From Pelagibacteraceae bacterium AG-337-I02 (lineage in GTDB: Bacteria; Pseudomonadota; Alphaproteobacteria; HIMB59; GCA-002718135), in NCBI GenBank assembly GCA_003282155.1, contig QBZY01000001.1, positions 18,917-82,916 on the forward strand: a DNA stretch of 64,000 nucleotides, in the 5' to 3' direction. The stretch's first letter is position 1, and every line of letters begins with the position of its first letter. The notes beneath the pieces were generated by a model. It saw nothing but the letters and a program-made list of their open reading frames with translations, had not been told where the DNA came from and ran no database searches. Both the position numbers and the translations under genes were made by a program. This document shows positions 1 to 64,000 of the stretch, one piece after another.

Positions 1-1215
1 GGTATTTTCTAAACCTGTTTTTCTTCTTGTTAGTTCTCTCGCTTTCCTTGCAGCTTCTCTTGCATTTGAAGCTTCTATTATCTTATCAATTACTTTCTTA
101 ATTTCAGATGGATTTTCCTCTATCCACTGTTCTAATTTATTTAGACTAGTGGATTCAATAACTGGCCTAACTTCAGAAGAAACAAGTTTATCTTTAGTTT
201 GACTTGAAAATTTAGGATCTGGTAATTTTACTGATATTATACATGTTAATCCTTCTCGAGCATCTTCCCCGCTAATATTACTAGCGTTTTTTACATTCTT
301 ATTTATATGATTCACTATTGATCTAGTAAGAGCACCTCTAAAACCAGCTAAATGAGTACCTCCATCCCTTTGGATAATATTGTTCGTAAAACAAATTGTA
401 TTTTCATGATAGCTATCAGTCCATTGCAATGAACACTCAATTGAAATATCATTTTTTTCTCCATGAAAATATATTGGATTAGAGTTAATTAGATTCTTAC
501 CATCATTTAAATATTTAACATATTCTTTAATACCACCATCATATTTAAAATTAACATTTTTTTCTTCAGATTGCCTATTGTCAGTTAGAAAAATGCTTAT
601 ACCTGTGTTTAAGAATGCTAGTTCTCTAAGTCTTTTCTCTATTGTTTTAAAATTGAAATTAATATCTTTAAAAATTTTTGTAGTTGGAAGAAAGGTAATT
701 TTAGTGCCAGTAAAAAATTGGTTATTAATTTTTTGTGAATCACCAATTATATTTAGTTCTTTACTTACTATTCCATTTTCAAATTCGATATTGTGTACTT
801 TTCCATCTCTATTTATTTCTAAATTTAGATTTTCAGATAAGGCATTTACAACTGAAACCCCAACGCCATGTAGTCCTCCTGATACCTTATAACTATTTTG
901 ATCAAATTTACCTCCTGCATGTAACTCAGTCATAATTAGCTGTGCTGCAGGTATTTTTTCTGTTTTATGAAGATCTACGGGTATTCCTCTACCGTTATCC
1001 GTTATTGTAGCAGTGCCATCGGTGTTTAATATTACTTCAATTTTATCACAATAGCCTGCTAATGCTTCATCTATAGAATTATCAAGCACTTCATATATCA
1101 TTTGGTGTAAACCTGATCCGTCGTCAGTATCACCAATATACATACCAGGTCTTTTTCGAACAGCTTCTAGACCTTTAAGTACTTTAATTGAATCGGAAGA
1201 ATATTCGGAATTCAT
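1..1215 (-). CDS. gyrB: DNA gyrase subunit B, N-terminal ~405 codons; the 3' end runs off the window
   Basis: Absent from the ORF track because it has no stop inside the window. My minus-strand translation from the ATG at 1215-1213 reads MNSEYSSDSIKVLKGLEAVRKRPGMYIGDTDDGSGLHQMIYEVLDN..., the GHKL ATPase N-terminus of GyrB. Its ATG overlaps the recF stop (ATGA). Confidence 0.93.
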   Translation of the reverse strand, partial: MNSEYSSDSIKVLKGLEAVRKRPGMYIGDTDDGSGLHQMIYEVLDNSIDEALAGYCDKIEVILNTDGTATITDNGRGIPVDLHKTEKIPAAQLIMTELHAGGKFDQNSYKVSGGLHGVGVSVVNALSENLNLEINRDGKVHNIEFENGIVSKELNIIGDSQKINNQFFTGTKITFLPTTKIFKDINFNFKTIEKRLRELAFLNTGISIFLTDNRQSEEKNVNFKYDGGIKEYVKYLNDGKNLINSNPIYFHGEKNDISIECSLQWTDSYHENTICFTNNIIQRDGGTHLAGFRGALTRSIVNHINKNVKNASNISGEDAREGLTCIISVKLPDPKFSSQTKDKLVSSEVRPVIESTSLNKLEQWIEENPSEIKKVIDKIIEASNAREAARKARELTRRKTGLENT

Positions 1216-2300
1216 AATTTAGTTATATTATAAAATTGTGCATTTGTTGACACAAAAGAAAACAAATTTTTATCATTGCCGGTCAAAAAAAATTGAATTT
1301 CAAATCTGTTAATCATGTCCAATAAAATTTGACGATTATGCTTATCTAAATGTGATCCAATTTCATCAAATAAAAATATTGGGTTTATTTTTTTATGATT
1401 TACTAAATAATTGCATTGAGCTAACAAAACCATCAAAACAATTGTTTTCTGTTGTCCTGTAGATAATAAAGATGACTCAAATTCATTATTAACAATTGAG
1501 ATAATGTCTGATTTATGAGGTCCAAATTTAGTTCCCCCAAATTGCTTATCATATACACGTGATTTTCGTAGATTTAACAAATATTCTTCAAAATTAATTT
1601 CATTATTTACAAAATCATCCTTTATTTCTAATTTAACATCAAATTGAAAATTATGGTCATTTTTCATATTATTTAACTCAATATTTAGAATATTTAGTTG
1701 TAAATCTCTTAACTTATATATTTCTAATCCTAATGAACATATTTCGTTTTCAATACGATTTAACCAATCATCATCAATTTTATAAGATTGAAGTATTCTA
1801 TTTCTTTCAAATAAAGATTTTTTATATTTATTAATCAATTTGTTATAATCATTTCTGCTAGAAAAAATTAATCTATCTAAAAAATTTCTTCGATAAGAAG
1901 GTGATGCTTGAAATAATCTTTCCATCTCAGGTAAAAATATTAGGTAAGAAATAGATTGATTTAAAAAATTTAGAGAATCTTTTGATGAATCGTTATTTAT
2001 TTTAATTACTTTTTTAAATTTCTCATTTTTTTGTTCAGTAAATATTTCTATATTAAAGTCATTTTTTTGTATTTCAATATTATTTTTTATCAAAAAATTG
2101 TCTTCTTTTTTTTTTATTAAATTAATAATATTTGAATTTCTTATTCCTTTGCCTTTCACATTTAAAGATATACCCTCTAAGATGTTAGTTTTACCGCAAC
2201 CATTATCACCGAATAAAATATTTAGTTTTTCGTCAAATGAAGTTTTAAAATTTTTAAAATTTCTAAAATTATAAAATTCAATATTTTTTATTTTTGCCAA
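1212..2300 (-). CDS. recF: DNA replication/repair protein RecF
   Basis: 362 aa with Walker A GDNGCGKTN near the N-terminus. Sits in the classic position between dnaN and gyrB. Confidence 0.92.
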   Translation of the reverse strand: MAKIKNIEFYNFRNFKNFKTSFDEKLNILFGDNGCGKTNILEGISLNVKGKGIRNSNIINLIKKKEDNFLIKNNIEIQKNDFNIEIFTEQKNEKFKKVIKINNDSSKDSLNFLNQSISYLIFLPEMERLFQASPSYRRNFLDRLIFSSRNDYNKLINKYKKSLFERNRILQSYKIDDDWLNRIENEICSLGLEIYKLRDLQLNILNIELNNMKNDHNFQFDVKLEIKDDFVNNEINFEEYLLNLRKSRVYDKQFGGTKFGPHKSDIISIVNNEFESSLLSTGQQKTIVLMVLLAQCNYLVNHKKINPIFLFDEIGSHLDKHNRQILLDMINRFEIQFFLTGNDKNLFSFVSTNAQFYNITKL

Positions 2301-2303
2301 ATT

Positions 2304-3419
2304 TTAAACTCTCATTGGCATCAAAACATATACGAGATTAGTATTTGAATTCTCCTGAGCAATAACAGGGGATGTATTATCCTTTAAATTGATTGATATC
2401 TCATTATCTTCTAAATTATTAACTATATCCATAATATATTTCGAATTAAATCCTATTTCAATTTCATCTCCTTCATAACTAATATCTAAATCTTCCGATG
2501 CAGTACTACTTTCTGTATTAATTGTATTTAAATTAAGAACATTTTGTAATAATTTAAATTTTATTACCGGAGATTTTTCATTAGCAATTGTGCTTACTCT
2601 ATCTACAGCCGATAATAATTTGTCTCTATTTATTTTTAGAATATTTTTATTATCATTTGGAATTACCCTTTTATAATCAGGAAAACTTCCATCAATTAAT
2701 TTAGATATAAAAATTAAATCTCCAACAATGAAAACTATCTTATTTGAACTTATTGATATATTTACATCATTATCAAACTCAGATAACAATTTTGAAAGTT
2801 CGTAAATTGTTTTTTTAGGTATAATCACTCCAGAAACTTGGTCAATTTGTTCATTAATTTCGTGGCTAAACTTAGCTAACCGATGACCATCAGTCCCAAC
2901 TAATGTTACAATTTTTTTATCATCTTCATTGGTAATATTAAAATATAGACCATTTAAAAAATATCTTGTTTCTTCATTTGAAATAGCGAATTTAGTTTTG
3001 TCTATTAATTTGAAAAGAATTTTTGAGTTCAAAATAATATCTATTCCTGAGTTATCTTTTTCAATTATTGGAAAATCTTCTTTCGGAAGGCATGCAAGTG
3101 AGAATCTTGATCCTTCTGATCTCAATGTAAGCAATTTACCATTATTTGAAATAATTTCTATTTCACTATTTTCATCAATTTTTCTAACAATATCATATAG
3201 TATCTGTGAATTAATTGTTGTTGCTCCATCTTCCAAAACATCGCAACCAATCTTTTCAATAATTGAAATATCCATATCTGTAGATGAAAGAATTAAATGA
3301 TTATCTTTAGCTTCGATTAAAATATTTGCTAAGATTGGTAGAGAATTCTTTTTGTCAACAATACCTTGTAAATGAGAAAGTGTTTTGAAAAAGTTTGATC
3401 GTGATATTTTAAATTTCAT
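2304..3419 (-). CDS. dnaN: DNA polymerase III beta sliding clamp
   Basis: 371 aa, typical clamp length, with the C-terminal ...VLMPMRV ending. dnaA-dnaN-recF synteny. Confidence 0.95.
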   Translation of the reverse strand: MKFKISRSNFFKTLSHLQGIVDKKNSLPILANILIEAKDNHLILSSTDMDISIIEKIGCDVLEDGATTINSQILYDIVRKIDENSEIEIISNNGKLLTLRSEGSRFSLACLPKEDFPIIEKDNSGIDIILNSKILFKLIDKTKFAISNEETRYFLNGLYFNITNEDDKKIVTLVGTDGHRLAKFSHEINEQIDQVSGVIIPKKTIYELSKLLSEFDNDVNISISSNKIVFIVGDLIFISKLIDGSFPDYKRVIPNDNKNILKINRDKLLSAVDRVSTIANEKSPVIKFKLLQNVLNLNTINTESSTASEDLDISYEGDEIEIGFNSKYIMDIVNNLEDNEISINLKDNTSPVIAQENSNTNLVYVLMPMRV

Positions 3420-3442
3420 ACCTAAGCATATGATAAAAAAAA

Positions 3443-4837
3443 TTAAGAATCTATAAGTCTTTTCAATAATTCTAGATCTTCATTAAAATTAACATCTGAT
3501 AACTTAAGTTCTTCAATTTTTTTAACAGCATGCATTACAGTTGTATGATCTCTCCCTCCAAATTTTCTACCTATTTCTGGTAATGATCTTGAAGTAATTG
3601 ATTTAGCTAAGTACATTGCTATTTGTCTTGGTCTAGCAACAGATCTGGATCTTCTAGGTGAATGCATATCTGTAATTCTGATATTAAAATGCTCTGCAAC
3701 TTTTTTTTGTATTTCCTCAATTGTAATTTTCTTATTAGACGACTTTAACAAATCTTGAAGTACTAGTTGAGCTGTTTCTACAGAAATTGGAGTTCCAACT
3801 AGCGTAGCATGAGCCACTAACCTATTTAGTGCTCCCTCCATTTCTCTTACATTTGAAATAATTCTATGAGATAAAAATTCTAAAACCTTTGGGGGTATTT
3901 CTACTCCTCTTTTCTGAGCTTTTTCAATTAGAATACCAAGTCTCAATTCATAAGTTGTAGGATGGATATCTGCTACTAATCCACACCCAAGTCTGGATTT
4001 TAATCTTTCTTGTACTCCATCAAGATCTGTAGGAGTTTTATCTGCAGAAATTACAATTTGTTTATTTTGCTCAATTAATGCATTAAAAGTATGAAAAAAT
4101 TCTTCTTGGGTATTATCCTTCCCACTTATAAACTGTACATCATCAATCATTAGGACATCAATCGATCTGAATTGTTCTTTAAAAGCAGATGTATCTTTAT
4201 ATCTTAAAGCTCTTACAAATTGATACATAAACTTCTCTGCTGAAAGATAAATTACTTTTCTATCTGGTTTCTGTTGTTTTATTTTCCATCCAATAGCATG
4301 CATCAAGTGAGTTTTCCCCAAACCAACTCCACCACATAAAAAGAGTGGATTGAAAGTTATTTTATTTGCTTCAGAAACTCTTTGGGAAGCAGCAAATGCA
4401 AGTTCGTTAGGCTTTCCAACAACAAAATTTTCAAATGTAAATCTAGGATCAAGCGGTGCTCCAAATTCATTGGGATAATTTGAAGATTGATTAGATCTTA
4501 GATCCATTGTTGATTTCCAATGATTATCAGTACTCTTAATAGTACGTGTGGTTCCAGGAACTATCCTACCTCCGTTTGGTTTTACAACAAATTTGATAGT
4601 ATCTACATTTTCAACATGTTTTTTTGCTTCTCTTTTAATTTTGTCCGAGTAATTATTAACGATCCAATCTCTTAAAAACTTAGTAGGAACAGAGAATGTA
4701 ATTATTGTTTCATCTACAGAAACATAATTTAGGTGTTTTAACCAGTTATTAAAAGCTGAATCACCAACATTTTTTTTAAGATTTTTTTTAAAGGATAACC
4801 ATTTACTTTCGTCAAACTTAGTAGATGTATTATCCAT
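3443..4837 (-). CDS. dnaA: Chromosomal replication initiator DnaA
   Basis: 464 aa. AAA+ Walker A GGVGLGKTHL, Walker B LMIDDVQF, and a C-terminal DNA-binding helix ...GGRDHTTVMHA. Confidence 0.97.
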   Translation of the reverse strand: MDNTSTKFDESKWLSFKKNLKKNVGDSAFNNWLKHLNYVSVDETIITFSVPTKFLRDWIVNNYSDKIKREAKKHVENVDTIKFVVKPNGGRIVPGTTRTIKSTDNHWKSTMDLRSNQSSNYPNEFGAPLDPRFTFENFVVGKPNELAFAASQRVSEANKITFNPLFLCGGVGLGKTHLMHAIGWKIKQQKPDRKVIYLSAEKFMYQFVRALRYKDTSAFKEQFRSIDVLMIDDVQFISGKDNTQEEFFHTFNALIEQNKQIVISADKTPTDLDGVQERLKSRLGCGLVADIHPTTYELRLGILIEKAQKRGVEIPPKVLEFLSHRIISNVREMEGALNRLVAHATLVGTPISVETAQLVLQDLLKSSNKKITIEEIQKKVAEHFNIRITDMHSPRRSRSVARPRQIAMYLAKSITSRSLPEIGRKFGGRDHTTVMHAVKKIEELKLSDVNFNEDLELLKRLIDS

Positions 4838-4980
4838 TTTCCCCCAACAAAACGATTTTTTGCTTAATAAACTTTACGAAAAAAATCAAAAGCCGTAAAA
4901 TTGAATCACCAAATTAAATACTTAATGAACACCCTTTAAGTATTTTTAGCAAGAAGAAAAGTAAAAAAGATTAAAAAAAA

Positions 4981-5241
4981 TTATTTTTTTGAAATTTGTT
5001 TTGATAAAGAGGATAACTTTCTGGATATGTATTCTTTTTTAAAAATACCTTTTTTTGTAGCTCTGGCCATTATTGAGTTGATGCTGCTAAAAGATTTTTG
5101 AATTTCTTCCTCATTTTTTGCATTGACCGACGATCTGAATTTATTTAGAGCGTTTCTAAACTTGGACAAGTATTGAGAATTAACAGTATTTCTAGTTTTG
5201 TTCTGTCTTGATCTTTTTTTTGCAGAAATATGATTGGCCAT
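4981..5241 (-). CDS. rpsT: 30S ribosomal protein S20
   Basis: 86 aa, highly basic, MANHISAKKR... N-terminus. rpsT-dnaA adjacency is typical of alphaproteobacteria. Confidence 0.92.
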   Translation of the reverse strand: MANHISAKKRSRQNKTRNTVNSQYLSKFRNALNKFRSSVNAKNEEEIQKSFSSINSIMARATKKGIFKKEYISRKLSSLSKQISKK

Positions 5242-5293
5242 ATGAGTGCTATAAATTCAAAATAAATTAAGTCAATTAATATTTAATATCTAA

Positions 5294-6112
5294 TTACTTA
5301 TTATTTTGAAGTTTTGGGCAATAAAAAGTAGATCTTCCATACTGAAAAATCTTTTTGACCTCGTCATCACCTATTTTTTTTCCTTCTTTATTATAAACTT
5401 TAAAATTAGACTGAAAATTTCCTAATGTGCCATCAGTTGACCTATAATCTCGTATACTCGAACCCCCATATTTAATTGCTTTCTTCAAAATTTTTCTAGT
5501 AGACTTAATTAGTTTCATAATGAGACTAATTTTTAAATCCTTACCCAAAGTAAGTGGTGAAATTTTAGAATCAAATAGAATTTCCGATGCATAGATATTA
5601 CCTATACCTGCTATTAATTTTTGATTGAGTAAAATCTGCTTTATTGGAACTTCAGATTTTGAAATTTTTTTAAATATCATTTGTGCAGTAAGATCTGGGC
5701 TCAGTGCATCTACACCCAAACTTAATATATACTTTTGTTTTTGTAGATCTTTTGTTCGTATTATGTCTATAAATCCAAATTTCCTTGGATCATGATAAAT
5801 AAGTATCTTTTTACTTAAAAAGTATAAAACAAAATGATCATGTTTTATTCTTTTGTAGTTTATATCGACAGTTTTTAATCTTCCTGACATTCCTAAGTGT
5901 ATTACAAGAGAATAATCTATATCTAAATCTATAATAATGAATTTTGCTATACGTCTTAGGTTGGATATCTTAGAGTTACGTAGTATATTAATTATATTAT
6001 TAGGAATTTTAAAACGCAGTTTTGATGTATGAATTTTGACATTAGATATTTTTTGATTCAATACTACACTAAGTCCTTTAACTGTAGTTTCAACCTCAGG
6101 TAATTCTGGCAT
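5294..6112 (-). CDS. mutM: Formamidopyrimidine-DNA glycosylase (Fpg/MutM) with a degenerate, zinc-less C-terminal finger
   Basis: Catalytic N-terminus MPELPEVE and an H2TH region (GIGNIYASEILF). The C-terminus keeps only 1 of the 4 zinc-finger cysteines (see findings). Confidence 0.88.
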   Translation of the reverse strand: MPELPEVETTVKGLSVVLNQKISNVKIHTSKLRFKIPNNIINILRNSKISNLRRIAKFIIIDLDIDYSLVIHLGMSGRLKTVDINYKRIKHDHFVLYFLSKKILIYHDPRKFGFIDIIRTKDLQKQKYILSLGVDALSPDLTAQMIFKKISKSEVPIKQILLNQKLIAGIGNIYASEILFDSKISPLTLGKDLKISLIMKLIKSTRKILKKAIKYGGSSIRDYRSTDGTLGNFQSNFKVYNKEGKKIGDDEVKKIFQYGRSTFYCPKLQNNK

Positions 6113-6113
6113 A

Positions 6114-6845
6114 ATGAAAAAAGATTATAATTTTGGTTATACAAAAGTAAATTCAAAACAAAAGACTAAACTTGTTCAAGATGTTTTTTCAAGTGTAGCC
6201 CCAAGCTACGATGTAATGAATGACTTAATGAGCTTAGGCATGCATAGATTATGGAAGAAGAGATTTGTGGAGATTATGGACATAAAAAGAAATGAAATTA
6301 TTCTGGATGTTGGCTCGGGATCTGGTGATATTGCTATGGAGATTTTAAAAGAAAAATTAACAACTAGTCTTTATCTTTTAGATCTAAATGAAGAAATGTT
6401 ATCAGAAGGAAAAAAAAGATTAAAAAAAAAACAAAATATAAAATATTTTATTGGGAATGCTGAAAAATTAAATTTTAATAACAATTTTTTTGATAAATAT
6501 GTAATCTCATTTTGCCTAAGAAATATAACTGAATATCAATTATCTTTAAAAGAAGCCTACAGAGTTCTTAAACCTGGCGGAAAATATTGTTGTTTAGAAT
6601 TTAGTACACCTAAATCATCTTTGATATCTAGTTCATATAAAATTTACAAGTCAAAAATTTTACCTCTGTTGGGAGAAATAGTTGCTAAAGAAAAAAATGC
6701 TTATAAATATTTGAGTGAAAGTATTGATTTATTTCCATCTCAGGAAGAACTTAGCCATAATCTCGAAGATTGCGGGTTTACGAGAGTTGATACTATTAAT
6801 TTATTTAATGGAATTGTAGCCATACATACTGGATATAAAGTGTAA
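6114..6845 (+). CDS. ubiE: Ubiquinone/menaquinone biosynthesis C-methyltransferase UbiE
   Basis: YDVMNDLMSLGMHRLWKK signature plus SAM motif LDVGSGSGD. 243 aa. Confidence 0.9.
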   Translation: MKKDYNFGYTKVNSKQKTKLVQDVFSSVAPSYDVMNDLMSLGMHRLWKKRFVEIMDIKRNEIILDVGSGSGDIAMEILKEKLTTSLYLLDLNEEMLSEGKKRLKKKQNIKYFIGNAEKLNFNNNFFDKYVISFCLRNITEYQLSLKEAYRVLKPGGKYCCLEFSTPKSSLISSSYKIYKSKILPLLGEIVAKEKNAYKYLSESIDLFPSQEELSHNLEDCGFTRVDTINLFNGIVAIHTGYKV

Positions 6846-8014
6846 TGAAAAAAGTTTTATTGATAATAACCGGCTCTATTGCTGCATCTAGATGCAAAGA
6901 AATTATTACTTTACTTCATAATAAAGAAGTTAAAACTTGCTGCATACTTACTAAAGAAGCAAAAAAATATGTAAAAATAGCAGATATCAATAAATTACTT
7001 AAAAATAGAATATTTACTGATCAAGATGAAAAAAAAAATAAAATGCTTCATATTAATTTATCAAGAGATAATGATATGGTAGTTGTATGTCCGGCTACCG
7101 CTAATTCTATTGCTAAGTTTGCTAATGGATATGGAGATAATTTAGCATCCAATACCTTGCTTGCTTCTAATAAAAAAATTTTGTTTGCCCCGGCAATGAA
7201 TAGTTTTATGTGGCAAAATAAAATTAATCAAAAAAATGTGAGATTATTAAAAGATATTGGTCATGAGTTTATTGGTCCAAAAGTTGGAAATTTAAAATGT
7301 GGAGAATTTGGTTTAGGCAGAATTGATAACTCAAAAAAAATAGTAAATAGAATTTTAAGTAGACTAGAAAATATTAATTTATTAAAAAATAAAAAATGTT
7401 TAGTAACTGCAGGTCCAACAATTGAAATGATTGATCCAATTAGGTTTATTTCCAATCAATCTTCTGGAAAACAAGGCTATGAAATTGCTTCGCAACTTGT
7501 TTTGTATGGAGCGAAAGTAACCTTGATATCTGGGCCCACAAATCTAGACCCTCCACCAAATTTGAAATTTATTCAAATTAAATCTGCAAACGAAATGTAT
7601 CAAAAAATTAGAAAAATTTCTAATATTGATATAGGAATTTTTACTGCTGCAGTATCTGATTTCAAAAATAAAAATATCAATAAAACTAAGATTAAAAAAA
7701 ATAAAAAATTAAATATTAGTCTTTATAAAAATATTGATATTTTAGAAAAAATTGGAAAAAGTAAAACTCAAAGGCCTAAATTTTTGGTGGGTTTTGCAGC
7801 TGAAACAGGGAGTGTAAATAATGCCAAAAAAAAATTAGAAGATAAAAAATGTGATATGATTGTTTACAATAAAATCTATAGTAAAAATAAAGTTTTTGGT
7901 TCAGATTATAATCAGATATCAATAATCACAAAGACACAGATAAAAAAATTTAAGAAAATGACAAAGGTAAATTGTGCAAAGCAAATTATAAAACAAATTT
8001 ATAATACTATATAG
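6845..8014 (+). CDS. coaBC: Bifunctional phosphopantothenoylcysteine decarboxylase / phosphopantothenate-cysteine ligase
   Basis: 389 aa. N-terminal flavoprotein domain (LLIITGSIAA, PATANSIAK) and a C-terminal CoaB domain. 1-nt TAATG overlap with ubiE. Confidence 0.88.
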   Translation: MKKVLLIITGSIAASRCKEIITLLHNKEVKTCCILTKEAKKYVKIADINKLLKNRIFTDQDEKKNKMLHINLSRDNDMVVVCPATANSIAKFANGYGDNLASNTLLASNKKILFAPAMNSFMWQNKINQKNVRLLKDIGHEFIGPKVGNLKCGEFGLGRIDNSKKIVNRILSRLENINLLKNKKCLVTAGPTIEMIDPIRFISNQSSGKQGYEIASQLVLYGAKVTLISGPTNLDPPPNLKFIQIKSANEMYQKIRKISNIDIGIFTAAVSDFKNKNINKTKIKKNKKLNISLYKNIDILEKIGKSKTQRPKFLVGFAAETGSVNNAKKKLEDKKCDMIVYNKIYSKNKVFGSDYNQISIITKTQIKKFKKMTKVNCAKQIIKQIYNTI

Positions 8015-8018
8015 AGTT

Positions 8019-8771
8019 ATGAATATTTATTCCGAAGAAGAATATAAAATTTTTAGCAGATTATTTATTTTAAATGAATTTTCTGAAAAAAACCTAAAAA
8101 AATTATCTAAAATAAAAATTGGTATTGTTGGTATGGGAGGTATTGGATGTCCTTTAAGTCAATATTTAGTAAATTCTGGAATTAAAGAATTATTAATAGC
8201 AGATGGAGACATTGTTGAAAAAAGTAATCTTAACAGACAAATTTTGTTTAATTTAAATGATATTGGAAAAAAAAAAGTTGATGTAGCAAAATACAGATTA
8301 AAACTAATCAATGCTGAATGTAAAATTAATACTATTAATGAAAATATTAATTCTTTAAATTTAAATTCTTTAAAAGAATGTTCTATAATCGTTGATGCAA
8401 CTGATGATTGGTTCAGTTCTAAATTATTAAATGAATATTGTCTTAAAAACTCAATCAATTTTTTATACTCCTCTGCATTAAGACATGATTTACAAATAAT
8501 TCTTTTCAATAATTCAAATAAAAATAATCATCTATGTTTAAATTGTATATTTCCTAACAAAGATGATGTTGATCTTCCTAGATGTAGTGTAGTGGGTATT
8601 TCAGGTATTTCTGCAGGGTTAGCAGGGTTGATTGCTGCACAAAAAATAATTAATTTTTATTTAAATCTAAAGGATGAAACTAATATAATAACAATTTCTG
8701 ATGGGAAAAAGTTAAACATTGAAAATATTATTATTAAAAGTAAACATGATTGTCATTTAAATTTAGTTTAA
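8019..8771 (+). CDS. ThiF/MoeB/HesA-family E1-like adenylyltransferase
   Basis: Nucleotide-binding loop VGMGGIGC, the NLNRQ motif and CxxC cysteines. 250 aa. The specific pathway is not assignable from sequence. Confidence 0.72.
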   Translation: MNIYSEEEYKIFSRLFILNEFSEKNLKKLSKIKIGIVGMGGIGCPLSQYLVNSGIKELLIADGDIVEKSNLNRQILFNLNDIGKKKVDVAKYRLKLINAECKINTINENINSLNLNSLKECSIIVDATDDWFSSKLLNEYCLKNSINFLYSSALRHDLQIILFNNSNKNNHLCLNCIFPNKDDVDLPRCSVVGISGISAGLAGLIAAQKIINFYLNLKDETNIITISDGKKLNIENIIIKSKHDCHLNLV

Positions 8772-8810
8772 GTTAATTGATAAATATATAAAAAAAGTTT
8801 AATTAAGATT

Positions 8811-9317
8811 ATGAAACAAAATTCATTTACCTACGATCAATTAATTGATTGTGCCAAAGGTGTGCTTTTTGGAAAAGGGAATGCACAACTTCCAATGCCT
8901 CCTATGTTAATGTTTGATAGAATTAGTTCAATAAATGAGAATGGTGGAGTATTCTCTAAGGGTGAGGTTATTGCAGAATTAGATATTAGAGAAGACTTAT
9001 GGTTTTTTGAATGTCATTTTAAAGATGATCCGGTAATGCCAGGTTGTTTAGGTTTAGATGCTATGTGGCAATTACTTGGTTTTTATTTAGGATGGCTTGG
9101 CCAACCAGGAAAGGGTAGAGCTTTAGGAGTTGGTGAAGTTAAATTTACAGGTCAGGTATTACAAAAAGTCAAAAAAGTAACGTATCATATATCTCTTAAA
9201 AGACTTATACTGAGAAAATTGATTTTAGGAGTTGGAGATGGGGTTTTAAAAGCCGACGGAGAAACAATATATGAAGCTAAAGATATGAAAGTTGGTTTAT
9301 TTTCATCTGAGAAATAA
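8811..9317 (+). CDS. fabA: 3-hydroxydecanoyl-ACP dehydratase/isomerase
   Basis: Active-site block [24 protein letters not shown]. 168 aa. Followed by fabB. Confidence 0.93.
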
Positions 9318-9320
9318 GTA

Positions 9321-10538
9321 ATGAATAGAGTAGTAGTAACAGGTTTAGGTATAGTATCATGCATTGGTAATAATCAACTGGATGTTATAGACAGTCTTAA
9401 GAATTTGAAATCTGGGATAACTAGTGCAGGAGAATATGAGGAGTTTTCGTTTAGAAGTCTTGTGCACGGTAAACCAAACATAGATATTAGTAACGAAATA
9501 GATAGAAGATTACTCAGGTTTATGGGTGACGGGGCTGCCTACAACTATATTGCGATGAAAGATGCTATAGAAGACTCTGGGCTAGAGGATATTGATATTT
9601 CAAATGAAATGACTGGTATAATTGTTGGTTCAGGGGGTCCATCTACGCAAAATTTATTTAAGTCTTCTGAAATTGGAAAAAGTTCAGGTTCAAAAAAAAT
9701 TGGGCCATTTATGGTGCCAAGAGCGATGTCTAGTACAAATTCTGCAACGCTTGCAACTCCTTTTAAAATTAAAGGTGTTAACTATTCAATTACTTCAGCT
9801 TGCTCTACGAGTTCTCACTGTATTGGTAATGCGTATGAACTAATTCAGATGGGGAAACAAAATATTGTTTTTGCTGGAGGAGGTGAAGAGCTTCATTGGA
9901 CTTTATCAATTTTATTTGATGCAATGGGTGCTTTGTCATCAAAATATAATTCTACTCCTGACAAATCTTCAAGGGCATATGATGCAGATAGAGATGGTTT
10001 TGTAATTGCTGGTGGAGGTGGGACTTTAGTACTTGAGGAACTTGAGCATGCAAAAGCTAGAGGTGCTAAAATATATGGTGAAATAACAGGATATGGAGCA
10101 ACGTCAGATGGATACGATATGGTGCAACCTTCTGGAGAAGGAGCGGGAAGATGTATGAAACAAGCATTAAAAAAAATTGATGGTAAAATTGATTATATAA
10201 ATACACATGGAACAAGTACTCCAATAGGAGATGTGAAAGAATTGGAAGCAATCAAAAATGTTTTTGGCTCAAATATTCCAAAAATGAGCTCAACAAAATC
10301 TTTGACCGGTCATTCTTTAGGGGCAACTGGTGTGCATGAAGCAATTTATAGTTTATTGATGATGAAAAATAATTTTATTAGTGGTTCTGCTAATATTGAT
10401 AAACTCGATGATAATGCCAAGGATTGCAATATTCTTTTAAAAACAGAAAATGATATTGAAATTGAGCATGTTATGTCAAATAGTTTTGGTTTTGGTGGTA
10501 CAAATGCAACATTAGTATTTTCAAAATATCATGCTTAG
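9321..10538 (+). CDS. fabB: 3-oxoacyl-ACP synthase I
   Basis: 405 aa. Cys-His-His triad context ([25 protein letters not shown]). fabA-fabB pairing. Confidence 0.9.
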
Positions 10539-11304
10539 AAATAAAAGAGGTTTAATATTTGGTATTGCAAATAATCATTCAATTGCATGGGGAATCGCAA
10601 AACAACTAGCTGAAAATGGTGCTGAAATAGCCATTGGTTATCAAAACGAAATATTATTGAAGAGAGTAAAACCGCTATCTGAAGAAATTAATTCAAAAAT
10701 ATTAATAGAATGTGATTTTAATAATGATGACTCAATAAACAAATCTTTAGAAATTATAAAAAAAGAATGGGGCACAATTGATTTTATAATTCACGCTGTT
10801 GCCTTTGCGGATAAGTCAGAGTTAAATGGTAGATATATTGATACCACAAAAAATAATTTTATTAATTGTTTGGAAATATCATGCTTTTCATTAACTAGTC
10901 TTGCGAGAAATTTTGAGCCTATAATGAATGATGGAGGGAGTATTCTCACTCTTACTTTTTACGGTTCAAATAAAGTGATTCCAAATTATAATTTAATGGG
11001 AATTGCAAAAGCAGCTTTAGAAACGAGTGTAAAATATTTGAGTGTGGACTTAGGTACAAAAAATATTCGTGTTAATGCTATTTCAGCTGGACCAATGAGA
11101 ACAATTGCTGGTGCAGCAATAAATAATGCTAGGGAAGTGTTTAAATTTACAGAAGAACATTCAGCATTGAAAAGAAATACGCAGCTTGATGAAATTGGTA
11201 AATCTGCCTTATATTTTGTTAGTGATTTATCTTCAGCTGTTACTGGTGAAGTACATTATGTCGACTGTGGCTACAATATTATTGGAATACCAAGTAAACT
11301 TTAA
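10531..11304 (+). CDS. fabI: Enoyl-ACP reductase (NADH), FabI type
   Basis: 257 aa SDR with the [14 protein letters not shown]-terminus and the [12 protein letters not shown] Tyr-x6-Lys block. Confidence 0.9.
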
Positions 11305-11963
11305 AATTCTCCCAATAGATCTTTAGGATTGTCAATAAAAATACTATCTACACCTAAGGAGAAAATCTGATTAGCGTTAGATAAATTTATATTCTTATCT
11401 GAATAAACTGTAATTGACATATTGGATTCTTTAATTTTTTTAATAATATCAGTTGATATAAGGTCTATATTTAATCCGCAAATTTTTAAATCGTTATTAA
11501 TTGATAAATTAATTAAATCATCAATATTAAATTTTATAAAATCATCTAATAGAAAACTACGAAAAGATTGAGGGTAAAGTTTTGAAATTTCTAAAATAGA
11601 AGTCATATCAAATGATGAGAAAAAAATATCTATTTGATGGATATTTTTTGTAAGTTCGTAAATTTGAAGAGTATTTTCTTTTTCAAAATTTTTATTTGGT
11701 TTTAATTCAATATTTAAATTACCTTTATTATTAATACAAAGATTTAGAATATCTTCTAACTTTGGAACCAAGATATTTGTATTTTTTTTATAAAAAAATT
11801 TTCCAGCATCAAATTTTTTTATATCATCATAATCATAATCAATTGCAAGTCCACTTCCATTAGTCGTTCTATCTAATGTGTCGTCATGTAGTAAAATTGG
11901 AATTTTGTCTTTGGAAATCTTTACATCTATTTCTACAAAGGTTAAGCCTATTTCTAGTGCCAT
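11301..11963 (-). CDS. Glycerophosphodiester phosphodiesterase (GDPD family); the ATG-defined ORF lacks the catalytic HRG motif, which lies in-frame upstream
   Basis: GDPD blocks are present (EIDVKISKDKIPILLHDDTLDRTTNG, NIELK). The same frame stays open up to 12062 and there encodes [24 protein letters not shown], but with no ATG/GTG/TTG (see findings). Confidence 0.75.
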   Translation of the reverse strand: MALEIGLTFVEIDVKISKDKIPILLHDDTLDRTTNGSGLAIDYDYDDIKKFDAGKFFYKKNTNILVPKLEDILNLCINNKGNLNIELKPNKNFEKENTLQIYELTKNIHQIDIFFSSFDMTSILEISKLYPQSFRSFLLDDFIKFNIDDLINLSINNDLKICGLNIDLISTDIIKKIKESNMSITVYSDKNINLSNANQIFSLGVDSIFIDNPKDLLGEF

Positions 11964-12033
11964 AGTAATAGATTCTAAAGTGTTTTCTGGACACAGATCT
12001 TTTACACCTCTGTGTCCAATTAATTTAGGTAAT

Positions 12034-14127
12034 TTAAGCGTTTTCTTCTGCGTAAACTGCTTTCATAGAAAGTTTTATTTTTCCTCTTGAATCTATATCC
12101 AGTACTTTTACTTTCACCATATCTCCTTCACTAATGACATCTTCAACTTTCTCTACTCTTTCATTTTTTAATTGACTAATATGTACAAGTCCATCTGTCG
12201 ACCCCATGAAATTAACAAAAGCTCCGAAGTCCATTATCTTTATGACTTTACCTTCATAGATTTTTCCAATCTCTGGCTCTTCAACAATACCTTTAATCCA
12301 TTCTAATGCATCATTTCCAGATTTTTGATCGACAGCTGCAATACTAACTAAACCTTCATCATTAATTTCAATTTTAGCTCCAGTTGTTTCAGATATTTCT
12401 CTAATAACTACCCCTCCCTTTCCAATAACTTCTCTAATTTTATCTTTGTTTATTTGAAGATTAGTTATTGTTGGTGCGTATTGTGAAATTGTTTTATTTG
12501 GTTTATCAATTGCCTTAGCCATTTCAGCTAATATATGGAAACGTCCGTCTTTAGCTTGAGCTAACGCTTCTTTCATTATTTCAGGCGTTATACTTGTTAT
12601 CTTAATATCCATTTGAAGAGATGTAATCCCTTCTGAAGTTCCAGCTACTTTGAAATCCATATCTCCCAAATGATCTTCATCTCCTAAGATATCTGACAAA
12701 ATTACATACTTATCATCTTCTTTAATTAACCCCATTGCAATTCCAGCTACTGGCCTTTCTAGTGGTACACCTGCATCCATTAAAGACATAGATGTGCCGC
12801 ACACAGTTGCCATTGAGCTAGATCCGTTTGATTCTGTAATTTCTGAGACAACTCTATAAGTGTATGGGAATTTTTCATTTGAAGGCAGCATTGGATGAAT
12901 TGCTCTCCATGCTAGTTTTCCATGACCAATTTCTCTTCTGCTAGTTGAACCAACTCTACCAACTTCTCCAACTGAGTATGGTGGAAAATTATAGTGAAGC
13001 ATAAAATTTTCAGTATATTCTCCATCAATGGCATCAATTCTTTGCTCATCTTGACCAGTGCCTAAAGTTGATACAACAATTGCTTGGGTTTCTCCTCTGG
13101 TGAATAATGCTGATCCATGTGTACGTTCTAGAATTCCTGTTTCACAAACAATTGGTCGAACAGTTTTTGTATCTCTTCCATCAATTCTTTTACCAGTATT
13201 GATTAGCTCGCCTCTAACAATATCTTTCTCTACGTTTTTAATAGCATCAGCTATTATTACTGCTGATAGTGTTTCAGATGTATATTTTTCAGAAATTGAA
13301 TTTCTAATAGAAGATAATTGATCTGATCTTTTTTGTTTTTCTATTATTTTATATGCTTCTATAAACTCATTACCAAACTCACTATTAATATTTGTTGGAA
13401 GATTTTTAATTTCATCTTCTTTTTCTTTTAATTCCCATGGTTCTTTTGCTGCTTTTTTTGCTAGAGCTATAATTGCATCAATCACTGCTTTATAACTATC
13501 TTGTCCAAGAACAACGGCGTCTAACATCTGTTTTTCTGAAAGCTCCTGTGCCTCAGACTCAATCATTAAGACACCCTCTTTTGTTCCTGCTAACACTAAC
13601 TCTAGTTTCGTATCAGCTAATTGACCTTTTGTAGGGTTAACAACAAACCCATCATCAATAAAACCAATTTTTATTGCACCTAATGGCCCTAAAAATGGTA
13701 ATCCAGATAATGTCAATGCTGCACTTGCAGCAACTAGCGCTACTACATCTGAATCATTTTCTTGATCATGTGATAAAACTGTACAAGTAACTTGAGTTTC
13801 ATTTTTGAAATCTTTATGAAATAACGGTCTAACAGGTCTATCAATTAGACGACTGACTAAAGTTTCTTTTTCAGTAGGTCTAGCTTCTCTTTTAAAAAAC
13901 CCACCTGGAATTTTACCTACAGAGTAGTATTTTTCCTGATAGTTTACTGTTAGTGGGAAAAAATCAATATCTGGTTTTGCTTCTTTAGCTGCAACTACAT
14001 TTGCCATAACTGTAGTTCCACCATACGTGGCTAATACTGTTGCATCAGCTTGTCTTGCTATTTTTCCAGTTTCTAATTTAAGTTTTCTACCTGCCCATTC
14101 AATTTCTACATTTTTTACATCAAACAT
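12034..14127 (-). CDS. pnp: Polyribonucleotide nucleotidyltransferase (PNPase)
   Basis: 697 aa with two RNase PH domains followed by KH and S1 domains. rpsO-pnp synteny. Confidence 0.97.
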
Positions 14128-14150
14128 AATTTTATTTTCTTCCTCTTTTA

Positions 14151-14420
14151 TTATCCCCTTATTTTTAGTTTTTTAATTAACTCTGAGTATTCAGATTTAT
14201 TTTTTTTAGATAAATACATTAATAATTTTTTTCTTTTATTAACCATAGCAACTAAACCTCTTTTCGAATGATTATCTTTGTTATGTGATTTAAAATGTTC
14301 AGTTAAATTTTTTATTCTTTCTGATAAAACTGCTATCTGAACACCTGTTGATCCAGTATCTTTGTCATTTTTAGAATATTCATTAATAAGATTTTTTTTG
14401 TTTTCTTTAGTTATCGACAT
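14151..14420 (-). CDS. rpsO: 30S ribosomal protein S15
   Basis: 89 aa with [14 protein letters not shown]...HFK.H.KD.HS.RGL signature residues. Confidence 0.95.
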
Positions 14421-14428
14421 CAGTACTC

Positions 14429-15334
14429 CTATATTAATATTTTATTTGGTTTAAACAAATTACCATCTAATTTGCCTATTGAGACTATGTCTCCTTTGTT
14501 AAATAAAAAAATATTTTTTTTATCCAAGTTTATTGACGAAGAATTTATAATTTTATTTTCATCAATCTTAATTGATCTCCCAAAAGATAAATTATCAATA
14601 TCCAGTTGTTCTTCAATTTCATAAGCCAAGATGTCGTCCAGCATAGAAATTGATGGGGCAATACAATTAATTTCTTTGTGCCTTTGTCCTATTTTAAGAA
14701 GATCGTCCAGTAAAATCGATGTTTTTTCTGTAAATTTACCTACTTTTGATCTTTTTAATGAAGAAATATGACCATATGTTTTTAGGTCTAATGCAAAATC
14801 ACGAGCAAAACTTCTAATATAAAAACCTTTTCCGCACAAAATTTTAAATGATGTTTTGTTTGTAATATGTTTAGTAATAGTCAAATCTTCAGTAAAAACT
14901 TTTTTTGGCTCAATCGTGAATTTTTCGTTTTCTCTAAATAATTTATAAGCTCTCTTTCCATTAATTTTAACTGCAGAGACTTTTGGTGGTGTCTGGTTAA
15001 TATAACCAACGTAGTTATTGATTTTTTTTTCAATTACTTCCTTTGTTGGAAAATAATTTGTTTCAAATAAAATTTGACCTTCTGAATCGTCTGTTGTTGT
15101 TTGGCTTCCCCATGTTATTGTGAACTCATATTCTTTATGCATATTGTTAATATATGGAATTAGTTTTGTTGCTTTCCCTATAGCAACGGGTAATATACCT
15201 TCAGCCATAGGGTCTAGAGTGCCTGCATGACCAATTTTATTAATTAAAAATTTTTTTTTAATAAAATTTATAGCTCTAAAAGATGTAATATTTTTAGGTT
15301 TATATAAATTTATCCAACCTTGTTTTGAAATCAT
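14429..15334 (-). CDS. truB: tRNA pseudouridine-55 synthase
   Basis: Catalytic motif [12 protein letters not shown]. 301 aa. Operon position after rbfA. Confidence 0.93.
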
Positions 15335-15699
15335 TATTTAATATCTCTAAGTACTTTTTTATTTAGTAAAAGATTTTCAATTTTTTCTGCTTCATCAAAT
15401 GTATCGTCTAAATAAAAAGAGAGCTTTGGTGTGAATTTTGCATTGATTTTTGCTTTTGATATAAATTTTTGAAAAATATATTTTCTATCTTTTAAAATTT
15501 CAAGAATATGTATTTTATCCTTACCTCCAAGAGGCATAAAATATACATTTGCAATCTTTAAATCTTTTGACATTCTTACAAATGATATCGTAATTGATGA
15601 AGAGTTTATATTTTCGTCGAAAAAATCTTCTTTTAGTAAACAATCACTCAGTAATGATCTGATAAGTTCACCAAATCTAATTTGCCTCTGCGTATCCAT
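15334..15699 (-). CDS. rbfA: Ribosome-binding factor A
   Basis: 121 aa, between infB and truB, with an RbfA-like N-terminus (QRQIRFGELIRS). Confidence 0.87.
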   Translation of the reverse strand: MDTQRQIRFGELIRSLLSDCLLKEDFFDENINSSSITISFVRMSKDLKIANVYFMPLGGKDKIHILEILKDRKYIFQKFISKAKINAKFTPKLSFYLDDTFDEAEKIENLLLNKKVLRDIK

Positions 15700-15711
15700 T
15701 GTAAAAAAACA

Positions 15712-17952
15712 TTATAACCTTCTGCTTGTAGAAACTTCTTCAAACGTTTCAATAATATCTCCTGCCTTGATATCACTGTAATTATCAAGCATTACACCAC
15801 ACTCAAAGCCTGACTTAACCTCGGATACTTCTTCTTTAAATCTTTTTAAACTACTAATTTGTCCTTTGTGAATCACTATGTTATCTCTAAGAATTCTTAC
15901 CTGTGATTTTCTAGAAATATAGCCATCTTTAACCATACACCCTGCAATATTTCCAACTTTGGATATATTAAATATCTCTCTAATCTCTACGTTTCCAGTA
16001 ATATTTTCTGAGATATCAGGTTTTAATAAACCAGTTAAAAGATTTTTTATATCATCAATAAGTTCATAAATTATTGAATAATATTTTATATCTACTCCAT
16101 CTCTTTTTGCTATATCTCTTGCATGAGGTAGTGCTCTAACATTAAAACCAACTATAAAACCTTTGCCAGAACCAGCAAGTGTAACATCACTTTCTGTAAT
16201 GGCGCCTACTCCTTTATATATGACGTTTACTTTAACTTCATCTGTTGAGAGTTTGGTAATTGAATTTTCAATAGCTTCTGCTGATCCCTGGACATCTGTT
16301 TTAATAACTACTGGAAGATTTGTTGCTTCACCTTTATTAATTTGAGCAAACATTTCTTCAACGTTAGATTTAGCAACTGTATTTTTTTGTATTTGCAGTT
16401 TGCTTGATCTAAATTCTGCAATTTTACGAGCAATACTTTCATTTTCTACTACAATGAAGTCATCACCAGCTAATGGGTTGGAGTCAAATCCTAGAACTTC
16501 AACCGGTACAGATGGTTCAGCTTGTTTTATGTTTTTTCCTTTATCATCAATTAAAGCTTTAACTTTTCCCCACTCAGATCCAGATACAAAGATATCACTT
16601 ACTTTTAATGTTCCTTTTTGTACTAAGACTGTTGCTACTGACCCTCTACCTTTTTCCAGTTTAGATTCAATTACTGATCCTCTAGCTTTTCTATCAGGGT
16701 TAGCTTTGAGATTAAGAAGATCTGCTTGTAAATGAATTGCTTCTTCTAATTTATTTAAATTTGTTCCTTTAGTTGCTGATACTTCAATATCTAAAACATC
16801 ACCACTTAATTTTTCAACAATTACTTCATGACTAAGTAACTCATTTCTAACTTTATTAGGATCAGCTCCTGGAAGATCAATTTTATTAATAGCAACTATT
16901 ATTGGGACTTCAGCAGATTTCGCATGAGCAATTGATTCAATTGTCTGGGGTTTAATTCCATCATCAGCTGCTACAACCAGTATGACTATATCAGTAGTTT
17001 TAGATCCTCTAGCTCTCATATTCGAGAAAGCAGCATGACCTGGTGTATCTATAAATGTAATTTTTTTATTATTGTTATTGATTTGATAAGCACCAATATG
17101 CTGAGTTATACCACCAGCCTCACCAGATACTACGTTACTTTTTCTAAATGCATCTAGTAAAGAAGTTTTTCCATGGTCAACATGACCCATGATTGTTACT
17201 ACAGGTGCTCTTTTTTTAAGATTATCTTCGTGATCTTCAAAATCTTTAATATCATTCAGTACGTCGTCATCTTTAACTACAGTAACTTTATGACCTAATT
17301 CTTCTGCAACTAATTGAGCAGTATCAGATTCCAAAGACTGAGTTGCATTTGCCATTACGCCCATTTTCATTAAGACTTTAACTACATCAGCAGTTTTTTC
17401 TGCCATTCTATTAGCTAAATCTTGAACTGTGATAAAATCAGGAATTGATACTTCCCTGGAGATTTTATTTTCTTCCTCATAGTTTACTGATTTTAGTTTT
17501 TCTTTTTCTCTAGCTCTTTTTATTTTTGCTAAACTAGGGAATTTATCAAATTCTTGATCTTCTTGTTCTAATATTTTTTTAGCATCAGATTTACTAAAAT
17601 CATCTTCTAGTGGTCTAAGAGTTGATTTTTTTTGTTGAGTTTTTTTGTCTACATTTTTTTTATTTTTATTCTCAAAACTTCTAGTTTTGCTAGGAGAGGT
17701 AAAGTTTGGTTGTGGTGAGGAATTTATTCCTGGTCTTGGCGTTCTTAAACTGGAGGATCCTCTATAATTTGATTGAGCTGTTGATGAACTTTTCTGTTGA
17801 TTATTTTTATTTTTAAAAACGATTTGGATCGTTTTCTTATTACCGCTACTTCTTGCTTTATCGCTCCCTGGGCCAAGATTTTTTCTTATTTGCAATCTTC
17901 CTGATGAAGATAGTTTTAGTGGTTTTGTCTTTTTGCCTTGATCTTGATCCAA
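15712..17952 (-). CDS. infB: Translation initiation factor IF-2
   Basis: 746 aa. G domain motifs GHVDHGKTSLLD, DTPGH and NKID. Low-complexity basic N-terminus. Confidence 0.97.
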   Translation of the reverse strand: MDQDQGKKTKPLKLSSSGRLQIRKNLGPGSDKARSSGNKKTIQIVFKNKNNQQKSSSTAQSNYRGSSSLRTPRPGINSSPQPNFTSPSKTRSFENKNKKNVDKKTQQKKSTLRPLEDDFSKSDAKKILEQEDQEFDKFPSLAKIKRAREKEKLKSVNYEEENKISREVSIPDFITVQDLANRMAEKTADVVKVLMKMGVMANATQSLESDTAQLVAEELGHKVTVVKDDDVLNDIKDFEDHEDNLKKRAPVVTIMGHVDHGKTSLLDAFRKSNVVSGEAGGITQHIGAYQINNNNKKITFIDTPGHAAFSNMRARGSKTTDIVILVVAADDGIKPQTIESIAHAKSAEVPIIVAINKIDLPGADPNKVRNELLSHEVIVEKLSGDVLDIEVSATKGTNLNKLEEAIHLQADLLNLKANPDRKARGSVIESKLEKGRGSVATVLVQKGTLKVSDIFVSGSEWGKVKALIDDKGKNIKQAEPSVPVEVLGFDSNPLAGDDFIVVENESIARKIAEFRSSKLQIQKNTVAKSNVEEMFAQINKGEATNLPVVIKTDVQGSAEAIENSITKLSTDEVKVNVIYKGVGAITESDVTLAGSGKGFIVGFNVRALPHARDIAKRDGVDIKYYSIIYELIDDIKNLLTGLLKPDISENITGNVEIREIFNISKVGNIAGCMVKDGYISRKSQVRILRDNIVIHKGQISSLKRFKEEVSEVKSGFECGVMLDNYSDIKAGDIIETFEEVSTSRRL

Positions 17953-17954
17953 TT

Positions 17955-19493
17955 TTAATCCTTATTTAATTCTTCATTCCAGAAACTTCTTGCTTCCATT
18001 ATCATATTATTAGCAAGTTCTTCATCAATATCTAGCTCTTTTAAAATACCTTCTTCTTTATCTATAAGCTCAAAAGTAGCTAAATCGGCAAAATCATTAA
18101 CATTAAGAATATTTGATTTTGCAAGTTTTGCCAAAATACTGTTATTCATACCCTTTAAGTTTTTTAATTTGTCATCATTAATATTTTCATCAGCAAATTT
18201 TTTGTCAGATTCTTCTTTATCTCTTACAAAAGTTTTAGATCTATCAATTATTTCTTGAGCTAAATTAGAATCAAAACCTTCTACTCTTTCAAGATTTTGT
18301 AATGTTTCAGATGCTATAGACTCAACAGTAGTATAACCGTCAGTAACAAGCAACTGGGCAATAACATCTTCAACATCAAGAGTCTCGGCCAATAATAGAC
18401 TTTTTTCTTTAAATTCTTGTTGTCTTCTTTCTGACTCTTCATCTTCGGTTAAGATATCTATTTCTAAACTAGTTAAATTGGAAGCTAGCTTAACATTTTG
18501 ACCCTTCCTTCCAATTGCAAGACTTAACTGATCATCAGGTATTACAACCTCAACTTTATTCCTTTCTTCATATAAGAAAATCTTACTCACTTCAGCTGGT
18601 GCGAGTGCATTTGCTAAAAAAGTAGCTTGATTTTCTGACCAAGTAACAATGTCTATTTTTTCACCCTGCAATTCATTTACAACAGCTTGTACTCTTGAAC
18701 CTCTCATTCCAACACAAGCACCTACTGGGTCTATAGTAGAATCTTCAGTAAAAACACTAATCTTAGCTCTTGAACCGGGGTCTCTAGCAACACTTTTCAC
18801 AACAATGACGCCCTCGTATATTTCTGGCACTTCTTGAAAGAATAGCTTTGACAAAAATTGAGGATGTGTTCTGGATAAGAAAACTTGATATCCTTTAACA
18901 TCATTTTTTACTTCATATATGTAAGCTCTTACTCTGTCTCCATTCTTAAATGTTTCTCTAGGGATGAGTTCTTCCCTTTTAATTATTGCTTCACTTTTAC
19001 CTAAGTCTATAATTAAATTTCCAAATTCCGTTCTTTTGACTATTCCAACAGCTATTTCACCAACTTTATCTTTATATTCTTCGTATTGATTAGATTTATC
19101 GGCTTCTCTTACTTTTTGAATTATTACACCCTTAGCATTTTGTGCAGCAACTCTGCCTAATTCAATTGGAGGTAATTCTTTTATAATAAACTCACCTAAA
19201 TTAATATCTGAATTAATTTTTTTTGCATCATTTAATAGAATTTGTCTAGATTGTAATTCTTCATCTAGACTATCAACTACCTGCAAATATGAATTTAGTT
19301 TAATATCACCTGTTGTTCTATCTATAGAAATTCTTATATCAATTTCCTGGCCATATTTAACCCTTGCAGCTTTTTCTAATGCTTGTTCCATTGCTGAGAA
19401 AACTGAATCTTGATCTATATTTTTTTCTAGAGCTACATTAGAAGCGACTTGAAGCATTTCTTCTCTAATTACGTTATATTTTTTTTTAGCCAT
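17955..19493 (-). CDS. nusA: Transcription termination/antitermination factor NusA
   Basis: 512 aa with S1 and two KH domains plus a C-terminal acidic repeat region. Sits directly upstream of infB. Confidence 0.96.
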   Translation of the reverse strand: MAKKKYNVIREEMLQVASNVALEKNIDQDSVFSAMEQALEKAARVKYGQEIDIRISIDRTTGDIKLNSYLQVVDSLDEELQSRQILLNDAKKINSDINLGEFIIKELPPIELGRVAAQNAKGVIIQKVREADKSNQYEEYKDKVGEIAVGIVKRTEFGNLIIDLGKSEAIIKREELIPRETFKNGDRVRAYIYEVKNDVKGYQVFLSRTHPQFLSKLFFQEVPEIYEGVIVVKSVARDPGSRAKISVFTEDSTIDPVGACVGMRGSRVQAVVNELQGEKIDIVTWSENQATFLANALAPAEVSKIFLYEERNKVEVVIPDDQLSLAIGRKGQNVKLASNLTSLEIDILTEDEESERRQQEFKEKSLLLAETLDVEDVIAQLLVTDGYTTVESIASETLQNLERVEGFDSNLAQEIIDRSKTFVRDKEESDKKFADENINDDKLKNLKGMNNSILAKLAKSNILNVNDFADLATFELIDKEEGILKELDIDEELANNMIMEARSFWNEELNKD

Positions 19494-19500
19494 AGTTATA

Positions 19501-19523
19501 AAAAAAAGGTGGGATATCCCACC
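19501..19523 (-). terminator. Intrinsic terminator of trmB lying 7 nt upstream of the nusA ATG
   Basis: The minus strand reads GGTGGG-ATAT-CCCACC (perfect 16-nt palindrome, 5/6 GC stem), then TTTTTTT, then TATAACT-ATG(nusA). Confidence 0.7.
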
Positions 19524-19565
19524 TTAATAGATATTCGTATATTAATATTTTTAAAAAATTCAAGC

Positions 19566-20222
19566 TTATAATTTTTTTAAAATGAATAAAGACGGATTTC
19601 TTTGAGATTTGATTGCTTTTTTATAATATTTTGTCTCGATATCGAAATAACTCTTTATATGTAAATTCATTTCAGATTGGTTCAGCCAAAGAAAATAATC
19701 TTTGCAATTGTAAATTGTATTTAAAATAAATCTTATATATATTGTTGAATCTGTAGCTATATATATTTCACTATTCTTTTTTAGAATTTTATGAAGTTTT
19801 ATCAAGAAATCACTAGTTATCAATCTACGTTTAGCATGTCTATTTTTTGGCCATGGATCAGGAAAAAATATCCATACAAGACAAAAATTTTTTTCATTTG
19901 TACTTTCTAAAATATCATAAACATTTCCATTATGTAATTGAAGATTTTTTATATTATTCATTTCAATATTTTTCAGTAAAATTATATTTCCATCAACGTA
20001 TTTTTCACAAGATATAACAATTTTATTTGAAAATTTCTTTGCAAGAAATATACTAGTCTCACCATAACCAGTACCGATGTCTAAAATATAATCTAACTTT
20101 TTATCAAAATTTTGAAACTTATATTTAGCAACTGTTTGATAATATTTTTTTAAATCAATTTTTTTCTTACTTCTTCCTCTCGTTCTTCCATATAAGCGTT
20201 TGCTATAATTGCTACTAAGCAT
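19566..20222 (-). CDS. trmB: tRNA (guanine-N7)-methyltransferase
   Basis: Hallmark block FFPDPWPKNRHAKRRL and SAM motif LDIGTGYGE. 218 aa. Confidence 0.9.
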   Translation of the reverse strand: MLSSNYSKRLYGRTRGRSKKKIDLKKYYQTVAKYKFQNFDKKLDYILDIGTGYGETSIFLAKKFSNKIVISCEKYVDGNIILLKNIEMNNIKNLQLHNGNVYDILESTNEKNFCLVWIFFPDPWPKNRHAKRRLITSDFLIKLHKILKKNSEIYIATDSTIYIRFILNTIYNCKDYFLWLNQSEMNLHIKSYFDIETKYYKKAIKSQRNPSLFILKKL

Positions 20223-21666
20223 TTTTTCTTAAATAATAGAAAGAACTTAATATAAAAATAATAAAAAAATATATTTTAAATATTAAATGAAAACTGACGT
20301 AATTATTATTTTCTTTAAATGATAGTTTGTGTTTAAAATTTTCAGTTTTGTTTAGCTGAGTTTTATTTAGTACAGCACCATTATTATCTATCACTGCAGA
20401 TATTCCATTGTTAGAAACACGAATAATTGGCTTATTAAACTCTGCAGCTCTGATTTTGGTGAGATAGAAATGTTGGTAAGGACCTAGATAATCACCAAAC
20501 CAAAAATCATTTGTAATATTTACTACAAAGTTACTTTTGTTATTAAATTTATTTAAAAGTTTCCAGTAAAAAACAATTTCATAACAAATCACAGGTATAA
20601 AACTTATATTGTTGGGTAGATTAATTATTCTTTCGATTTTACCTTTTGAATAATTATTTGTACCCACAATACTTTCTAAAAAAGTAAGTGAATTTCTTAA
20701 TGGTAGAAATTCTCCAAAAGGAACAAGTATTTTTTTATCAAAGTAAGCTACATTTATAGAATTAATACTTAATAAACTATTATAGTATTTATTATTCTCA
20801 TATCTTGTGGCTCCAATAATTATTGTTTGATTTTCTTTTAAAGAATCTTTTATTTTTTTTAGTTCGAGATCATCTAAAAGATAAGGTAAATTATTTTCCC
20901 CAAAGATAAGCAGATCTGAAGTACTTTCATTAATATGTTTAATTATTCTTTGAAGTTTTTTGTCATCTGTCAAAGATTGATCATTATTTTTAAAATTTAA
21001 TTGAAAAATTTCCAAATTAATTATTTTAACCTTTGAATTATTTTTTTCAGAATTAAAATTTGATATCAATAAACTAATTATTGGTAAAGCAATAAATAAT
21101 GAAAGATAACGCAATTCTTTTCTAAAGTTTGCTTTTGTTAAAAAAATAAAAGGTATGCAAAATGTCTGAATAATCAAATAACTCGAGAATAATGTTCCAA
21201 ATGATTTTAGTGAAAGAAGTAAATATTCGTTACTAGAAAGTATTAACGAGAATGTAAACCAGGGAAATCCATAAAAAAACAAAGATATTATATATTCACT
21301 AGATGTGAACATAAATGGAATAAGAAAAATTACTGGAACATTTTTGCCTAATTTTAAAATTATTGTAAATATTAAACTTAAAATTACAGATAGTAATATT
21401 ATTAGTAACAAAAAAACTAAGAAAAAATTTTTAGTTTCTTCAAAAACAAAAAAAGGATTCTTAACCCAAAATAAATAACTAATAAAAAAACCAAATCCAA
21501 AAAATGAGAATTTTTTAAAAATATTTAAATTACTATGATTTTCTCTATTTAAATCTAATAACAAACAAAAAAAAGGAAAGATGATAAAACCCAATGGTAA
21601 AAAAAAATATGGAGGAAATAGAAGCGAGGTTGAAAGTCCTAAGGTTAAATAAATTAAAATACTCAA
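20215..21666 (-). CDS. lnt: Apolipoprotein N-acyltransferase
   Basis: 483 aa. Polytopic N-terminus plus a C-terminal CN-hydrolase domain with PVICYE catalytic Cys context. Conserved ybeY-corC-lnt order. Confidence 0.85.
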   Translation of the reverse strand: MSILIYLTLGLSTSLLFPPYFFLPLGFIIFPFFCLLLDLNRENHSNLNIFKKFSFFGFGFFISYLFWVKNPFFVFEETKNFFLVFLLLIILLSVILSLIFTIILKLGKNVPVIFLIPFMFTSSEYIISLFFYGFPWFTFSLILSSNEYLLLSLKSFGTLFSSYLIIQTFCIPFIFLTKANFRKELRYLSLFIALPIISLLISNFNSEKNNSKVKIINLEIFQLNFKNNDQSLTDDKKLQRIIKHINESTSDLLIFGENNLPYLLDDLELKKIKDSLKENQTIIIGATRYENNKYYNSLLSINSINVAYFDKKILVPFGEFLPLRNSLTFLESIVGTNNYSKGKIERIINLPNNISFIPVICYEIVFYWKLLNKFNNKSNFVVNITNDFWFGDYLGPYQHFYLTKIRAAEFNKPIIRVSNNGISAVIDNNGAVLNKTQLNKTENFKHKLSFKENNNYVSFHLIFKIYFFIIFILSSFYYLRKNA

Positions 21667-22511
21667 TTATTTTTATTTACTTCAACTATTTCAATTTTTC
21701 TATTATTTGATTTGATAATCTTGATCCTAAGTTCATCATTAAAATCTATTACTTCATTATTTTTTGGTATCCTATTTATTTTTTCATATACAAGGCCGCC
21801 TACAGAAGATGTTTCATCATCTTCATTTCTTGGAATATTAATTGCAAAAAATTCTTCTAAATCTTCTACTCTATAACTAGCATCTACAGTTATTGAATTA
21901 TCTGATTTTTTATAAACTAATTCTTCTTCATCTTCAGCATCATGTTCATCTTCTATTTCACCAACAATTTCTTCAACTAAATCTTCTATTGTAACCAATC
22001 CATCTACACCTCCAACTCCATCCACAACAAGCCCTATATGAATCCTCGATGATCTCATTGTTTTAAGTAAGTCTAAAATTGGTGATTTTGGTGCAACATA
22101 TAAAACATCTCTTATAATTTCATTCATTTGAAATGTATCTTGAGATGATTTAATAAAATCTTTTATGTGAAAGAAGCCAATTACGTTATCAATATTTTTT
22201 TTGTACACTGGAAATCTAGAATGTCCTTCCTCTTTAATGACTTCTAAAATTTGATTATAAGATTTTTCATGATCTATAGCTATTATTTCACTTCTTGGTA
22301 TCATTAAATCTTCAACGCTTTTTTCGTTCAGGTTTACAATATTCTTAATCAGATTTTTTTCATTATTATCATTGAGATCTTCAAGATCTTTATCATCTTC
22401 ATCATTAGCTATAAAATTTAAGATATCTTCTTTTGTTGAATCATTAGATAGTAATTTTTTAATTATCCAATTTTTCCAGCTAGATGTTTTATCTGCTTTG
22501 TTTGTATTCAT
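21663..22511 (-). CDS. corC: CBS-pair / CorC_HlyC domain magnesium-cobalt efflux-associated protein (CorC/YbeX)
   Basis: 282 aa with tandem CBS domains and a C-terminal transporter-associated domain. 4-nt overlaps with both neighbours. Confidence 0.83.
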   Translation of the reverse strand: MNTNKADKTSSWKNWIIKKLLSNDSTKEDILNFIANDEDDKDLEDLNDNNEKNLIKNIVNLNEKSVEDLMIPRSEIIAIDHEKSYNQILEVIKEEGHSRFPVYKKNIDNVIGFFHIKDFIKSSQDTFQMNEIIRDVLYVAPKSPILDLLKTMRSSRIHIGLVVDGVGGVDGLVTIEDLVEEIVGEIEDEHDAEDEEELVYKKSDNSITVDASYRVEDLEEFFAINIPRNEDDETSSVGGLVYEKINRIPKNNEVIDFNDELRIKIIKSNNRKIEIVEVNKNN

Positions 22512-22990
22512 TGAATTGTATAAGGATTACTTATTCCAAATAATCCTAAAATTTTTATCTCCTCTTTTTTCATTTTTTTAAAATCTAAATTTTTTTTATG
22601 ATCATATCCATTGATATGCAATAAACTATGAATTAGTAAATGGTTAAAATGATCATATATGCTAACTTTGTTCCTACGTATAGATTTCTCAATAGTATCT
22701 ATAGAGAAAAAAATATCACAATATAAAATTTTTCCAACATTTTTATTTAAGTTTTTTGAAATAAAAGTAAGAACATCTGTGTCTGATTGTTTATTTTTAT
22801 AGATTTTATTAAGTTTTATCATTTTTGTTTTATTTGTTAAAATTATACTTACTTCAAATCTATGATCTTTTTTAAAATAAGCGCTCATCTTATTTATAGT
22901 TTTTTTTGTAATATTCTTAATTCTAGGCATTCGCCTTGGCCATTTTTTTGATTCTGAAAAAAAATCAACTTTTATTTTTTTCATATGCAT
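22508..22990 (-). CDS. ybeY: rRNA maturation endoribonuclease YbeY
   Basis: Zinc motif HLLIHSLLHINGYDH (H-x3-H-x5-H). 160 aa. Follows phoH. Confidence 0.9.
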   Translation of the reverse strand: MHMKKIKVDFFSESKKWPRRMPRIKNITKKTINKMSAYFKKDHRFEVSIILTNKTKMIKLNKIYKNKQSDTDVLTFISKNLNKNVGKILYCDIFFSIDTIEKSIRRNKVSIYDHFNHLLIHSLLHINGYDHKKNLDFKKMKKEEIKILGLFGISNPYTIQ

Positions 22991-23924
22991 TAATAATTTT
23001 TTTTACTAAATCATGCCGTACAACATCTTTTTCAGATAATTCTATAAAACCTATATCATTAACTTTGTTTAACTTTTTTAATGCATCTTTAAGTCCTGAA
23101 TCTTTTTCACTTACAAGATCAATTTGGGTAATATCTCCAACAACTACCATTTGACTATTTTTTCCTAATCTTGTTAAAAACATTTTCATTTGTGTTTTTG
23201 TTGTATTTTGTGCCTCATCTAAAATTATAAAACAATCTTCAAGTGTTCTTCCTCTCATAAAGGCAATAGGTGCTATTTCTATTGTGTTGTTTAGCAATTT
23301 TTTTTCTACCTGTTCATAAGGTAACATTGAATATAAAGCATCGTAAATTGGTCTCAAGAAAGGGTCTACTTTTTCTTTTAAATCTCCTGGAAGAAAACCC
23401 AATTTTTCACCAGCTTCAACAGCTGGTCTAGATAAAATAATTTTATTTACTTTGCCATCTTGGAGAGCTGAAACTGCTTTAGCAACGGCCAGATAAGTCT
23501 TTCCTGTTCCAGCCGGACCAATAGCAAATGTAATATTTTTAGTATTTAGTAATTGAAGATATTTATTTTGTATTTCAGTTCTTGGAATTATTTTTCTTTT
23601 TTTGGTTTGAATAAATAAATCCATCTGTTTGTCTGTATTAATATTCATAGATACTAAACTTTTATTATCTCTAATTCTATCCTCATCTATTTCAGCACCA
23701 TTTTGTGCTTCTTTAAATAAATTAAGAATAGTTTTCTTTGTTTCAAAAATTGATTTTTTATTACCTGATATTTTAATTTTATTACCACGATATTGGATCT
23801 TAACTTGATTAATTTGTTCTATAAGAGATAAGTTTCTATCATTGATACCAAATAAGTTAGTTAAAATTGTATTATCATCTAATTCAAGTTCTAAATTTTC
23901 ATATTTACGTACTATATCTGACAT
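22965..23924 (-). CDS. phoH: PhoH-like ATPase (YbeZ)
   Basis: 319 aa. Walker A GPAGTGKTY, Walker B FIILDEAQN. Confidence 0.92.
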   Translation of the reverse strand: MSDIVRKYENLELELDDNTILTNLFGINDRNLSLIEQINQVKIQYRGNKIKISGNKKSIFETKKTILNLFKEAQNGAEIDEDRIRDNKSLVSMNINTDKQMDLFIQTKKRKIIPRTEIQNKYLQLLNTKNITFAIGPAGTGKTYLAVAKAVSALQDGKVNKIILSRPAVEAGEKLGFLPGDLKEKVDPFLRPIYDALYSMLPYEQVEKKLLNNTIEIAPIAFMRGRTLEDCFIILDEAQNTTKTQMKMFLTRLGKNSQMVVVGDITQIDLVSEKDSGLKDALKKLNKVNDIGFIELSEKDVVRHDLVKKIINAYEKNKS

Positions 23925-25213
23925 TCAAGTGCAAAATTAGTTGAGTTTATAATTCTAACATCCATAATTTGATTTAATAAATCTTTTTTCGAGTTAATAA
24001 ATGTACTTTGATTGTAGATTGTACGACCTATAAATTGATCTCTGTGCCTGCCTATCTTTTCAAATAATACTTCCATCCCTTTATTAACAAATGATTTATT
24101 AAAATTTATTTGTTGTTGTGTAAGTAAAGATTGCAGTGCACTTAAGCGCGCTTTTTTATCTAAGATACTAATATTATCTTTATTTTGAGCAGGTGTTCCT
24201 GGTCTTGGGCTATAAATAAAGGAATAAGCAATGACAAAATTCACTGTTTCGATAAATTTCATTGTATCTTCAAAATCTTTATCTGTTTCTTCTGGGAAGC
24301 CAACAATAAAATCAGATGAAAGAGCAATATCAGGTCGAACATTTCTTATTTTTTCTACAATTTTTAAATAATCATAAACTGTATGTTTTCTATTCATTTT
24401 TTTTAAAATTTTGTCTGAGCCAGATTGAATAGGCAGATGAAGGAATGGCATTAGTTTTGTGTTGTCAGCATGGACATTAATTAGAGAATCTTTCATATCT
24501 ATAGGATGAGATGTCATGTATCTAATCCTCTTTATTTCTTCAATTTCACTTATCTTATTAATCAAATAAGCTAGATCCTTCGATTTTCCATCAGAAGAAA
24601 TGCCATGATAGGCATTAACATTTTGACCTAGTAAAATTATTTCTTTAATTCCATTTGAAACATATTTTTTTGTCTCTTCTACAATATCATTAACTGGTCT
24701 AGAAAATTCTGGCCCCCTAGTGTATGGCACTACACAGAAAGAACAGAATTTGTCACATCCTTCTTGAATAGATAAAAATTCAGATGATAAATTTGAAGAA
24801 TTAAAAATTAAGTTTTTAAATTTTTCATTTTGTAAAAATTCGCTATTTTCTATTTCATCAACTCTATCAATCATGTCAGGAAGTTTGTGATAAGATTGTG
24901 GTCCCACAACGTAATCAACTGACGGTGATCTTTTTTTTATTTCGAGACCCTCTGCTTGAGCTACACAACCAGCAACTACTAATTTCATGTTCTGTTTTTT
25001 ATCTTTAATTTTTTTAACTCTACCAATATCAGAGTAAACTTTCTCAACTGCCTTTTCTCTAATATGACATGTGTTCAAAACAGTTAAATCTGCCTTTAAA
25101 ATATCATCAGTTACTTTATACCCTTTATTTGAAAACAAATCTTTAATACGGTTACTATCGTATACATTCATCTGACAACCGTATGATTTTATATAAATAT
25201 ACTTATCACTCAT
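23912..25213 (-). CDS. miaB: tRNA-i6A37 methylthiotransferase
   Basis: 433 aa. N-terminal UPF0004 cysteines (YGCQMN), radical-SAM CDKFCSFC, and a C-terminal TRAM domain. Confidence 0.93.
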   Translation of the reverse strand: MSDKYIYIKSYGCQMNVYDSNRIKDLFSNKGYKVTDDILKADLTVLNTCHIREKAVEKVYSDIGRVKKIKDKKQNMKLVVAGCVAQAEGLEIKKRSPSVDYVVGPQSYHKLPDMIDRVDEIENSEFLQNEKFKNLIFNSSNLSSEFLSIQEGCDKFCSFCVVPYTRGPEFSRPVNDIVEETKKYVSNGIKEIILLGQNVNAYHGISSDGKSKDLAYLINKISEIEEIKRIRYMTSHPIDMKDSLINVHADNTKLMPFLHLPIQSGSDKILKKMNRKHTVYDYLKIVEKIRNVRPDIALSSDFIVGFPEETDKDFEDTMKFIETVNFVIAYSFIYSPRPGTPAQNKDNISILDKKARLSALQSLLTQQQINFNKSFVNKGMEVLFEKIGRHRDQFIGRTIYNQSTFINSKKDLLNQIMDVRIINSTNFALECQI

Positions 25214-25685
25214 GATTAATTTTTTTTATAAAGCATTTAGCATGGACATTTCTATCATTATATCTATAATAATTATGTCTAAAATTTAAAAAAACAAAGT
25301 TGTTTTTTTTATAAAAACTTATTGCATCTAAATTATCTTCAGCAACTTCAATGAAAATATGTGATAATTTAATTACATTTGTTTCAACATAATTTAATAA
25401 TTTTGTCGCAATTTGTTTTCTTCTTTGTTCTTTTAATACAAATAAAATATGCAATTCTAAGTCATAATCTTTATCGTTTTTAATTGCATCACCAATTAAA
25501 AGTCCTACTAGAGTATTAGCCTTAAAATATCCAAGAGAGTAATTATTAACTTTGTTAAATTGACTTTCAATATTTTTTTGATTCCAGCCTATTTTTTTAA
25601 AATAACTATATTCATCAGTATTATCTTTCATAAACTTAATGACTGAAGATAGCTCCTCTTTATTTATTAGACTAATACTATTCAA
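25206..25685 (-). CDS. rimI: GNAT acetyltransferase, probable ribosomal-protein-alanine acetyltransferase
   Basis: 159 aa GNAT fold (QRRKQIATKLL acetyl-CoA loop). Immediately downstream of tsaB, as in many bacteria. Confidence 0.68.
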   Translation of the reverse strand: MNSISLINKEELSSVIKFMKDNTDEYSYFKKIGWNQKNIESQFNKVNNYSLGYFKANTLVGLLIGDAIKNDKDYDLELHILFVLKEQRRKQIATKLLNYVETNVIKLSHIFIEVAEDNLDAISFYKKNNFVFLNFRHNYYRYNDRNVHAKCFIKKINHE

Positions 25686-26293
25686 TTTAGCAATTGATTA
25701 TTTGATATATAAATTGGTTTAATTATAATATTTTTTTTAAAAGTTAAATTATAATAATTTTTGTAAAATTCTTCAAAAAAAGAAAACTGAATTTGTTCTA
25801 ATTTATTGTTTTCATTAATTTTAGTCTTATTAAAAAGAATTAACTCGATATATTTTGGAATTGAGTATTTGTTATTTTCAATTTTATTGTATTCCATTAC
25901 GTTATCTTTATTTTTATAACATAAAAATTGCTGATTATTAGATGATGTTATAAAAACTCCTAAATTATTATTAGAGGATATTTTTAAATTAAAATTTAAA
26001 ATGTCCTCAATTGATAGTGGATAGTAAGGGATTTTACGAGATATAATGAGGCCTGATATAAATGCTGAACCAACTCTTAAACTTGTATATGATCCAGGGC
26101 CAATTGTCGTAGAAATTTTTTTAAGATTTTGTGTTAAATTTAAACGTTTATCTATTTCTATATAAGATTGTATTATATTATCACTCAACTTATCCGTTTC
26201 ATTTTGAATAATTTTCTCTTGTAGTATTACTTTGTTATCATCAATTACACAAAACTCTGGTATTGGTGATATAATATCCAAAAATAATAACAT
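25682..26293 (-). CDS. tsaB: tRNA t6A37 biosynthesis protein TsaB (YeaZ)
   Basis: 203 aa with the GPGSYTSLRVG motif characteristic of TsaB/YeaZ. Confidence 0.75.
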   Translation of the reverse strand: MLLFLDIISPIPEFCVIDDNKVILQEKIIQNETDKLSDNIIQSYIEIDKRLNLTQNLKKISTTIGPGSYTSLRVGSAFISGLIISRKIPYYPLSIEDILNFNLKISSNNNLGVFITSSNNQQFLCYKNKDNVMEYNKIENNKYSIPKYIELILFNKTKINENNKLEQIQFSFFEEFYKNYYNLTFKKNIIIKPIYISNNQLLN

Positions 26294-27322
26294 ATGAAAT
26301 TATATAACTACATTCTATTGCTATTTTTAAAAAGTATTTCTTTAACTTTTTTATTAGTAGGTGCAACTTTTGCTAATGAAGTAAAAAATTCAGCAACTGT
26401 ATTTATGTATCATAAATTTGGAGTTTCTAAATATCCTTCAACAAGTGTTACTATTGATCAACTTAATAGTCATATTGATGAACTAACTAAAGAAAAATAT
26501 ACGATTAAATCATTAAATTTTATTATTGATACGATAATTAATGACGGAGATCTTCCAGAAAATACTATTGGTATAAGTGTCGATGATGCTGATAAGTCTT
26601 TTCTAGAAGTTGGATGGCCTTTATTTAAAAAAAATAATATTCCCGTAACCTTATTTGTAACAACAGGAACAATTTCAAATAATCAAAAATATATTAACTG
26701 GGATCAAATAAGAAAGCTTAAAGAAGAAGGTGTCATAATTGGTGCCCACTCACATACACATGCCCACATGCCTGATATTAGTATAGAGGAAGTAAGAAAT
26801 GAAATAGAAACATCTAATAAAATTTTTCTTAAAGAACTTGGAGAAATACCAACTTTATTTGCATTTCCTTATGGGGAAACAACAGATGAAATAATTGAAT
26901 TAGTAAAAGAATTTAAATTTAAAGTTGCTTTTGGACAGCATTCCGGAATAATTAATGAAACATCTAACATGTATTATCTGCCAAGATTTTCTTTAAATGA
27001 AAGATATGGTGAAATAGACAGAGTTAAATTTGCTGCTTCCTCTAAAGGTTTAGGAGTTTATGATTTTATACCTAAAAATCCAACAATTAAACAAAATCCA
27101 CCATTCATAGGTTTTTCTCTTCTTGATGATAAGAAAGCACAATCTTTGGATTGTTTTGTATTTGATAGTAAAGGTCAAGTTGAAAGAGAAATTTATAAAT
27201 TTAATGAAAGGATTGAAATTAGACTTGCAAGAGAATTATCACCAGGAAGATCAAGAATGAATTGTACTGTTAAAGATAAGGACGGAAATTGGAGATGGTT
27301 TGGGCACCAATTCTATTTTTAA
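26294..27322 (+). CDS. Secreted polysaccharide deacetylase (NodB-homology) family protein
   Basis: Signal peptide, a DD motif (ISVDDADKSF) and a His motif (GAHSHTHAHM). 342 aa. Confidence 0.7.
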   Translation: MKLYNYILLLFLKSISLTFLLVGATFANEVKNSATVFMYHKFGVSKYPSTSVTIDQLNSHIDELTKEKYTIKSLNFIIDTIINDGDLPENTIGISVDDADKSFLEVGWPLFKKNNIPVTLFVTTGTISNNQKYINWDQIRKLKEEGVIIGAHSHTHAHMPDISIEEVRNEIETSNKIFLKELGEIPTLFAFPYGETTDEIIELVKEFKFKVAFGQHSGIINETSNMYYLPRFSLNERYGEIDRVKFAASSKGLGVYDFIPKNPTIKQNPPFIGFSLLDDKKAQSLDCFVFDSKGQVEREIYKFNERIEIRLARELSPGRSRMNCTVKDKDGNWRWFGHQFYF

Positions 27323-28345
27323 TTAATAAGAAATAGTTTTTTGATCAAAAACAATAAAATTATTACTTTTAATAACCTGTTTTATAGTTTTAATATAATT
27401 CTCATCTTCTGCGTAAGTACTTAATCTATCAACTAGTAAATTAACATTTGAAAAATTATTTCTTGTTCTCATAATATTTCTAATATCTCTGAAATCTTCA
27501 TAGGCGTAATGAGAATTAATATTATTAAAATATGACTCAACACTGTTGTTATAAGAATTGAAAGCTTTGATTAGGTGCCTTTCACCATTCTCTCTTTCAA
27601 GTGGAATAACACCTTTAGTATTATCATAAGTATATTCACCAAATAATGCATTATATTCCTGAGCAAATCTAGATGAACCCCAACCACTTTCAATTGCAGC
27701 TTGAGCTAAAACAATAGAGTTTGGAATCATTTCAACCCTTAAGAGAAGTTTATCAATAATTTCCATTTTGTGCTCATTATCGAATTCTAATTTATATTTT
27801 TTTGATAGTTTTCTTAATTTGTTTAGCTCAAAACTATTTAATGAATTATTTTCAGTAAGCTTCGAACGTAAAACAATTAGATTATTTCTGTTTGATAAGA
27901 TTTTTTGGTTTTCATTTATTATTAATGGCAGAACTGTTTTAACAAATTGTTGTTTTTGTTCGCTTAAATGCTGAAAGTCTATTTCAGATAAATTTGTAAC
28001 TAAATTCACTTGTGCATTATTTTCAATACCAGAATATGACTTTGGATTTAATGGTTTACTTTTAATATCAACTAAAAATTTTTTTTTCTTTAATGTATTT
28101 AAAATATCATTTTTTAGAATATCTTTTTCTGAATAGAGTTTGTTAATTGTATATGAGTCATAAGTATTACAATGGTTTAAAACAAGCTCATCTAATTCTG
28201 CATTTAACTTGTATTTAACTTCTAGTGTTGATGGTTTTTCCTCAAAAGCAATAGTTGGAATTGCAGCTGCAAGCCCAAAGATGAGAATTGGATATAAAAA
28301 AAGTTTATGCATCAATTGGTCTAACTTCTTGGACCTCTGGAACAT
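27323..28345 (-). CDS. Glucosaminidase-domain (Bax/FlgJ-like) peptidoglycan hydrolase
   Basis: VLAQAAIESGWGSSRFAQEYNALFG is the mannosyl-glycoprotein endo-beta-N-acetylglucosaminidase signature. The likely true start is Met12 (MHKLFLYPILIFGLAAA signal peptide, ~28312). Confidence 0.7.
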   Translation of the reverse strand: MFQRSKKLDQLMHKLFLYPILIFGLAAAIPTIAFEEKPSTLEVKYKLNAELDELVLNHCNTYDSYTINKLYSEKDILKNDILNTLKKKKFLVDIKSKPLNPKSYSGIENNAQVNLVTNLSEIDFQHLSEQKQQFVKTVLPLIINENQKILSNRNNLIVLRSKLTENNSLNSFELNKLRKLSKKYKLEFDNEHKMEIIDKLLLRVEMIPNSIVLAQAAIESGWGSSRFAQEYNALFGEYTYDNTKGVIPLERENGERHLIKAFNSYNNSVESYFNNINSHYAYEDFRDIRNIMRTRNNFSNVNLLVDRLSTYAEDENYIKTIKQVIKSNNFIVFDQKTISY

Positions 28346-28868
28346 AATGCTTGAGCATATTTTCTATTCCCATCTTAAGTGTAGCAGTAGAACTTGGGCA
28401 ACCAGAGCATGCACCTTGCATATGTAGATACACAACTCCGTCCTTAAAACTGTCATAAACAATATCGCCACCGTCCATTGCTACAGCTGGTCTGACCCTT
28501 GTATCAAGTAGTTCTTTAATCTGTTTAACAATATCTGTATCATTTTCATCAACCTTTAACGAAGCATCATCATTCTTTTTTTGAGTGTTGATTGTTACAT
28601 CGCCAGAGTTATAGTGATCCATAATAGATCCTAGGATTAATGGCTTCATAACTTGCCAGTCTAAAGATTGATTTTTTGTTATAGTAATAAAATCACTGCC
28701 AAAAAATACACCTTCCACACCCTCTAATTCAAATAAACGTTTCGCAAAGGGTGAATTTGATCCTTCTTCAATATTTTGAAAAAAAGCTGTTCCTTCTTCC
28801 ATCACAACTTTACCGGGAAGGAACTTTAAGGTTTGCGGGTTTGGAGTTTGTTCAGTTTGTATAAACAT
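28305..28868 (-). CDS. NifU/Nfu-type Fe-S cluster carrier (Nfu_N + NifU C-terminal domain)
   Basis: MFIQTEQTPNPQTLKF N-terminal domain and a C-terminal CxxC (GACSGCPSS). 187 aa. Confidence 0.85.
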   Translation of the reverse strand: MFIQTEQTPNPQTLKFLPGKVVMEEGTAFFQNIEEGSNSPFAKRLFELEGVEGVFFGSDFITITKNQSLDWQVMKPLILGSIMDHYNSGDVTINTQKKNDDASLKVDENDTDIVKQIKELLDTRVRPAVAMDGGDIVYDSFKDGVVYLHMQGACSGCPSSTATLKMGIENMLKHYVPEVQEVRPIDA

Positions 28869-28941
28869 ATGCTGTATATATAGTTATTAATATGTCTTTA
28901 GTATGAATTTTATAAAAAAAAATATTAAATTTGGGGAGTTT

Positions 28942-29949
28942 TTATGTCAAAAAACCAATAATTTCTTTAGTTTTTTGTAAAACAGGTTCGGCAACTGAAG
29001 TTGCATTATCTTTTCCGGTATTTAGAACAGAATCGATATACGAAATATCATTCATAAGTTTATTCATTTCACTCGTAATTGGCTCCAACTTTGAGACAGA
29101 TAAATCAGCTAAATCCTTCTTAAAAATAGAGAATTCTTTTCCAGAATATTCATTAATAACAGTTTCAACTGAAGTATCTTTTAGTGAAGCAAATATGGAA
29201 ATTAAGTTCTCAGCTTCAGGTCTTTTTTCTAAATCAGTTTTATTTTCGGGTAGTGGTTCTGGATCTGTTTTTGCTTTTCTTATTTTTTGAACAATATTTT
29301 CTGCTGTATCAGTTAACATTATTCTCGAATAATCAGATGGATCAGACTTACTCATTTTTTTTGACCCATCACGAAGGCTCATTACTCTTGTTGCTTCACC
29401 AAAAATTAACGGCTCAGGAATGGGGAATAAATCTGTTTTAAAATCATTATTAAATTTTTGTGCTATATCTCTGGTCAGTTCCAAGTGTTGTTTTTGATCA
29501 TCTCCAACTGGTACGTGCGTTGCTAAATAAATTAAAATATCCGCTGCCATTAAAGTTGGATAGGAAAAAAGACCAACTGAAACATTTTCACTATTCTTTC
29601 CCGCCTTATCTTTAAATTGTGTCATACGGTTTAACCATCCCATTCGTGCAACACAATTAAATAACCATGCAAGCTGTGCATGTTGGGGAACTTGTGATTG
29701 AACAAAAATATTATTTTTCTTTGGATCAATACCAGAAGCAATAAATGCAGCTGTTACTTCTCTAGTTTTATCTGCTAATACTTTAGGATCTTGCCATACT
29801 GTGATTGCGTGTAAATCAACAACACAAAAAAAACATTCATATTCTTTTTGAAGCGTAACGAAATTTTTTATCGCACCAAGATAATTTCCTAAATGAAGAT
29901 CACCTGAAGGCTGTACTCCTGATAAAATTCTTTTAGTTTGTTTATCCAT
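28942..29949 (-). CDS. trpS: Tryptophan-tRNA ligase
   Basis: 335 aa. HIGH-type [10 protein letters not shown] and KMSKS motifs. Confidence 0.95.
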
Positions 29950-29950
29950 T

Positions 29951-31498
29951 TTATTTTTTTAAATATTCTCTTAACTGATTAATGGTTAAGACTTTTAACA
30001 CAATTACTAAAGCAAAATAAATAATTATAGATAAAAAGATCATTAGAAGTAAAAGGCCTGAGTTTACCAATACTGAATTCTCAATAATATTATTAAAGAG
30101 GGCTCCGTTTAATACATATATTGCTGCAAATAATATGGCGGAATTGATAAATATTTTGAATGAATTCTTAACTAAAATATCATCAAATTGAACAAGGTTT
30201 CTCATATATAAAAAGACATAGAGCAAAAAAGCATTTATCCATGCACTAATAGCTGTTGCTAGTGCAATCCCCATTTCTCTCATCGATCCAATTAAAAGAA
30301 GTGATAAAACAATATTACTAATTACGCTTACGATTGAGATATAAAGAGGTGTTCTTGTATTCTCCCTTGCAAAGAAACAAGAAACTAAAACTTTAATAAT
30401 AATATAAGCGGGTAAACCTAAAGAAAAGTAGCTAAGAACTTTAGCTGTATAAAAAGTATCTTCTTCTAAAAATGCCCCACGTTCAAACAAGATATAAATA
30501 ATAGGTTCAGCTAAAATAAATAATCCTATGGCGGAGGGTAAAGAAATTAATAACGAAAATTCAATAGATCTATTTTGAATATTATTTGTGGTGTCTAAAT
30601 CAGACTGTTTAATTGCTTTTGATAAACTTGGTAAAAGAACAATACCAAGTGCTATTCCAAATATCGCAAGTGGTAGTTGGTTAAGACGATCCGCATAATA
30701 AATATGACTGATAGCACCAACAGGTAAAAAAGAAGCGATGATAGTTCCAATGACAATATTTAATTGAATAACACCTGAGCCGATAACACCTGGTAAAAAT
30801 AATGTAAAAAACTTTTTTAACTTTTCATTTAAAACTGGGATACGAATACGTGGTCGGTAAAAATTTAAAACTGCTCTGTATAAATACAAAAATTGTAATA
30901 TGCCGCCAATCAATACACCATACGACAATGCATGACCTGCAGTTGTCACAAAGGGTGTTAAAAAGAATAAAGACAGAATAAAACTTATATTCAAAATGGC
31001 AGGGGCAAATGCACCAGCCGCGAAACGTCCATGCACATTATTAATTGAAGCAAAGTGCGCAGCTAAGGAAATAAAAATGATATAGGGAAAAATTATTTTT
31101 CCAAAATGCACAGCAAGTTCATAGGCCTCTTTATTATCGGTAAAACCTGGCGCTAAAACTTGAATGATATAAGGCATCCCAAAGAAAAAAAGGATTGTTA
31201 AAACTAGCGTAGCAAAAAGTAACATTGAGGTTGTGTTTTCAACAAAATCAGAAGCTTCACGTTCATCTTTTGGATTGAGAACAACACCGGAGAAAACAGG
31301 GATTAATGCAGCACTGTATGCTCCTTCTGCTAGGACACGGCGAAAGAAATTAGGAATACGAAATGCTACGAAGAATGCGTCAGCAATTACTGTCGATCCA
31401 AGATATCTTGCTATTAATATGTCTCGGATAAAACCTAATACTCGACTTAAAAATGTATAAAAGCTGACAGTAAAGAATGATCTAAAAAGACTCTTCAT
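29951..31498 (-). CDS. murJ: Lipid II flippase MurJ (MviN)
   Basis: 515 aa, about 14 TM segments, with a conserved N-terminus ([22 protein letters not shown]). Confidence 0.9.
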
Positions 31499-31593
31499 AT
31501 AGAGGTTTTATAGTTTGATTTGTGATTTGTATAAATGAATTTTAGGGCCTAATTATGCCCTAAGCTATAACTTGCAGATCTAAAGGTTCTTAT

Positions 31594-31611
31594 ATTACAG
31601 ATTTGTTACAG
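31594..31611 (-). promoter_or_regulatory. Pho-box-like direct repeat CTGTAAC-AAAT-CTGTAAT (read on the minus strand)
   Basis: Two 7-nt repeats with a 4-nt AT spacer, each 6/7 to E. coli CTGTCAT. Lies in the murJ / PiT-like divergent spacer. It is oriented toward murJ, not toward the P-related gene. Confidence 0.4.
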
Positions 31612-31680
31612 AAGTATTATTTTTTTTCAAATCAAAAAATTTTTATTCGAATCTAATTTTAAAAATATAATATTTAAAAA

Positions 31681-32640
31681 ATGGAATTAACCTTAATTTA
31701 CACAATAATAGGTTTTGGACTTGCAGCATATTCTGTTATTGCCAATGACTCTGTTCAAACTCTTGGAACATTTATAGCTTCAAACCAACGCTTTAAATGG
31801 TACTGGTTAGCTACTGCTGGCTCTGCTGTACTAGCATTTACACTTATATATGGATGGACCATTAACGACGGTGATATTACCTTTGGACGTTTAAATAAAA
31901 TTCCATATCAGACTATTCAGTGGTATCATGCTTGTGCTCCATTAATTTTAGTACTTCTTACAAGAGGTGGAATTCCAGTATCTACTACTTTCTTAGTTTT
32001 GTCTGCTTTTGCATCAACAGTTGTATTAGAAAAAGTTCTGATGAAGTCTGTAATTGGTTACGGATTAGCAGCAATGATAGCGTATATGGTTTGGATTGGT
32101 ATAAGTTATTTTATCAATGAAAAATTTGATAAAGTTCAAGATAAACACAGAAGACCATGGGTAATAGCTCAATGGTGTACAACTGGTTTTCTTTGGTACA
32201 CTTGGTTAAGTCATGATATTGCGAATATAGCTGTCTTCCTGCCTCGTGAACTTCCATTAAATTTATTAATAGCAATAATTACTTTATTAAGTGTTCTTTT
32301 ATTTTATATCTTTTGGGATAGAGGTGGACGTATTCAACGAGTTGTCTATTCAAAAACTGGAACACGTTATACTCGATCAGCTACTATAATAGATTTTGTT
32401 TATGCAGTCATTCTACTCTACTTTAAGCAATACAATGATATTCCAATGTCAACTACATGGGTCTTTGTTGGTTTATTATGTGGAAGAGAACTTGCAATAT
32501 CTACAATGAACAAAGATTACAAACTTCGTTATGTCTTTCCATTAATTGGAAAAGATTTTCTAAAAATGATTTTTGGATTAACAGTATCCGTTGGAATTGT
32601 TTTATCAATTCATTATGTTTTGATACCAAACGGTTTTTAA
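31681..32640 (+). CDS. Divergent PiT/PHO4-superfamily-like membrane protein
   Basis: 319 aa, polytopic. The two halves each carry degenerate PiT signatures: IANDSVQTLGTF / GIPVSTTFLVLSAF and LSHDIANIAVF / IPMSTTWVFVGLLCG. Compare GANDAANVFGTA / LPVSTTQAIVGAIVG in the canonical PiT at 36058. Confidence 0.5.
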   Translation: MELTLIYTIIGFGLAAYSVIANDSVQTLGTFIASNQRFKWYWLATAGSAVLAFTLIYGWTINDGDITFGRLNKIPYQTIQWYHACAPLILVLLTRGGIPVSTTFLVLSAFASTVVLEKVLMKSVIGYGLAAMIAYMVWIGISYFINEKFDKVQDKHRRPWVIAQWCTTGFLWYTWLSHDIANIAVFLPRELPLNLLIAIITLLSVLLFYIFWDRGGRIQRVVYSKTGTRYTRSATIIDFVYAVILLYFKQYNDIPMSTTWVFVGLLCGRELAISTMNKDYKLRYVFPLIGKDFLKMIFGLTVSVGIVLSIHYVLIPNGF

Positions 32641-33134
32641 AGTTTACCTTTTTTCTTTTTGAGTTCTTTTTTTAATTTAGGCCAATCATTATCACTTAAA
32701 ATATAGCCTACGCAATTTCGCGAACCACACTTACAAATGTGATCCACAAAATCTGTATCAAAAGGATAACCATAGTTATAAAAAAGCTCAGCTCCTTTTT
32801 TTATTCGTTTAATGGAAGAAATCCAAATTTCATTATCTATGATGTCTACCTCACAATTAGGATTACATGAGTGATTAATAAATTTTGCAAAATTATAATC
32901 AACATCACCGTCGATGTCGTATCGCTTGTTTAGTTCAAAAACATAGACCATGCCGTTATTTTTATCTTTTTTTGCTTTACGGATTTGTTTATCTGCTCTT
33001 TTGTCACCCTCTCTTTTAGTAACTTTATCACCAATATATTGGATTACTTTCTGGCCTTTTTTAATATTAGTTTTTGCAAATAATCCGGAGCCGTGAAGGG
33101 GCGATTTTTTTTTAAACCAAATTTTCTGCGTCAT
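32637..33134 (-). CDS. Minimal SET-domain protein (putative protein-lysine methyltransferase) with a post-SET Cys cluster
   Basis: 165 aa. Motifs HGSGLFA, INHSCNPNC and ELFYNYGY, plus a post-SET CKCGSRNC. Confidence 0.85.
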   Translation of the reverse strand: MTQKIWFKKKSPLHGSGLFAKTNIKKGQKVIQYIGDKVTKREGDKRADKQIRKAKKDKNNGMVYVFELNKRYDIDGDVDYNFAKFINHSCNPNCEVDIIDNEIWISSIKRIKKGAELFYNYGYPFDTDFVDHICKCGSRNCVGYILSDNDWPKLKKELKKKKGKL

Positions 33135-33220
33135 ACTGTTATTTTTTTACAATACACACATATAATAATAAATTGTATTATAAAATGATACTTTTATGTA
33201 TAAGAGCAATTCTTTAATTA

Positions 33221-34033
33221 ATGAAATTTGAAACAAATAAAAAATTTTACCGCACAATTTGGATTTCGGATACCCATCTAGGAACTAGTGGTTGTAAAAG
33301 CAAAATGCTTTTAGAATTCTTAGAGGAAACAGATTCAGAATATTTATTTTTAGTAGGCGACATTGTTGATGGATGGCGTATGCGTAAAAAAATGTATTGG
33401 CCTCAAGAACATAATGATGTGGTTCAAAAAGTTTTAAAGAAAGCGAAAAATGGAACTAAGGTAGTGCTTATCCCAGGAAATCATGATGAAGTATTAAAAG
33501 ATTTTACAAATTTTTCCTTTGGAGAAATTTCAATCAAAAACGAAGATACGCATCAATTAGCTGATGGAAGGAAAGTACTGATTACACACGGAGATGAGTT
33601 TGATGCCGTGATCATTAATGCGAGATGGTTAGCCAAAGTTGGATCAGCACTTTATGAATATTTACTAAAGTTAAATAATTTATTTAATTTTGTTCGAAGA
33701 AAGATGGGCTTGTCTTACTGGTCATTGTCTCAATATTTAAAAAAGAAAACAAAGCATGCAACGAACTTTATTAGTAATTTTGAGTTTGCTGTATCTGATA
33801 GAGCTAGAAGAGAAAATGCCGATGTTGTTGTGTGCGGGCATATACATAGACCTGAAATAAAGGAATTAAATGGTGTTCTCTATTGTAATGATGGTGACTG
33901 GATAGAAAGTTGCACAGCACTCGTTGAAGATGAAATTGGAAATTTATCTATTCTTAATTGGCCCGAAGAAAGAGAAAAATTAAAATTAATTTCTTTTGAA
34001 GAAAGACGAAAAATAAAAGAGGATGCAGCCTAA
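33221..34033 (+). CDS. plcP: LpxH-like metallophosphoesterase, PlcP-type phospholipase C for phosphate-starvation lipid remodelling
   Basis: Calcineurin-like motifs DTHLG, GDIVDGW, GNHDE, HGDEFD and GHIHRP. Overlaps a GT4 glycosyltransferase gene, the plcP-agt arrangement described for SAR11 and other marine heterotrophs. Confidence 0.75.
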   Translation: MKFETNKKFYRTIWISDTHLGTSGCKSKMLLEFLEETDSEYLFLVGDIVDGWRMRKKMYWPQEHNDVVQKVLKKAKNGTKVVLIPGNHDEVLKDFTNFSFGEISIKNEDTHQLADGRKVLITHGDEFDAVIINARWLAKVGSALYEYLLKLNNLFNFVRRKMGLSYWSLSQYLKKKTKHATNFISNFEFAVSDRARRENADVVVCGHIHRPEIKELNGVLYCNDGDWIESCTALVEDEIGNLSILNWPEEREKLKLISFEERRKIKEDAA

Positions 34034-35030
34034 AAAAATCGCATTAATTAGTGATGCGTGGGTTCCTCAGGTAAATGGCGTAGTTACGACATTTCAAAGT
34101 GTTATACCTCTCCTAGAAAAAAAAGGTTTTGAAATTAAAATATTACATCCTGAGATGTTTAATAATTTTAGTTATCCTTGGTACAAAGAAATTAAAATTT
34201 CTTTCAATACTAAAAAAGTTACGGAAAAATTTTTTAAAGAATTTAATCCAGATATTGTTCATATAATGACTGAAGGTCCAGTAGGTTTTGCTGGTCGTAA
34301 ATATTGTGTTAAAAATAAATTACGATACACTTCTTCTTTTCATACCCGTTTTCCTGATTATGTTAAACAGAGAGCTTATGTTCCTAAAAGTTTAACGTAT
34401 TCAATATTAAGAAGGCTGCATGATAATTCTGTAAATGTACTTGTTCCATCGCATTCCATGGTCGAAGAATTAGAGCGGTATAATTTCAGAAATTTAAAAG
34501 TATGGAATAGAGGAGTTGATACTGAATTATTCAGTCCAAATAAAAGAAATAGAAATGATAATGACATTCAACTGACATATGTTGGAAGAGTTGCTATTGA
34601 AAAAAATATTGAAGAATTTTTAAAACTAAAAGGAAATTATAATAAGACAGTTGTAGGTGATGGTCCTGAATTACAAAAATATATAAAAAAGTATCCTGAC
34701 GTAAATTTTGTTGGGTTGAAACGAGGTAATGAACTTGCAGAATATTATGCGAATGCTGATGTATTTGTTTTCCCATCTAAAACGGATACTTTAGGGAATG
34801 TAATACTTGAAGCTCTTGCTTGCGGAACACCAATTGCTGCATTTCCTGTTACTGGACCAAAAGATATTCTAAAAGATTCTAAAATAAATACACTTGATGA
34901 CAAACTAGCTAATTCAGTAGAAAAAGCTCTTAAAGTGAATAGAAATGATTGTCGTGAATTTGCTATGAAATTTACGTGGGAAGATTGCGCTAATGAATTT
35001 TTAGGTTCACAAATTGATTCTAAAAATTAG
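34023..35030 (+). CDS. agt: GT4 glycosyltransferase, Agt-type glycosyl-/glucuronosyl-diacylglycerol synthase
   Basis: 335 aa. GT-B fold with an E-x7-E region (EALACGTPIAAFPVTGPKD). 11-nt overlap with plcP. Confidence 0.7.
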   Translation: MQPKKIALISDAWVPQVNGVVTTFQSVIPLLEKKGFEIKILHPEMFNNFSYPWYKEIKISFNTKKVTEKFFKEFNPDIVHIMTEGPVGFAGRKYCVKNKLRYTSSFHTRFPDYVKQRAYVPKSLTYSILRRLHDNSVNVLVPSHSMVEELERYNFRNLKVWNRGVDTELFSPNKRNRNDNDIQLTYVGRVAIEKNIEEFLKLKGNYNKTVVGDGPELQKYIKKYPDVNFVGLKRGNELAEYYANADVFVFPSKTDTLGNVILEALACGTPIAAFPVTGPKDILKDSKINTLDDKLANSVEKALKVNRNDCREFAMKFTWEDCANEFLGSQIDSKN

Positions 35031-35038
35031 TAACTTTC

Positions 35039-35266
35039 TTAAACAAATAAATAAACGTAACCAAAAAGAAAAAGAGGTAATTGTAATCCAAAGTTCGTTA
35101 ATAACGCTTTATCTCTTGTCATATAACCAACCACTGACCAACCAACTGCACCTGTTCCATGTATAATAATATTATATGGATATGCATTTAAATTAGTCAG
35201 TAGTATTCCAGACAAAATTAAAAAGGTACTAAACCACTTAATTCTATTAATTGATATATCTGTCAT
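35039..35266 (-). CDS. Small hypothetical membrane protein (about 3 TM helices)
   Basis: 75 aa with three hydrophobic stretches and no recognisable motif. It is the only ORF filling the agt / DUF47 gap, so coding status is uncertain. Confidence 0.4.
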   Translation of the reverse strand: MTDISINRIKWFSTFLILSGILLTNLNAYPYNIIIHGTGAVGWSVVGYMTRDKALLTNFGLQLPLFLFGYVYLFV

Positions 35267-35331
35267 AAAACTCCTATTTTGTGAAAATTTTCATTAATAC
35301 ATGTAACCTAAAGATAAAGATATTAATCAAA

Positions 35332-35349
35332 TTGTAACGAATTTTTAAC
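35332..35349 (+). promoter_or_regulatory. Pho-box-like repeat TTGTAAC-GAAT-TTTTAAC
   Basis: 7+4+7 architecture in the forward orientation, about 40 nt upstream of the DUF47-PiT operon ATG. Confidence 0.4.
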
Positions 35350-35388
35350 ATTTCTTTATTTTTTTTTGAAAAGTTCTATAAGCACGCC

Positions 35389-36051
35389 ATGTTTGGACTA
35401 AAAAGTGCATCTTTATTTGGTGATACCAAAAAACTTGAGAGAGAAATTGATGAGTTTGTCGATATTGTATCTGAAGTAGGTTTGGTATTTAAATCGATAG
35501 TTCCAACTTATCTCAATCATTCCGCCAATGGTAAATTTGAGGAAATGGTTGAAAAAGTAAAAGACATGGAAAGTAAGGCCGACAAAATTACGAAAGATGT
35601 TGAGCATACTCTTTATGAAGAAACACTAATTCCAGATGCAAGAAGTGATGTGTTACGACTTCTAGAACATATCGACGAATTAATTGGAATGTACCAAGGT
35701 AATTGTTATCACTTCTCCATTCAAAAACCTAATTTTCCAAAAGAGTTTCATCAAGATTTAATTGAGTTAACAGAGACTGTTGTAAATTGTGTTGAATCAT
35801 TATGTTTAACCGTAAGATCATTTTTTAGAGATATTAAATCTGTTAGAGATAATGCACATAAAGTTACATTTTATGAAAAAGAATCTGATATAAAATTTAG
35901 TTCTCTTGCAAGAAGAATTTTTGATTCTGAATTACCTCTAGATCAAAAAATGCATCTTCGATATTTTGTAGAGAAGATTGATCGTATTTGTGATCAAGCA
36001 GAAGACATAGCTGACGAGGTTCAAATTTACGCTATTAAACGTTCCGTTTAA
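35389..36051 (+). CDS. DUF47 / PhoU-like Pit accessory protein
   Basis: 220 aa all-helical protein immediately upstream (6 nt) of a PiT transporter, the conserved DUF47-PiT pairing. Confidence 0.75.
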   Translation: MFGLKSASLFGDTKKLEREIDEFVDIVSEVGLVFKSIVPTYLNHSANGKFEEMVEKVKDMESKADKITKDVEHTLYEETLIPDARSDVLRLLEHIDELIGMYQGNCYHFSIQKPNFPKEFHQDLIELTETVVNCVESLCLTVRSFFRDIKSVRDNAHKVTFYEKESDIKFSSLARRIFDSELPLDQKMHLRYFVEKIDRICDQAEDIADEVQIYAIKRSV

Positions 36052-36057
36052 TTTTCA

Positions 36058-37110
36058 ATGGAAATTACAATTCTAATTTTTTTATTTGGTGGTCTTTTTT
36101 TAGGTTGGTCACTTGGCGCCAATGATGCTGCAAATGTTTTTGGAACTGCAGTTGGAACACGAATGGTTAGTTTCACAAGTGCAGCAATAATTTGTAGTGT
36201 CTTTGTTATTCTAGGTGCAATTATTAGCGGAGCAGGTACAACAGAAACTTTAGGTAAGTTAGGTGCTATTAATGCATTGCCTGGTGCTTTTGCAGCATGT
36301 GTTGCTGCAGGAATATCTGTTTATTTAATGACCAAAGTTGGCTTGCCTGTTTCAACAACGCAAGCGATTGTTGGAGCAATTGTTGGTTGGAATTTATACA
36401 CGGGATCTTCAACTAATCTTCAAGTTTTAATTACTATTTTAGGAACATGGATACTATGTCCTATCATTGCAGGAGTTATTGCAATGGGTTTGTTTACTTT
36501 TACAAAAAGAGTTATACTCAATAGAAAGTTACATATTCTCAGACTTGATGCTTATACAAGAACAGCTTTACTTTTAGCGGGTGCTTTCGGTGCTTATAGT
36601 TTAGGTGCAAACAATATTGCTAATGTAATGGGTGTCTTCGTACCTATATCACCGTTTACTGATGTTACTATTGGAAATTTATTTGTCTTTTCTTCCAAAG
36701 AACAATTATTTCTTCTCGGTGGTTTAGCAATAGCTGTTGGTGTTTTTACTTACTCGAAAAGAGTTATGTTTACCGTTGGTAATGATCTCTTAAAAATGAC
36801 ACCGGTGGCAGCATTTATTGTTGTTATATCGCATTCTATTGTTTTATTTTTATTTGCATCCCAGGGCATAAGTGCTTTCTTACAATCTATAAATCTTCCC
36901 TCTATACCTTTGGTGCCAGTATCAAGTTCCCAAGCTGTTGTTGGCGGCGTAATTGGAATTGGTCTTTTAAAAGGTGGAAAAGAGGTTCAATGGTCAATTG
37001 CAGGAAGAATTTCTTTGGGTTGGATGACACTACCTATAATTGCTGCTTTAATTTCTTTAATTGTTTTATTTATTCTAGAAAATATTTTTAATTTAACGGT
37101 CTCTTTTTAA
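36058..37110 (+). CDS. pit: PiT-family inorganic phosphate transporter
   Basis: 350 aa. GANDAANVFGTAVG and a second-half GANNIANVMG signature, plus LPVSTTQAIVGAIVGW. Confidence 0.9.
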   Translation: MEITILIFLFGGLFLGWSLGANDAANVFGTAVGTRMVSFTSAAIICSVFVILGAIISGAGTTETLGKLGAINALPGAFAACVAAGISVYLMTKVGLPVSTTQAIVGAIVGWNLYTGSSTNLQVLITILGTWILCPIIAGVIAMGLFTFTKRVILNRKLHILRLDAYTRTALLLAGAFGAYSLGANNIANVMGVFVPISPFTDVTIGNLFVFSSKEQLFLLGGLAIAVGVFTYSKRVMFTVGNDLLKMTPVAAFIVVISHSIVLFLFASQGISAFLQSINLPSIPLVPVSSSQAVVGGVIGIGLLKGGKEVQWSIAGRISLGWMTLPIIAALISLIVLFILENIFNLTVSF

Positions 37111-37631
37111 TTAACTGCTCGATAAGAAAAAATAAAATCTTCCTGGATTTTAGTTTCAATAGCCCCTTTTCTTCTTGATCGCACTAGATCAATAGCTTCT
37201 TGTTTTTCATAATTGAATTCAACAAGTAAAATAGCTGCAATCGTTCCAGCTCTTCCTTTTCCTCCACGGCAATGTAAAACTAAATTTTTTCCATCTATCA
37301 ATTCGTTCTTTAATAAAACTTTGGTTGTCTCCCATTTATATTTAAAATCTTTATCTGGTGCTCCCATGTCATAGATAGGTAAGTGGTACCAATGTAATTT
37401 ATGTTCATAAATACTTTTGACAAATAAAGTTTTATCACACAATTTTTCAAATTCACTATCTTCAACAAAGGAAGTGATTGAGCTACAATTATTGTTTTTA
37501 AAAAGATTAAGTTCTTCATTAAAAATTGAAACTTCAAAGGTTCCTTCTTTGTTAAGTCCTGGAAAAGAAGTTAATATTATTTTTCCTGAAAAAGATTTTG
37601 ATTCAATAAAATCGTAATTGCTAAATTGCAT
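37107..37631 (-). CDS. Cys-based (CX5R) dual-specificity/PTP-like phosphatase
   Basis: 174 aa with the P-loop VLHCRGGKGRAGT. Its ATG directly abuts the phnZ-like stop. Confidence 0.7.
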   Translation of the reverse strand: MQFSNYDFIESKSFSGKIILTSFPGLNKEGTFEVSIFNEELNLFKNNNCSSITSFVEDSEFEKLCDKTLFVKSIYEHKLHWYHLPIYDMGAPDKDFKYKWETTKVLLKNELIDGKNLVLHCRGGKGRAGTIAAILLVEFNYEKQEAIDLVRSRRKGAIETKIQEDFIFSYRAVN

Positions 37632-38201
37632 TTAAGACTGATTAGCTAAAAAAGACTTTCTTGCTTCTTCTAAATAAGGACGAAAATGCTCAACATCAGG
37701 TGTTTTTTTATCTAAAATTTTAGCTAAATCATCAAATCGTCTTAACTCTACAGCCTCATCCATTAACGGTTTGCTAATAAACTCATCTGCTTCATCTTTT
37801 GTGAAGGGGCCACCTTGGACTTTTAGAGAAAGTTTTGAAGCTTCGGATAAACTTTCGTAATACCCTTCTTCAACACTAGATAAATATCTTTTTGAATCAA
37901 CATGTGCCCTAATTGGTAAAATAACATCTTCGCCAAAATATTTTTTTAAGAAATCTGCACCTAAATTTTCATGATGACCATCTTTACCTTCATGAATAGG
38001 ATCGCCATCTTCGTAAATGAGATGTCCAACATCATGAAGTAAAGCTGCAGCAATTGTGGAGCCGGGTAATTTATTTTGTTCCGCTAATTCAGCACACTGA
38101 AGAGCATGTTCTAATTGTGTCACATCCTCATTGCCATACTGAATATCCGCACCTTTAGTTTTTAAAAGATCTAACAAATAATCTACGATATTTTCTTTCA
38201 T
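37632..38201 (-). CDS. phnZ: HD-domain phosphonate-degradation oxygenase, PhnZ/TmpB family
   Basis: 189 aa. Ligand pattern LEHALQ, LLHDVGH, HHENLGA and RAHVDSKRYL, plus the C-terminal LQGGPF...ELRRFDDLAK signature of phosphonate-operon HD proteins. Confidence 0.8.
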   Translation of the reverse strand: MKENIVDYLLDLLKTKGADIQYGNEDVTQLEHALQCAELAEQNKLPGSTIAAALLHDVGHLIYEDGDPIHEGKDGHHENLGADFLKKYFGEDVILPIRAHVDSKRYLSSVEEGYYESLSEASKLSLKVQGGPFTKDEADEFISKPLMDEAVELRRFDDLAKILDKKTPDVEHFRPYLEEARKSFLANQS

Positions 38202-38296
38202 TCTAATATTTAATTAACTTATTAGAGAATAATTTCAATTCCAAGTTTAATAGGATTGAACAATTTTATAATAATATCTATTAAGATAGAAATTAA

Positions 38297-39394
38297 ATGG
38301 ATAAAAAATTACTTACCCCAGGTCCTTTAACAACCTCTATGACTACAAAAGAAGCCATGCTTCATGACTGGGGTTCAAGAGATAAAAAATTTATTGATCT
38401 TAACTCATCTATAAGAGAGTCACTGGTAAAATTAATAGATGGTGAAGATAATTATCAATGTGTACCGATGCAAGGTAGTGGAACATTTGCCGTTGAGTCA
38501 ATGGTCAGCTCACTTACTTCTAAAGATTCTAAAATACTAATCCTTATTAATGGTGCGTATGGACAACGAATGAAAAAAATGTGCACTTACCTAAATAGAG
38601 ATTTTATAGAGTATGAAGTTGCTGAACATGAAGTTCACGAATTAAGTAAAATTGAAAAATTAATTGATACGAATGATTTAACTCATATTTTCGCCGTATA
38701 TTGTGAGACAACTTCAGGTATTTTAAATCCCATTGAAGAAATTGCAGATTTAGCAGAGTCAAAAAAAATCTCTTTATTTATAGATGCTATGAGTGCTTTT
38801 GGGGCTTTGCCTCTTAGCGCAAAAAAAGTAACCTTTGACGCCGTTGCTGCTTCTTCAAATAAATGTTTAGAGGGTGTTCCAGGCGTTGGTTTTATTTTAG
38901 TAAAAAATGATGTTATTCAAAATGCAGAAGGAAATAGTCATTCGTTAAGTCTTGATTTGTATGATCAATGGCAGGCAATGGAAAAAAATAAACAATGGCG
39001 ATTTACACCCCCTACCCATGTATTAGCGGCTTTTAATCAAGCTATAAAAGAACACGAAAAAGAAGGAGGGGTTCAAGGAAGACATGCACGATATAAAAAA
39101 AATTGTGAGATTATATGTGCTGGGATGAAAGAATTGGGTTTTGAACAACTACTTCCAGATAATTTACAAGCACCTATAATTATTACTTTTAAGCAGCCAA
39201 ATGATTCGAATTTTAATTTTGATAAATTTTATAATGCCTTGAGTGACAAAGATTTTTTAATTTATCCAGGTAAATTAACGGTAGCGGAAACCTTTAGAAT
39301 TGGTTGTATTGGTAATTTAAATGAAAATGATATGCATAATACTTTAGGAGCTGTTAAAGAAGTAATTCAAGAATTAGCACTCAAAATAAATTAA
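38297..39394 (+). CDS. phnW: 2-aminoethylphosphonate:pyruvate aminotransferase
   Basis: 365 aa. The LLTPGPLTTS N-terminus and PLP-lysine block ASSNKCLEGVPG are typical of PhnW. Confidence 0.87.
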   Translation: MDKKLLTPGPLTTSMTTKEAMLHDWGSRDKKFIDLNSSIRESLVKLIDGEDNYQCVPMQGSGTFAVESMVSSLTSKDSKILILINGAYGQRMKKMCTYLNRDFIEYEVAEHEVHELSKIEKLIDTNDLTHIFAVYCETTSGILNPIEEIADLAESKKISLFIDAMSAFGALPLSAKKVTFDAVAASSNKCLEGVPGVGFILVKNDVIQNAEGNSHSLSLDLYDQWQAMEKNKQWRFTPPTHVLAAFNQAIKEHEKEGGVQGRHARYKKNCEIICAGMKELGFEQLLPDNLQAPIIITFKQPNDSNFNFDKFYNALSDKDFLIYPGKLTVAETFRIGCIGNLNENDMHNTLGAVKEVIQELALKIN

Positions 39395-39398
39395 TTTA

Positions 39399-40031
39399 AT
39401 GACACAAGAAATAGAAATTCCATTAATTCAAGCGACCAATGAAAATCTTCAAGGATATGGTTATCTTATTGATTCATTTGAAAAAAGTGAAATAGAAATT
39501 GTTACATGGCCAAAACAAGGTTGGAGAGAAATTGAAGAGGGGACAGGAAATGAAGGCGGAACAACAGAAGGTTCTTTTGATACGTGGTGGCAAGGAGATA
39601 CTCTTTATGGACAAAATAATGCGGTAGAACATAAAAGTGATTACGAAATTGATGGGAAATATATTCTTGGATATTCCACTAATCCTGACAATGAATTACA
39701 GAAACAAAACTACACTCATCCAGATAAAATTTATTTATGGCATGCCAACTATCATCCAGATGGTGGTCAACTTTTTTTTCCTAAAGAAAACAAGCCTTTT
39801 ATCTGTCCATTAGCATTACCAACTGATGATATAAAATTAGAAAATTTTAAAGCATTTTACTGTGATGGTTCTAAGGGTCTTTATATCCATCCAAACATAT
39901 GGCACGAAGGTGTTTTCCCAGTCTCTGAAAAGCAATCTTTTGACGGAAAACAAGGAAAAGTTCATGCAAGAGTAAGCATTGATTTAAAAGAAGAGTTTAA
40001 TAAATATATCTATTTTAAAACTCAAATTTAA
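39399..40031 (+). CDS. AllA (ureidoglycolate lyase)-family cupin protein of unknown function
   Basis: IPLIQATNENLQGYGYLI, YHPDGGQLFFP and YIHPNIWHEGVFP align with the AllA N-terminal, ERHPxxxQxFxP and HxxxWH blocks. About 50 aa longer than AllA. 4 nt after phnW. Confidence 0.6.
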   Translation: MTQEIEIPLIQATNENLQGYGYLIDSFEKSEIEIVTWPKQGWREIEEGTGNEGGTTEGSFDTWWQGDTLYGQNNAVEHKSDYEIDGKYILGYSTNPDNELQKQNYTHPDKIYLWHANYHPDGGQLFFPKENKPFICPLALPTDDIKLENFKAFYCDGSKGLYIHPNIWHEGVFPVSEKQSFDGKQGKVHARVSIDLKEEFNKYIYFKTQI

Positions 40032-40053
40032 TTAGTACTTATTAATTTAAACT

Positions 40054-40848
40054 ATGAAAATTATTCATTTATCTGATCCACATATTTATACTGATAAAAT
40101 ACATAGTATCGATCCAGTAGATAGATTTAAAAAAGCATTAGATCATATTATAATAAATCATAGCGATGCTGACCTTTTTGCAATTACAGGAGATATTACT
40201 GATCTAGGAGATAAAGAATCATATCAATTATTTATAGAGATAATTAAAGAAAAAAAATTACCTCAAAAATTAAAACCTCAACTTATTATTGGTAACCATG
40301 ACAACCGAGAGGAATTTAAAATTAACTTCCCTTCAGTGGAAACAGATAACAATGGTTTTGTTCAATATTTTATCGACAGAGAGGATAAGAGATTTATTTT
40401 TATCGATACAAATTTAATCAATACACATGCAGGTCATTATTGTGAGGATAGACAAGAATGGTTCACAAAAATATTAAATGAAACATCCAAAAATAAAAAT
40501 ATTTATGTTTTTATGCATCATAATCCTCTTGCTTTGGTAAAGGATGAAAGTGATGGGATAGGGTTAAAACAAAAAGAAGAGTTTAAAAAAATTATATTTA
40601 GTAATAAAGAAAAAATTAAGCATATTTTCTTTGGCCATCAACATATTACAAGTTCTGGTTCATATGGTGGTATTACTTTTTCGTCTCCAAGAAGTACTTG
40701 GTCTCCTCTGATACCTAACTTTTCAAATGAATATCGTTTAGGAACAGCTAACACAGATACAAATTATAATGTTGCAATAATTCGATCAGATGCTTTAGTT
40801 ATTCATACAGAAGATTTTTTAAAAACAGAAGTTAATTGGTTTAAATAA
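40054..40848 (+). CDS. Calcineurin-like metallophosphoesterase (GpdQ/CpdA-type phosphodiesterase)
   Basis: Motifs LSDPH, GDITDLGD, GNHDN, MHHNP and GHQH. 264 aa. Confidence 0.75.
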   Translation: MKIIHLSDPHIYTDKIHSIDPVDRFKKALDHIIINHSDADLFAITGDITDLGDKESYQLFIEIIKEKKLPQKLKPQLIIGNHDNREEFKINFPSVETDNNGFVQYFIDREDKRFIFIDTNLINTHAGHYCEDRQEWFTKILNETSKNKNIYVFMHHNPLALVKDESDGIGLKQKEEFKKIIFSNKEKIKHIFFGHQHITSSGSYGGITFSSPRSTWSPLIPNFSNEYRLGTANTDTNYNVAIIRSDALVIHTEDFLKTEVNWFK

Positions 40849-40851
40849 AAA

Positions 40852-41958
40852 TTATTTTTTTTCGATGACAAATATTTCATTGTTAAAATAAAGACCTTTA
40901 TTTTTAGCAACAATTTTTTGAACTACTTTTTCGTAATTTTTTGTTTTTTCTACCTTCATAACTTTATCATCATCCATTTGATTAACATATATGGAAGCAT
41001 TCCAAGCAGAAAAAATTAAGGATGTCGCTATACCTCCACTGATTTCTGTTGGTAGAGCTCTCAGTTTGCATTTAATAATTCTTTTTTCTCCAAAAGATAA
41101 AGTGCTTAATAAATCTTTATCTAAATTTTTCTTAAGATAAGAAATGATACTATTTCCAAGAGAAGGAAATGGGTCTTCTTTTGGCCAAATTTTACGAATT
41201 ATTTCATTAGCAGGATCTTTTCCTGAAGCATGAATAGTTAATAATTTCCCTTTTGATTTAAGCGCTCTAATCATTGGTTCAATGACATATTTTGATTTCT
41301 TTTCTGCTGAAATTCTTGAACGATAAGGCTGTGAAGCAATAATAAGATCAAATTTATTATCTGATTTTTTTTTGGTAGGGATTAATTCATTAACATTAAA
41401 TTCTTGATCTTCGCGGTAGATAACCATGACTGAAGGCTCTTTATAAGTATGATTACCTGACTTTTTATTAATTTCTATATTCCATTTTTTTTCTAAAAAT
41501 TCATTTTGTTTTCTTAATTGTTGGGCAAATTCAAGAGAGGTCTCACCTTTTAATTTAATAATATTCCAATTAATTTTTTTCTGTTTAACTTCATTTTTTG
41601 ATTTTAGATTTGCGGCTTCCGCGTAGTGTAAATTTGAAATGACAAAAACAGTATTCTTATGCTCAACGAACCTATCGGGTAATTTTTCTAAACCTAATCT
41701 TACATCTTCTATGCTTATTTCTTTTGTGCAAACTAATAGAGGTACGTTAGGCCTAGCCTCGTGGCACTGACGCATTACATTCATAAGTAAAGAACCATCC
41801 CCCATACCAGCATCAAATATTTTTAAACCAGGTTTTTGAGGTTTAATTTTATTTACATGAGGACGTATCGCATCGGCAATTTGATTTTTTTCATTTGTTG
41901 TAGTTACAAATAATAAATATTTTTGTCTGTTATCATAAAACCTGAAATTTTTTTTCAT
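40852..41958 (-). CDS. Methyltransferase-like protein with a large insertion (unassigned family)
   Basis: 368 aa. SAM motif-I-like IFDAGMGDGS (aa ~47-56). FDLIIASQPY (aa ~203-212) resembles the (D/N/S)PPY motif IV of amino-group methyltransferases but lies about 145 aa away rather than the usual ~60-70. Confidence 0.4.
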   Translation of the reverse strand: MKKNFRFYDNRQKYLLFVTTTNEKNQIADAIRPHVNKIKPQKPGLKIFDAGMGDGSLLMNVMRQCHEARPNVPLLVCTKEISIEDVRLGLEKLPDRFVEHKNTVFVISNLHYAEAANLKSKNEVKQKKINWNIIKLKGETSLEFAQQLRKQNEFLEKKWNIEINKKSGNHTYKEPSVMVIYREDQEFNVNELIPTKKKSDNKFDLIIASQPYRSRISAEKKSKYVIEPMIRALKSKGKLLTIHASGKDPANEIIRKIWPKEDPFPSLGNSIISYLKKNLDKDLLSTLSFGEKRIIKCKLRALPTEISGGIATSLIFSAWNASIYVNQMDDDKVMKVEKTKNYEKVVQKIVAKNKGLYFNNEIFVIEKK

Positions 41959-41960
41959 TA

Positions 41961-43073
41961 CTAATAAAGTCCCATTGATTTAGCAGAAGAGATGAAGGCT
42001 TCTTTATTGCCAATAAAGTTTTTACCTCGTTCCCCTAAAAACGCATCATCTACTATATTATTCCATTCTTGAACAGGAACTTTTATTTCATTTAAGTTAA
42101 GAGGAACCTCTAAAGAACGCATAAATTCACTCAGATGATTTGCGGCATTCTCTAGGTTATCGTTAAAAATTAATTTTAGTCTTTCTTCAGCTACACTATC
42201 AATTCCAACCATACTTTTAGTAATCATCGGTAAAGTAAATGAACAAGCAATACCATGCTGAATACCGTAATTGAGTGTCACAGGGTATGATAGATTGTGC
42301 GCAATAGCAGTTTTCGTATTGGAAAACGCTAAGCCAGCATGAACGCACGCCAATGCAATGTTTGAGCGTAATACAACATTTCTTAAATCTTTAGTGAGAA
42401 GTGGTAAATTTTCTAATACTAATTTTGATGCTTGTATTGCATGAGAGGCAGAAATTGGGTTCGCATTAATATTCCAAATACTTTCCATCGAATGGGAGAG
42501 AGCATCTAAACCAGTTGAAATGGTTAAGCCTAAAGGCTTATCAACCATAATAGATGGATCGATAATTGCTTTTTCTGCATAAAGAGATTTATGAGCCAAA
42601 GATAATTTATTGTTTTTTTCTTTATCCCAAATTGTGGCCCAACACGTAAGCTCACTCGATGTTCCTGAAGTTGTAGGTATTGCAATCATCTTGATTGGAT
42701 TTTCGACTCTTGGACTTTTCTTATTGCGAACGAAATCTGTTAGATATTCTTGTTTATCTTTAAATGCAGCAATTGCTTTAGCTGTGTCTGTAACAGAGCC
42801 ACCACCTATAGCTAAAATATAATCTACCGATTCATTCATTGAAGAAAATTTTTTTTGTAGCTCTAAAATATCCTTATAATCTGGATTAGGCTGAACATCC
42901 GTCATAATGGATAAGGGTGGATTTGAAGAAGATTTTAATTCATCGCTATATTTTTTAAAAATTTCTTCTGGATGAGTGATAATGATATAGTTCTTATTTT
43001 TAAGTGCATCATGTACTTCTTTAAATCTATTTTCTCCAAAGATAATTTCAACAGGGTTAAAATAGTTCCACAT
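41961..43073 (-). CDS. Iron-containing alcohol dehydrogenase, possibly phosphonoacetaldehyde reductase / 2-hydroxyethylphosphonate dehydrogenase-like
   Basis: 370 aa. GGGSVTDTAKAIA nucleotide motif and His-rich metal site (DALSHSMES, AIAHNLSYP, HGIACS). The family call is firm; the substrate is inferred from context. Confidence 0.75.
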   Translation of the reverse strand: MWNYFNPVEIIFGENRFKEVHDALKNKNYIIITHPEEIFKKYSDELKSSSNPPLSIMTDVQPNPDYKDILELQKKFSSMNESVDYILAIGGGSVTDTAKAIAAFKDKQEYLTDFVRNKKSPRVENPIKMIAIPTTSGTSSELTCWATIWDKEKNNKLSLAHKSLYAEKAIIDPSIMVDKPLGLTISTGLDALSHSMESIWNINANPISASHAIQASKLVLENLPLLTKDLRNVVLRSNIALACVHAGLAFSNTKTAIAHNLSYPVTLNYGIQHGIACSFTLPMITKSMVGIDSVAEERLKLIFNDNLENAANHLSEFMRSLEVPLNLNEIKVPVQEWNNIVDDAFLGERGKNFIGNKEAFISSAKSMGLY

Positions 43074-43077
43074 TACA

Positions 43078-44157
43078 TTAAATTGATTTTGCCGCTTTAG
43101 TTAAAATTGTCATTTTCTCAATTGCTTGTTCTCGCGTAAAGAAACCTAAACCACAATCTGGTGCAGCTATTAAACGGTGTTCATCAATATGTTCAAGTGA
43201 ATCTTTGATACGAACTCTTACTTCTTCAACAGTCTCCATTCTACTTTTTGCAATATCAATAAATCCAAAAATTACTTTTGTTTTAGTAAATTTTTCTAAA
43301 AGATTTAAATCATTATGCCTATGTGAATCTTCTAAAGATACTTCATCAATAGTTGAATCATCTACAAGTGAGGCAATTCTATCATAAGCATCTAGATCAG
43401 CCTTTTTATACCCTTCTGAATCTAATGAGTTAGGATAACCGCAACAAATATGGCAAACGCGTTGCACTTCTTTAGGTATACCATGCATCATTCTTTCTAA
43501 ATTTTCCATACCGTAAGAATGAGCTTCATCGGGCTTTCTAGCGAATACTGGTTCATCAATTTGAATATACTGACAGCCTGCATCTACAAGTGCTTTAACT
43601 TCTTTATTAAGTGCTAATGCTAAATCAAAACCAAGTTTTTTCATGTCATCATAGTAATTGTTGGCAATTGAATCTGTAATTGTCATTGGTCCAGGTAGCG
43701 TAATTTTAACTGGGTTTTTTGTAAATTGTTGTGCACTCTTCCAGTCTAAATGCATGCGTATTTCTTTACTTGAAATTGGTGCAACAATAGTTGGAAGATC
43801 AGCTTCAAACGCACCTTGTCTTACTGACTTATGTGTAACTTCTTTAAAACTCACTCCATTTAAAAAACGACATTGATATAATACGTAACTCTCACGTCTA
43901 ACTTCTCCATCTGTTGGAACATCAATTCCTGCATTTACTTGATCAGTTATAACTTCTTTAATTGCTGCTAAAAATAATTTTTCAGCATCCGCACCCGCAG
44001 ACTCTAACGCTTTTTCATATGCCCCAGGTGACCAATTTGATAATAACCCTTTTGAAGCTTTTCTCTCTTCTTCTGATTTTGTCCCTAAAAACCAATCTTG
44101 AATCGGCGTGTGTTTTGGTTTTGGATATGCACCTATAGTAGTAGTTGTAAGAGGCAT
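43078..44157 (-). CDS. MetE-like (cobalamin-independent methionine synthase catalytic-domain family) Zn-dependent alkyl/methyl transferase
   Basis: 359 aa single barrel. Zn ligand blocks CHICCGYP (HxC), VSLEDSH (E) and APDCGLGF (C). AGGAG Shine-Dalgarno 8 nt upstream. Confidence 0.72.
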   Translation of the reverse strand: MPLTTTTIGAYPKPKHTPIQDWFLGTKSEEERKASKGLLSNWSPGAYEKALESAGADAEKLFLAAIKEVITDQVNAGIDVPTDGEVRRESYVLYQCRFLNGVSFKEVTHKSVRQGAFEADLPTIVAPISSKEIRMHLDWKSAQQFTKNPVKITLPGPMTITDSIANNYYDDMKKLGFDLALALNKEVKALVDAGCQYIQIDEPVFARKPDEAHSYGMENLERMMHGIPKEVQRVCHICCGYPNSLDSEGYKKADLDAYDRIASLVDDSTIDEVSLEDSHRHNDLNLLEKFTKTKVIFGFIDIAKSRMETVEEVRVRIKDSLEHIDEHRLIAAPDCGLGFFTREQAIEKMTILTKAAKSI

Positions 44158-44187
44158 GACTTATTCTCCTGAATATCTTAAAATAAA

Positions 44188-44212
44188 ACAGCGGCTTTTA
44201 TAAAGCCGCTGT
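44188..44212 (-). terminator. Intra-operon intrinsic terminator / mRNA-stabilising hairpin after the binding-protein gene
   Basis: The minus strand reads ACAGCGGCTTT-ATA-AAAGCCGCTGT (11-bp perfect stem) followed by TTTATTTT. Starts 27 nt after the SBP stop. Confidence 0.65.
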
Positions 44213-44239
44213 AGTAAAAAGTTAACAATAAAGTAATCT

Positions 44240-45493
44240 CTATAAAAGATCCTCTATTTCTTCCATCATCTCTTCTTGAAGATCAGCCATATTATCTGCA
44301 CTACCTGTAGCAATTTCTTCAGTGTAATCATAGATTACCTGAGTTATTGCTAGACCGTTTTCACCAGGATATGCAAACCAATCAGCCAATAAAGGTAATT
44401 GATTTACAGCAGTTAGTTTGTTTGGATTTTTAGTATAAAAATCACCTAACAAATCATTGGCTGCTTTATTTGGTGGAACATATCCAGTAGTTTCAGCAAC
44501 TAAAGCTGCACCAATACCAGAAGTGATAAACTTTAAGAAAGTCCATGCAGCATCTACTCTTGCTGGATCATCAGATGTAGAAACTAACATCGCAGCATTT
44601 CCACCCGCTGGAAGTCTTGCTGGAGTTCCTCCGTTTACACCTGGCATTCCTGGAAATGGTGCTGTTTTAAGTTCAAAATCTGCTTTGGCTGCATTCACTG
44701 AACCTAAGCTTGATGTTGACCAGAAAAACATACCAATAGTGCCTGCATTAAATGCAGCTTGACCATCAGCAATTGAATAGTTTGGCATATTACAACCACT
44801 CATTATGTCATGCATTTGTTGTAAAGTTGCTAGACCAGCATCTCCACCCATATTAACAGCTCCATCTTTTACCATTGGAACATTTTGAGTGTGCATTAAA
44901 GCTTGGTGAAACCAGTTACCTGTAATATTCCAGCCAAAATATAAAGTTCCTTTTCCAGCTGCTGCTAATTTATTACAAGCTGCGATAACTTCGTCCCAGT
45001 TGGTTGGGATGCTATCTATACCTGCTTCAGCTAATAGATCCATGTTATAGTATCCAACAGGTGTTGATACAGAAAATGGTAACCCATATACATCACCACC
45101 AAAGGTAGATAAACTTAACATAGCAGAGTGATAACCATCTTTTTCAAAATCAGCTTCTCCTGCAATAAAAGGCTCTAATGATTTTGCAATCCCTTTATCA
45201 ACAAGTGGTGCTTGTCTGTTAAGACCTTGCATTGTTACATCTGGTAAATTACCTGAAGTAGACTCTCTGAAGATTGTTGCAGTTGCATCCTCATAGTTTT
45301 CATAAGTTGCTCTAAATTTAACTTGAATATCTGGATGTGCTTTTTCAAACTCTGGCATAATAGCTTGAAACGTAACGTCAAATAATCCAGAATAAGGATA
45401 AGCTACTTCTATTTCAATAGACTTAGCTGAATTAACAGAACCATAAAAACCAAAAGCTAGTACGGCTGCCAATCCTGTAATTAATTTTTTCAT
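44240..45493 (-). CDS. ABC transporter periplasmic substrate-binding protein, family 1 (UgpB/sugar type), probable organophosphonate/organophosphate binder
   Basis: 417 aa with a signal peptide (AAVLAFGFYGSVNSA). GGGAGGA Shine-Dalgarno. Sits between phnY and the unassigned trio. Confidence 0.82.
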   Translation of the reverse strand: MKKLITGLAAVLAFGFYGSVNSAKSIEIEVAYPYSGLFDVTFQAIMPEFEKAHPDIQVKFRATYENYEDATATIFRESTSGNLPDVTMQGLNRQAPLVDKGIAKSLEPFIAGEADFEKDGYHSAMLSLSTFGGDVYGLPFSVSTPVGYYNMDLLAEAGIDSIPTNWDEVIAACNKLAAAGKGTLYFGWNITGNWFHQALMHTQNVPMVKDGAVNMGGDAGLATLQQMHDIMSGCNMPNYSIADGQAAFNAGTIGMFFWSTSSLGSVNAAKADFELKTAPFPGMPGVNGGTPARLPAGGNAAMLVSTSDDPARVDAAWTFLKFITSGIGAALVAETTGYVPPNKAANDLLGDFYTKNPNKLTAVNQLPLLADWFAYPGENGLAITQVIYDYTEEIATGSADNMADLQEEMMEEIEDLL

Positions 45494-45545
45494 TTAATCC
45501 TCCCGATTGAATATAATAATTTAATCTAACATGTAGCTCCGAAGG

Positions 45546-45574
45546 GTTACAATTTTATTACGAAAATATTACTA
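45546..45574 (-). promoter_or_regulatory. Triple Pho-box-like repeat TAGTAAT-ATTT-TCGTAAT-AAAA-TTGTAAC
   Basis: Three 7-nt repeats in exact 11-bp phase, forward orientation, about 50 nt upstream of the SBP ATG. Confidence 0.5.
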
Positions 45575-45629
45575 AAAAATAAGCTTATTTTTCCACAGGA
45601 ATAAAAAAATTAGAGAAAAACTGGTTATT

Positions 45630-47072
45630 TTACCAAGGTAGCGAAAAGGTTTTTACATTAGTAAAACTTTTCATTGCTTCAATAACACCCTCTTTGTAAC
45701 CAAGACCTGAGTCTTTAATTCCTCCAAAAGGAGACATTTCAATTCTGTAGCCTGGAACCTCCCAAATATTTACCGTACCAACATTTAAACCTTGAATATA
45801 TTTTTTTGCTCGCATGAAGTTGTTTGTACATACTCCAGATGATAATCCGAATGCGGTTGAATTAGATATTTTCATTACAGCTTCATCGTCATTAGGCACA
45901 CGAATAATTGGGATAACTGGACCAAATGTTTCTTCTAAAACTAATTCACTTTTAGGATCAACATGATCTATAACTATTGGGGGTAACAAAGCGCCCTTTC
46001 TTCCAGGGTGATATAAAATTTTTGCACCATCTTCTTCAGCCATAGAAACTCTTTTATCAAAAAGTTCTGCAGCTTGAGCATTAACAACAGTACCTAAGTC
46101 TGTTTCCATATTCATAGGATCACCAAATTTAATTTTCTTAGCACGCTCAAGAGCCATCTCAACAAATTGATCTGCAATAGATTCTTGAACCAGTATTCTT
46201 TTAACAGCTGTACAACGTTGGCCAGAGTTTTTCGTTGCGCCAGTAACAGCTAGCTCAACAGCTTTTTTAAGATCATCACCATCTAAGTCATTTAAAACAA
46301 TTAATGGATCATTACCACCAAGCTCTAGAACTGTTCTTTTGTATCCAGCTTGTTCAGCAATTAATTTTCCTACACCTACACTGCCTGTAAAAGTAATGAG
46401 ATCAATATTTGGATTCTTAATCATTTCAGATCCAATATCTTGAGGCCATCCAGTTACAACTGAAAACATTTCTGGTGGTAAACCTGCTTCATATAAAACA
46501 TCAGCGAGTACCATTGCTGTTAAAGGTGTTAATTCTGTTTGTTTACATACAGTACAATTATTTGTTGCAATTGAAGGCGCAATTTTATGCGCTACCATAT
46601 TTAAAGGATGATTAAATGGAGTGATTGCTGAGATTGCTGTTAAAGGTTCTCTTATGGTAAATATTTTTCTCGCTTTTCCATGCGGGGTTAAATCACAAGA
46701 AAATATTTCACCATCATCATGAATACAAAGTTGTGCCGTTAACGAAAATACATCAAAAGCTCTTCCTACTTCGTATAAAGAATCTTGTTTTGAGATACCA
46801 AGCTCTAAAGTAATAATATCAGAAATTTCATCTTTTCTTTTAACAAGTACTTCTGCAGCAGTTTGAAGAATTTTTTGTCTCTCATATCTTGTAAGCTTAG
46901 GTTGGTAATTTGCAGCAATATCTAAAGCCTTTCTTGCATGCTCTGCAGTACCGGCTGGGACCGTTCCGATTACTTCACCTGTAAATGGGTACTCAACATT
47001 TATTGTTTTATCTGAAGTAACTTTTTCTCCAGCTATACGCATTGCTTCATTAATCATTTTTTTGTGCATCAT
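45630..47072 (-). CDS. phnY: Phosphonoacetaldehyde dehydrogenase (aldehyde dehydrogenase family)
   Basis: 480 aa ALDH with catalytic blocks ELGGNDP and [13 protein letters not shown] overlap with phnA upstream, the phnA-phnY pairing of the Sinorhizobium-type pathway. Confidence 0.78.
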
Positions 47073-48310
47073 AGGGCTCCATTAATTGCATAATAAAATG
47101 CATCATAGTTATATAATTGTTTGCTAGTATCTAAGTTTTGTAATTTTACATTTGATATGAATGGCACTTCTCTTTCATGGAGTCCACCATGAGAACGTAA
47201 AGGTTCATTTAATCCAGAAAGATTGTGTTTATCTTCAGATGAACCAATAGTCATAAATTCTGAAGACATACATATAATATCCCCCATTCTATCTGGAGGT
47301 AAATTATAAGTAGAGCATCCTTCGTCTTTTGTTAAAACAACTTCTATATCTTTTATTTCTTTAATAGTATTTACAACTGAATCTACCTTGCTCTTGTCTT
47401 CTAAATAAATTGTTGCAAAAGAACCAAGTGAACCATGATGAACGACATATGGATCTGTAATTGGTAGTATGACTTTAGCCATGTTTGGTTCAAATTTTTT
47501 ATCTAAATAATCTTGTAAAAATATTGCATTAGGTGAACCGTCTTCTTTTGATTTTGGTTTCATACCGTGATCTGCTGTAATGATTATAGAAACATTCTCC
47601 TTATTTAAAAGACCAATGTATTTATCAAACATTGCATAAAATTTATTTGCTGTTTCATTTCCCGGTGCATATTTGTGTTGAATATAATCCGTAGTCGATA
47701 AATACATAATATTTGGTTTAAACTCTTCAAGAAGTTTTACACCTGCAGCCATTACAAATTCAGAGAGTCCTTCAGAATATACTTCTGGCACTGGCATCCC
47801 CAACCAATTGTTTACATTATCTATACCATTGAGATCTTTTGTTGCTTGATCAGATTTTTCAGCAGAAAAACAAATAGCTCTCTCATTATCAAAACTTAAT
47901 CCGTTTCCTAAAAGTGTTCTCAACTTGTCTTTTGCAGTAACAAGCGCAATTTTTGAACCGGAATTGTAAAATTTTTCAAAAATAGTTGGTGCTCGCATAT
48001 ATTTTGGGTCATTCATCATTACTTCTTCACCAGTCTCAGGTGTATAAAAGAAGTTTCCGCATATACCGTGAACAGAACTTGGTTGGCCTGTTACAATGGA
48101 AATGTTATTTGGATTTGTAAAACTTGGAATAGCGCTGTGAACAAGTAGGTTTTCACCACTTGCAATTAATTTATCAAGATTTGGTGTAAGGTTAGATTTT
48201 GATGCTTCGTCGAGATACTCTTTTTGACTACCATCAAGGCATATAACAATAGCAGTTTTTGAGAAAGAGCTTGGATATTCTCTTTTATTAATTTCTAAAT
48301 TACCGGACAC
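47069..48310 (-). CDS. phnA: Phosphonoacetate hydrolase (alkaline-phosphatase superfamily)
   Basis: 413 aa. Metal/nucleophile blocks [15 protein letters not shown] and ITADHGM are characteristic of PhnA / nucleotide-pyrophosphatase-type enzymes. Confidence 0.83.
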
Positions 48311-48399
48311 GACTTCAACTGATATATATCATTAAAAATAAGAATTTATAGTTATCTGCTAGTTAAACTCAATCATAATTTGAATATTTGTTAATAAAA

Positions 48400-48417
48400 T
48401 TGAAATAAAACTGAAAT
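48400..48417 (+). promoter_or_regulatory. Pho-box-like repeat TTGAAAT-AAAA-CTGAAAT
   Basis: 7+4+7 architecture in the forward orientation, about 70 nt upstream of the ABC ATPase GTG. A further TTG lies one turn (12 nt) upstream. Confidence 0.4.
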
Positions 48418-48489
48418 AATTAGATTTATAATATTCTCAAATTTAATAAAATTTTGTAGATTAAATATAATTATAAGGGGGGAGATTAA

Positions 48490-49629
48490 GTGGGCACAAT
48501 ATCACTTAAAAATATTTCAAAGTCATTTGGATCTACGCAAGTATTAAACAATTTAAATGTTGATATACAAGATGGCGAATTTTTAACATTAGTTGGTCCA
48601 TCTGGTTGTGGTAAATCTACGTTACTTCGAATCATTGCAGGATTAGAACAACAAACTTCAGGCGATGTATTAATTGATAATAAGAATGTAAATAAAATTA
48701 GAGCCAGCGAGCGAGATCTTGCAATGGTATTTCAATCATACGCTTTATATCCACATTTAACGGTACGAAGAAATTTAGAAACACCTCTAAGACTGAGAGA
48801 TTATAATGCTTTTGAACGCCTTCCTTTGATAGGGAATTTTTCTCCAAACAAAAAAAGTAAAACTGAGTCTATCAATCAATTAGTTAATAAAACATCTGAA
48901 ACACTTCAGATTTCTGAACTACTGGATAGAAAACCAGGACAATTATCGGGAGGCCAAAGACAAAGAGTAGCTCTTGGTCGCGCAATGGTAAGAGAACCTG
49001 TTGCATTCTTAATGGATGAACCGCTATCAAATTTAGATGCTGCTCTAAGAGTGCATATGCGATCCGAATTATCAGAACTTCATAATTCACTTAAAACAAC
49101 ATTTGTTTATGTAACGCATGATCAAGCAGAAGCATTGACAATGTCTTCTCGTATGGCGGTAATGATTGATGGAAATTTATTACAACTAGATACACCTCAA
49201 GAAGTTTATGATAATCCTTCATCATTAAGTGTTGCTCAATTTGTTGGTAGTCCTAAAATAAATATTTTTAATGGATCTTCAGATTCTAGTGGAACTGTTA
49301 ATTTTTTAAATGTTAACCTGAAAAGAAAAAGTTCTGAAAGTAATTCAGATTTACACATAGGAATTCGACCAGAACATTTAGAAATTACTAATAATAAAGA
49401 TGAAAACACATTTAGTGGCACTGTTGCTTACAGAGAAAATTTAGGATCAGATATATACTTCCATGTTAATATAGAAGACAACTCAAAAAAAATAATTGTA
49501 AGAGGCTTACCTCAATTTACACATCAAATTACAAATGGTTCAAGTGTAAATATCAAGAGAGATTCAAATAAAGCATTGTTATTTAATCAAACAGGGATGA
49601 GGATTCATTTTAATAATGCAATGGGATAA
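48490..49629 (+). CDS. ABC transporter ATP-binding protein, UgpC/MalK type with a C-terminal regulatory domain
   Basis: 379 aa. Walker A GPSGCGKST, signature LSGGQRQRVALGRA, Walker B FLMDEPLSNLD. GTG start behind GGGGGGAG. Confidence 0.93.
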   Translation: MGTISLKNISKSFGSTQVLNNLNVDIQDGEFLTLVGPSGCGKSTLLRIIAGLEQQTSGDVLIDNKNVNKIRASERDLAMVFQSYALYPHLTVRRNLETPLRLRDYNAFERLPLIGNFSPNKKSKTESINQLVNKTSETLQISELLDRKPGQLSGGQRQRVALGRAMVREPVAFLMDEPLSNLDAALRVHMRSELSELHNSLKTTFVYVTHDQAEALTMSSRMAVMIDGNLLQLDTPQEVYDNPSSLSVAQFVGSPKINIFNGSSDSSGTVNFLNVNLKRKSSESNSDLHIGIRPEHLEITNNKDENTFSGTVAYRENLGSDIYFHVNIEDNSKKIIVRGLPQFTHQITNGSSVNIKRDSNKALLFNQTGMRIHFNNAMG

Positions 49630-49644
49630 GGATAACATTTACTA

Positions 49645-50601
49645 ATGCATAATTCAAAAGCGCATCTATGGTTTATTGCCCCTGCAATAATACTCATGAT
49701 AATTATTTTAATCTTTCCTCTTTTTCTTGCAGGTGGAATTTCCTTTACTGATTATAATCTAGGCAACAAAACATTCGAATGGATTGGGTTAGAGAACTAT
49801 GACAAAATGTTTAACCGAAAAACTTATGTGAAAATGATTTGGGCGACAGCCACGTATGTAATTGTTGTGGTGCCTATTTCAGTTATACTTGGTTTATGTG
49901 CAGCGATGCTCTTAAATTCTCTACGATTTGGTGCTGACATATATAAAACTATTTTCTTTCTTCCAGTTATGGCGACGCTTCTGGCAATGGCTATTGCTTG
50001 GGAATTCACTCTTCACCCAACTCTTGGGATAGTAAATAATTTTTTAGCTAATGGTTGTGGTGGTGCAAGAGAATTTATTTTTGGTTTTCATTGGTTGCCA
50101 TGGGTAGACTCAGAACAAAGTTGGTATGCAGTGGCGTGTGCAAATAATATGGACTTTCCTTATTGGTTAAAACAAAAAAATACTGCCATTTGGACTGTGT
50201 GTTTTATTGGAATATGGCAAGCCTTTGGTTTCAATATGGTTTTATATTTAGCCGGATTAACAGGTATACCAAGAGAATTATACCAAGCTGCAGAAATGGA
50301 TGGGGCTAAATCAACATGGGAACAATTTAAACTTGTGACATGGCCAATGCTTGGTCCAACAACTTTATTTGTTGTAACCATAACGACTATTAGAACCTTT
50401 CAAGTTTTTGATACAATTGAAATACTCACAAAAGGTGGTCCATCTAAAACAACCTACGTTATGATGTATGCAATTTTTGAAAAAGCTATTCAACAAAATT
50501 TAACAAGTATTGGTGCGGCTATCACAGTTGTCTTCATTGGCTTTATATTGATATTAACTTTCTTCCAAAGATATATCATTGAGAAAAGGGTTCATTATTG
50601 A
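49645..50601 (+). CDS. ABC transporter permease (UgpA/MalF-like)
   Basis: 318 aa, 6 TM, EAA loop YQAAEMDGAKSTWEQFKLVTWPML. Confidence 0.9.
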   Translation: MHNSKAHLWFIAPAIILMIIILIFPLFLAGGISFTDYNLGNKTFEWIGLENYDKMFNRKTYVKMIWATATYVIVVVPISVILGLCAAMLLNSLRFGADIYKTIFFLPVMATLLAMAIAWEFTLHPTLGIVNNFLANGCGGAREFIFGFHWLPWVDSEQSWYAVACANNMDFPYWLKQKNTAIWTVCFIGIWQAFGFNMVLYLAGLTGIPRELYQAAEMDGAKSTWEQFKLVTWPMLGPTTLFVVTITTIRTFQVFDTIEILTKGGPSKTTYVMMYAIFEKAIQQNLTSIGAAITVVFIGFILILTFFQRYIIEKRVHY

Positions 50602-51494
50602 TGGAAGCTAAACAGTATATTGGAGAAGGTTGGAAACATGCAATATTAATTGTTGGTGCAATTGTTGTGTTGTTACCTTTTTATATGATGGTTTCAATGT
50701 CATTAAAATCGCAACAAGAAATTCAATCTATTTCTGGAGGTTTAATTGGTGCACAAGAAACTCAGACATTTCCCGTATGTGTAAAAACTGGATACTCAGA
50801 AGAAGAATGCACAATGAAACCATATAAATATAACTATTGGTTTGCTTTCGAAAAGGCTCCTATTCCAAGATACTTGATGAATGGTGTTATTGTTACTTTA
50901 TCAATTTTTATTATTCAGGTTCTTGTTGCCTTACCGTGTGCCTACGCACTGGCCAAACTTAGATTTTATGGACGAGAATTTGTTTTCTCGATGGTTCTAT
51001 TTTGTTTACTCATTCCAGTGCATGGAATAGCACTTCCACTTTATGTCATGCTTGCCCAGGCAGGTTTGGTCGATACCTATTCTGCCTTAATACTCCCCTG
51101 GACAATATCGGTGTTTGGAATTTTTCTAATGCGGCAATTTTTTATGACAGTCCCAGATGAATTAATTGACGCCGCCAGGATGGATGGAATGGGAGAGTAT
51201 GCAATTGTCTGGAAGGTGATGCTTCCGACTGCAATCCCGGCGTTACTTGCCTTTGCTATTTTCTCAGTAGTTGCACACTGGAATGATTATTTCTGGCCTC
51301 GAATGGTAATTACTGGAAATAGAGATCTCTTTACACCACCTCTTGGTATCAGAGAATTTAGAGGGGGAATTGATAGTGATGAGTTTGGTCCAATGATGGC
51401 TTCAATTGTTACAGTTACAGTGCCTCTCATTGTTGCTTTTATAATTGCACAAAAAAGATTTATTGAAGGAATTACTTTAACAGGAATGAAGTAA
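50598..51494 (+). CDS. ABC transporter permease (UgpE/MalG-like)
   Basis: 298 aa, EAA loop IDAARMDGMGEYAIVWKVMLP. 4-nt overlap with the preceding permease gene. Confidence 0.9.
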   Translation: MMEAKQYIGEGWKHAILIVGAIVVLLPFYMMVSMSLKSQQEIQSISGGLIGAQETQTFPVCVKTGYSEEECTMKPYKYNYWFAFEKAPIPRYLMNGVIVTLSIFIIQVLVALPCAYALAKLRFYGREFVFSMVLFCLLIPVHGIALPLYVMLAQAGLVDTYSALILPWTISVFGIFLMRQFFMTVPDELIDAARMDGMGEYAIVWKVMLPTAIPALLAFAIFSVVAHWNDYFWPRMVITGNRDLFTPPLGIREFRGGIDSDEFGPMMASIVTVTVPLIVAFIIAQKRFIEGITLTGMK

Positions 51495-51503
51495 GATAGT
51501 CTT

Positions 51504-52346
51504 TTGTCTATCAATTTTATTTTTCTTTTAATTATTTTTTCTGCACTTTGTCACGCTATTTGGAGTGCCATAATTAAATCAAGTAAAAATCCCTTATCAC
51601 TAATGGGAATTACTTCTATCTTAGAAGTAGTCATTTTTTTTCCTTTAACATTCACTGTTCCTTTTCCCTCAATGGAAGTTTGGTATTTTCTCATAGCAAC
51701 CGTAATCATTCATGTTTTTTATAGATTGAATGTAATTTATTCTTATAGGTACGGTGACCTATCCTACATCTATCCAATTTCTAGAGGAAGTTCATGTTTA
51801 TTTGTTGCTATCATTAGTATTTTGTTTTTAAGTTCTGATATTAGTATTGCTGGCTTTGTTGGAATATTAATTGTTTGTATTGGGTTATTTTTAATATCGT
51901 ATTCAAAAAAATTATTGTTTAACTTTAGAGGTTTTTCTCTTGCCATTTCAACTGCTATTTTAATTACTGCATATACATTAGTTGACGGAGTCGGGGTTAG
52001 GCTTTCAGAAAATGGTTTTTCTTATATTTATTGGCTCTTCACTCTAAATGGCATTCCTTTATTAGTTATAGGTTTAATTTCTAAGAATGGATTGCGAAAA
52101 AGAGAAACGTATAATTTTAGTTCTGGTATAGTAGCAGGTATATTTGCAACAAGCAGTTATGCGATAGTTGTTTGGAGTATGCAGTTTATAGAAATAGCGT
52201 ATGTCTCAAGCATCAGAGAAATCAGTATTGTTTTTGCCGCTATTATTGGAATGGTTTTTTTATTTGAGAAGAATGCGAAATCTCGAATAATACCTTCTAT
52301 TTTAATAGTGAGTGGTATTTCGGTTGTTTATTTTCAAATTCTTTAG
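51504..52346 (+). CDS. EamA/DMT-family transporter
   Basis: 280 aa, about 10 TM. TTG start 9 nt after the permease stop, so probably the last gene of the ABC operon. Confidence 0.68.
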   Translation: MSINFIFLLIIFSALCHAIWSAIIKSSKNPLSLMGITSILEVVIFFPLTFTVPFPSMEVWYFLIATVIIHVFYRLNVIYSYRYGDLSYIYPISRGSSCLFVAIISILFLSSDISIAGFVGILIVCIGLFLISYSKKLLFNFRGFSLAISTAILITAYTLVDGVGVRLSENGFSYIYWLFTLNGIPLLVIGLISKNGLRKRETYNFSSGIVAGIFATSSYAIVVWSMQFIEIAYVSSIREISIVFAAIIGMVFLFEKNAKSRIIPSILIVSGISVVYFQIL

Positions 52347-52381
52347 TTAAAAAACATAGACATTTTGGGTTAAAATTTTAT

Positions 52382-52552
52382 ATGAGTTTTATGGCAGATG
52401 ATATTGTTGAAGTTGATCCTAAAACTGAAACTATCTCTTGCGATGGTGGTGAAGATGGTTTAGGACATCCGGCAGTTTATTATACCTTTAATAATGAGAA
52501 CAAAATTGTCTGTGGTTATTGTGGTAAGATATTTATAAGAAAAGAATTGTAA
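52382..52552 (+). CDS. Small CHCC-type zinc-finger protein (56 aa; below the ORF-track cutoff)
   Basis: My translation is MSFMADDIVEVDPKTETISCDGGEDGLGHPAVYYTFNNENKIVCGYCGKIFIRKEL. The C...H...CxxC pattern matches small alphaproteobacterial / NDUFS6-like zinc-finger proteins. Confidence 0.6.
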   Translation: MSFMADDIVEVDPKTETISCDGGEDGLGHPAVYYTFNNENKIVCGYCGKIFIRKEL

Positions 52553-52553
52553 A

Positions 52554-52907
52554 ATGTATAAAGAATCCTGGGGTAGCAAAAGAATATGTCCTTTATGTAG
52601 TAAACAATACTATGATTTAGGAAGATCAGAACTTGAATGTCCTGAGTGTGGTAAATTAATTGAAGTTACTACATTAACCAGACCAAGACGTGGTAGAAAA
52701 CCAGGGAGTACAAACACAGCTCCTCTAACAAATCCAACTCCTCCAAAACCAAAAGAAAAAGATGATGATCTTGATATCGATAGTTTGGATGTAGATAACA
52801 ATGAGGACAATCTCGAGGATGATACTGTTTTATTAGAAGACGAAACAGAAATTGATCCAATAGCCGAAGGTATCAAGCCTAAAGAAGACGGCGAAGAAGA
52901 ATACTAA
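52554..52907 (+). CDS. FYDLN_acid-family zinc-ribbon protein with an acidic tail
   Basis: 117 aa. CPLCSKQYYDLG...CPECG zinc ribbon, a basic linker and a D/E-rich C-terminus. Confidence 0.7.
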   Translation: MYKESWGSKRICPLCSKQYYDLGRSELECPECGKLIEVTTLTRPRRGRKPGSTNTAPLTNPTPPKPKEKDDDLDIDSLDVDNNEDNLEDDTVLLEDETEIDPIAEGIKPKEDGEEEY

Positions 52908-52928
52908 AATTTAATAAAAACTTAAAAG

Positions 52929-54167
52929 ATGTTTAAGGTACTACAAAACTCTTGGGCTCTTTTTTTTGGCTTTGCTTTAATTAGTCTTGGTCATGGTTTA
53001 CAAGGAACACTAATTGGTGTTCGTTCTGTTTTAGAAGGTTTTAGTTTTTTTGCATCAGGACTTATTATAGCTGGTTATTACGTTGGATACTTAACAGGCG
53101 CATTAACAATTCCAATTTTTTTACAACGTGTTGGCCACATAAGAGTTTTTGCTGCTTTGGCATCTCTTGCCTCTATCGCTATATTATTACACTCAGTATT
53201 TGTTCATCCATATTCATGGATGTTTATACGAATATTAACCGGTTTAAGTCTTGCTGGAATTTATGTGATCATGGAGAGTTGGTTGAATGAAAAATCAACT
53301 AATCAAACTCGCGGTCAATTACTTTCCGTTTACATGATTATTACTTTTATATTTGTTGGAGCAGGACAATTTTTATTAAATTTAGGTGATCCAGCTAAAG
53401 TTGATTTATTTATTTTAGTATCAATCTTATTATCATTCGCACTTCTTCCTATTCTTTTATCTTCAACAGAACAACCTAATACAGAAAGTCCTAAATTTTT
53501 TTCTTTAAGAGAATTTTATACTGTTTCACCTTTAGGTTTTGTTGGGGCATTAGCAACTGGTTTATCGCATAGTGCAGTTTTTGGGTACGGTGCAATTTAT
53601 GCATCATCTATTAATTTAAGCTTATTTGAAATTTCTCTGTATATGATGATTATAACATCAGCTGGCGCCCTATCTCAATGGCCTATTGGATATTTATCAG
53701 ATAGAATTGATAGACGTGTTATTCTTATTGGTGTTTCTTTTATGGCTTCAGGTTTGAGTTTATTTTTTGTTTTTGCAAACTTTATGCCACTAATATTATT
53801 CTTAATTTTTACTGGTCTTTTTTCAGTTGCATGTTTACCAATGTATTCACTTACGGTTGCTCATACAAATGACTTCTTACAACCTAATGAGATAGTATCA
53901 GCAAGTGCAACCTTTGGTATACTTATTGGTATTGGATCAATAATCGGACCTTTGTTTGTTTCTGGATTCATGGAAATTATGGGAGCGGTAGGTTTTTATA
54001 TCTATTTATTTTTAATACACGGACTACTAGGATTATTTGGTTTGTATAGAATGACACAAAGAACTAAACCACGTGATCTTGAATCACAATACAATCCTTT
54101 ACCACGAAATATTAGCCCTGCCGGTATGGAAATGAACCCCGTTACTGGGCCAATTGAGGACGAGTAA
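52929..54167 (+). CDS. MFS transporter
   Basis: 412 aa with 12 predicted TM segments and an MFS loop motif (LSDRIDRR). Confidence 0.75.
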   Translation: MFKVLQNSWALFFGFALISLGHGLQGTLIGVRSVLEGFSFFASGLIIAGYYVGYLTGALTIPIFLQRVGHIRVFAALASLASIAILLHSVFVHPYSWMFIRILTGLSLAGIYVIMESWLNEKSTNQTRGQLLSVYMIITFIFVGAGQFLLNLGDPAKVDLFILVSILLSFALLPILLSSTEQPNTESPKFFSLREFYTVSPLGFVGALATGLSHSAVFGYGAIYASSINLSLFEISLYMMIITSAGALSQWPIGYLSDRIDRRVILIGVSFMASGLSLFFVFANFMPLILFLIFTGLFSVACLPMYSLTVAHTNDFLQPNEIVSASATFGILIGIGSIIGPLFVSGFMEIMGAVGFYIYLFLIHGLLGLFGLYRMTQRTKPRDLESQYNPLPRNISPAGMEMNPVTGPIEDE

Positions 54168-54747
54168 GTCTTTTAAATATTCTATGAAGTAATAAGAGGA
54201 TAATTATTCCCATATAAATGACTGGTTCGGTTTTATCAGCACGAACTAAAACATAAAAATGCATACTAGCTAGAATGGCTACTGGGTAAATTAAATAATG
54301 AATTTTCTTCCATAATTTAAAACCTAATCGTTTAATCATATTGTTTGTTGAAGTGCTAGCAAGTGGGATTAAAAAAAGAAAACTTATAAAACCAAAAGTT
54401 ATAAATGGTCTTTTTATAATATCTTGTATGATAAATTGTATATCTAAAAAATGATCTAAAACTATGTAAGTGGAGAAATGCAAACAGACATAATAGAAAG
54501 CAAAAAGTCCAATCATTCTTCGTAAGACAACTATCGATTTTAAAGGTTTAATATTTGATAGAGTAGTAATCATAAGAGTTATTATTATTAATCTGAGTGC
54601 CATTAGACCTAACTCATCCATTAGTTTTTCAATTGGATTTACTCCAAGATTTCCAGTAACAAATTGGTATGCCCAGAGTAGACTAGGAAATAGAATTAAA
54701 ACAAATAAGACAGGTTTACTGAAGTTAAAATTTCTTGTTGAAAACAT
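54142..54747 (-). CDS. msrQ: Protein-methionine-sulfoxide reductase heme-binding subunit MsrQ (YedZ)
   Basis: 201 aa, 6 TM, ferric-reductase-like His pattern. 3 nt after msrP. Confidence 0.85.
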   Translation of the reverse strand: MFSTRNFNFSKPVLFVLILFPSLLWAYQFVTGNLGVNPIEKLMDELGLMALRLIIITLMITTLSNIKPLKSIVVLRRMIGLFAFYYVCLHFSTYIVLDHFLDIQFIIQDIIKRPFITFGFISFLFLIPLASTSTNNMIKRLGFKLWKKIHYLIYPVAILASMHFYVLVRADKTEPVIYMGIIILLLLHRIFKRLTRPQLAQ

Positions 54748-54750
54748 TCT

Positions 54751-55668
54751 TTAATAAAATTTAGTCAAATCTAAATTTTTATAAAGATGGGCTACTTCTT
54801 CTTCATAGCCATTAAACATAAGTGTTTCTCTTCTTTTAAACTCTCCAATTCGTCTTTCTGTTCCTTGACTCCATCTTGGATGATTAACATTAGGATTAAC
54901 GTTAGCATAAAAACCATATTCCCAAGGAGCTAAAGTTTCCCAAGATGTTTCAGGTTGAGTATCTAAAAATCTAATTTCTACAATTGATTTAATTGATTTG
55001 AAACCATACTTCCATGGAACAACTAATCTTATGGGTGCACCATTTTGATTAGGCATTTCATGGCCATACAATCCAGTTGCTAATATTGTTAGAGGATTCA
55101 TTGCTTCATCCATTCGAAGCCCTTCTCTATATGGCCAAATTATTGTTCTCTTTTGCTGACCTGGCATCTCTTCCGGTCTGAACACAGTTACAAATTGAAC
55201 ATAATTTGCTGAGCTTAAAGGTTCAGCCATTTTTATAAGTTCAGATAGTTGAAAGCCTTGCCAAGGAATGACCATGGACCAAGCTTCAACACATCTTAAT
55301 CGATATACTCTATCTTCTATTGTTACATTTGATAAAATTTTTTCTAAGTCAAATGTTTGAGGCTTTTTTACAAGACCATCTATTTTTATTGTCCACGGTC
55401 TAGGCTTGAAATTTCCAGAGTTTAAATGGGGATGTTTTTTATGAGTGCCGAACTCATAAAAATTATTATATGTTGTGATTTCTTCATAAGAATTAAGTTT
55501 ATCGTTTCCATTTAAATTTTTACTATAAATTGAAAGATCACTTTGATGATTTGCAAATGCTGATGATGTAACAGTAGCTAGCATAGTACTAGCCAAAGAT
55601 CCCTTTATAAACTTTCGTCTATTTAAATATGTCTTATAGGGTGTGATTTCAGATCCTAAAATTTTCAT
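54751..55668 (-). CDS. msrP: Periplasmic protein-methionine-sulfoxide reductase molybdopterin subunit MsrP (YedY)
   Basis: 305 aa. Tat signal NRRKFIKGSLA and a sulfite-oxidase-fold core (RCVEAWSMVIPWQG). Confidence 0.9.
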   Translation of the reverse strand: MKILGSEITPYKTYLNRRKFIKGSLASTMLATVTSSAFANHQSDLSIYSKNLNGNDKLNSYEEITTYNNFYEFGTHKKHPHLNSGNFKPRPWTIKIDGLVKKPQTFDLEKILSNVTIEDRVYRLRCVEAWSMVIPWQGFQLSELIKMAEPLSSANYVQFVTVFRPEEMPGQQKRTIIWPYREGLRMDEAMNPLTILATGLYGHEMPNQNGAPIRLVVPWKYGFKSIKSIVEIRFLDTQPETSWETLAPWEYGFYANVNPNVNHPRWSQGTERRIGEFKRRETLMFNGYEEEVAHLYKNLDLTKFY

Positions 55669-55719
55669 ACTAGTAATATATATCTTAAATATTAAAATTG
55701 AAGTTTTGCTTCAATAATT

Positions 55720-56127
55720 CTAACTCTTAAAATGGGAATTATATTTTTTTAGTAATTTTTCTGGCCATGTACTTTTAATAAATTCGATAATAGACCAAAC
55801 ATCATCATCTGATAACGTTTCATTACCAAGCATTTTTCCTTCATAATCAGGAATTATTTTTTTAAAACCATATTTAGTGACCTGAAATTAATATTTAGGG
55901 GAGTGATGCCAGGTATGACCTGTGCCATTAAGCGGAGGCGCTCTTCGATGACCATCTTCATCTAAAGATTTATTCCACTATTCATGACCAGCTAAATTAC
56001 CCATATGACAGCCAGCACAATTTTCAGCATATAATTTCATCCCTTTAAAAACATCAATTTCTGCTGCATGAATACTTGGTCCAATACATAATATTGTAAT
56101 TGTTGAAATTAATTTAAAAGATTGCAT
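55720..56127 (-). pseudogene. Class I c-type cytochrome gene interrupted by two in-frame stop codons
   Basis: My translation gives 135 codons in a single frame. It has a signal peptide MQSFKLISTITILCIGPSIHA and heme motif CAGCH. There is a TAG at codon 50 (55978-55980) and a TAA at codon 80 (55888-55890), and a cytochrome-like sequence continues after each stop. No ORF of 60 aa or more is listed here in the track. Confidence 0.8.
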
Positions 56128-56195
56128 TCTATTTATATAATTTTTTAGATTTATATTTCATTACAAATCTATCTTTTTTTTGATAGGATGAATTA

Positions 56196-57986
56196 ATGAA
56201 AAAAATTCTCATTATTTTTGTCCTTTTAGCTTCAATAATTTCTTTTAATAATCATGCATACAGTGAAAAGGTTCACGGCATTGCAATGCATGGAATACCA
56301 AAGTATACCAGTGATTTTGAAAATCTAGATTATGTAAACCCAAACGCACCTAAGGGTGGTACTGTGAAATTTGGATCATATGGATCTTTTGATAATCTTA
56401 ATAGAGTAGCTTTTAAAGGCTCTAAAGCTGCTGGCCTTGGTTACGTCAATGATACATTAATGAGAAGAGTTTGGGATGAAGCTTTCTCTCTCTATGGATT
56501 GATAGCTGAGAAGGTTGAACTACCTGAAGACAGATCATCTATAACTTTTTATTTAAATTCAAATGCAACCTTTCATGATGGCTCACCAATAACACGTGAT
56601 GACATATTATTTAGTTTAAAAACGTTTCAAACAAAAGGTACTCCAAATCAAAAAAAAACTTATGGCAAAGTTGTTAAAACTGAATTGATTGGAAATGACG
56701 GAATAAAAATGATCTTTGAAAATAATGAAGATAAAGAATTGCCCCTTATTATTGCAGGCTTTCTTCCTATCATTCCAAAAAAGTTTTATGAAAATCTTGA
56801 TGTTACAAAAACATTTTTAGATGTCCCGCTAGGTAGTGGACCATACCAGGTTGATAGTCTGGATCCAGGGCGTCAAATAAAATACAAACGCGTTGAAAAT
56901 TACTGGGCAAAAGATTTACCAGTGAATAAAGGTCTCTATAATTTTGATACAATTATTTATGATTATTACAAAGACTCAAATGTCTTAGTTGAGGCTTTTA
57001 AGGTTGGTGAATACGACTTTAGAAGAGAGTACAACGTAAAACGTTGGTTATCAGAATATGATTTCAAAGCTGTCCAGAATGGCAAAGTAATACTTACAGA
57101 AATGAATAACGATAGACCTGTTGGAATGAATGGTCTTGTGATGAATACAAGACGTGACATATTTAATAATAGAAATGTAAGGCTTGCTTTAAGTTATGCC
57201 TATGATCATGAATGGATTAATAAAACAATATATCAAAATGCATATGTCAGAACAGATAGTTATTTTGATAATTCACCATTAGCTTCTTCAGGCCTGCCAT
57301 CAAAAAATGAGTTAGAATTATTGAATGTATGGAAAGATGAAATTCCAGCTGAAGTATTTACAGAAACATTTACTCCGCCTACTACAGATGGAAGTGGTAA
57401 CGATCGTAAAAATTTATTGAAAGCAAAAGAAATACTGGAAAATGAAGGATGGAATATTGAAAATGGAAAACTGTTCAAAGATGGGCAAGAATTTAAGTTT
57501 GAGTTCCTGATTGTCAGTCCTTCAGATGAAAAAATAGCTTTAGCATATCAAAGTAACTTGAAAAAACTTGGCATTACTATGGATGTTAGGACAGTTGATT
57601 CCTCACAATATCAAGAACGTCTTTTAAGTTATGATTTTGATATGATTAAGAGATATTGGGGAGTCAGTTTAAGTCCAGGAAATGAGCAACAATTTTATTG
57701 GGGGTCAGAAGTTGGTCAAAAAGATGGGAGCAGAAATTATCCTGGTATTAATAGTCCAGCAGTTGATGCATTAATTGAAAAACTAATAAATGCCTCAAAT
57801 AGACAAGAGTTAACTACTGCAATTCACGCGCTTGATAGGGTTTTATTATGGGGTCACTATGTTGTTCCACTCTATCATAGTAACAAAGATCGAATTGCTT
57901 ATTGGGATTTTTTTGAGTATCCCGATGAAATTCCACTTTACGGGATAGTAATTGAATCTTGGTGGATTAATAAAGATAAACAATAA
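56196..57986 (+). CDS. ABC transporter substrate-binding protein, family 5 (peptide/opine, YejA-like)
   Basis: 596 aa with a signal peptide and family-5 SBP architecture. No cognate permease or ATPase genes are adjacent. Confidence 0.83.
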   Translation: MKKILIIFVLLASIISFNNHAYSEKVHGIAMHGIPKYTSDFENLDYVNPNAPKGGTVKFGSYGSFDNLNRVAFKGSKAAGLGYVNDTLMRRVWDEAFSLYGLIAEKVELPEDRSSITFYLNSNATFHDGSPITRDDILFSLKTFQTKGTPNQKKTYGKVVKTELIGNDGIKMIFENNEDKELPLIIAGFLPIIPKKFYENLDVTKTFLDVPLGSGPYQVDSLDPGRQIKYKRVENYWAKDLPVNKGLYNFDTIIYDYYKDSNVLVEAFKVGEYDFRREYNVKRWLSEYDFKAVQNGKVILTEMNNDRPVGMNGLVMNTRRDIFNNRNVRLALSYAYDHEWINKTIYQNAYVRTDSYFDNSPLASSGLPSKNELELLNVWKDEIPAEVFTETFTPPTTDGSGNDRKNLLKAKEILENEGWNIENGKLFKDGQEFKFEFLIVSPSDEKIALAYQSNLKKLGITMDVRTVDSSQYQERLLSYDFDMIKRYWGVSLSPGNEQQFYWGSEVGQKDGSRNYPGINSPAVDALIEKLINASNRQELTTAIHALDRVLLWGHYVVPLYHSNKDRIAYWDFFEYPDEIPLYGIVIESWWINKDKQ

Positions 57987-58003
57987 ATTTACATAAATTT
58001 TCT

Positions 58004-58888
58004 ATGAGTCACACAAGAGCAAATATAATGATGCTTATTGCATCGCTTATATGGGGAACAGCATTTGTTAGTCAGACGACTGGAATGGGTGCCATTGGAC
58101 CTTTTACTTTTAGTTTCGGAAGATTTTTCTTTGCTTTTTTAACTGTGATCCCATTTGCTATTTACTTAGAACAACAAAATGTTTCAAAAATATTACAAGA
58201 CAGAAAAAAAATTTATCTTTGTATTGCAACGGGAATTTTTCTTTTTGGCGGTATGGGCCTACAACAATATGCTCTTCAAAAATCGTTAATATCAAATGCT
58301 GCTTTTCTAAGTACTCTGTATGTTCCATTTGTTGGAATCATTTCAAGATTTATAATTAAGAAACAGGTTCATTGGATTATATGGGTCGCAATATTACTCT
58401 GTTTGTATGGGTCTTACCTGTTATCTTCAAATCAATCAATTGAGATACAACAATCTGATAGTCTCTTATTTATAGCGGCCTTATTTTTCGCTTTGCATAT
58501 TATTTGTATTGATATTTTTATGAAGGAAATCAATAGTCCTTTTTTGTTTGGTAGCATTCAATACTTTATAGTTTTTATATTATCTATGATCTTAGCTTTC
58601 TGGTGGGAAGAACCAAAATTTTCGAATATGCAAATTGAATGGTTTGAAATTTTGTATACAGGAATCTTCTCTGCGGGAATTGGTTATACATTACAAATAA
58701 TTGCTCAACAAAAAGCTAATCCTGCACCAGCCGCAATTATATTATCAATGGAATCTGTATTTGCTGCAATTGCAGGATGGATACTTTTAAATCAAATCTT
58801 AGACATACAAAAAATACTGGGATGCCTTGCAATATTTATTGGAGTCATTATAGTACAACTTGTACCAATATTAATTAAACAAAAATGA
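58004..58888 (+). CDS. EamA/DMT-family transporter
   Basis: 294 aa, 10 TM, two EamA repeats. Confidence 0.75.
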   Translation: MSHTRANIMMLIASLIWGTAFVSQTTGMGAIGPFTFSFGRFFFAFLTVIPFAIYLEQQNVSKILQDRKKIYLCIATGIFLFGGMGLQQYALQKSLISNAAFLSTLYVPFVGIISRFIIKKQVHWIIWVAILLCLYGSYLLSSNQSIEIQQSDSLLFIAALFFALHIICIDIFMKEINSPFLFGSIQYFIVFILSMILAFWWEEPKFSNMQIEWFEILYTGIFSAGIGYTLQIIAQQKANPAPAAIILSMESVFAAIAGWILLNQILDIQKILGCLAIFIGVIIVQLVPILIKQK

Positions 58889-59859
58889 GTGAAAAATTAG
58901 ACGTAGTAGGAATTGGAAACGCAATGGTTGATGCTATTATTCCATCCAATCAAAGCGAAATTGAAAAACATGAGATCAATAGAGATTCAATGAATCTTAT
59001 TGATGAAGGTTTAAAAAATAATTTACATGATAGTTATTCAATCAGAGAAATGGCAGGTGGCGGATCACTTGGTAATTCTATGTTTGGTATTACATCATTT
59101 GGTGGCAATGGAAGCTTTATTGGGAAAATAAAAAATGATGAAATTGGTATTTATCTTCAAAAAGATATGGTTCGCGAAGGATTAAATTTTCCTTTAGGTT
59201 TTACATCACCTGATATTTCAACAGGTTGTTGCACAATATTTGTAGAGGAAGATGGAACAAGAACGATGTGTACTTTTTTGGGCGCAGGAACGCTGATAGG
59301 ACCTGAAGATATCAAAGAGGATGATATTAAAAATCATAAGATTGCTTATTTAGAAGGATATTTGTGGGATAATGAAAATGCAAAAAAAGCTATGAGAAAA
59401 ATGGTGGATATTTGTAAAGCTGATAATCAAAAAATTGCTTTTACTCTTTCTGATCTTTTTTGTGTTGATAGACACCGCGACTCTTTTAAAGAATTAATAA
59501 CAGAGAATGTTGATATTTTATTTGCCAATGAGGATGAAATCAAAGCTATGGCAGAAACGGATAGTTTTGATGAAGGTTTAGAATATGCAAAATCATTAAA
59601 TATTGTCTCAGCTATCACTAAAGGAAGTAGTGGATCAGTAATTGTATCAGGAAGTGAAGTAACTGAAGTTTCGGCAAAAAAAGTAGAAAAGGTTATTGAT
59701 ACAACTGGTGCTGGAGATTTGTTTGCAGCTGGCTTTCTATTTGGTTATTCAAAAAATAAAAGCATGGAAGAATGCGGAAACTATGCCTCGATTGCTGCGG
59801 CAGAGATTATCTCGCACTACGGCGCAAGACCTTTAACAAAACTATCTAGTTTAATTTAG
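58885..59859 (+). CDS. PfkB-family kinase, probable adenosine kinase
   Basis: 324 aa. The DTTGAGDLFAAGFLFG motif and overall similarity to alphaproteobacterial adenosine kinases. 4-nt overlap with the preceding gene. Confidence 0.78.
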   Translation: MSEKLDVVGIGNAMVDAIIPSNQSEIEKHEINRDSMNLIDEGLKNNLHDSYSIREMAGGGSLGNSMFGITSFGGNGSFIGKIKNDEIGIYLQKDMVREGLNFPLGFTSPDISTGCCTIFVEEDGTRTMCTFLGAGTLIGPEDIKEDDIKNHKIAYLEGYLWDNENAKKAMRKMVDICKADNQKIAFTLSDLFCVDRHRDSFKELITENVDILFANEDEIKAMAETDSFDEGLEYAKSLNIVSAITKGSSGSVIVSGSEVTEVSAKKVEKVIDTTGAGDLFAAGFLFGYSKNKSMEECGNYASIAAAEIISHYGARPLTKLSSLI

Positions 59860-60871
59860 ATAATAATTCATTTTTATTTTCTTCATCACAAAAAGAATAC
59901 TTAATGGCATTGTGAGTAAGTGATGTAAGTTCTTTTTCATTCAAACCTAATTCTTCCATAACTTTATATTCACCTTGAATAGTTGCATTAAAGAATGGAG
60001 GGTCATCTGAATTAACAGTGACTTTTACACCTTGATCAAATAATGTTTTAACTGGATGACTTTCATAATCTTCATAAATCTTTGTAGCGATATTACTTGT
60101 AGGACAAGTTTCAAGAATAATATCTTTTTCAATAATCTCTTTTACAAGATCTGGATCTTCAATTGATCTTACGCCGTGACCTAATCTAGTCGGGTGTAAT
60201 AAATTTATAGCATTACGGATATTTTCTGGACCATCCCATTCACCAGCATGAACAGAAATGGGAAAATTCATCTCTTTCAGCATATCAAATGTTTTTACAA
60301 ATAGACTTGGAGGGAAATGTAACTCATCACCAGCTAAACCAAAACCAACTAAGCATGGGTGAGGGTTATCAAGGACTTCTTTAGCTGTATTTTGAACAGA
60401 CTCTGGTCCAAGATGTCTAATGCCATTCATTATATATCGAGATACAATACCAAAATCCTCTTCAGCTTTTTTGGAAGCTTCATAAACTCCTTCAATGAAA
60501 GAGTCATAGGTCATACCTTTTTCTTTGGCATGAGTTGAGGAAATCATCGCCTCAACATAGAGAACATTGTTAGCGGCACATTCTTTTAAATACTCATATG
60601 TTAATTCAAAATAATCTTCTGGGGTATGTATTACAGAAGTAACAATGTCGTACTTTTTTATAAAATCATAAAAATCATCCCATTGGTATGCATATTTTGA
60701 TCCAAACATTTCTTCTGGTATTTCATGATTGTTGCGCATAGCAAATTTTTTACAAAGATCTGGTGTAATGGTAGCTTCAAGATGAACATGAATTTCTGCT
60801 TTTTTAACTGTATTAAAAATTTTCATATAATTGAAATTATGTATATAATAAATTAGTGGAAACAAAAACAA
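59846..60871 (-). CDS. add: Adenosine deaminase
   Basis: Metal and catalytic blocks HVHLEAT, SVHAGE and TVNSDDPPFF. The probable true start is Met16 (MKIFNTVKKAEIHVH, ~60826), which removes the overlap with the divergent gene. Confidence 0.87.
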   Translation of the reverse strand: MFLFPLIYYIHNFNYMKIFNTVKKAEIHVHLEATITPDLCKKFAMRNNHEIPEEMFGSKYAYQWDDFYDFIKKYDIVTSVIHTPEDYFELTYEYLKECAANNVLYVEAMISSTHAKEKGMTYDSFIEGVYEASKKAEEDFGIVSRYIMNGIRHLGPESVQNTAKEVLDNPHPCLVGFGLAGDELHFPPSLFVKTFDMLKEMNFPISVHAGEWDGPENIRNAINLLHPTRLGHGVRSIEDPDLVKEIIEKDIILETCPTSNIATKIYEDYESHPVKTLFDQGVKVTVNSDDPPFFNATIQGEYKVMEELGLNEKELTSLTHNAIKYSFCDEENKNELLSKLN

Positions 60872-61767
60872 ATAGAAGGAATTTTATTGTTGGAGCAAGC
60901 TGCTCATTATGTGGATCTGTATTTTTACCATCTTGTACACAAGTTCCTCTAACAAATAGAAGTCAGTTAAATTTATATGATAGCAACCTCCCTATAATTT
61001 TAATGGGCGGAGGTATCCTTGGAACACCAAAGATCTATCCCAATGAAAGATCTCTCAATCAAGAGGTTGAAAAAACATATTCAAGATTTTTATCTAAAGC
61101 TAAAGAAGATAAAATTCTTTTAGATAACACAGATGAATCTAAAAAAATTGAAGAGATAGGAAAAGAAATTTATACCTCTCTTGATACATATTATCTAAAT
61201 AAGCGTGAAAAAAATCCTGCTGGAAATTTTAATTGGCAGTTCGCTCTTATAGATTCAGAGAATAAAAATGCTTGGTGTATGCCAGGGGGCAAAATCGCTT
61301 TTTATACAGGTATACTTCCTATATGTAAAAATGATGATGGTATTGCAGCAGTCATGGGACATGAAATTGCTCATGCATTTGCAAGACATACTGTAGAAAA
61401 ACTAACTCAGGCTTCTATGATACAAATGGCAACCATTGGGATATCACGAAGTAGGTATGCAGAACTTCTTAATAAGTCTTTTAGAGTAGGTAATGTAGGT
61501 GGTAATGTTTACAACTCAGTTGTTAAATATGGAATCTTTCTTCCCTTTAGTAGAAAAATGGAAAGTGAAGCAGATTATTTAGGCATGGGATTTATGAATC
61601 TTGCAGGCTTTAATATTAAAGAACCTGCTAAACTATGGCAAAGAATGATGGCAGATCAAGAAGGAAGAATGCCAGAATTTATGGGATCTCACCCAAGTCC
61701 AGATAATAGATCAAAAAAATTTCTAGAATGGGAAAGTGAAGTTGTAGATAAATTTCCTCGTGTTTAA
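60856..61767 (+). CDS. M48-family zinc metallopeptidase, probable lipoprotein
   Basis: 303 aa with a GTG start, a lipobox-like N-terminus (GASCSLCGSVFLPSC), HEIAH and a downstream ESEADYLG. Confidence 0.8.
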   Translation: METKTNRRNFIVGASCSLCGSVFLPSCTQVPLTNRSQLNLYDSNLPIILMGGGILGTPKIYPNERSLNQEVEKTYSRFLSKAKEDKILLDNTDESKKIEEIGKEIYTSLDTYYLNKREKNPAGNFNWQFALIDSENKNAWCMPGGKIAFYTGILPICKNDDGIAAVMGHEIAHAFARHTVEKLTQASMIQMATIGISRSRYAELLNKSFRVGNVGGNVYNSVVKYGIFLPFSRKMESEADYLGMGFMNLAGFNIKEPAKLWQRMMADQEGRMPEFMGSHPSPDNRSKKFLEWESEVVDKFPRV

Positions 61768-61789
61768 TTTTTAGTGTATTAGGAAAGTT

Positions 61790-62836
61790 ATGTTAGCTGT
61801 TGAAGTTAAAAATCTGACTCATGAGATTAATAATAAAAAAATCTTAAATAATATTGAGTTCAATCTAACCAAGGATAGCATTTCTTGTATTCTTGGTCCT
61901 TCAGGAAGTGGAAAAACAACATTATTAAAACTTATTGCAGGTTTAGAAAAAGTACAATCTGGTGAAATCTTAATAAATGGCGAAGAGGTGAGTAGTTCAA
62001 AAAAACATTTGCCAACTGAAAAGAGAAAAATTGGATTTTTATTTCAAGACTATGCTTTATTTCCACATTTAACAGTCAAGCAAAACTTAGAGTATCCCAT
62101 AAATTATAAAAATTCAAATTATAGAATTGAGGATATTATTGATTTAATAAAACTTCCAAACTCTCTAAATAAATTTCCCCATGAGTTAAGTGGTGGCGAA
62201 CAACAAAGAGTAGCATTAGCAAGATCAATTATTTCTCAACCTGATTTACTTTTATTAGATGAGCCATTTTCGAGTCTTGATTTAAATTTAAGAGAAGAGG
62301 TCAGGGATGATACTTTGCATTTATTACAAAAATCTAACATATCAGTAATTATTGTTACTCATGATCCATTTGAAGCTATGTTCATTTCTAATCAAATAAA
62401 TATTATGGATACCTCAGGATATATTATTCAATCTGGTAGCCCGGCAGAATTATATAAAAATCCTAAGAATTCGTATGTGACTGAATTTTTTGGCGAAACA
62501 AATAGGTTTCATGGAAAAGTTAATAACTCTTTTGTAGATACGCCAGTAGGAAAAATTAAAGCTCCAAATGAACTTGAAAATACAAATGTAGAAATACATG
62601 TAAGACCACAAGGAGTAAAATTAAAACAACAACCAACACCTGTTAATGGAATAAAAGGTACTGTTATGGCCTCAAAATTAATGGGGTCTTTTAGTTTTGT
62701 TCATCTTTCAGTGCTTGATGATAATAATCAGGTTATTCATGTTCATAGTCACATGCCTCCAGAATTTAATCCTCAACAATCATCTGCTGTCGAAATTGAG
62801 ATAGATCAATCTCAAGCTTTTATTTTTAAAAATTAG
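61790..62836 (+). CDS. ABC transporter ATP-binding protein (Fe3+/polyamine FbpC/PotA type)
   Basis: 348 aa. Walker A GPSGSGKTT, signature LSGGEQQRVALARS, and a C-terminal TOBE-like domain. Confidence 0.88.
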   Translation: MLAVEVKNLTHEINNKKILNNIEFNLTKDSISCILGPSGSGKTTLLKLIAGLEKVQSGEILINGEEVSSSKKHLPTEKRKIGFLFQDYALFPHLTVKQNLEYPINYKNSNYRIEDIIDLIKLPNSLNKFPHELSGGEQQRVALARSIISQPDLLLLDEPFSSLDLNLREEVRDDTLHLLQKSNISVIIVTHDPFEAMFISNQINIMDTSGYIIQSGSPAELYKNPKNSYVTEFFGETNRFHGKVNNSFVDTPVGKIKAPNELENTNVEIHVRPQGVKLKQQPTPVNGIKGTVMASKLMGSFSFVHLSVLDDNNQVIHVHSHMPPEFNPQQSSAVEIEIDQSQAFIFKN

Positions 62837-64000
62837 TTGCTTTCTTTTTTTTGTGAAACTCTTTGAAGAGTTGTGTTTAAAAATATTACTGGACCAAGAC
62901 CAACCACAATAATTATTAGAGCAGCAAATGATGATTCTTGTAAAAGTTCATCTGATGCATATTGGTAGACATAAGTTGCTAAAGTTTCAAAATTAAAAGG
63001 TCTTAGCAGTAGGGTGATCGGAAGTTCTTTTAAAATATCAACAAAAACTAGGATACCTCCAATTAGGATATTGGTATAAATTAAGGGTAATACGATTACT
63101 CGAATTGTATTTAGAAAACCTTTTCCCATTGTTTGGGAAGCATCAACCGCATTTGGATGAACTTTAAGTATTCCTGATCGCAGGGCAGCATTGCCAACTG
63201 CTAAAAATCTAGTTGTGTAAGCAAAAATTAATACTAAGAAACCACCTGCGGCATAACCCATTTCAATATTAATTATTGAGTTTAACCATCCAAAAAAGAT
63301 AACAATGCCAACTGCAAGTATAGTACCTGGTAGAGCATAACCACATGAAGCTACAAAAATTAATCCTTTTTGAAAAGTATTTGATTTATAATTTGATACA
63401 ATAATTAGAATTATAGAAACTAGCATGACAGTAGCAGCTCCTGCAAGTGCAAGTGATATACTTGTTGTTGCTGCAAATATAACTTCACTAAAATTAATTA
63501 TAGAAAAACCACTTAAAACGAAATTTAAAAGAATGAGCACAGGAATTACAAATCCAAGAGTAATTGGGGCCAAACAAATTAAAAAACAAAGTAACTTTCC
63601 AGAAAATGAAATTGTTTCTGACTCAAGCATATTTTGACCACTACTTTTTTCAAAATATCTTTGTCTACGTCTTGCTAAATATTCAATAGTTAAAAGGACA
63701 ACAACAAAAATAAATAAAACTGAAGATATTTGTGCTGCACCTGATAGACTGTTCATTCCCAACCAAACATTAAATACACCAAGGGTTAGAGTTTCTAGAG
63801 CAAAGTATTCAACTGTACCAAAATCAGAAATTGTTTCCATTAATACAAGTGCTAGGCCAGCAAATATTCCTGGTCTTGCAAGTGGCAGAGCAACAGAAAA
63901 AAAACTGCTTCGTCCATAAATTAAACTTGTTTGATAAAAAGATATGGGCACGGTTAAAAAAGATGCTCTAGTCATCATGTAAATATATGGATAAAGAACA
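62833..64000 (-). CDS. ABC transporter permease (FbpB-type); the 5' end lies beyond the window
   Basis: The polytopic ORF stays open to the window edge: VLYPYIY precedes the first listed Met. 4-nt overlap with the convergent ATPase gene. Confidence 0.8.
   Translation of the reverse strand, partial: VLYPYIYMMTRASFLTVPISFYQTSLIYGRSSFFSVALPLARPGIFAGLALVLMETISDFGTVEYFALETLTLGVFNVWLGMNSLSGAAQISSVLFIFVVVLLTIEYLARRRQRYFEKSSGQNMLESETISFSGKLLCFLICLAPITLGFVIPVLILLNFVLSGFSIINFSEVIFAATTSISLALAGAATVMLVSIILIIVSNYKSNTFQKGLIFVASCGYALPGTILAVGIVIFFGWLNSIINIEMGYAAGGFLVLIFAYTTRFLAVGNAALRSGILKVHPNAVDASQTMGKGFLNTIRVIVLPLIYTNILIGGILVFVDILKELPITLLLRPFNFETLATYVYQYASDELLQESSFAALIIIVVGLGPVIFLNTTLQRVSQKKESN

Follow-up and report, generated by a model that had tools for sequence, protein, structure and literature searches.

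The window, a stretch of 64,000 nucleotides from Pelagibacteraceae bacterium AG-337-I02, contains an island of phosphorus-acquisition genes, some of whose upstream spacers hold tandem TGTAA-like heptamers. The first-pass annotation had quoted seven such strings, and all seven are present in the window with coordinates and strands exactly as it gave them. Only four of the seven sites rise above background, namely 31594-31611 (-), 35321-35349 (+), 45546-45574 (-) and, less strongly, 48389-48417 (+). These four are very likely the ordinary phosphate-starvation operator (Pho box) in the version used by this marine bacterium. The features discussed below are:

31549..31593, minus strand: phoB remnant IRTFRSASYSLGHN, the last 14 codons plus stop, identified by translation and fused directly to the box that follows
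31594..31611, minus strand: putative orphan Pho box CTGTAAC-AAAT-CTGTAAT, the top-scoring dimer of the window (21.7-22.8 bits)
35321..35349, plus strand: putative Pho-box array TATTAAT-CAAA-TTGTAAC-GAAT-TTTTAAC, 39 nt before duf47 (PhoU_div)-pit
35377..35382, plus strand: invariant TATAAG, 6 nt before the duf47 ATG, within the column-invariant block AAAAGTTCTATAAGC
45546..45574, minus strand: putative Pho-box array TAGTAAT-ATTT-TCGTAAT-AAAA-TTGTAAC, 52 nt before the UgpB-like binding-protein (SBP) gene
48389..48417, plus strand: probable weaker Pho-box array TGTTAAT-AAAA-TTGAAAT-AAAA-CTGAAAT, 72 nt before the ABC ATPase (abcA) operon

The window was scored with a half-site matrix trained only on 11 promoter sites of pstS, pstC, phoB and phoR, drawn from metagenome contigs and from related genomes of SAR11; none of these promoters lies inside the window. 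The SAR11 motif is yT(G/T)TAAy at an 11-bp phase; across the 22 canonical half-sites T2, T4, A5 and A6 are near-invariant, and the heptamer matches the E. coli consensus, CTGTCAT, at 6 of 7 positions. In a trimer scan of about 128,000 window positions the four sites fill the top five places (SBP array 18.6 bits, duf47 array 17.2 and 15.5, 31594 box 16.1, abcA array 10.7), while the best match in coding sequence reaches 7.2 bits. Trimers of at least 10 bits occur five times, against 1.0 in third-order Markov simulations. Ranked as dimers under the canonical-site model, the same sites take four of the top six positions, and three of the window's 21 upstream spacers score 15.6-21.7 on two repeats. 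In intergenic sequence, half-site pairs on the same strand are found at period 11 (n = 3) and at none of the periods 7-10 and 12-15. An asymmetric 18-mer matrix under-scored the duf47 site because the strong heptamer there is the upstream one; symmetric half-site and trimer scoring held up better.

One reading takes all of the sites as chance TGTAA or TGAAA words in a 30% G+C genome, a danger of which the first-pass annotation had warned. Permissive counting shows no enrichment at up to three mismatches, where TGTAAC-N5-TGTAAC matches the window 62 times (71 expected) and YTGTAAY-N4-YTGTAAY 138 times (130 expected). Counts that equal those of shuffles make loose consensus counting uninformative. 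At one mismatch or fewer there are 4 matches against 1.0 expected, three of them in island spacers. One equally good dimer lies inside a gene, at 58181-58198. The warning was thus justified at loose stringency, and also for the three weak sites described below, but not for the four main sites, which are non-random by trimer rank, Markov excess and period-11 spacing.

Conservation in orthologous spacers points the same way. At both the duf47 and the SBP site a dimer of at least 10 bits is kept in 91% of 35 distinct spacers, and at abcA a trimer of at least 8 bits in 83% of 24; since these spacers are phylogenetically related, the percentages are not independent counts. The duf47 box lies 39 nt from the ATG in 33 of its 35 spacers. 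Spacers of distant lineages share 0.44 identity with the window ahead of this box and 0.94 in its first heptamer, their second heptamer improves to ATGTAAC, and in deep lineages conservation of the spacer begins at the box. The distant SBP spacer of L074 keeps three phased repeats in different letters, and the abcA orthologue of the same locus reads CTGTAAC-ATTT-ATTTAAT. The abcA array of the window itself has A at position 4, elsewhere an invariant T, and a dimer score of 7.5, close to background; its trimer score of 10.7 compares with -3.0 for the best other spacer. Top ranks under an independently trained model, an exclusive 11-bp period, conservation across diverged spacers and the same motif at pstS and phoB all oppose chance as the source of the four main sites. 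As a single account of every site it is exceedingly improbable, and for these four it is already refuted by the trimer ranking and the orthologous-spacer conservation.

Chance is accepted for the three sites that had been listed as weaker look-alikes, whose scores are those of control spacers and which are not conserved. The site before phnZ (38221..38238, -) has a dimer score of 6.3 bits versus 6.0 in the spacer of the non-phosphorus control msrP, and reaches threshold in 0 of 32 distinct orthologous spacers. It sits between the arms of a conserved inverted repeat in the phnZ/phnW spacer, and its TTGAAA is more simply a -35-like word. The site before plcP (33136..33153, +) scores 0.4 bits (rank 152), overlaps the start codon of the SET-domain gene and shows no conservation in other plcP groups. 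The site before phnA (48351..48368, -) scores -0.1 bits (rank 206) and falls between the two hexamers of a sigma-70-like promoter, TTGAGT-16-TATAAA, 0 nt from its -10. Three further matches were set aside. CTGTATC-TTAA-CTTTAAT, nominally upstream of phnA, is treated as chance because it overlaps the abcA ribosome-binding site, as is a match at 44209-44237 because it overlaps the terminator hairpin after the SBP gene. The high-scoring L007-type CTTTAAC-AATT-GTTTAAC, before the acyltransferase gene upstream of plcP', is a perfect 16-bp palindrome, TTTAACAATTGTTAAA, and was not counted. No site was found in the spacer of the GDPD (ugpQ-like) gene at 11964-12033 (-1.8 bits).

The identity of the operator is indicated by the canonical Pho genes. 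In related SAR11 genomes the same phased heptamers lie upstream of pstS, pstC, phoB and phoR, on the coding strand. The pstS box, seen in three variants from single amplified genomes (SAGs) and about nine from metagenomes, is always the best coding-strand dimer and lies 41-47 nt before the ATG. A TAnnnn hexamer begins exactly 10 nt past the box in 14 of 14 canonical Pho promoters. Among NCBIfam models, PhoB is matched at these lineage loci by TIGR02154 with 322 bits (cut-off 296) and PstC is also found, while the PstS-family (135 bits versus 207) and PhoR (294 versus 334) matches fall below their cut-offs. SAR11 PhoB aligns with the E. coli PhoB DNA-binding domain structures 1GXP, a complex with DNA, and 1QQI (E = 6e-29), and its recognition helix, VEPRTVDVHVRRLRKVL, is almost unchanged from the VEDRTVDVHIRRLRKAL of E. 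coli. An array holds two or three heptamers in the same orientation with an 11-bp period, separated by 4 bp rich in A/T and read on the coding strand of the gene presumed to be controlled. By homology with E. coli PhoB we infer that molecules of the phosphorylated protein would line up head-to-tail on these repeats as an oligomer, along one side of the DNA helix. Bound PhoB would then substitute for a missing -35 element and bring RNA polymerase to a -10 hexamer some 10 bp further downstream, activating the gene under phosphorus limitation.

The E. coli Pho box, whose consensus CTGTCATA(A/T)A(T/A)CTGTCA(C/T) and architecture were reportedly established by Makino et al. and Blanco et al., has the same 7-bp direct repeats, 4-bp A/T-rich spacer, 11-bp period and coding-strand orientation. 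In E. coli the box takes the place of the -35, its end about 10 bp from the -10, a spacing that recurs at the canonical SAR11 promoters and at abcA but is ambiguous at the SBP array and absent at duf47. Further common features are the stacking of several boxes at strong promoters, a regulator with a nearly identical recognition helix, and autoregulation of phoB/phoR, which in SAR11 is predicted. Unlike in E. coli, position 5 is A rather than C (TGTAA versus TGTCA), the upstream heptamer often has T at position 3 (CTTTAAT), arrays often have three repeats, and at least phoR, with the layout box-10-TAnnnn-7-ATG, and possibly duf47 appear to be leaderless. The cyanobacterial Pho box (PhoB/SphR) is said, after Su et al. 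in 2007, to consist of tandem PyTTAAPyPy(T/A) repeats at an 11-bp phase. It shares the phased direct repeats, the TTAA core, the frequent third copy and the AT-rich picoplankton setting, and SAR11 upstream heptamers such as CTTTAAT and CGTTAAT resemble its units. However, each cyanobacterial unit spans 8 bp and the linker 3 bp, orthology between the regulators does not hold in detail, and the promoter-proximal SAR11 heptamer retains the proteobacterial TGT. The Sinorhizobium meliloti/alphaproteobacterial matrix (Yuan et al. 2006, as used in PMC4796936) comes from the same bacterial class and describes the same direct-repeat logic at the same kinds of target (pst, phoB and, in other species, plcP), but scoring SAR11 sites takes a matrix built for the lineage, like that used in this analysis. 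In the one published attempt that we found, an E. coli/S. meliloti matrix fails on SAR11.

The box at 31594 had appeared odd in the first-pass annotation, since it points toward murJ and not toward the PiT-like gene. Sister genomes account for this orientation. There phoR-phoB lies between the PiT-like gene and murJ, driven by a box of the 31594 type, and the same box stands 12-23 nt before phoR in L002, L110-L117, L119-L122 and L124-L125. The order memX <- box -> phoR-phoB -> murJ is kept in three PhoB identity groups (100%, 90% and 82%). By blastn the window aligns to both flanks of the L002 locus and to nothing between them, where L002 has 1738 nt comprising phoR plus phoB. A deletion of about 1.7 kb has removed phoR-phoB and joined the box to the last 14 phoB codons, whose translation, IRTFRSASYSLGHN, compares with the L002 PhoB C-terminus IRTVRSAGYSFGHN. 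The box faces away from the PiT-like gene because it is, as judged from these alignments, the former autoregulatory promoter box of a phoR-phoB operon that once stood at exactly that place, and it is now probably non-functional. Among 18 distinct memX-bearing spacers, 8 either lack such a box or hold a decayed one; 7 of these 8 are without phoRB and 1 is not classified.

The deletion bears on what reads the remaining boxes. No phoB, phoR or pst gene lies within the 64-kb window and the canonical phoRB locus is deleted, so the regulator may be absent from this genome. In offshore SAR11 genomes generally, pstSCAB-phoU, phoB and phoR occur in only 55% (PMC12636525). The arrays could then be PhoB-independent, their TTGTAA and TTGAAA acting as -35-like hexamers (4-5 of 6 positions of TTGACA) of constitutive sigma-70 promoters and the phased A/T-rich copies as UP-like elements, so that the likeness to a Pho box would be incidental or historical. 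Downstream of the SBP array TACATG stands at exactly 10 nt and TAGATT at 17 nt. TAGATT is 17-18 nt from the last repeat, a normal -35/-10 spacing, and the hexamer at +10 (TACATG or TACGTG) has a poor last position. At pstS, pstC, phoB, phoR and abcA, however, the box ends 9-10 nt and not 17 nt from the -10; at abcA this is a perfect TATAAT (48427-48432), 9 nt downstream of the array. The upstream copies are also conserved as heptamers while the 4-nt spacers vary, and a generic sigma-70 and terminator scan, which gave no usable promoter calls, counted 62 promoter-like sites in the island, below the 83 of shuffles. The orphan box decays while the other three persist, which points to site-specific constraint. 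We consider a PhoB-independent reading of the arrays unlikely. The duf47 array departs from the 10-nt spacing seen elsewhere, its box lying 27 nt from TATAAG, which we regard as a candidate -10 of a leaderless duf47 transcript.

The arrays might also serve a different winged-helix (OmpR-family) regulator, or a second PhoB paralogue, in genomes without the memX-linked phoRB. Depending on the genome, the same SET-adjacent position holds one of two PhoR types that share only about 51% identity (phoR-pstSCA in L011, L022, L030 and L051; memX-phoR-phoB in L002), and the boxes are still conserved in many SAGs whose local phoRB is deleted. Against this, neither the window nor any locus examined showed another response regulator, and the motif precedes the canonical Pho genes themselves, phoB included, which leaves such a regulator quite improbable. 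We consider it likely that the four sites are the SAR11 Pho box, the operator of PhoB, with three candidate live operators, at duf47-pit, at the operon of the UgpB-like binding protein and at that of its cognate ABC ATPase/permease, and 31594 orphaned by the loss of phoR-phoB. There is a lesser chance, small but real, that this genome, as many tropical SAR11 have done, has lost its only PhoR-PhoB, and Pst with it, yet keeps boxes under selection at duf47-pit and the Ugp-like operon. In that case some other factor would recognise the boxes, or they would have turned into promoters that do not depend on PhoB; the ocean's most abundant heterotroph would then offer a natural example of a regulon surviving its regulator.

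The first-pass annotation had proposed that the repeats are the PhoB operator of this lineage and define the island as one regulon. Its first part is upheld by the canonical Pho promoters and the PhoB helix; the second fails, as only 3-4 of about 10 transcription units carry the motif. It is absent from the upstream spacers of the phosphonate catabolic genes phnA-phnY, phnZ and phnW and of this genome's plcP-agt. A lack of boxes at the 2-aminoethylphosphonate (2-AEP) genes phnW, phnY, phnA and phnZ fits the phosphate-insensitive 2-AEP mineralisation described in marine bacteria (PMC8316502). The binding protein of the island is not AepX, which belongs to pfam13343, but a member of SBP_bac_1/8, and it heads an operon of SBP, MetE-like, Fe-ADH and methyltransferase-like genes. 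SAR11 dominates phosphorus-depleted surface oceans and its Pho regulon has so far not been predictable; a lineage-specific box turns it into a testable map, on which the predicted PhoB targets are Pst, PhoRB, DUF47-PiT and a Ugp-like ABC system with an uncharacterised enzyme operon. The series of deletions at the phoRB locus adds a sequence-level view of the loss of the Pho two-component system in offshore SAR11 (PMC12636525).

The window has a G+C content of 30%, starts near dnaA and contains a phosphorus island, whose genes were named from Pfam and NCBIfam as follows:

29951-31498 (-): murJ
31681-32640 (+): memX, a membrane protein of 319 aa (sub-threshold PHO4 match, E = 0.009, 15 bits)
within the island: SET-domain gene; plcP-agt; DUF6552 gene
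35389-37110 (+): duf47 (PhoU_div)-pit
within the island: dual-specificity (DSP) phosphatase and phnZ-like HD oxygenase; phnW, ureidoglycolate-lyase-like gene and SpdA-like gene
45493-40852 (-): operon of UgpB-like binding protein (SBP), MetE-like, Fe-ADH and methyltransferase-like genes
48310-45630 (-): phnA-phnY
from 48490 (+): ABC ATPase (abcA), two permeases and phn_DUF6

No phoB, phoR or pst genes were found within the 64-kb window. Seven strings of heptamers in 11-bp phase, three of them only as weaker look-alikes, had been put forward as PhoB operators (Pho boxes) defining the island as one regulon, and all seven lie where they had been placed, on the strands assigned. The first-pass annotation itself warned that such matches could arise by chance, and for a loose consensus this worry was justified: with up to three mismatches, its two forms occurred 62 and 138 times, versus 71 and 130 times in shuffled sequence. 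With at most one mismatch there were 4 matches against 1.0 expected, 3 of the 4 in island spacers. Since the consensus had been derived from the same sites, this latter test was circular, and an independent training set was therefore sought.

A PhnW scan yielded 80 syntenic loci from SAR11 single cells and MAGs (1.56 Mb in total), some of which hold canonical Pho genes missing from the window. PhoB was identified in these related loci by NCBIfam TIGR02154 (322 bits, cut-off 296), as was PstC by NCBIfam; the PstS-family match (135 bits, cut-off 207) and PhoR (294 bits, cut-off 334) fell under the curated cut-offs. Phased heptamers on the coding strand precede all of these pstS, pstC, phoB and phoR genes:

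Boxes before canonical Pho genes of related SAR11 loci (L-numbers)
pstS, L011: ATGTAAT-AAAA-CTGTAAT
pstS, L063: CTTTAAT-ATTT-CTGTAAC
pstS, L073: CTTTAAT-ATTT-CTGTAAT
pstC, L073: TTGTAAT-ATAA-CTGTAAC
phoB, L002: TTGTAAT-TATA-TTGTAAC
phoR, L002: CTGTAAC-AAAT-CTGTAAC(-ATAA-GTGTAAT)

About nine more distinct SAR11 pstS promoters came from a search of metagenomes with PstS, each with its best coding-strand dimer 41-47 nt before the ATG (for example CTTTAAT-AATT-TTGTAAC, CGTTAAT-ATTT-TTGTAAC and TCTTAAT-ATAA-TTGTAAT). In 14/14 canonical sites a TAnnnn hexamer begins exactly 10 nt after the box, which is the classical geometry of the E. coli Pho box. Over its DNA-binding domain, SAR11 PhoB matches the structures 1QQI and 1GXP of E. 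coli PhoB (E = 6e-29), and its recognition helix, VEPRTVDVHVRRLRKVL, is almost unchanged from that of E. coli, VEDRTVDVHIRRLRKAL. The same phased heptamers at pstS, pstC, phoB and phoR, together with the retained PhoB helix, support the proposal that the repeats are the PhoB-type operator of this lineage.

A half-site matrix was built solely from these canonical sites, which are absent from the window. Because several real sites hold three repeats, trimers were scored as well as dimers.

Candidate sites in the window, with dimer rank by the half-site matrix and score (trimer bits for the first four)
31594-31611 (-), orphan box between murJ and memX: rank 1; 16.1 bits
35321-35349 (+), before duf47: rank 2 (dimer at 35332); 17.2 and 15.5 bits
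45546-45574 (-), before the SBP gene: rank 4; 18.6 bits
48389-48417 (+), before abcA: rank 6 (dimer at 48400); 10.7 bits
38221-38238 (-), before phnZ: rank 17; 6.3 bits
33136-33153 (+), before plcP: rank 152; 0.4 bits
48351-48368 (-), before phnA: rank 206; -0.1 bits

Across about 128,000 window positions, the five best trimers were exactly the first four sites, and the best coding trimer reached 7.2 bits. The comparison with a Markov background bore this out, with 5 trimers of at least 10 bits observed against 1.0 simulated, and a period of 11 was the sole enriched spacing of intergenic half-site pairs. For the four main sites the worry about chance thus does not hold on the independent-matrix scores, whereas it does for the three weak look-alikes: that before phnZ could not be told apart from the msrP control (spacer score 6.0 bits), those before plcP and phnA were background, and none was conserved at its position. 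Four of the seven sites therefore hold. The dimer of rank 3 is a coding match at 58181-58198 (-), TTGTAAT-ATTT-TTGAAAC, inside an EamA-family transporter gene; its score of 12.7-15.8 bits equals that of real sites, and about 0.3 such matches per window are expected by chance.

Conservation in orthologous spacers divided the sites in a similar way. Before duf47, a dimer of at least 10 bits persists in 91% of the 35 distinct spacers compared, and 33/35 place it 39 nt from the ATG. Among the nine sequences most diverged from the window, identity to it was 0.44 ahead of the box, against 0.94 over the first heptamer, 0.53 over the 4-nt linker and 0.68 over the second heptamer; this second heptamer improves there to ATGTAAC. 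The SBP box was kept in 91% of 35 distinct spacers, and that of the distant locus L074 has three phased repeats in other letters (TTGAAAT-AATA-CTTTAAT-ATTT-ATGTAAC). The abcA array was found as a trimer of at least 8 bits in 83% of 24 distinct spacers, with CTGTAAC at the aligned position in L074. For phnZ, phnW, window-type plcP and phnA, 0 orthologous spacers had a site at the proposed positions. The reading of the first-pass annotation is thus partly supported by sequence comparison: the operator is very likely of PhoB type, but the island is not a single regulon.

By homology, phased heptamers would be bound head-to-tail by PhoB~P, which would bring in RNA polymerase at a -10 hexamer some 10 bp further on. 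The abcA box, 9 nt from TATAAT (48427-48432), fits this predicted geometry, as does the SBP box if TACATG (45530-45535) is the -10; otherwise its last repeat lies at -35 relative to TAGATT (45523-45528). The duf47 promoter (35377-35391) departs from it: 27 nt separate the box from an invariant TATAAG, which itself stands 6 nt ahead of the ATG. This suggests that the duf47 mRNA is leaderless and that the strong box lies further upstream. The phoR geometry is leaderless-like too (box-10-TAnnnn-7-ATG; L002:2186-2226, L119:4880-4920). No Shine-Dalgarno sequence was found before duf47 or phoR; pstS (AGAGGA) and the SBP gene (GGGAGGA) have one.

The Pho box is a well-known kind of element. The SAR11 box is of the proteobacterial kind, and its heptamer is lineage-specific, having A at position 5 and, in the upstream copy, often T at position 3. 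An E. coli/S. meliloti matrix was reported to be unsuccessful on SAR11, owing to AT content (PMC4796936 supplement). As we found no related statement on SAR11 Pho boxes beyond that supplement, a definition specific to this lineage is apparently new.

Other elements occupy some spacers. The divergent phnZ/phnW spacer (window 38214-38250; L063:6183-6233) holds a conserved inverted repeat. Its window form is TTAACTTAT...AAGTTTAA, and the L063 to L076 group has TTAACTTAT-N-ATAAGTTAA. The repeat resembles an operator for some dimeric regulator that is not PhoB, and the island shows no gene for such a regulator. A different regulator would fit the phosphate-insensitive 2-AEP catabolism of marine bacteria (PMC8316502). 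Another type of plcP, with 70% identity to that of the window, occurs in L007:5195-5272 and about 30 similar loci, where AGTTAAT-GTAA-TTGAAAT-AAAA-TTTTAAC lies exactly 10 nt before TATTAT and is a plausible Pho box; the window plcP promoter lacks this array. At L007:6140-6165, 31 nt ahead of a gene that encodes a 280-aa acyltransferase and precedes plcP'-agt', an apparent Pho box was a false match to a perfect 16-bp palindrome, TTTAACAATTGTTAAA, which may be the site of another regulator. In the SBP operon, which has the strongest of the candidate live boxes, a strong terminator hairpin (44188-44212) follows the SBP gene. The operon goes on with a Meth_synt_2 (MetE-like) protein, an Fe-dependent alcohol dehydrogenase and a methyltransferase-like protein; the matching ATPase and permeases are encoded apart, on the far side of phnA-phnY.

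Of most interest are the orphan promoter of phoRB and a regulator that may itself have been lost. It had been remarked as odd that the 31594 box faces murJ and not the PiT-like memX. This orientation is explained by L002, in which a complete phoR-phoB operon sits between the box and the murJ leader. Three groups by PhoB identity (100%, 90% and 82%), polar metagenomes included, share the order memX <- box -> phoR-phoB -> (znu/zur) murJ. Even in a spacer that otherwise no longer aligns, the box persists as TTGAAAC-AAAA-CTGTAAC-ATAA-ATGTAAT, 12 nt ahead of the phoR start codon. Aligned to both L002 flanks, the window has none of the 1738 nt between them; 31549-31593 (-), abutting the box, translates to IRTFRSASYSLGHN*, the PhoB C-terminus. 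Intermediate states exist in SAGs: L008 and L058 have about 240 nt, including a remnant of the phoB C-terminus, whereas L001 and L060 have 18-40 nt. The deletion also took the original -10, which in L002 is TATTTG. The orphan box is decayed or absent in 8/18 distinct memX-bearing spacers (7 without phoRB, 1 not classified), in genomes whose duf47 and SBP boxes are undecayed. Given the deletion, the lost -10 and this selective decay, the 31594 box is interpreted from comparative sequence as a relic of the phoRB autoregulatory promoter, and not as a control site for murJ or memX. The memX product, whose gene adjoins phoR-phoB across SAR11 lineages, carries the PiT-like motifs NDxxQ and P(V/M)STT and is possibly a diverged transporter of the PiT family.

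Beside the SET gene, SAR11 genomes carry two alternative gene sets: phoR-pstS-pstC-pstA (L011:1-4840, L022, L030, L051), or memX with a phoR only ~51% identical to that of the other set, then phoB (L002:420-3258). Neither is intact in 13/18 tropical SAGs where the SET-adjacent region is visible; pstSCAB-phoU, phoB and phoR have been found in only 55% of offshore SAR11 genomes (PMC12636525).

What the first reader, a model, noticed from the sequence alone, without database searches (positions are those of the whole stretch)
37107..40848. Orphan PhnZ-type C-P oxygenase (no hydroxylase partner) fused in an operon with a CX5R phosphatase, and an AllA-family cupin tied to phnW
SEEN: 37632-38201 encodes an HD protein with the full PhnZ/TmpB-type ligand pattern and the LQGGPF...RRFDDLAK tail. 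Its stop directly abuts the ATG of a 174-aa protein carrying an HCRGGKGRAGT Cys-phosphatase P-loop. On the other strand, phnW is followed after 4 nt by a 210-aa AllA/ureidoglycolate-lyase-family cupin. After a further 22 nt comes a GpdQ/CpdA-like metallophosphoesterase. ESTABLISHED: PhnZ-family diiron oxygenases cleave only 1-hydroxylated phosphonates. In the described systems they are paired with a 2-oxoglutarate/Fe(II) hydroxylase (PhnY*, TmpA). No TauD/PhyH/BBOX-like ORF is present anywhere in this 64-kb window. INFERENCE: one option is that this PhnZ acts on environmentally supplied 1-hydroxy-2-aminoethylphosphonate. The other is that a non-canonical partner makes or transforms its substrate; the cupin is the only beta-barrel candidate nearby. 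The role of a Cys phosphatase co-transcribed with a C-P oxygenase is also unexplained.
Basis: partly seen in the sequence, partly recalled or inferred. Interest (0 to 1): 0.72.

Follow-up and report, generated by a model that had tools for sequence, protein, structure and literature searches.

The report
SAR11 phosphonate island with accessory cupin
This is part of a phosphorus-scavenging gene island of the ocean bacterium SAR11; its lone PhnZ-type enzyme is an already documented arrangement, while the small cupin next to phnW is an unstudied protein that recurs in aminophosphonate-degrading gene clusters of many bacteria.

Summary
The interval is the middle of a larger SAR11 (Pelagibacterales) island at about 33-51.5 kb. 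The island also encodes PhnY and PhnA, so the full PhnW-PhnY-PhnA route for 2-aminoethylphosphonate (AEP) is there. It further holds a PhpC-like alcohol dehydrogenase, a Ugp-like ABC importer and a PHO4/PhoU-like phosphate-uptake pair.

The HD protein is a true PhnZ/TmpB-family member with all metal ligands, in a SAR11-specific clade. No 2OG oxygenase lies in the 64 kb. However, phnZ without phnY* inside phnW clusters is already published (24 of 75 phnWAY clusters) and is read as scavenging of ready-made (R)-1-hydroxy-AEP. Some SAR11 islands carry the HD gene with only a transporter and the Cys phosphatase, so it does not need the cupin.

What appears undescribed is the cupin. It is a conserved, AllA-like family found in at least 597 species. 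It sits directly after phnW in SAR11 and in a betaproteobacterium. It sits directly after tmpA-tmpB in Leisingera, Ruegeria, Amylibacter and Hoeflea, and next to pbfA or phnX-like genes elsewhere. Because it co-occurs with canonical TmpA, it is an optional accessory and not a substitute hydroxylase. Its reaction remains unknown.

The parts
35389..36051 (+). PhoU_div/DUF47 protein, partner of the phosphate transporter
   Evidence: Pfam PF01865, 79.3 bits. Conserved next to PHO4 in SAR11 loci.
36058..37110 (+). PHO4-type inorganic phosphate transporter, convergent with the Cys phosphatase
   Evidence: Called PF01384 PHO4 for the orthologue in L001 and L085. 85-100% identical across SAR11 loci.
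37107..37631 (-). Small dual-specificity/PTP-type Cys phosphatase (C121, R127), last gene of the HD operon
   Evidence: PF22784, 49.6 bits. Closest PDB relatives are SsoPTP and PRL phosphatases. P-loop located. Only 309 homologues found, all marine and SAR11-like. It is always convergent with PHO4, but its upstream partner is the HD gene here and an ABC permease in L085/L086.
37632..38201 (-). PhnZ/TmpB-family HD-domain diiron oxygenase, SAR11-specific clade, with no hydroxylase partner
   Evidence: NCBIfam scores: TIGR03276 202.3 bits (cutoff 214.6), TmpB model 159, PhnZ1 model 153. PDB matches: 6npa E 5e-34, 4mlm E 5e-29. All ligands plus Y22/E25 are kept, and it forms its own clade at 33-40% identity to PhnZ and TmpB.
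38202..38296 (.). Divergent 95-nt intergenic region between the HD and phnW operons, with a conserved motif
   Evidence: Alignment of 16 distinct SAR11 versions shows >=90% conserved TTAACTTAT-AGA and TTAA-N5-TTGA. An inverted repeat TTAACTTA/TAAGTTAA appears in L032-L034. A regulatory role is inferred, not tested.
38297..39394 (+). PhnW, 2-aminoethylphosphonate:pyruvate transaminase
   Evidence: NF010006 511 bits (cutoff 296); TIGR02326 468 bits (cutoff 401).
39399..40031 (+). AllA-superfamily cupin of unknown function; recurrent accessory gene of aminophosphonate clusters
   Evidence: PF04115 matches only residues 118-181. AllA equivalog models score at most 32 bits against cutoffs of 160-315. 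AF2 pLDDT 93; best folds are AllA 2bdr/1xsq at 14-16% identity. Invariant residues H119, W168, H169. Neighbourhoods.
40054..40848 (+). GpdQ/CpdA-class metallophosphoesterase (probable phosphodiester / phosphonate-monoester hydrolase)
   Evidence: PF00149, 61 bits. SpdA model 175.6 bits (cutoff 400). GpdQ 2zo9/3d03 E 5e-11 and Rv0805. All metal motifs present. Substrate is inferred.
40852..41958 (-). Conserved SAR11 hypothetical protein with a class I SAM-methyltransferase fold
   Evidence: No Pfam, NCBIfam or PDB sequence match. AF2 pLDDT 74; Foldseek best hit is histamine N-methyltransferase, E 8e-10. Present in most SAR11 islands.
41961..43073 (-). PhpC-like iron-type alcohol dehydrogenase (2-hydroxyethylphosphonate <-> phosphonoacetaldehyde)
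   Evidence: TIGR03405 362 bits (cutoff 423.7), the best hit. Role taken from PMC13576164.
43078..44157 (-). MetE-like (Meth_synt_2) protein, function unknown in this context
   Evidence: PF01717, 120 bits. Methionine synthase models score 196 bits against a cutoff of 392. Part of an insertion present in only some SAR11 islands.
44240..45493 (-). Periplasmic solute-binding protein (UgpB-like family)
   Evidence: PF01547 and PF13416. UgpB model 65.8 bits, far below its cutoff.
45630..47072 (-). PhnY, phosphonoacetaldehyde dehydrogenase
   Evidence: TIGR03250 797.7 bits (cutoff 635.65).
47069..48310 (-). PhnA, phosphonoacetate hydrolase (GTG start)
   Evidence: TIGR02335 466.9 bits (cutoff 407.55). 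ORF located.
48490..51494 (+). ABC importer: ATPase (48490-49629, GTG start) and two permeases (49645-50601, 50601-51494), Ugp-like
   Evidence: UgpC model 391.5 bits and PhnT2 model 307.9 bits, both below cutoff. UgpA- and UgpE-like permeases.

Best explanation
The interval is the core of a modular phosphorus-scavenging island of a SAR11 (Pelagibacterales) genome. I describe it as three modules.

Module 1 is the PhnZ-family HD oxygenase plus the Cys phosphatase. The oxygenase cleaves the C-P bond of an imported aminophosphonate that is already 1-hydroxylated. The most likely substrate is (R)-1-hydroxy-2-aminoethylphosphonate or an N-methylated relative. The reaction needs O2 and no dedicated hydroxylase.

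Module 2 is phnW-cupin-diesterase together with the oppositely oriented methyltransferase-like gene, phnY and phnA. It degrades AEP to acetate and phosphate. The GpdQ-like diesterase probably frees aminophosphonates or phosphate from ester-linked head groups.

Module 3 is the PhpC-like dehydrogenase, the MetE-like protein, the binding protein and the ABC importer. It feeds 2-hydroxyethylphosphonate and imported esters into the same route.

The cupin is neither the missing hydroxylase nor an ordinary ureidoglycolate lyase. It is a conserved, optional accessory protein of aminophosphonate catabolism. Most likely it is a metal-assisted lyase or isomerase of the AllA/KdgF mechanistic type, acting on an AEP-related compound.

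Shown here: gene identities, family membership, synteny and the recurrence of the cupin. Inferred: the substrates of the HD protein, the diesterase, the phosphatase and the cupin.
For: Gene identities: PhnW, PhnY and PhnA all score above their equivalog cutoffs. The HD protein keeps every PhnZ/TmpB ligand and the Tyr/Glu substrate loop.

No hydroxylase: no 2OG oxygenase in 64 kb. No TmpA-like hit in the window or in any of the SAR11 loci L001-L040 at E <= 10.

Published precedent: phnZ without phnY* in phnW clusters, read as R-HAEP scavenging (PMC8154272).

HD independence from the cupin: SAR11 islands L085/L086 carry an HD gene (68-71% identical), an ABC transporter and the phosphatase, with no phnW, cupin or phnYA.

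Conservation: 29 species-level SAR11 genomes share phosphatase-HD | phnW-cupin.

Cupin recurrence:
- tmpA-tmpB-cupin in Leisingera, with TmpA at 600 bits (cutoff 400) and TmpB at 362 bits (cutoff 300). The same order occurs in Ruegeria, Amylibacter and Hoeflea.
- The cupin lies directly downstream in 13 of 70 metagenomic tmpB loci.
- phnS2-phnT2-phnU2-phnW-cupin in a betaproteobacterium.
- Next to PbfA (672 bits, cutoff 525) and phnW in Rhodospirillaceae.
- Between a PhnX-like hydrolase and a TIGR03364 oxidoreductase in a cyanobacterial MAG.
- In total, 15 of 43 non-SAR11 loci have phosphonate genes within about 8 kb.

Single function: cupins from the different contexts are 61-78% identical, which suggests one function.

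Mechanistic hint: the fold is AllA-like. AllA, KdgF and DUF4867 chemistry is described in PMC11968277.
Against: - No enzyme was assayed, so every substrate assignment is inferred.
- The HD protein scores 202.3 bits, just under the TIGR03276 cutoff of 214.6. It is no closer to PhnZ than to TmpB, so its substrate could be another 1-hydroxyphosphonate.
- The rest of the genome could not be searched, so a distant hydroxylase gene cannot be excluded.
- 28 of 43 non-SAR11 cupin loci show no phosphonate gene within 8 kb.
- In Sneathiella L081 the cupin follows an allantoate-amidohydrolase-family gene. In three Kiloniellaceae/Denitrobaculum genomes allantoicase and PuuE lie 4.7 kb away.
- In Paraburkholderia the cupin follows an MFS transporter among unrelated genes.
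- The role of the Cys phosphatase is unexplained.
Confidence: 0.6

Rival explanations
1. The cupin is the non-canonical partner of the orphan HD oxygenase. In this view it makes the 1-hydroxy substrate by 2OG-independent hydroxylation of AEP, or otherwise directly produces or transforms the oxygenase's substrate.
For: - The HD gene and the cupin are direct neighbours, with the cupin start overlapping or abutting the HD stop, in 8 non-SAR11 genomes and 13 metagenomic loci.
- Three loci (L049, L154, L164) have a TmpB-like HD gene plus the cupin and no TmpA.
- The cupin has invariant H119 and H169 and near-invariant H189, D121, Q124 and E199, which could form a metal site.
- Related DUF4867 and AllA proteins are metalloproteins (PMC11968277).
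Against: - Seven of the eight non-SAR11 genomes with an adjacent HD-cupin pair also have canonical TmpA just upstream, and 67 of 69 metagenomic tmpB loci have tmpA upstream.
- Only 19% of tmpAB operons carry the cupin.
- SAR11 HD genes occur without the cupin, and phnW-cupin pairs occur without an HD gene (L037-L039).
- The only family match is the AllA lyase family.
- A simple hydroxylation needs a two-electron donor that a 210-aa cupin does not obviously have (established chemistry).
- Some family members have signal-peptide-like N-termini.
Confidence: 0.06
2. The cupin is an ordinary nitrogen-metabolism enzyme, such as a divergent ureidoglycolate lyase or similar hemiaminal lyase. Its position in phosphonate clusters would then be incidental to nutrient-scavenging islands.
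For: - Pfam PF04115 is the only match, and the fold is AllA-like.
- An allantoate-amidohydrolase-family gene (687 bits, cutoff 452) lies directly upstream in Sneathiella L081.
- Allantoicase (418 bits) and PuuE/OHCU decarboxylase (540 bits) lie 4.7 kb away in L042, L044 and L064.
- Most cupin loci have no phosphonate gene nearby.
Against: - AllA equivalog models score at most 32 bits against cutoffs of 160-315. Structural identity to AllA is only 14-16%.
- The Sneathiella adjacency is absent in two congeners whose cupins are 87-94% identical.
- Immediate adjacency to phosphonate genes recurs in at least six different cluster types and lineages.
- The SAR11 purine-catabolism operon is reported with its own ureidoglycolate lyase and occurs in only about 18-22% of genomes (bioRxiv 10.1101/2024.02.09.579562).
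Confidence: 0.2
3. The HD oxygenase is not really orphan. A PhnY*/TmpA-like 2OG hydroxylase encoded elsewhere in the genome supplies its substrate from AEP.
For: Only 64 kb of the genome, and about 8 kb either side in related genomes, could be inspected. The characterised PhnZ, PhnZ1 and TmpB enzymes all work with such a partner (PMC10574752).
Against: - No such gene is in the window or in any of the SAR11 loci L001-L040.
- In tmpB loci the hydroxylase is almost always adjacent, 67 of 69, so separation would be atypical.
- Orphan phnZ in phnW clusters is common in complete genomes (PMC8154272).
- AEP already has a complete PhnW-PhnY-PhnA route in the same island.
Confidence: 0.12

Closest known systems
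phnWAY (PhnW-PhnY-PhnA) AEP degradation clusters carrying an ancillary phnZ without phnY* (Zangelmi et al. 2021, PMC8154272)
   Same: The enzyme set is the same: PhnW, PhnY and PhnA above their equivalog cutoffs, plus a PhnZ-family HD oxygenase and no 2OG hydroxylase. The likely logic is also the same, with AEP degraded through phosphonoacetaldehyde and ready-made R-HAEP handled by the oxygenase.
   Different: The HD protein forms a SAR11-specific clade, 33-40% identical to PhnZ and TmpB and just under the TIGR03276 cutoff. The island adds a Cys phosphatase, an AllA-like cupin, a GpdQ-like diesterase, a methyltransferase-fold protein and phosphate-uptake genes. It has no LysR regulator.
TmpA/TmpB pathway for 2-trimethylaminoethylphosphonate (Leisingera caerulea; PDB 6NPA)
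   Same: The HD oxygenase is in the same family and keeps the ligand and substrate-loop residues. The same cupin family is encoded directly after tmpB in Leisingera, Ruegeria, Amylibacter and Hoeflea.
   Different: The window has no TmpA. Its HD protein scores 159 bits on the TmpB model against a cutoff of 300. The literature describes tmpAB as a two-gene operon (PMC10574752), whereas about one fifth of such operons here have the cupin as a third gene.
AllA ureidoglycolate lyase (PF04115; PDB 1XSQ, 2BDR) and the related DUF4867 accessory cupins of sulfoglycolysis clusters (PDB 9GYY)
   Same: The fold is shared and so are the HP..Q and WH signature residues. Like DUF4867, this cupin is a non-essential, recurrent accessory gene in organo-anion catabolic clusters where all the main steps are already assigned.
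   Different: Identity to AllA is only 14-16%. The N-terminal 110 residues fall outside the Pfam model, and all AllA equivalog models are failed. The genomic context is aminophosphonate catabolism rather than purine catabolism.
Pbf ('phosphonate breakdown factor') ancillary enzymes PbfA-D, PbfF and PbfG of the Peracchi laboratory
   Same: It fits the same concept: an optional gene that recurs in AEP clusters and presumably widens the substrate range. It co-occurs with PbfA and with TIGR03364-type FAD oxidoreductases in some clusters.
   Different: The protein family is unrelated to any Pbf enzyme. No activity is known, and it is also found in the oxidative tmpAB operon and as a solitary gene.
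GpdQ glycerophosphodiesterase (Enterobacter aerogenes) and class III cyclic-nucleotide phosphodiesterases (Rv0805, CpdA, SpdA)
   Same: It is a binuclear metallophosphoesterase with all motifs, and these are its closest solved relatives.
   Different: It scores below the cutoffs of the SpdA and CpdA models. Its substrate is untested, and activity on phosphonate monoesters is only inferred from what is known of GpdQ.

Membership tests
[quoted passage not shown] | HD domain with the six-residue diiron ligand set (H, HD, H, H, D) | tested here: met
   H32, H56-D57, H77, H100 and D157 align with the ligands of 4MLM and 6NPA. Pfam HD scores 32.3 bits against a cutoff of 22.
[quoted passage not shown] | Substrate-loop Tyr and Glu (PhnZ Y24/E27) that gate the iron site and bind the 2-amino group | tested here: met
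   Y22 and E25, in the motif YGNE, align with the PhnZ motif YIGE and the TmpB motif YLGE. The role of these residues is taken from my own knowledge of the PhnZ structure papers.
[quoted passage not shown] | Score above a curated family cutoff (TIGR03276, TmpB or PhnZ1 equivalog model) | tested here: not met
   TIGR03276 scores 202.3 against 214.6; TmpB 159 against 300; PhnZ1 153 against 300. Authentic Leisingera TmpB also scores only 197.9 on TIGR03276, so this near-miss is weak evidence against family membership.
[quoted passage not shown] | Adjacent 2OG/Fe(II) hydroxylase (PhnY*/TmpA) as in all characterised pathways | tested here: not met
   No PF02668 or other 2OG oxygenase in 64 kb. No TmpA-like hit in the window or the SAR11 loci.
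[quoted passage not shown] | O2-dependent C-P cleavage of an (R)-1-hydroxyphosphonate | not testable with these tools
   Requires an enzyme assay.
AllA ureidoglycolate lyase | PF04115 match and AllA-like fold | tested here: met
   PF04115 scores 40.9 bits against a cutoff of 23, but covers only residues 118-181. Foldseek best hits are 2bdr and 1xsq, E 2e-8, TM 0.5-0.66.
AllA ureidoglycolate lyase | Score above an AllA equivalog cutoff | tested here: not met
   The best of eight AllA models gives 32.1 bits against cutoffs of 160-315.
AllA ureidoglycolate lyase | Purine/allantoin-catabolic gene context | tested here: not met
   No such genes flank it in any SAR11 locus. Only weak or non-conserved links appear elsewhere, in L081 and in L042/L044/L064.
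2OG/Fe(II) or cupin-type phosphonate oxygenases (PhnY*, TmpA, HEPD/MPnS/HppE), tested for the cupin | Profile match to TauD/2OG-oxygenase or classical cupin metal motifs (HxH...E, ...H) | tested here: not met
   No Pfam or NCBIfam hit other than PF04115/AllA at E <= 0.01. The conserved motif is NYHPDGGQ, with a single His. HppE (Psf4) appears only as a weak fold hit, E 6e-3, TM 0.28.
PhnW-PhnY-PhnA hydrolytic AEP pathway | All three enzymes present above equivalog cutoffs in one cluster | tested here: met
   PhnW 511 against 296. PhnY 797.7 against 635.65 and PhnA 466.9 against 407.55.
Cys-based (CX5R) protein-tyrosine/dual-specificity phosphatases | HCX5R P-loop and a family profile above cutoff | tested here: met
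   H120-C121-X5-R127. PF22784 49.6 against 27 and PF22785 31.2 against 27. Closest solved relatives are SsoPTP and PRL.
Cys-based (CX5R) protein-tyrosine/dual-specificity phosphatases | General-acid Asp loop upstream of the P-loop | tested here: inconclusive
   The candidate is DMGAPD at residues 88-93. It was not checked structurally.
GpdQ/CpdA-type binuclear metallophosphoesterases | Five metallophosphoesterase motifs | tested here: met
   SDPH 7-10, GDITD 46-50, GNHD 80-83, HHNP 155-158 and GHQH 194-197. PF00149 scores 61.1 bits.
GpdQ/CpdA-type binuclear metallophosphoesterases | Score above a curated equivalog cutoff (SpdA, CpdA) | tested here: not met
   SpdA 175.6 against 400; CpdA 64.2 against 225.

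The most novel reading that the evidence does not exclude
The AllA-like cupin may be a new kind of phosphonate-processing enzyme that works on 1-hydroxy-aminophosphonates without O2 or organic cofactors. It would use the AllA/KdgF-type 'carbinol collapse' chemistry. One possibility is a phosphonate-to-phosphate rearrangement giving phosphoethanolamine or phosphocholine. The co-encoded Cys phosphatase or diesterase would then hydrolyse that product. Another possibility is a lyase-type C-P cleavage. Either would explain why the cupin sits beside PhnZ/TmpB, PbfA and PhnW genes, why it also occurs as a solitary gene and sometimes with a signal peptide, and why a phosphatase rides in the same island.
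Probability: 0.05. Interest if true: 0.9.

Novelty: new variant of a known kind. Interest (0 to 1): 0.5.

Why it matters
SAR11 is the most abundant heterotroph in the surface ocean, and phosphonates are a major pool of dissolved organic phosphorus there. Published estimates of marine phnZ abundance differ about 20-fold, depending on whether only the three characterised subclades are counted (PMC10574752). The SAR11 HD clade described here may account for that gap, since Pelagibacterales make up 45% of marine phnZ sequences (PMC9381506), though I did not test this. Knowing its real substrate would therefore change budgets of marine phosphonate turnover.

The cupin is a well-defined candidate for the next 'phosphonate breakdown factor'. 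It is small, strongly conserved and present in at least 597 species. It is encoded after phnW in SAR11 and after tmpB in culturable Rhodobacteraceae, where genetics is possible. It is absent from the phosphonate literature I could search.

The result also corrects the picture of tmpAB as a strictly two-gene operon.

Tried and rejected
- A whole-genome search for PhnY*/TmpA was not possible. Only the window and about 8 kb around related loci could be screened.
- The first genome scan, with the 39-sequence cupin alignment, failed because no stretch was conserved enough. It was repeated with 13 sequences.
- Naive ORF calling in high-GC loci produced antisense artefacts; for example 'c5' and 'c46' masked the cupin and tmpA. 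I corrected these with tblastn and strand-specific ORFs.
- The plasmid collection held the cupin only in Paraburkholderia megaplasmids, among unrelated genes. This was uninformative.
- Literature searches for cupin or ureidoglycolate together with phnW, and for further Pbf names, found nothing relevant.
- The predicted structure gives no coordinates. I therefore could not check whether H119, H169 and H189 form a metal site.
- I considered HEPD/MPnS-like chemistry for the cupin (2-HEP to hydroxymethylphosphonate, then HD cleavage). I rejected it because there is no sequence or fold similarity beyond the generic cupin barrel. In addition, the PhpC-like gene is absent from many islands that keep the cupin.
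- I considered the phosphatase as an arsenate reductase because of its fixed position next to PHO4. There is no supporting evidence.

Full report
OBSERVATION

- The 174-aa protein at 37107-37631(-) has the P-loop HCRGGKGRAGT (C121, R127). It matches the PTP-SAK and dual-specificity phosphatase families above their gathering scores.
- The 189-aa HD protein at 37632-38201(-) ends with a TAA that is followed immediately by the phosphatase ATG.
- phnW (38297-39394, +) scores 511 bits on the equivalog model against a cutoff of 296.
- The 210-aa cupin starts 4 nt after phnW. The 264-aa metallophosphoesterase starts 22 nt after the cupin.
- The tail motif of the HD protein reads VQGGPF rather than LQGGPF, which is a trivial difference.
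- A Pfam scan of all 65 ORFs of at least 70 aa found no TauD, PhyH or other 2OG/Fe(II) oxygenase. A tblastn search with Leisingera TmpA gave no hit in the window even at E <= 10.

WHAT SURROUNDS IT

The window is about 30% GC and begins at dnaA, dnaN and recF. The cupin is 100% identical to that of the single-cell genome AG-470-M17. Homologues of the neighbouring hypothetical protein are named Candidatus Pelagibacter. The organism is therefore SAR11.

- Upstream lie a PhoU_div protein and a PHO4 phosphate transporter (35389-37110).
- Downstream on the minus strand lie a conserved 368-aa protein, a PhpC-like iron alcohol dehydrogenase (TIGR03405, 362 bits), a MetE-like protein and a solute-binding protein.
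- Next come PhnY (797.7 bits, cutoff 635.65) and PhnA (466.9 bits, cutoff 407.55).
- A Ugp-like ABC ATPase and two permeases follow.

phnW is therefore part of a complete PhnW-PhnY-PhnA pathway for 2-aminoethylphosphonate (AEP). PhpC homologues were recently shown to oxidise 2-hydroxyethylphosphonate to phosphonoacetaldehyde in catabolic clusters (PMC13576164).

In 29 species-level SAR11 genomes the core order is conserved: phosphatase<-HD<- | ->phnW->cupin, usually followed by the diesterase, the 368-aa gene, phnY and phnA. The dehydrogenase / MetE-like / binding-protein block is an insertion present in only some of them.

THE HD PROTEIN

- Its closest solved relatives are TmpB (6NPA, E 5e-34) and PhnZ (4MLM, E 5e-29).
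- All diiron ligands (H32, H56, D57, H77, H100, D157) and the substrate-loop Tyr and Glu (Y22, E25) are conserved.
- On NCBIfam it scores 202.3 bits on the generic 'phosphonate degradation HD-domain oxygenase' model, whose cutoff is 214.6. It scores far below the TmpB and PhnZ1 equivalog cutoffs. Authentic Leisingera TmpB scores 197.9 on the same generic model, so the near-miss is not meaningful.
- In a small tree the SAR11 proteins form their own clade, 33-40% identical to both PhnZ and TmpB.

It is thus a real family member with an uncharacterised specificity. The conserved Glu suggests a substrate that bears an amino or ammonium group. This last point is an inference from the published PhnZ structure.

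ORPHAN STATUS IS KNOWN

Zangelmi et al. surveyed 19,425 complete genomes. They found phnZ without phnY* in 24 of 75 phnWAY clusters and in 15 of 1186 phnWX clusters, and never together with pbfA. They read it as a separate outlet for environmental (R)-1-hydroxy-AEP, which PhnW-PhnX processes poorly (PMC8154272).

Lockwood et al. reported that 45% of marine phnZ sequences are from Pelagibacterales and that phnZ often co-occurs with phnA (PMC9381506). Murphy et al. counted only the three characterised subclades and found them rare (PMC8316502; PMC10574752). This contrast suggests, but I did not test, that the SAR11 clade lies outside those subclades.

In the same chromosomal slot next to PHO4, an HD gene (68-71% identical) is accompanied only by an SBP_bac_6-type ABC transporter and the Cys phosphatase. 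There is no phnW, cupin, diesterase, phnY or phnA. The oxygenase therefore works as a stand-alone module fed by uptake.

THE CUPIN

- Pfam PF04115 (ureidoglycolate lyase) matches only residues 118-181. Every AllA equivalog model is failed by a wide margin, at most 32 bits against cutoffs of 160-315.
- A confident AF2 model (pLDDT 93.1, pTM 0.89) is most similar to AllA structures, but at 14-16% identity and TM 0.5-0.66. The next-best hits are the DUF4867 accessory cupins of sulfoglycolysis.
- The family is large. It has 4062 clusters at 90% identity and 703 representatives at 50% identity. H119, W168 and H169 are invariant. R43, D121, Q124, Q185, H189 and E199 are nearly invariant.
Of these, 597 were confirmed as relatives.

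Of the 80 loci kept, 37 (L004-L040) are SAR11. Of the 43 others, 15 have phosphonate genes within about 8 kb.
- Eight have a TmpB-like HD gene immediately upstream on the same strand. These are Amylibacter, Leisingera, Ruegeria and Hoeflea. Seven of them also have a TauD-family gene before the HD gene and a divergent LysR regulator.
- In Leisingera daeponensis the two upstream genes are TmpA (600 bits, cutoff 400) and TmpB (362 bits, cutoff 300). The cupin ORF starts at an ATG that overlaps the tmpB stop.
- A betaproteobacterial MAG has phnS2-phnT2-phnU2-phnW-cupin in one string, with all four upstream genes above their cutoffs.
- Two Rhodospirillaceae place the cupin directly after a DAO-GcvT fusion protein, beside phnW, PbfA (672 bits, cutoff 525) and a phn-type LysR.
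- An Arenicellales MAG has phnY-DUF72-cupin beside phnW.
- A cyanobacterial MAG has the cupin between a PhnX-like hydrolase and a TIGR03364 FAD oxidoreductase.

A metagenome scan seeded with TmpB gave an independent estimate. tmpA lies upstream in 67 of 69 loci with room to see it. The cupin lies immediately downstream in 13 of 70.

Cupins from these different contexts are 61-78% identical, and the cupin tree largely follows taxonomy. This points to one conserved function.

No paper in the searchable library mentions a cupin or ureidoglycolate lyase in connection with phnW. The review literature calls tmpAB a two-gene operon.

WHAT THE CUPIN IS NOT, AND WHAT IT MAY BE

Four points argue against the cupin being the missing hydroxylase.
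- It accompanies a canonical TmpA hydroxylase.
- It is present in only about a fifth of tmpAB operons.
- It is absent from some HD-bearing SAR11 islands, and present beside phnW where no HD gene is near (L037-L039).
- It has no 2OG-oxygenase or classical HxH cupin signature.

The rival view, that it is a plain ureidoglycolate lyase, has some support.
- An allantoate-amidohydrolase-family gene sits directly upstream in one Sneathiella genome.
- Allantoicase and PuuE lie 4.7 kb away in three Kiloniellaceae/Denitrobaculum genomes.

That support is limited. The Sneathiella adjacency is not conserved in congeners whose cupins are 87-94% identical. SAR11's purine operon is reported with its own lyase.

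The closest mechanistic analogy is AllA, KdgF and DUF4867. These are metal-dependent cupins that open X-C-OH centres. DUF4867 is likewise a dispensable accessory of unknown function in clusters whose main steps are all assigned (PMC11968277).

My best guess, at low confidence, is a cofactor-light lyase or isomerase acting on an AEP-related compound common to the PhnW, PbfA and TmpB routes. Some family members have signal-peptide-like N-termini, which also argues against dependence on 2OG or NAD.

THE PHOSPHATASE AND THE DIESTERASE

The Cys phosphatase family is narrow, with 309 homologues, all marine. Its gene is always convergent with PHO4, but the gene upstream of it varies: the HD gene here, an ABC permease in L085/L086. 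It therefore behaves as the terminal gene of whichever phosphonate operon abuts the phosphate transporter, and not as a specific partner of the oxygenase. A general phosphomonoesterase role in phosphorus scavenging is the simplest reading, but it is untested.

The metallophosphoesterase has all the catalytic motifs. GpdQ and Rv0805 are its closest solved relatives. GpdQ is known, from my own knowledge, to hydrolyse phosphodiesters and phosphonate monoesters. Release of AEP-type head groups from glycerophospho(no)diesters imported by the Ugp-like transporter is therefore plausible, but it is inferred.

VERDICT

The finding is real and correctly described. Its headline, an orphan PhnZ, is an already documented arrangement with an accepted explanation, and the data here strengthen that explanation.

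The new element is the AllA-like cupin as a recurrent but optional accessory of aminophosphonate catabolism. This includes its role as an overlooked third gene of tmpAB operons. The SAR11-specific clade of PhnZ-family oxygenases is the second new element.

The island is a new variant of a known kind of system. Interest is moderate: it yields a clean, testable enzyme-discovery target in an ecologically dominant organism. No evidence so far points to new chemistry.

LIMITS

- No whole-genome search for a distant hydroxylase was possible.
- The 43 non-SAR11 loci are the cupins most similar to the query, not a random sample.
- ORF calling in the fetched loci was home-made.
- All substrate assignments are inferences.

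Noticed in passing
window 33221-35030 (+): An LpxH/PlcP-like metallophosphoesterase (33221-34033) overlaps a GT4 glycosyltransferase (34023-35030). The pair resembles the phosphate-starvation lipid-renovation pair described for SAR11 (my own knowledge), which would fit a phosphorus-stress island.
   Followed up: partly
window 40852-41958 (-): A conserved 368-aa SAR11 protein has no Pfam, NCBIfam or PDB sequence match. Its AF2 model (pLDDT 74) is a class I SAM-methyltransferase, closest to histamine N-methyltransferase (Foldseek E 8e-10). A small-molecule methyltransferase inside a catabolic phosphonate island is unexplained.
   Followed up: partly
window 41961-45493 (-): The PhpC-like dehydrogenase, a MetE-like Meth_synt_2 protein and a binding protein form a block. 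It is present in some SAR11 islands (e.g. L011-L020) and absent from others (L001, L004, L032). The role of the MetE-like protein beside phosphonate genes is unknown.
   Followed up: partly
window 38202-38296: The 95-nt divergent region between the HD and phnW operons has conserved blocks, TTAACTTAT-AGA and TTAA-N5-TTGA, across SAR11. In L032-L034 there is a clear inverted repeat, TTAACTTA/TAAGTTAA. It is a candidate operator; no LysR regulator is encoded in the island.
   Followed up: partly
L085 2371-8587 and L086 257-6472: An alternative SAR11 island occupies the same slot next to PHO4. It holds the HD oxygenase, an SBP_bac_6-type binding protein, an ABC ATPase, a fused permease and the Cys phosphatase, with no phnW, cupin, diesterase or phnYA.
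   Followed up: yes
L049 ~7357-8600; L154; L164: These loci have a TmpB-like HD oxygenase directly followed by the cupin, with no TmpA gene upstream. In L049 the LysR gene abuts the HD gene. They are HD-cupin pairs outside SAR11 that also lack a hydroxylase.
   Followed up: partly
L060 6205-8609 (Leisingera daeponensis); L050: The tmpA-tmpB operon of Leisingera, described in the literature as a two-gene operon, is followed by the cupin ORF, whose ATG overlaps the tmpB stop.
   Followed up: yes
alignment A1 (P0131, P0166, P0222): Some cupin family members carry N-terminal extensions that look like signal peptides. This suggests a periplasmic location for part of the family.
   Followed up: no
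window 1212-4837 (-) and 11301-11963 (-): recF-like, dnaN and dnaA genes show that the window is origin-proximal. A separate GDPD-family glycerophosphodiester phosphodiesterase lies at 11301-11963.
   Followed up: no
window 47069-48310 (-) and 48490-49629 (+): phnA and the ABC ATPase both use GTG start codons. ATG-only ORF calling truncates them and leaves a false 700-nt 'gap'.
   Followed up: yes
L087 2284-5234: In a long-read metagenome contig the cupin, the diesterase and the 368-aa gene are broken into small ORFs. These are probably assembly frameshifts rather than pseudogenes.
   Followed up: no

Follow-up and report, generated by a model that had tools for sequence, protein, structure and literature searches.

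A MetE-like protein and its own ABC importer recur next to phosphonate genes across several unrelated marine bacteria

What do a MetE-like gene, an alcohol dehydrogenase gene and a gene outside all named families contribute at the end of a phnA-phnY operon? The question is raised by a stretch of 64,000 nucleotides (the window) from Pelagibacteraceae bacterium AG-337-I02, a SAR11-type genome with a G+C content of ~30%. The gene run closes the phnA-phnY operon of a phosphorus-scavenging island and consists of genes for a binding protein, a MetE-like protein, an iron-type alcohol dehydrogenase (ADH) and a 368-aa protein, here called X368. The features of the locus are as follows.

37632-38201, minus strand: PhnZ-like HD oxygenase, phosphonate set
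38297-39394, plus strand: PhnW, phosphonate set
39399-40031, plus strand: ureidoglycolate-lyase-like cupin, phosphonate set
40054..40848, plus strand: metallophosphoesterase, SpdA/GpdQ-like phosphodiesterase, convergent with X368
40852..41958, minus strand: X368, ORF
41961..43073, minus strand: ADH, 370 aa ORF (Fe-ADH and ADH_Fe_C)
43078..44157, minus strand: MetE-like protein, 359 aa ORF (Meth_synt_2)
44188..44212, minus strand: terminator/attenuator-like hairpin and T-run between the binding-protein and MetE-like genes
44240..45493, minus strand: binding protein, 417 aa ORF (SBP_bac_1)
45630..47072, minus strand: PhnY, phosphonoacetaldehyde dehydrogenase (TIGR03250, 798 bits, cutoff 636)
47069..48310, minus strand: PhnA, phosphonoacetate hydrolase (TIGR02335, 467 bits, cutoff 408)
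48390..48422, no strand: three TGAAATAA-like repeats in 11-nt phase, candidate Pho box, in the divergent phnA/ABC promoter region
48490..51494, plus strand: UgpC-like ABC ATPase (UgpC model, 391 bits, cutoff 432) and two permeases (UgpA/UgpE-like)

The ORF reading bears out the original prediction of four minus-strand genes in series with these coordinates and with gaps of 82 nt (binding protein/MetE-like), 4 nt (MetE-like/ADH) and 2 nt (ADH/X368). The motifs quoted for the MetE-like protein (CHICCGYP, SLEDSH, APDCGLGF), the ADH (GGGSVTDTAKA) and X368 (IFDAGMGDGS, FDLIIASQPY) are present in the translations, and PhnY and PhnA upstream are both above their NCBIfam cutoffs. The order stands, but transcription in series has to be qualified because the 82-nt gap holds a GC-rich hairpin with an 11-bp stem and, after it, a T-run (44212-44188, minus strand); the three distal genes are thus probably expressed by attenuated read-through. 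Comparable hairpins are found at the equivalent position in three related loci (L121, L093 and L087).

The three phased Pho-box-like repeats were also located: TGAAATAAAAC TGAAATAA is exact at 48401-48419 and a degenerate third copy starts at 48390, with a period of 11 nt. Close relatives keep the repeat; it is degenerate in L019 and differs in L121. Loose matches to it across the window are at chance level (12 found, 11.2 expected). It resembles a Pho box and is a candidate PhoB site. The PhnZ-like HD protein falls under the cutoffs of both PhnZ (202 bits, cutoff 214.6) and TmpB (159 bits, cutoff 300), and genes of the PhnZ/PhnW/cupin set accompany MetE-like relatives in L107, L111 and L120.

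The ADH is probably a group III iron-type, NAD-dependent dehydrogenase of 2-hydroxyethylphosphonate (HEP) in the PhpC/TIGR03405 clade, feeding PhnY and PhnA. TIGR03405 is its top NCBIfam family with 362 bits, about 200 bits ahead of the runner-up (161), although this is under the equivalog cutoff of 423.7 bits, a point against the PhpC assignment. Residues D190, H194, H259 and H273 align with the PhpC metal ligands, and K156, T255, Y263 and R349 correspond to the PhpC clamp Lys157, Thr256, Tyr264 and Arg349 and are conserved in relatives. The gene lies 3' of phnA-phnY in many SAR11 variants, and the order PhnA-PhnY-ADH persists in variants that lack the MetE-like gene (L001, L004, L017). The ADH would oxidise HEP with NAD+ to phosphonoacetaldehyde, which PhnY and PhnA would then convert to acetate and phosphate, as the original prediction proposed; family and residues were read here, and the activity would be that of characterised homologues. 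In one source a cluster member is labelled 'phosphonate metabolism-associated iron-containing alcohol dehydrogenase'. The HEP reading is no longer new because the role beside phnY-phnA was proposed by Lockwood 2022 and oxidation of HEP by phnY-phnA-linked PhpC homologues was demonstrated in vitro by Piazza et al. 2026 (PMC13576164). None of the described phosphonate pathways contains the MetE-like protein.

From its domain and active site, the MetE-like protein is assigned to an uncharacterised 'core' family of single-barrel zinc thiol (homocysteine) methyltransferases. The domain search gave Meth_synt_2 (E 1e-34) and no significant match to Meth_synt_1. The nearest relative is MesD, a folate-independent 'core' methionine synthase (Price et al. 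2021; PDB 3RPD), against which the protein scores 155 bits; membership in MesD itself was rejected (NF006589, 196 bits, cutoff 392). Comparison with 3RPD shows that Glu85, Asp201, His236/Cys238, Tyr241, Glu276 and Cys335 are kept; the zinc ligands and the residues binding the homocysteine amino group are conserved. Ala10 stands where MetE has its serine for binding the carboxylate of homocysteine, which is a point against this function. The AF2 model (pLDDT 86.3) matches 3RPD in Foldseek with TM 0.83/0.87.

The binding protein is a predicted periplasmic protein of the SBP_bac_1 type (CUT1/UgpB-like), with only 66 bits against the UgpB model (cutoff 411) and at most 69 bits against the best solved relatives. 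It was rejected as a PhnD, PhnS or AepX type; AepX and PhnS belong to pfam13343. A small zwitterion would be an unusual ligand for a sugar/glycerol-phosphate type of binding protein, a point against the methyl donor proposed below. The ATPase and the two permeases are its membrane partners.

SAR11 variants have either all of the genes for the binding protein, the MetE-like protein and the three ABC components or none of them. The five genes are found together in L087, L088, L090, L092-L098, L106 and L121. Many of the compared loci, here and for X368 below, come from closely related genomes, so that counts of loci overstate the number of independent events. The MetE-like proteins of these units are 53-71% identical to that of the window and the permeases at most 74%, with 85-87% in the SAR11-like L121; ABC homologues in units of other bacteria are 53-74% identical. 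The five genes, of which those for the ATPase and the permeases are divergent from the other two, thus form one transferable unit.

Phosphonate genes recur around this unit. PhnA and PhnY directly adjoin it in four lineages; both are near it in L094 and L121, and PhnA in L105. Its neighbours in other marine bacteria include PhpC-like or PbfG-like dehydrogenases, and zinc-dependent ADHs with the phosphonate-associated TIGR03366 as top match are found in L090, L092, L098 and L105. Phosphodiesterases lie near the unit in L088, L099 and L102, and in these three loci and L125 a member of the metallophosphoesterase family of the window separates the MetE-like gene from that of the binding protein. 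Other MetE-like relatives have in their neighbourhood a TIGR03405 ADH together with a binding protein of the PhnD type (L085), or the cupin and a PhnZ-like gene (L120). In the clade that shares at least 57% identity with the window protein, the neighbourhood comparison agrees with the prediction, the genes being found beside phosphonate genes and a dedicated importer and not mainly in methionine or one-carbon loci.

No Pfam or NCBIfam family matches X368 above threshold (Methyltransf_31 is sub-threshold only), in agreement with the prediction that it fits no named family. The AF2 model (pLDDT 91.4) has the class I SAM-methyltransferase fold expected from its motifs, with histamine N-methyltransferase 1jqd as the top Foldseek match (E 1e-10, TM 0.49/0.61, identity 14%). 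A large insert separates motif I (DAGMGDG) from the post-beta4 SQPY motif, and both motifs are conserved across the family. X368 is probably a SAM-type methyltransferase acting on an amino group.

Outside the island the gene is found near MetY, Fhs, MetK, AhcY, non-canonical MTHFR and core MetE-like genes. It adjoins MetY or Fhs in 18 of 23 SAR11 loci without phn genes, and among 37 distant loci it adjoins non-canonical MTHFR in 12, MetE-like genes in 13, MetK in seven and AhcY in seven. MetE-like genes of three subfamilies stand directly beside it or in the same operon (L115, L061/L063, L078, L093/L095). In L001 a PF02574 homocysteine S-methyltransferase gene is directly downstream of X368; the window has no gene at this position and carries the MetE-like gene upstream of the ADH instead. 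X368 is a methionine/one-carbon-cycle gene of a hypothetical-protein family and is not phosphonate-specific, contrary to the original prediction, its homologues being mainly in methionine and one-carbon loci. It belongs to the methionine/SAM/one-carbon cycle and recurs beside homocysteine-methylating barrels of several families.

The explanation we tentatively prefer, at a little under an even chance, is that the run is a mosaic of an HEP dehydrogenase, an importer with its MetE-like enzyme and a methyl-cycle gene, X368. The zinc-activated thiolate of the MetE-like enzyme, most likely that of homocysteine, would accept the methyl group of an activated donor, which would yield methionine. The donor is most likely the compound imported by this ABC system or a product of it. 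Among the candidates we favour a quaternary-amine phosphonate, for example N,N,N-trimethyl-aminoethylphosphonate (trimethyl-AEP), either free or in the form of a glycerol diester to be cleaved by the neighbouring phosphodiesterase. Equally plausible is glycine betaine freed from trimethyl-AEP by a TmpB-like HD oxygenase. With either donor, the enzyme would act like betaine-homocysteine methyltransferase without being its homologue.

Methyl transfer from N-methyl-AEPs to homocysteine has indirect support in the quaternary-amine and C2-sulfonate catabolic genes near MetE-like relatives. These encode an adjoining MttB-family quaternary-amine methyltransferase (L120), a BCCT transporter and an MtgC-like corrinoid fusion (L088), a GcvT/SoxA-like demethylase (L153), and Xsc and AckA (L147) of a taurine-type route, the sulfonate analogue of AEP catabolism. 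Trimethyl-AEP is frequent in nature and resists the known Pbf oxidases, and its sole known route yields glycine betaine. Points against the proposal are that no island enzyme is known to handle the dimethyl-AEP left by the first demethylation, and that a TmpA/PhnY*-type hydroxylase accompanying the PhnZ-like gene is absent at the island.

It is rather unlikely that the MetE-like protein is simply the methionine synthase of the host and X368 a methyl-cycle enzyme, neither acting on phosphonates and both in the island by accident or for co-regulation, for example if phosphate stress raises the demand for SAM. Such bystanders would fit the methionine/one-carbon contexts of X368 elsewhere, the MetK gene adjoining the MetE-like gene in L105, MetK and AhcY near it in L121, and the conserved amino-group residues, though not the alanine at the carboxylate-binding serine. 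MetE-like relatives with 45-55% identity are in unrelated housekeeping contexts, so the whole family may use a common cellular methyl donor. However, the MetE-like gene and the importer are gained and lost as one in SAR11 and stay tied in several unrelated lineages, and recurrence by PhnA/PhnY and phosphonate-type dehydrogenases of three folds makes accident hard to credit.

An improbable alternative is a glycerophosphocholine/choline route with a Ugp-like glycerophosphodiester importer, a GpdQ-like diesterase, oxidation of choline to glycine betaine by the ADH and an aldehyde dehydrogenase, and the MetE-like protein as betaine-homocysteine methyltransferase. The UgpC score of the ATPase and the best matches of the permeases and binding protein (UgpA, UgpE, UgpB) agree with it, as do the phosphodiesterases within the unit, BADH-like aldehyde dehydrogenases in L094, L098 and L105, and the BCCT, MtgC-like, MttB-like, GcvT-like and choline-sulfatase-like neighbours. 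The ADH, on the other hand, keeps the Lys/Arg/Tyr/Thr phosphonate clamp of the PhpC model, which a choline site would not need. The characterised PhpC and PbfG are highly specific for HEP, the zinc-dependent partners match a phosphonate-associated family best, and PhnA and PhnY flank the unit directly in four lineages.

That the three genes are a single co-inherited catabolic module, combining HEP oxidation with methyl addition to or removal from N-methyl-AEPs, is quite improbable. The tight packing (4 and 2 nt) and the identical gene order in many close relatives (L002-L016, L019, L108, L109, L111) suggest it, but the genes come and go independently, and wherever the MetE-like gene is present the binding protein and ABC genes accompany it. 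Within SAR11, ADH and X368 occur without the MetE-like gene in L001, L004 and L017, X368 without the other two in L018 and L020, and MetE-like gene and ADH without X368 in L107 and L121. X368 orthologues of other SAR11 clades and distant taxa are in methionine/one-carbon loci with no phn genes nearby.

Highly improbable is a reaction in which the thiolate attacks the methyl carbon of an O-methyl phosphonate or phosphate ester and removes the methyl group, freeing HEP or phosphate and making methionine: the chemistry is feasible for zinc thiolates, Ada performing a comparable attack on DNA methyl phosphotriesters, and would tie the MetE-like enzyme directly to HEP dehydrogenases and the PhoU/PiT neighbours in L087, but none of the natural methyl phosph(on)ate esters is known to be abundant in seawater and the quaternary-amine and sulfonate neighbours would stay unexplained.

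Among known systems, the ADH is closest to PhpC, an HEP dehydrogenase/phosphonoacetaldehyde reductase (EC 1.1.1.309; Piazza et al. 2026, PMC13576164), with the pf00465 fold, TIGR03405 as top family, matching metal- and HEP-binding positions and the association with phnY-phnA. It differs in the score below the equivalog cutoff, in the phnW of its cluster and in its two flanking methyl-transfer genes, which are unreported in PhpC clusters; the main text of that paper is without the terms 'methyltransferase', 'methionine synthase' and 'MetE'. MesD shares with the MetE-like protein the single barrel, the predicted fold, the zinc ligands, the amino-group-binding Glu and Asp and the MesD-type Tyr. 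The MetE-like protein is only 30% identical to it with half the family score, has alanine at the MetE serine position and lacks the MesX/DUF1852 partner; what stays with it instead is the ABC importer together with dehydrogenases and phosphonate genes.

For trimethyl-AEP there is the TmpA/TmpB route (Rajakovich 2019; summaries in PMC10574752 and PMC10590968), which likewise handles a quaternary AEP derivative and yields glycine betaine, a methyl donor for homocysteine, and the island has a PhnZ/TmpB-like HD oxygenase. The island lacks a TmpA-like 2-oxoglutarate dioxygenase, and its HD protein is under both family cutoffs. Betaine-homocysteine methyltransferase and MmuP/MmuM (S-methylmethionine permease and homocysteine methyltransferase) resemble the proposed combination of importer and zinc enzyme passing an onium methyl group to homocysteine, and a PF02574 enzyme follows X368 in L001; the MetE-like fold is PF01717, not PF02574, and the setting is phosphorus scavenging. 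X368 resembles histamine N-methyltransferase in having a substrate domain inserted into a class I fold, but identity is 13-14% and many homologues carry an extra N-terminal domain of ~100 aa. In the plant S-methylmethionine cycle a SAM-dependent methylase (Met S-methyltransferase, MMT) is coupled to an onium:homocysteine methyltransferase. X368 with a homocysteine-methylating barrel would resemble that cycle, a SAM-type methylase standing beside a homocysteine-methylating zinc barrel in many genomes, although X368 has no sequence relationship to MMT.

The ORF listing bears out four consecutive minus-strand genes separated by gaps of 82, 4 and 2 nt, and all peptide motifs quoted for them in the original prediction are found in the translations. 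These genes and their surroundings are listed below.

Genes of the window (coordinates, strand where noted, description)
1-4837, minus: gyrB (3' part), recF, dnaN and dnaA, from N-terminal translations
33221-35030: PlcP-like metallophosphoesterase and glycosyltransferase
35389-37110: PhoU-like and PiT genes, with the PlcP/glycosyltransferase pair just upstream
37107-37631, minus: dual-specificity/PTP-like phosphatase, 174 aa, directly after the PhnZ-like gene
37632-38201, minus: PhnZ/TmpB-like HD oxygenase
39399-40031, plus: ureidoglycolate-lyase-like cupin, 210 aa
40852-41958, minus: X368, a methyltransferase-like protein of 368 aa
41961-43073, minus: iron-type alcohol dehydrogenase (ADH)
43078-44157, minus: MetE-like protein
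44240-45493, minus: binding protein (SBP)
45630-48310, minus: phnY and phnA
48490-51494, plus: ABC genes (ATPase and two permeases)

PhnA and PhnY exceed their NCBIfam cutoffs (TIGR02335, 467 bits; TIGR03250, 798 bits), PhnW scored 511 bits in the Pfam/NCBIfam scan of the flanking genes, and the PhnZ-like oxygenase reaches 202 bits against a TIGR03276 cutoff of 214.6. In Pfam and NCBIfam the island also encodes the cupin, a SpdA/GpdQ-like metallophosphoesterase, a phn_DUF6 EamA protein and a divergent UgpC/A/E-like ABC transporter. The G+C content of the window is about 30%, and the closest loci come from Pelagibacterales single-cell genomes. The gyrB-recF-dnaN-dnaA series indicates that the window begins beside the replication origin region. 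By N-terminal sequences alone, the PlcP-like protein and the glycosyltransferase correspond to the SAR11 phosphate-stress lipid-remodelling pair; with this pair included, a phosphorus-stress island would span roughly 33-52 kb. The place of the 174-aa phosphatase after the PhnZ-like gene is conserved in related islands. Despite the PhnZ/TmpB-like oxygenase, the island genes scanned include no 2-oxoglutarate dioxygenase of the PhnY*/TmpA type. The cupin accompanies the PhnZ/TmpB-like oxygenase and PhnW in several lineages (also in loci L107, L111 and L120), and it might supply the absent 1-hydroxylation step or another step.

The genes had been placed behind three phased Pho-box-like repeats. 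The phased repeat TGAAATAAAAC TGAAATAA is indeed present in the intergenic region between phnA and the ABC genes, but the third copy, 5' of the pair, is degenerate. Across the window the loose pattern occurs only at chance frequency, with no excess; what is notable is only the exact tandem repeat of this putative element and its conservation in close relatives. An 11-bp hairpin followed by a T-run lies between the SBP gene and the MetE-like gene, and three other lineages carry similar hairpins at that position. Because the hairpin stands 5' of the MetE-like gene, the distal genes are probably expressed by attenuated read-through. Rfam models at gathering thresholds revealed no riboswitch or other RNA control element in the window or in the related SAR11 locus L001, including the 178-nt gap of the latter.

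With the window proteins as probes, 80 genome loci carrying X368 relatives and 80 metagenome loci carrying MetE-like relatives were compared. The SAR11-type islands among them occur in several forms.

Forms of the SAR11-type island (gene order)
Form 1 (window): ABC genes, then PhnA, PhnY, SBP, MetE-like, ADH, X368
Form 2 (L004, L017): EamA, then PhnA, PhnY, ADH, X368
Form 3 (L001): as form 2, followed by a PF02574 homocysteine S-methyltransferase
Form 4 (L018, L020): PhnA, PhnY, X368, with ADH absent
Form 5 (L107, L121): MetE-like and ADH, with X368 absent

The idea that the MetE-like protein, ADH and X368 constitute one module is not borne out, the three being separable in L001, L004, L017, L018, L020, L107 and L121. 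The genes for SBP, the MetE-like protein and the three ABC components, on the other hand, are always gained or lost together across the island forms. The L001 variant carries no MetE-like gene; its divergent PF02574 protein (L001:11318-12223) is encoded directly downstream of X368 after the 178-nt gap and scores 70-74 bits with MmuM-type models and 59 bits with BHMT, all under cutoff.

The ADH has the pf00465 iron-type fold (PF00465, E 2e-36; PF25137, E 2e-32), and its best family is TIGR03405 ('Phn_Fe-ADH / PsrA') with 362.3 bits against 161 bits for the runner-up, a lead of about 200 bits, although the equivalog cutoff is 423.7 bits. According to Piazza et al. (Protein Sci 2026, PMC13576164), the oxidation of 2-hydroxyethylphosphonate (HEP) to phosphonoacetaldehyde is catalysed by PhpC homologues encoded in degradative clusters beside phnY-phnA or phnX, and also by the unrelated zinc dehydrogenase PbfG; the role had earlier been suggested by Lockwood et al. 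2022. The metal ligands of PhpC are Asp191, His195, His260 and His274, and HEP is contacted by Lys157, Thr256, Tyr264 and Arg349, where Tyr264 is replaced by Phe in sulfoacetaldehyde reductases (PMC13576164). Mapped by motif spacing onto the published P. fungorum numbering rather than by direct alignment, the equivalents in the ADH are D190, H194, H259 and H273 for the metal and K156, T255, Y263 and R349 for the HEP clamp, and these residues are conserved in L001, L085 and L121. The neighbourhood, PhnA-PhnY, matches the degradative type of PhpC cluster (phnY-phnA or phnX, without pepM), and SAR11 variants without the MetE-like gene also keep the order PhnA-PhnY-ADH.

Fold, ligands, clamp and neighbourhood agree with the PhpC class, and only the score falls under the equivalog cutoff. 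The choline dehydrogenase role in a glycerophosphocholine route is disfavoured by the conserved phosphonate clamp. With good confidence, the ADH is predicted to oxidise HEP, probably with NAD. The proposal that it feeds phosphonoacetaldehyde from HEP to PhnY and PhnA is therefore well supported by best family, residues and gene order, yet, given the published work on PhpC, already known. The ADH is a further member of a recently characterised enzyme class and does no more than extend to SAR11 a pathway that was published in 2026.

PhnD belongs to PF12974 and PhnS/AepX to PF13343, whereas the SBP of the window matches SBP_bac_1 and SBP_bac_8 only, and its assignment as AepX, PhnS or PhnD is rejected on Pfam family. 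The ABC system is related to the Ugp importer of glycerol-3-phosphate and glycerophosphodiesters but misses all four cutoffs (UgpC 391/432, UgpB 66/411, UgpA 101/335, UgpE 130/297); judged by these model scores it is not orthologous to Ugp.

The MetE-like protein consists of one Meth_synt_2 barrel of 359 aa in Pfam. The N-terminal barrel of canonical MetE, which binds the folate tail (Meth_synt_1), is matched only below threshold (E 0.009). The best solved relative is 3RPD (155 bits, 30% identity), and the predicted structure (pLDDT 86) superimposes on it in Foldseek with a TM score of 0.83-0.87. Price et al. 2021 identified 3RPD as MesD, a core methionine synthase that works without folate and requires MesX (DUF1852) and oxygen; their threshold for MesD proteins was a BLASTp score of at least 390 bits to ACIAD3523. 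With NF006589, which is named only 'methionine synthase' and is assumed here to stand in for the MesD family, the MetE-like protein scores 196 bits against a cutoff of 392. No MesX/DUF1852 gene is found in the Pfam annotations of six genomic contexts of MetE-like genes, in the top 25 of 133 families in a census of 140 neighbours, or among the island genes scanned in the window. Membership of MesD is rejected on the score and on the lack of this partner in the contexts covered.

Among the MetE-like orthologues the zinc ligands His-x-Cys, Glu and Cys are invariant, as are the equivalents of Glu85 and Asp201, which hold the amino group of homocysteine, and of Tyr241, a Tyr of the MesD type. At the position of the MetE serine, nearly all members carry Ala10. 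The MetE-like enzyme probably methylates homocysteine. An epoxyalkane:CoM-transferase-like reading, prompted by a disulfide reductase in L082, was dropped because that enzyme proved to be a common glutathione reductase, with an SSADH-like aldehyde dehydrogenase adjoining it.

Orthologues 53-73% identical to the MetE-like protein are found in other marine bacteria. In most of them (L087, L092-L098, L106 and L121) the gene directly follows ATPase, permease, permease and SBP_bac_1 genes, and in L088 and L090 the ABC/SBP genes adjoin it in another order. Onium/N-methyl catabolism is a second theme among the neighbours, beside the phosphonate and phosphate genes. The neighbours were called with our own ORF rules, which are unreliable above 60% G+C; the calls were cleaned by third-position G+C, and some are possibly miscalled.

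Neighbours of MetE-like genes
L087: PhoU-PiT
L094, L121: PhnY and PhnA
L105: PhnA; MetK
L090, L092, L098, L105: Zn-ADH, best family TIGR03366 ('phosphonate catabolism associated alcohol dehydrogenase')
L085: TIGR03405 ADH and PhnD-type binding protein
L094: HIBADH-like dehydrogenase
L088, L099, L102: metallophosphoesterases
L120: PhnZ-like gene and cupin
L120 (onium/N-methyl): MttB-family methyltransferase
L088 (onium/N-methyl): BCCT transporter and MtgC-like corrinoid fusion
L153 (onium/N-methyl): GcvT/SoxA-like protein
L147 (onium/N-methyl): sulfoacetaldehyde acetyltransferase and acetate kinase
L094, L098, L105 (onium/N-methyl): BADH-like aldehyde dehydrogenases

The neighbouring Zn-ADHs have several active-site residues in common with PbfG but lack its four-cysteine structural site. 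In L147 (3392-12020) a MetE-like relative, a PotD/PhnT2-type ABC importer and acetate kinase lie on one strand, with Xsc (sulfoacetaldehyde acetyltransferase, 1028 bits) convergent to them; this layout hints that methylated sulfonates of the taurine type may be broken down in a parallel manner. Relatives 45-55% identical to the MetE-like protein have no conserved context in the locus comparison and the Pfam census of 140 flanking genes, so that census counts dilute rather than sharpen the signal of the clade with at least 57% identity. The MetE-like/importer unit is abundant, since clustering at 90% identity groups 700-1000 metagenomic members under each of its proteins, and it is annotated as ordinary methionine synthase.

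X368 could be placed by structure prediction only. In sequence searches Methyltransf_31 stays below its cutoff of 27 bits (20 bits), NCBIfam gives no match, and a profile run against PDB sequences yields no usable relative. The AF2 model (pLDDT 91.4) is a Rossmann-like seven-strand class I methyltransferase fold with 190 PDB matches at E ≤0.001, the best 50 of which are all methyltransferases or cyclopropane synthases; the nearest solved fold is histamine N-methyltransferase (E 1e-10, 13-14% identity). A50, G51 and G53 of motif I and the acidic E80 after beta-2 are nearly invariant, motif I being degraded in a few distant homologues. After strand 203-209, in which D204 is nearly invariant, the pattern [SV][QH][PA][YFW] resembles the (D/N/S)PP(Y/F/W) motif of amino-group methyltransferases by its location and, in part, by its residues, without being the canonical form.

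Relatives of X368 are very common, and the 4534 found are all hypothetical or unnamed. Four SAR11 clades, about 65-71% identical to each other, are divided equally between phosphonate islands and other sites, and in 23 SAR11 loci without phn genes X368 follows MetY (11 loci) or stands beside formate-THF ligase (7 loci). A further 37 distant loci come from Steroidobacteraceae, other Gammaproteobacteria, Tardiphaga, Betaproteobacteria, Rhodothermales and others. In 12 of these a non-canonical MTHFR-like protein of 300 aa (7xg9, 179 bits) is encoded immediately downstream; MetK and AhcY are neighbours in seven each, FolD and Fhs also occur, and PF01717 MetE-like genes of other subfamilies are near X368 in 13. 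X368 directly adjoins a MetE-like gene in L115, L061 and L063, is the first gene of an importer and MetE-like operon in L093 and L095, and forms an X368-MTHFR-MetE-like operon in L078, where the MetE is a YxjG-type core.

An operon of X368 homologue, 7xg9-like MTHFR, PfkB kinase, MetK, AhcY, FolD and Fhs is found in L047 (7563-15834, for example), L048, L055, L062, L066 and L078. The methyl cycle in such operons is complete but for methionine synthase, and this gap, together with the core MetE of L078, suggests that X368 partners core MetE-like barrels. On a metagenome contig of 67% G+C (L115:7929-11551) an X368 homologue lies 35 nt downstream of the MetE-like gene, and a second, divergent paralogue is on the opposite strand. 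Many distant homologues have an additional N-terminal domain of about 100 aa with the motif AESTFGRRAVNDGKxVxRLRxG (X368 family alignment A1), for example L078:7713-9116 and L093:390-1832. Neither Pfam nor NCBIfam recognises this domain, which might bind DNA or serve as a sensor; the long forms would then regulate the methyl-cycle operon.

X368 can hence not be upheld as a phosphonate-specific gene and is assigned to methionine/one-carbon metabolism: outside the phosphonate islands its homologues lie in methionine and one-carbon loci, the finding that the original prediction had itself named as speaking against this. On balance, X368 appears to act in the methyl cycle as a methyltransferase that depends on SAM and is probably N-directed. 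Its links to non-canonical MTHFR, MetK, AhcY and core MetE-like barrels suggest that methyl-group metabolism in bacteria has a component that was so far overlooked.

Gene content, families, conserved residues, modular inheritance and recurrent neighbourhoods are observed directly, whereas the reaction scheme for the MetE-like/importer unit is a proposal. A methylated onium phosphonate, most plausibly trimethyl-AEP (AEP, 2-aminoethylphosphonate) or its glycerol diester, would be imported, and the MetE-like enzyme would transfer a methyl group directly from this donor, or alternatively from glycine betaine freed from it, to homocysteine to give methionine. X368 may be the SAM-side partner. By such demethylation phosphorus scavenging would also yield methionine for a SAR11 cell that is sulfur- and methyl-hungry. 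Trimethyl-AEP suits this scheme in four respects: it is a frequent natural compound, it withstands the known Pbf oxidases, its sole known route yields glycine betaine, and the sulfonate neighbours in L147 mirror AEP chemistry. There are also gaps in that a TmpA-type hydroxylase is missing and a sugar-type binding protein is unexpected, and we know of no island enzyme that handles dimethyl-AEP. An imported onium tied to AEP-type phosphonates (trimethyl-AEP or its glycine betaine) is only a tentative choice of methyl donor. That the MetE-like clade of at least 57% identity, with its dedicated CUT1-type importer, constitutes an undescribed marine phosphonate branch in which an onium donor is demethylated onto homocysteine is less likely still.

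The original prediction held that no described phosphonate pathway contains these genes. This holds for the MetE-like/importer unit and X368, since no paper linking either type of gene to phosphonate catabolism was found in the phosphonate literature searched, but not for the ADH, whose role is already published. Overall, the locus is a variant of the hydrolytic phosphonate island; it offers two leads on function and does not demonstrate a new pathway. Much of the dissolved organic phosphorus in the sea consists of phosphonates, and no group of consumers is more abundant than SAR11. A homocysteine-dependent trimethyl-AEP demethylase would close the gap left by the Pbf oxidases and tie phosphorus acquisition to methionine supply; if true, the MetE-like enzyme would add a fifth functional class to the folate-independent 'core' methionine synthases, one that draws its methyl donor from the environment.
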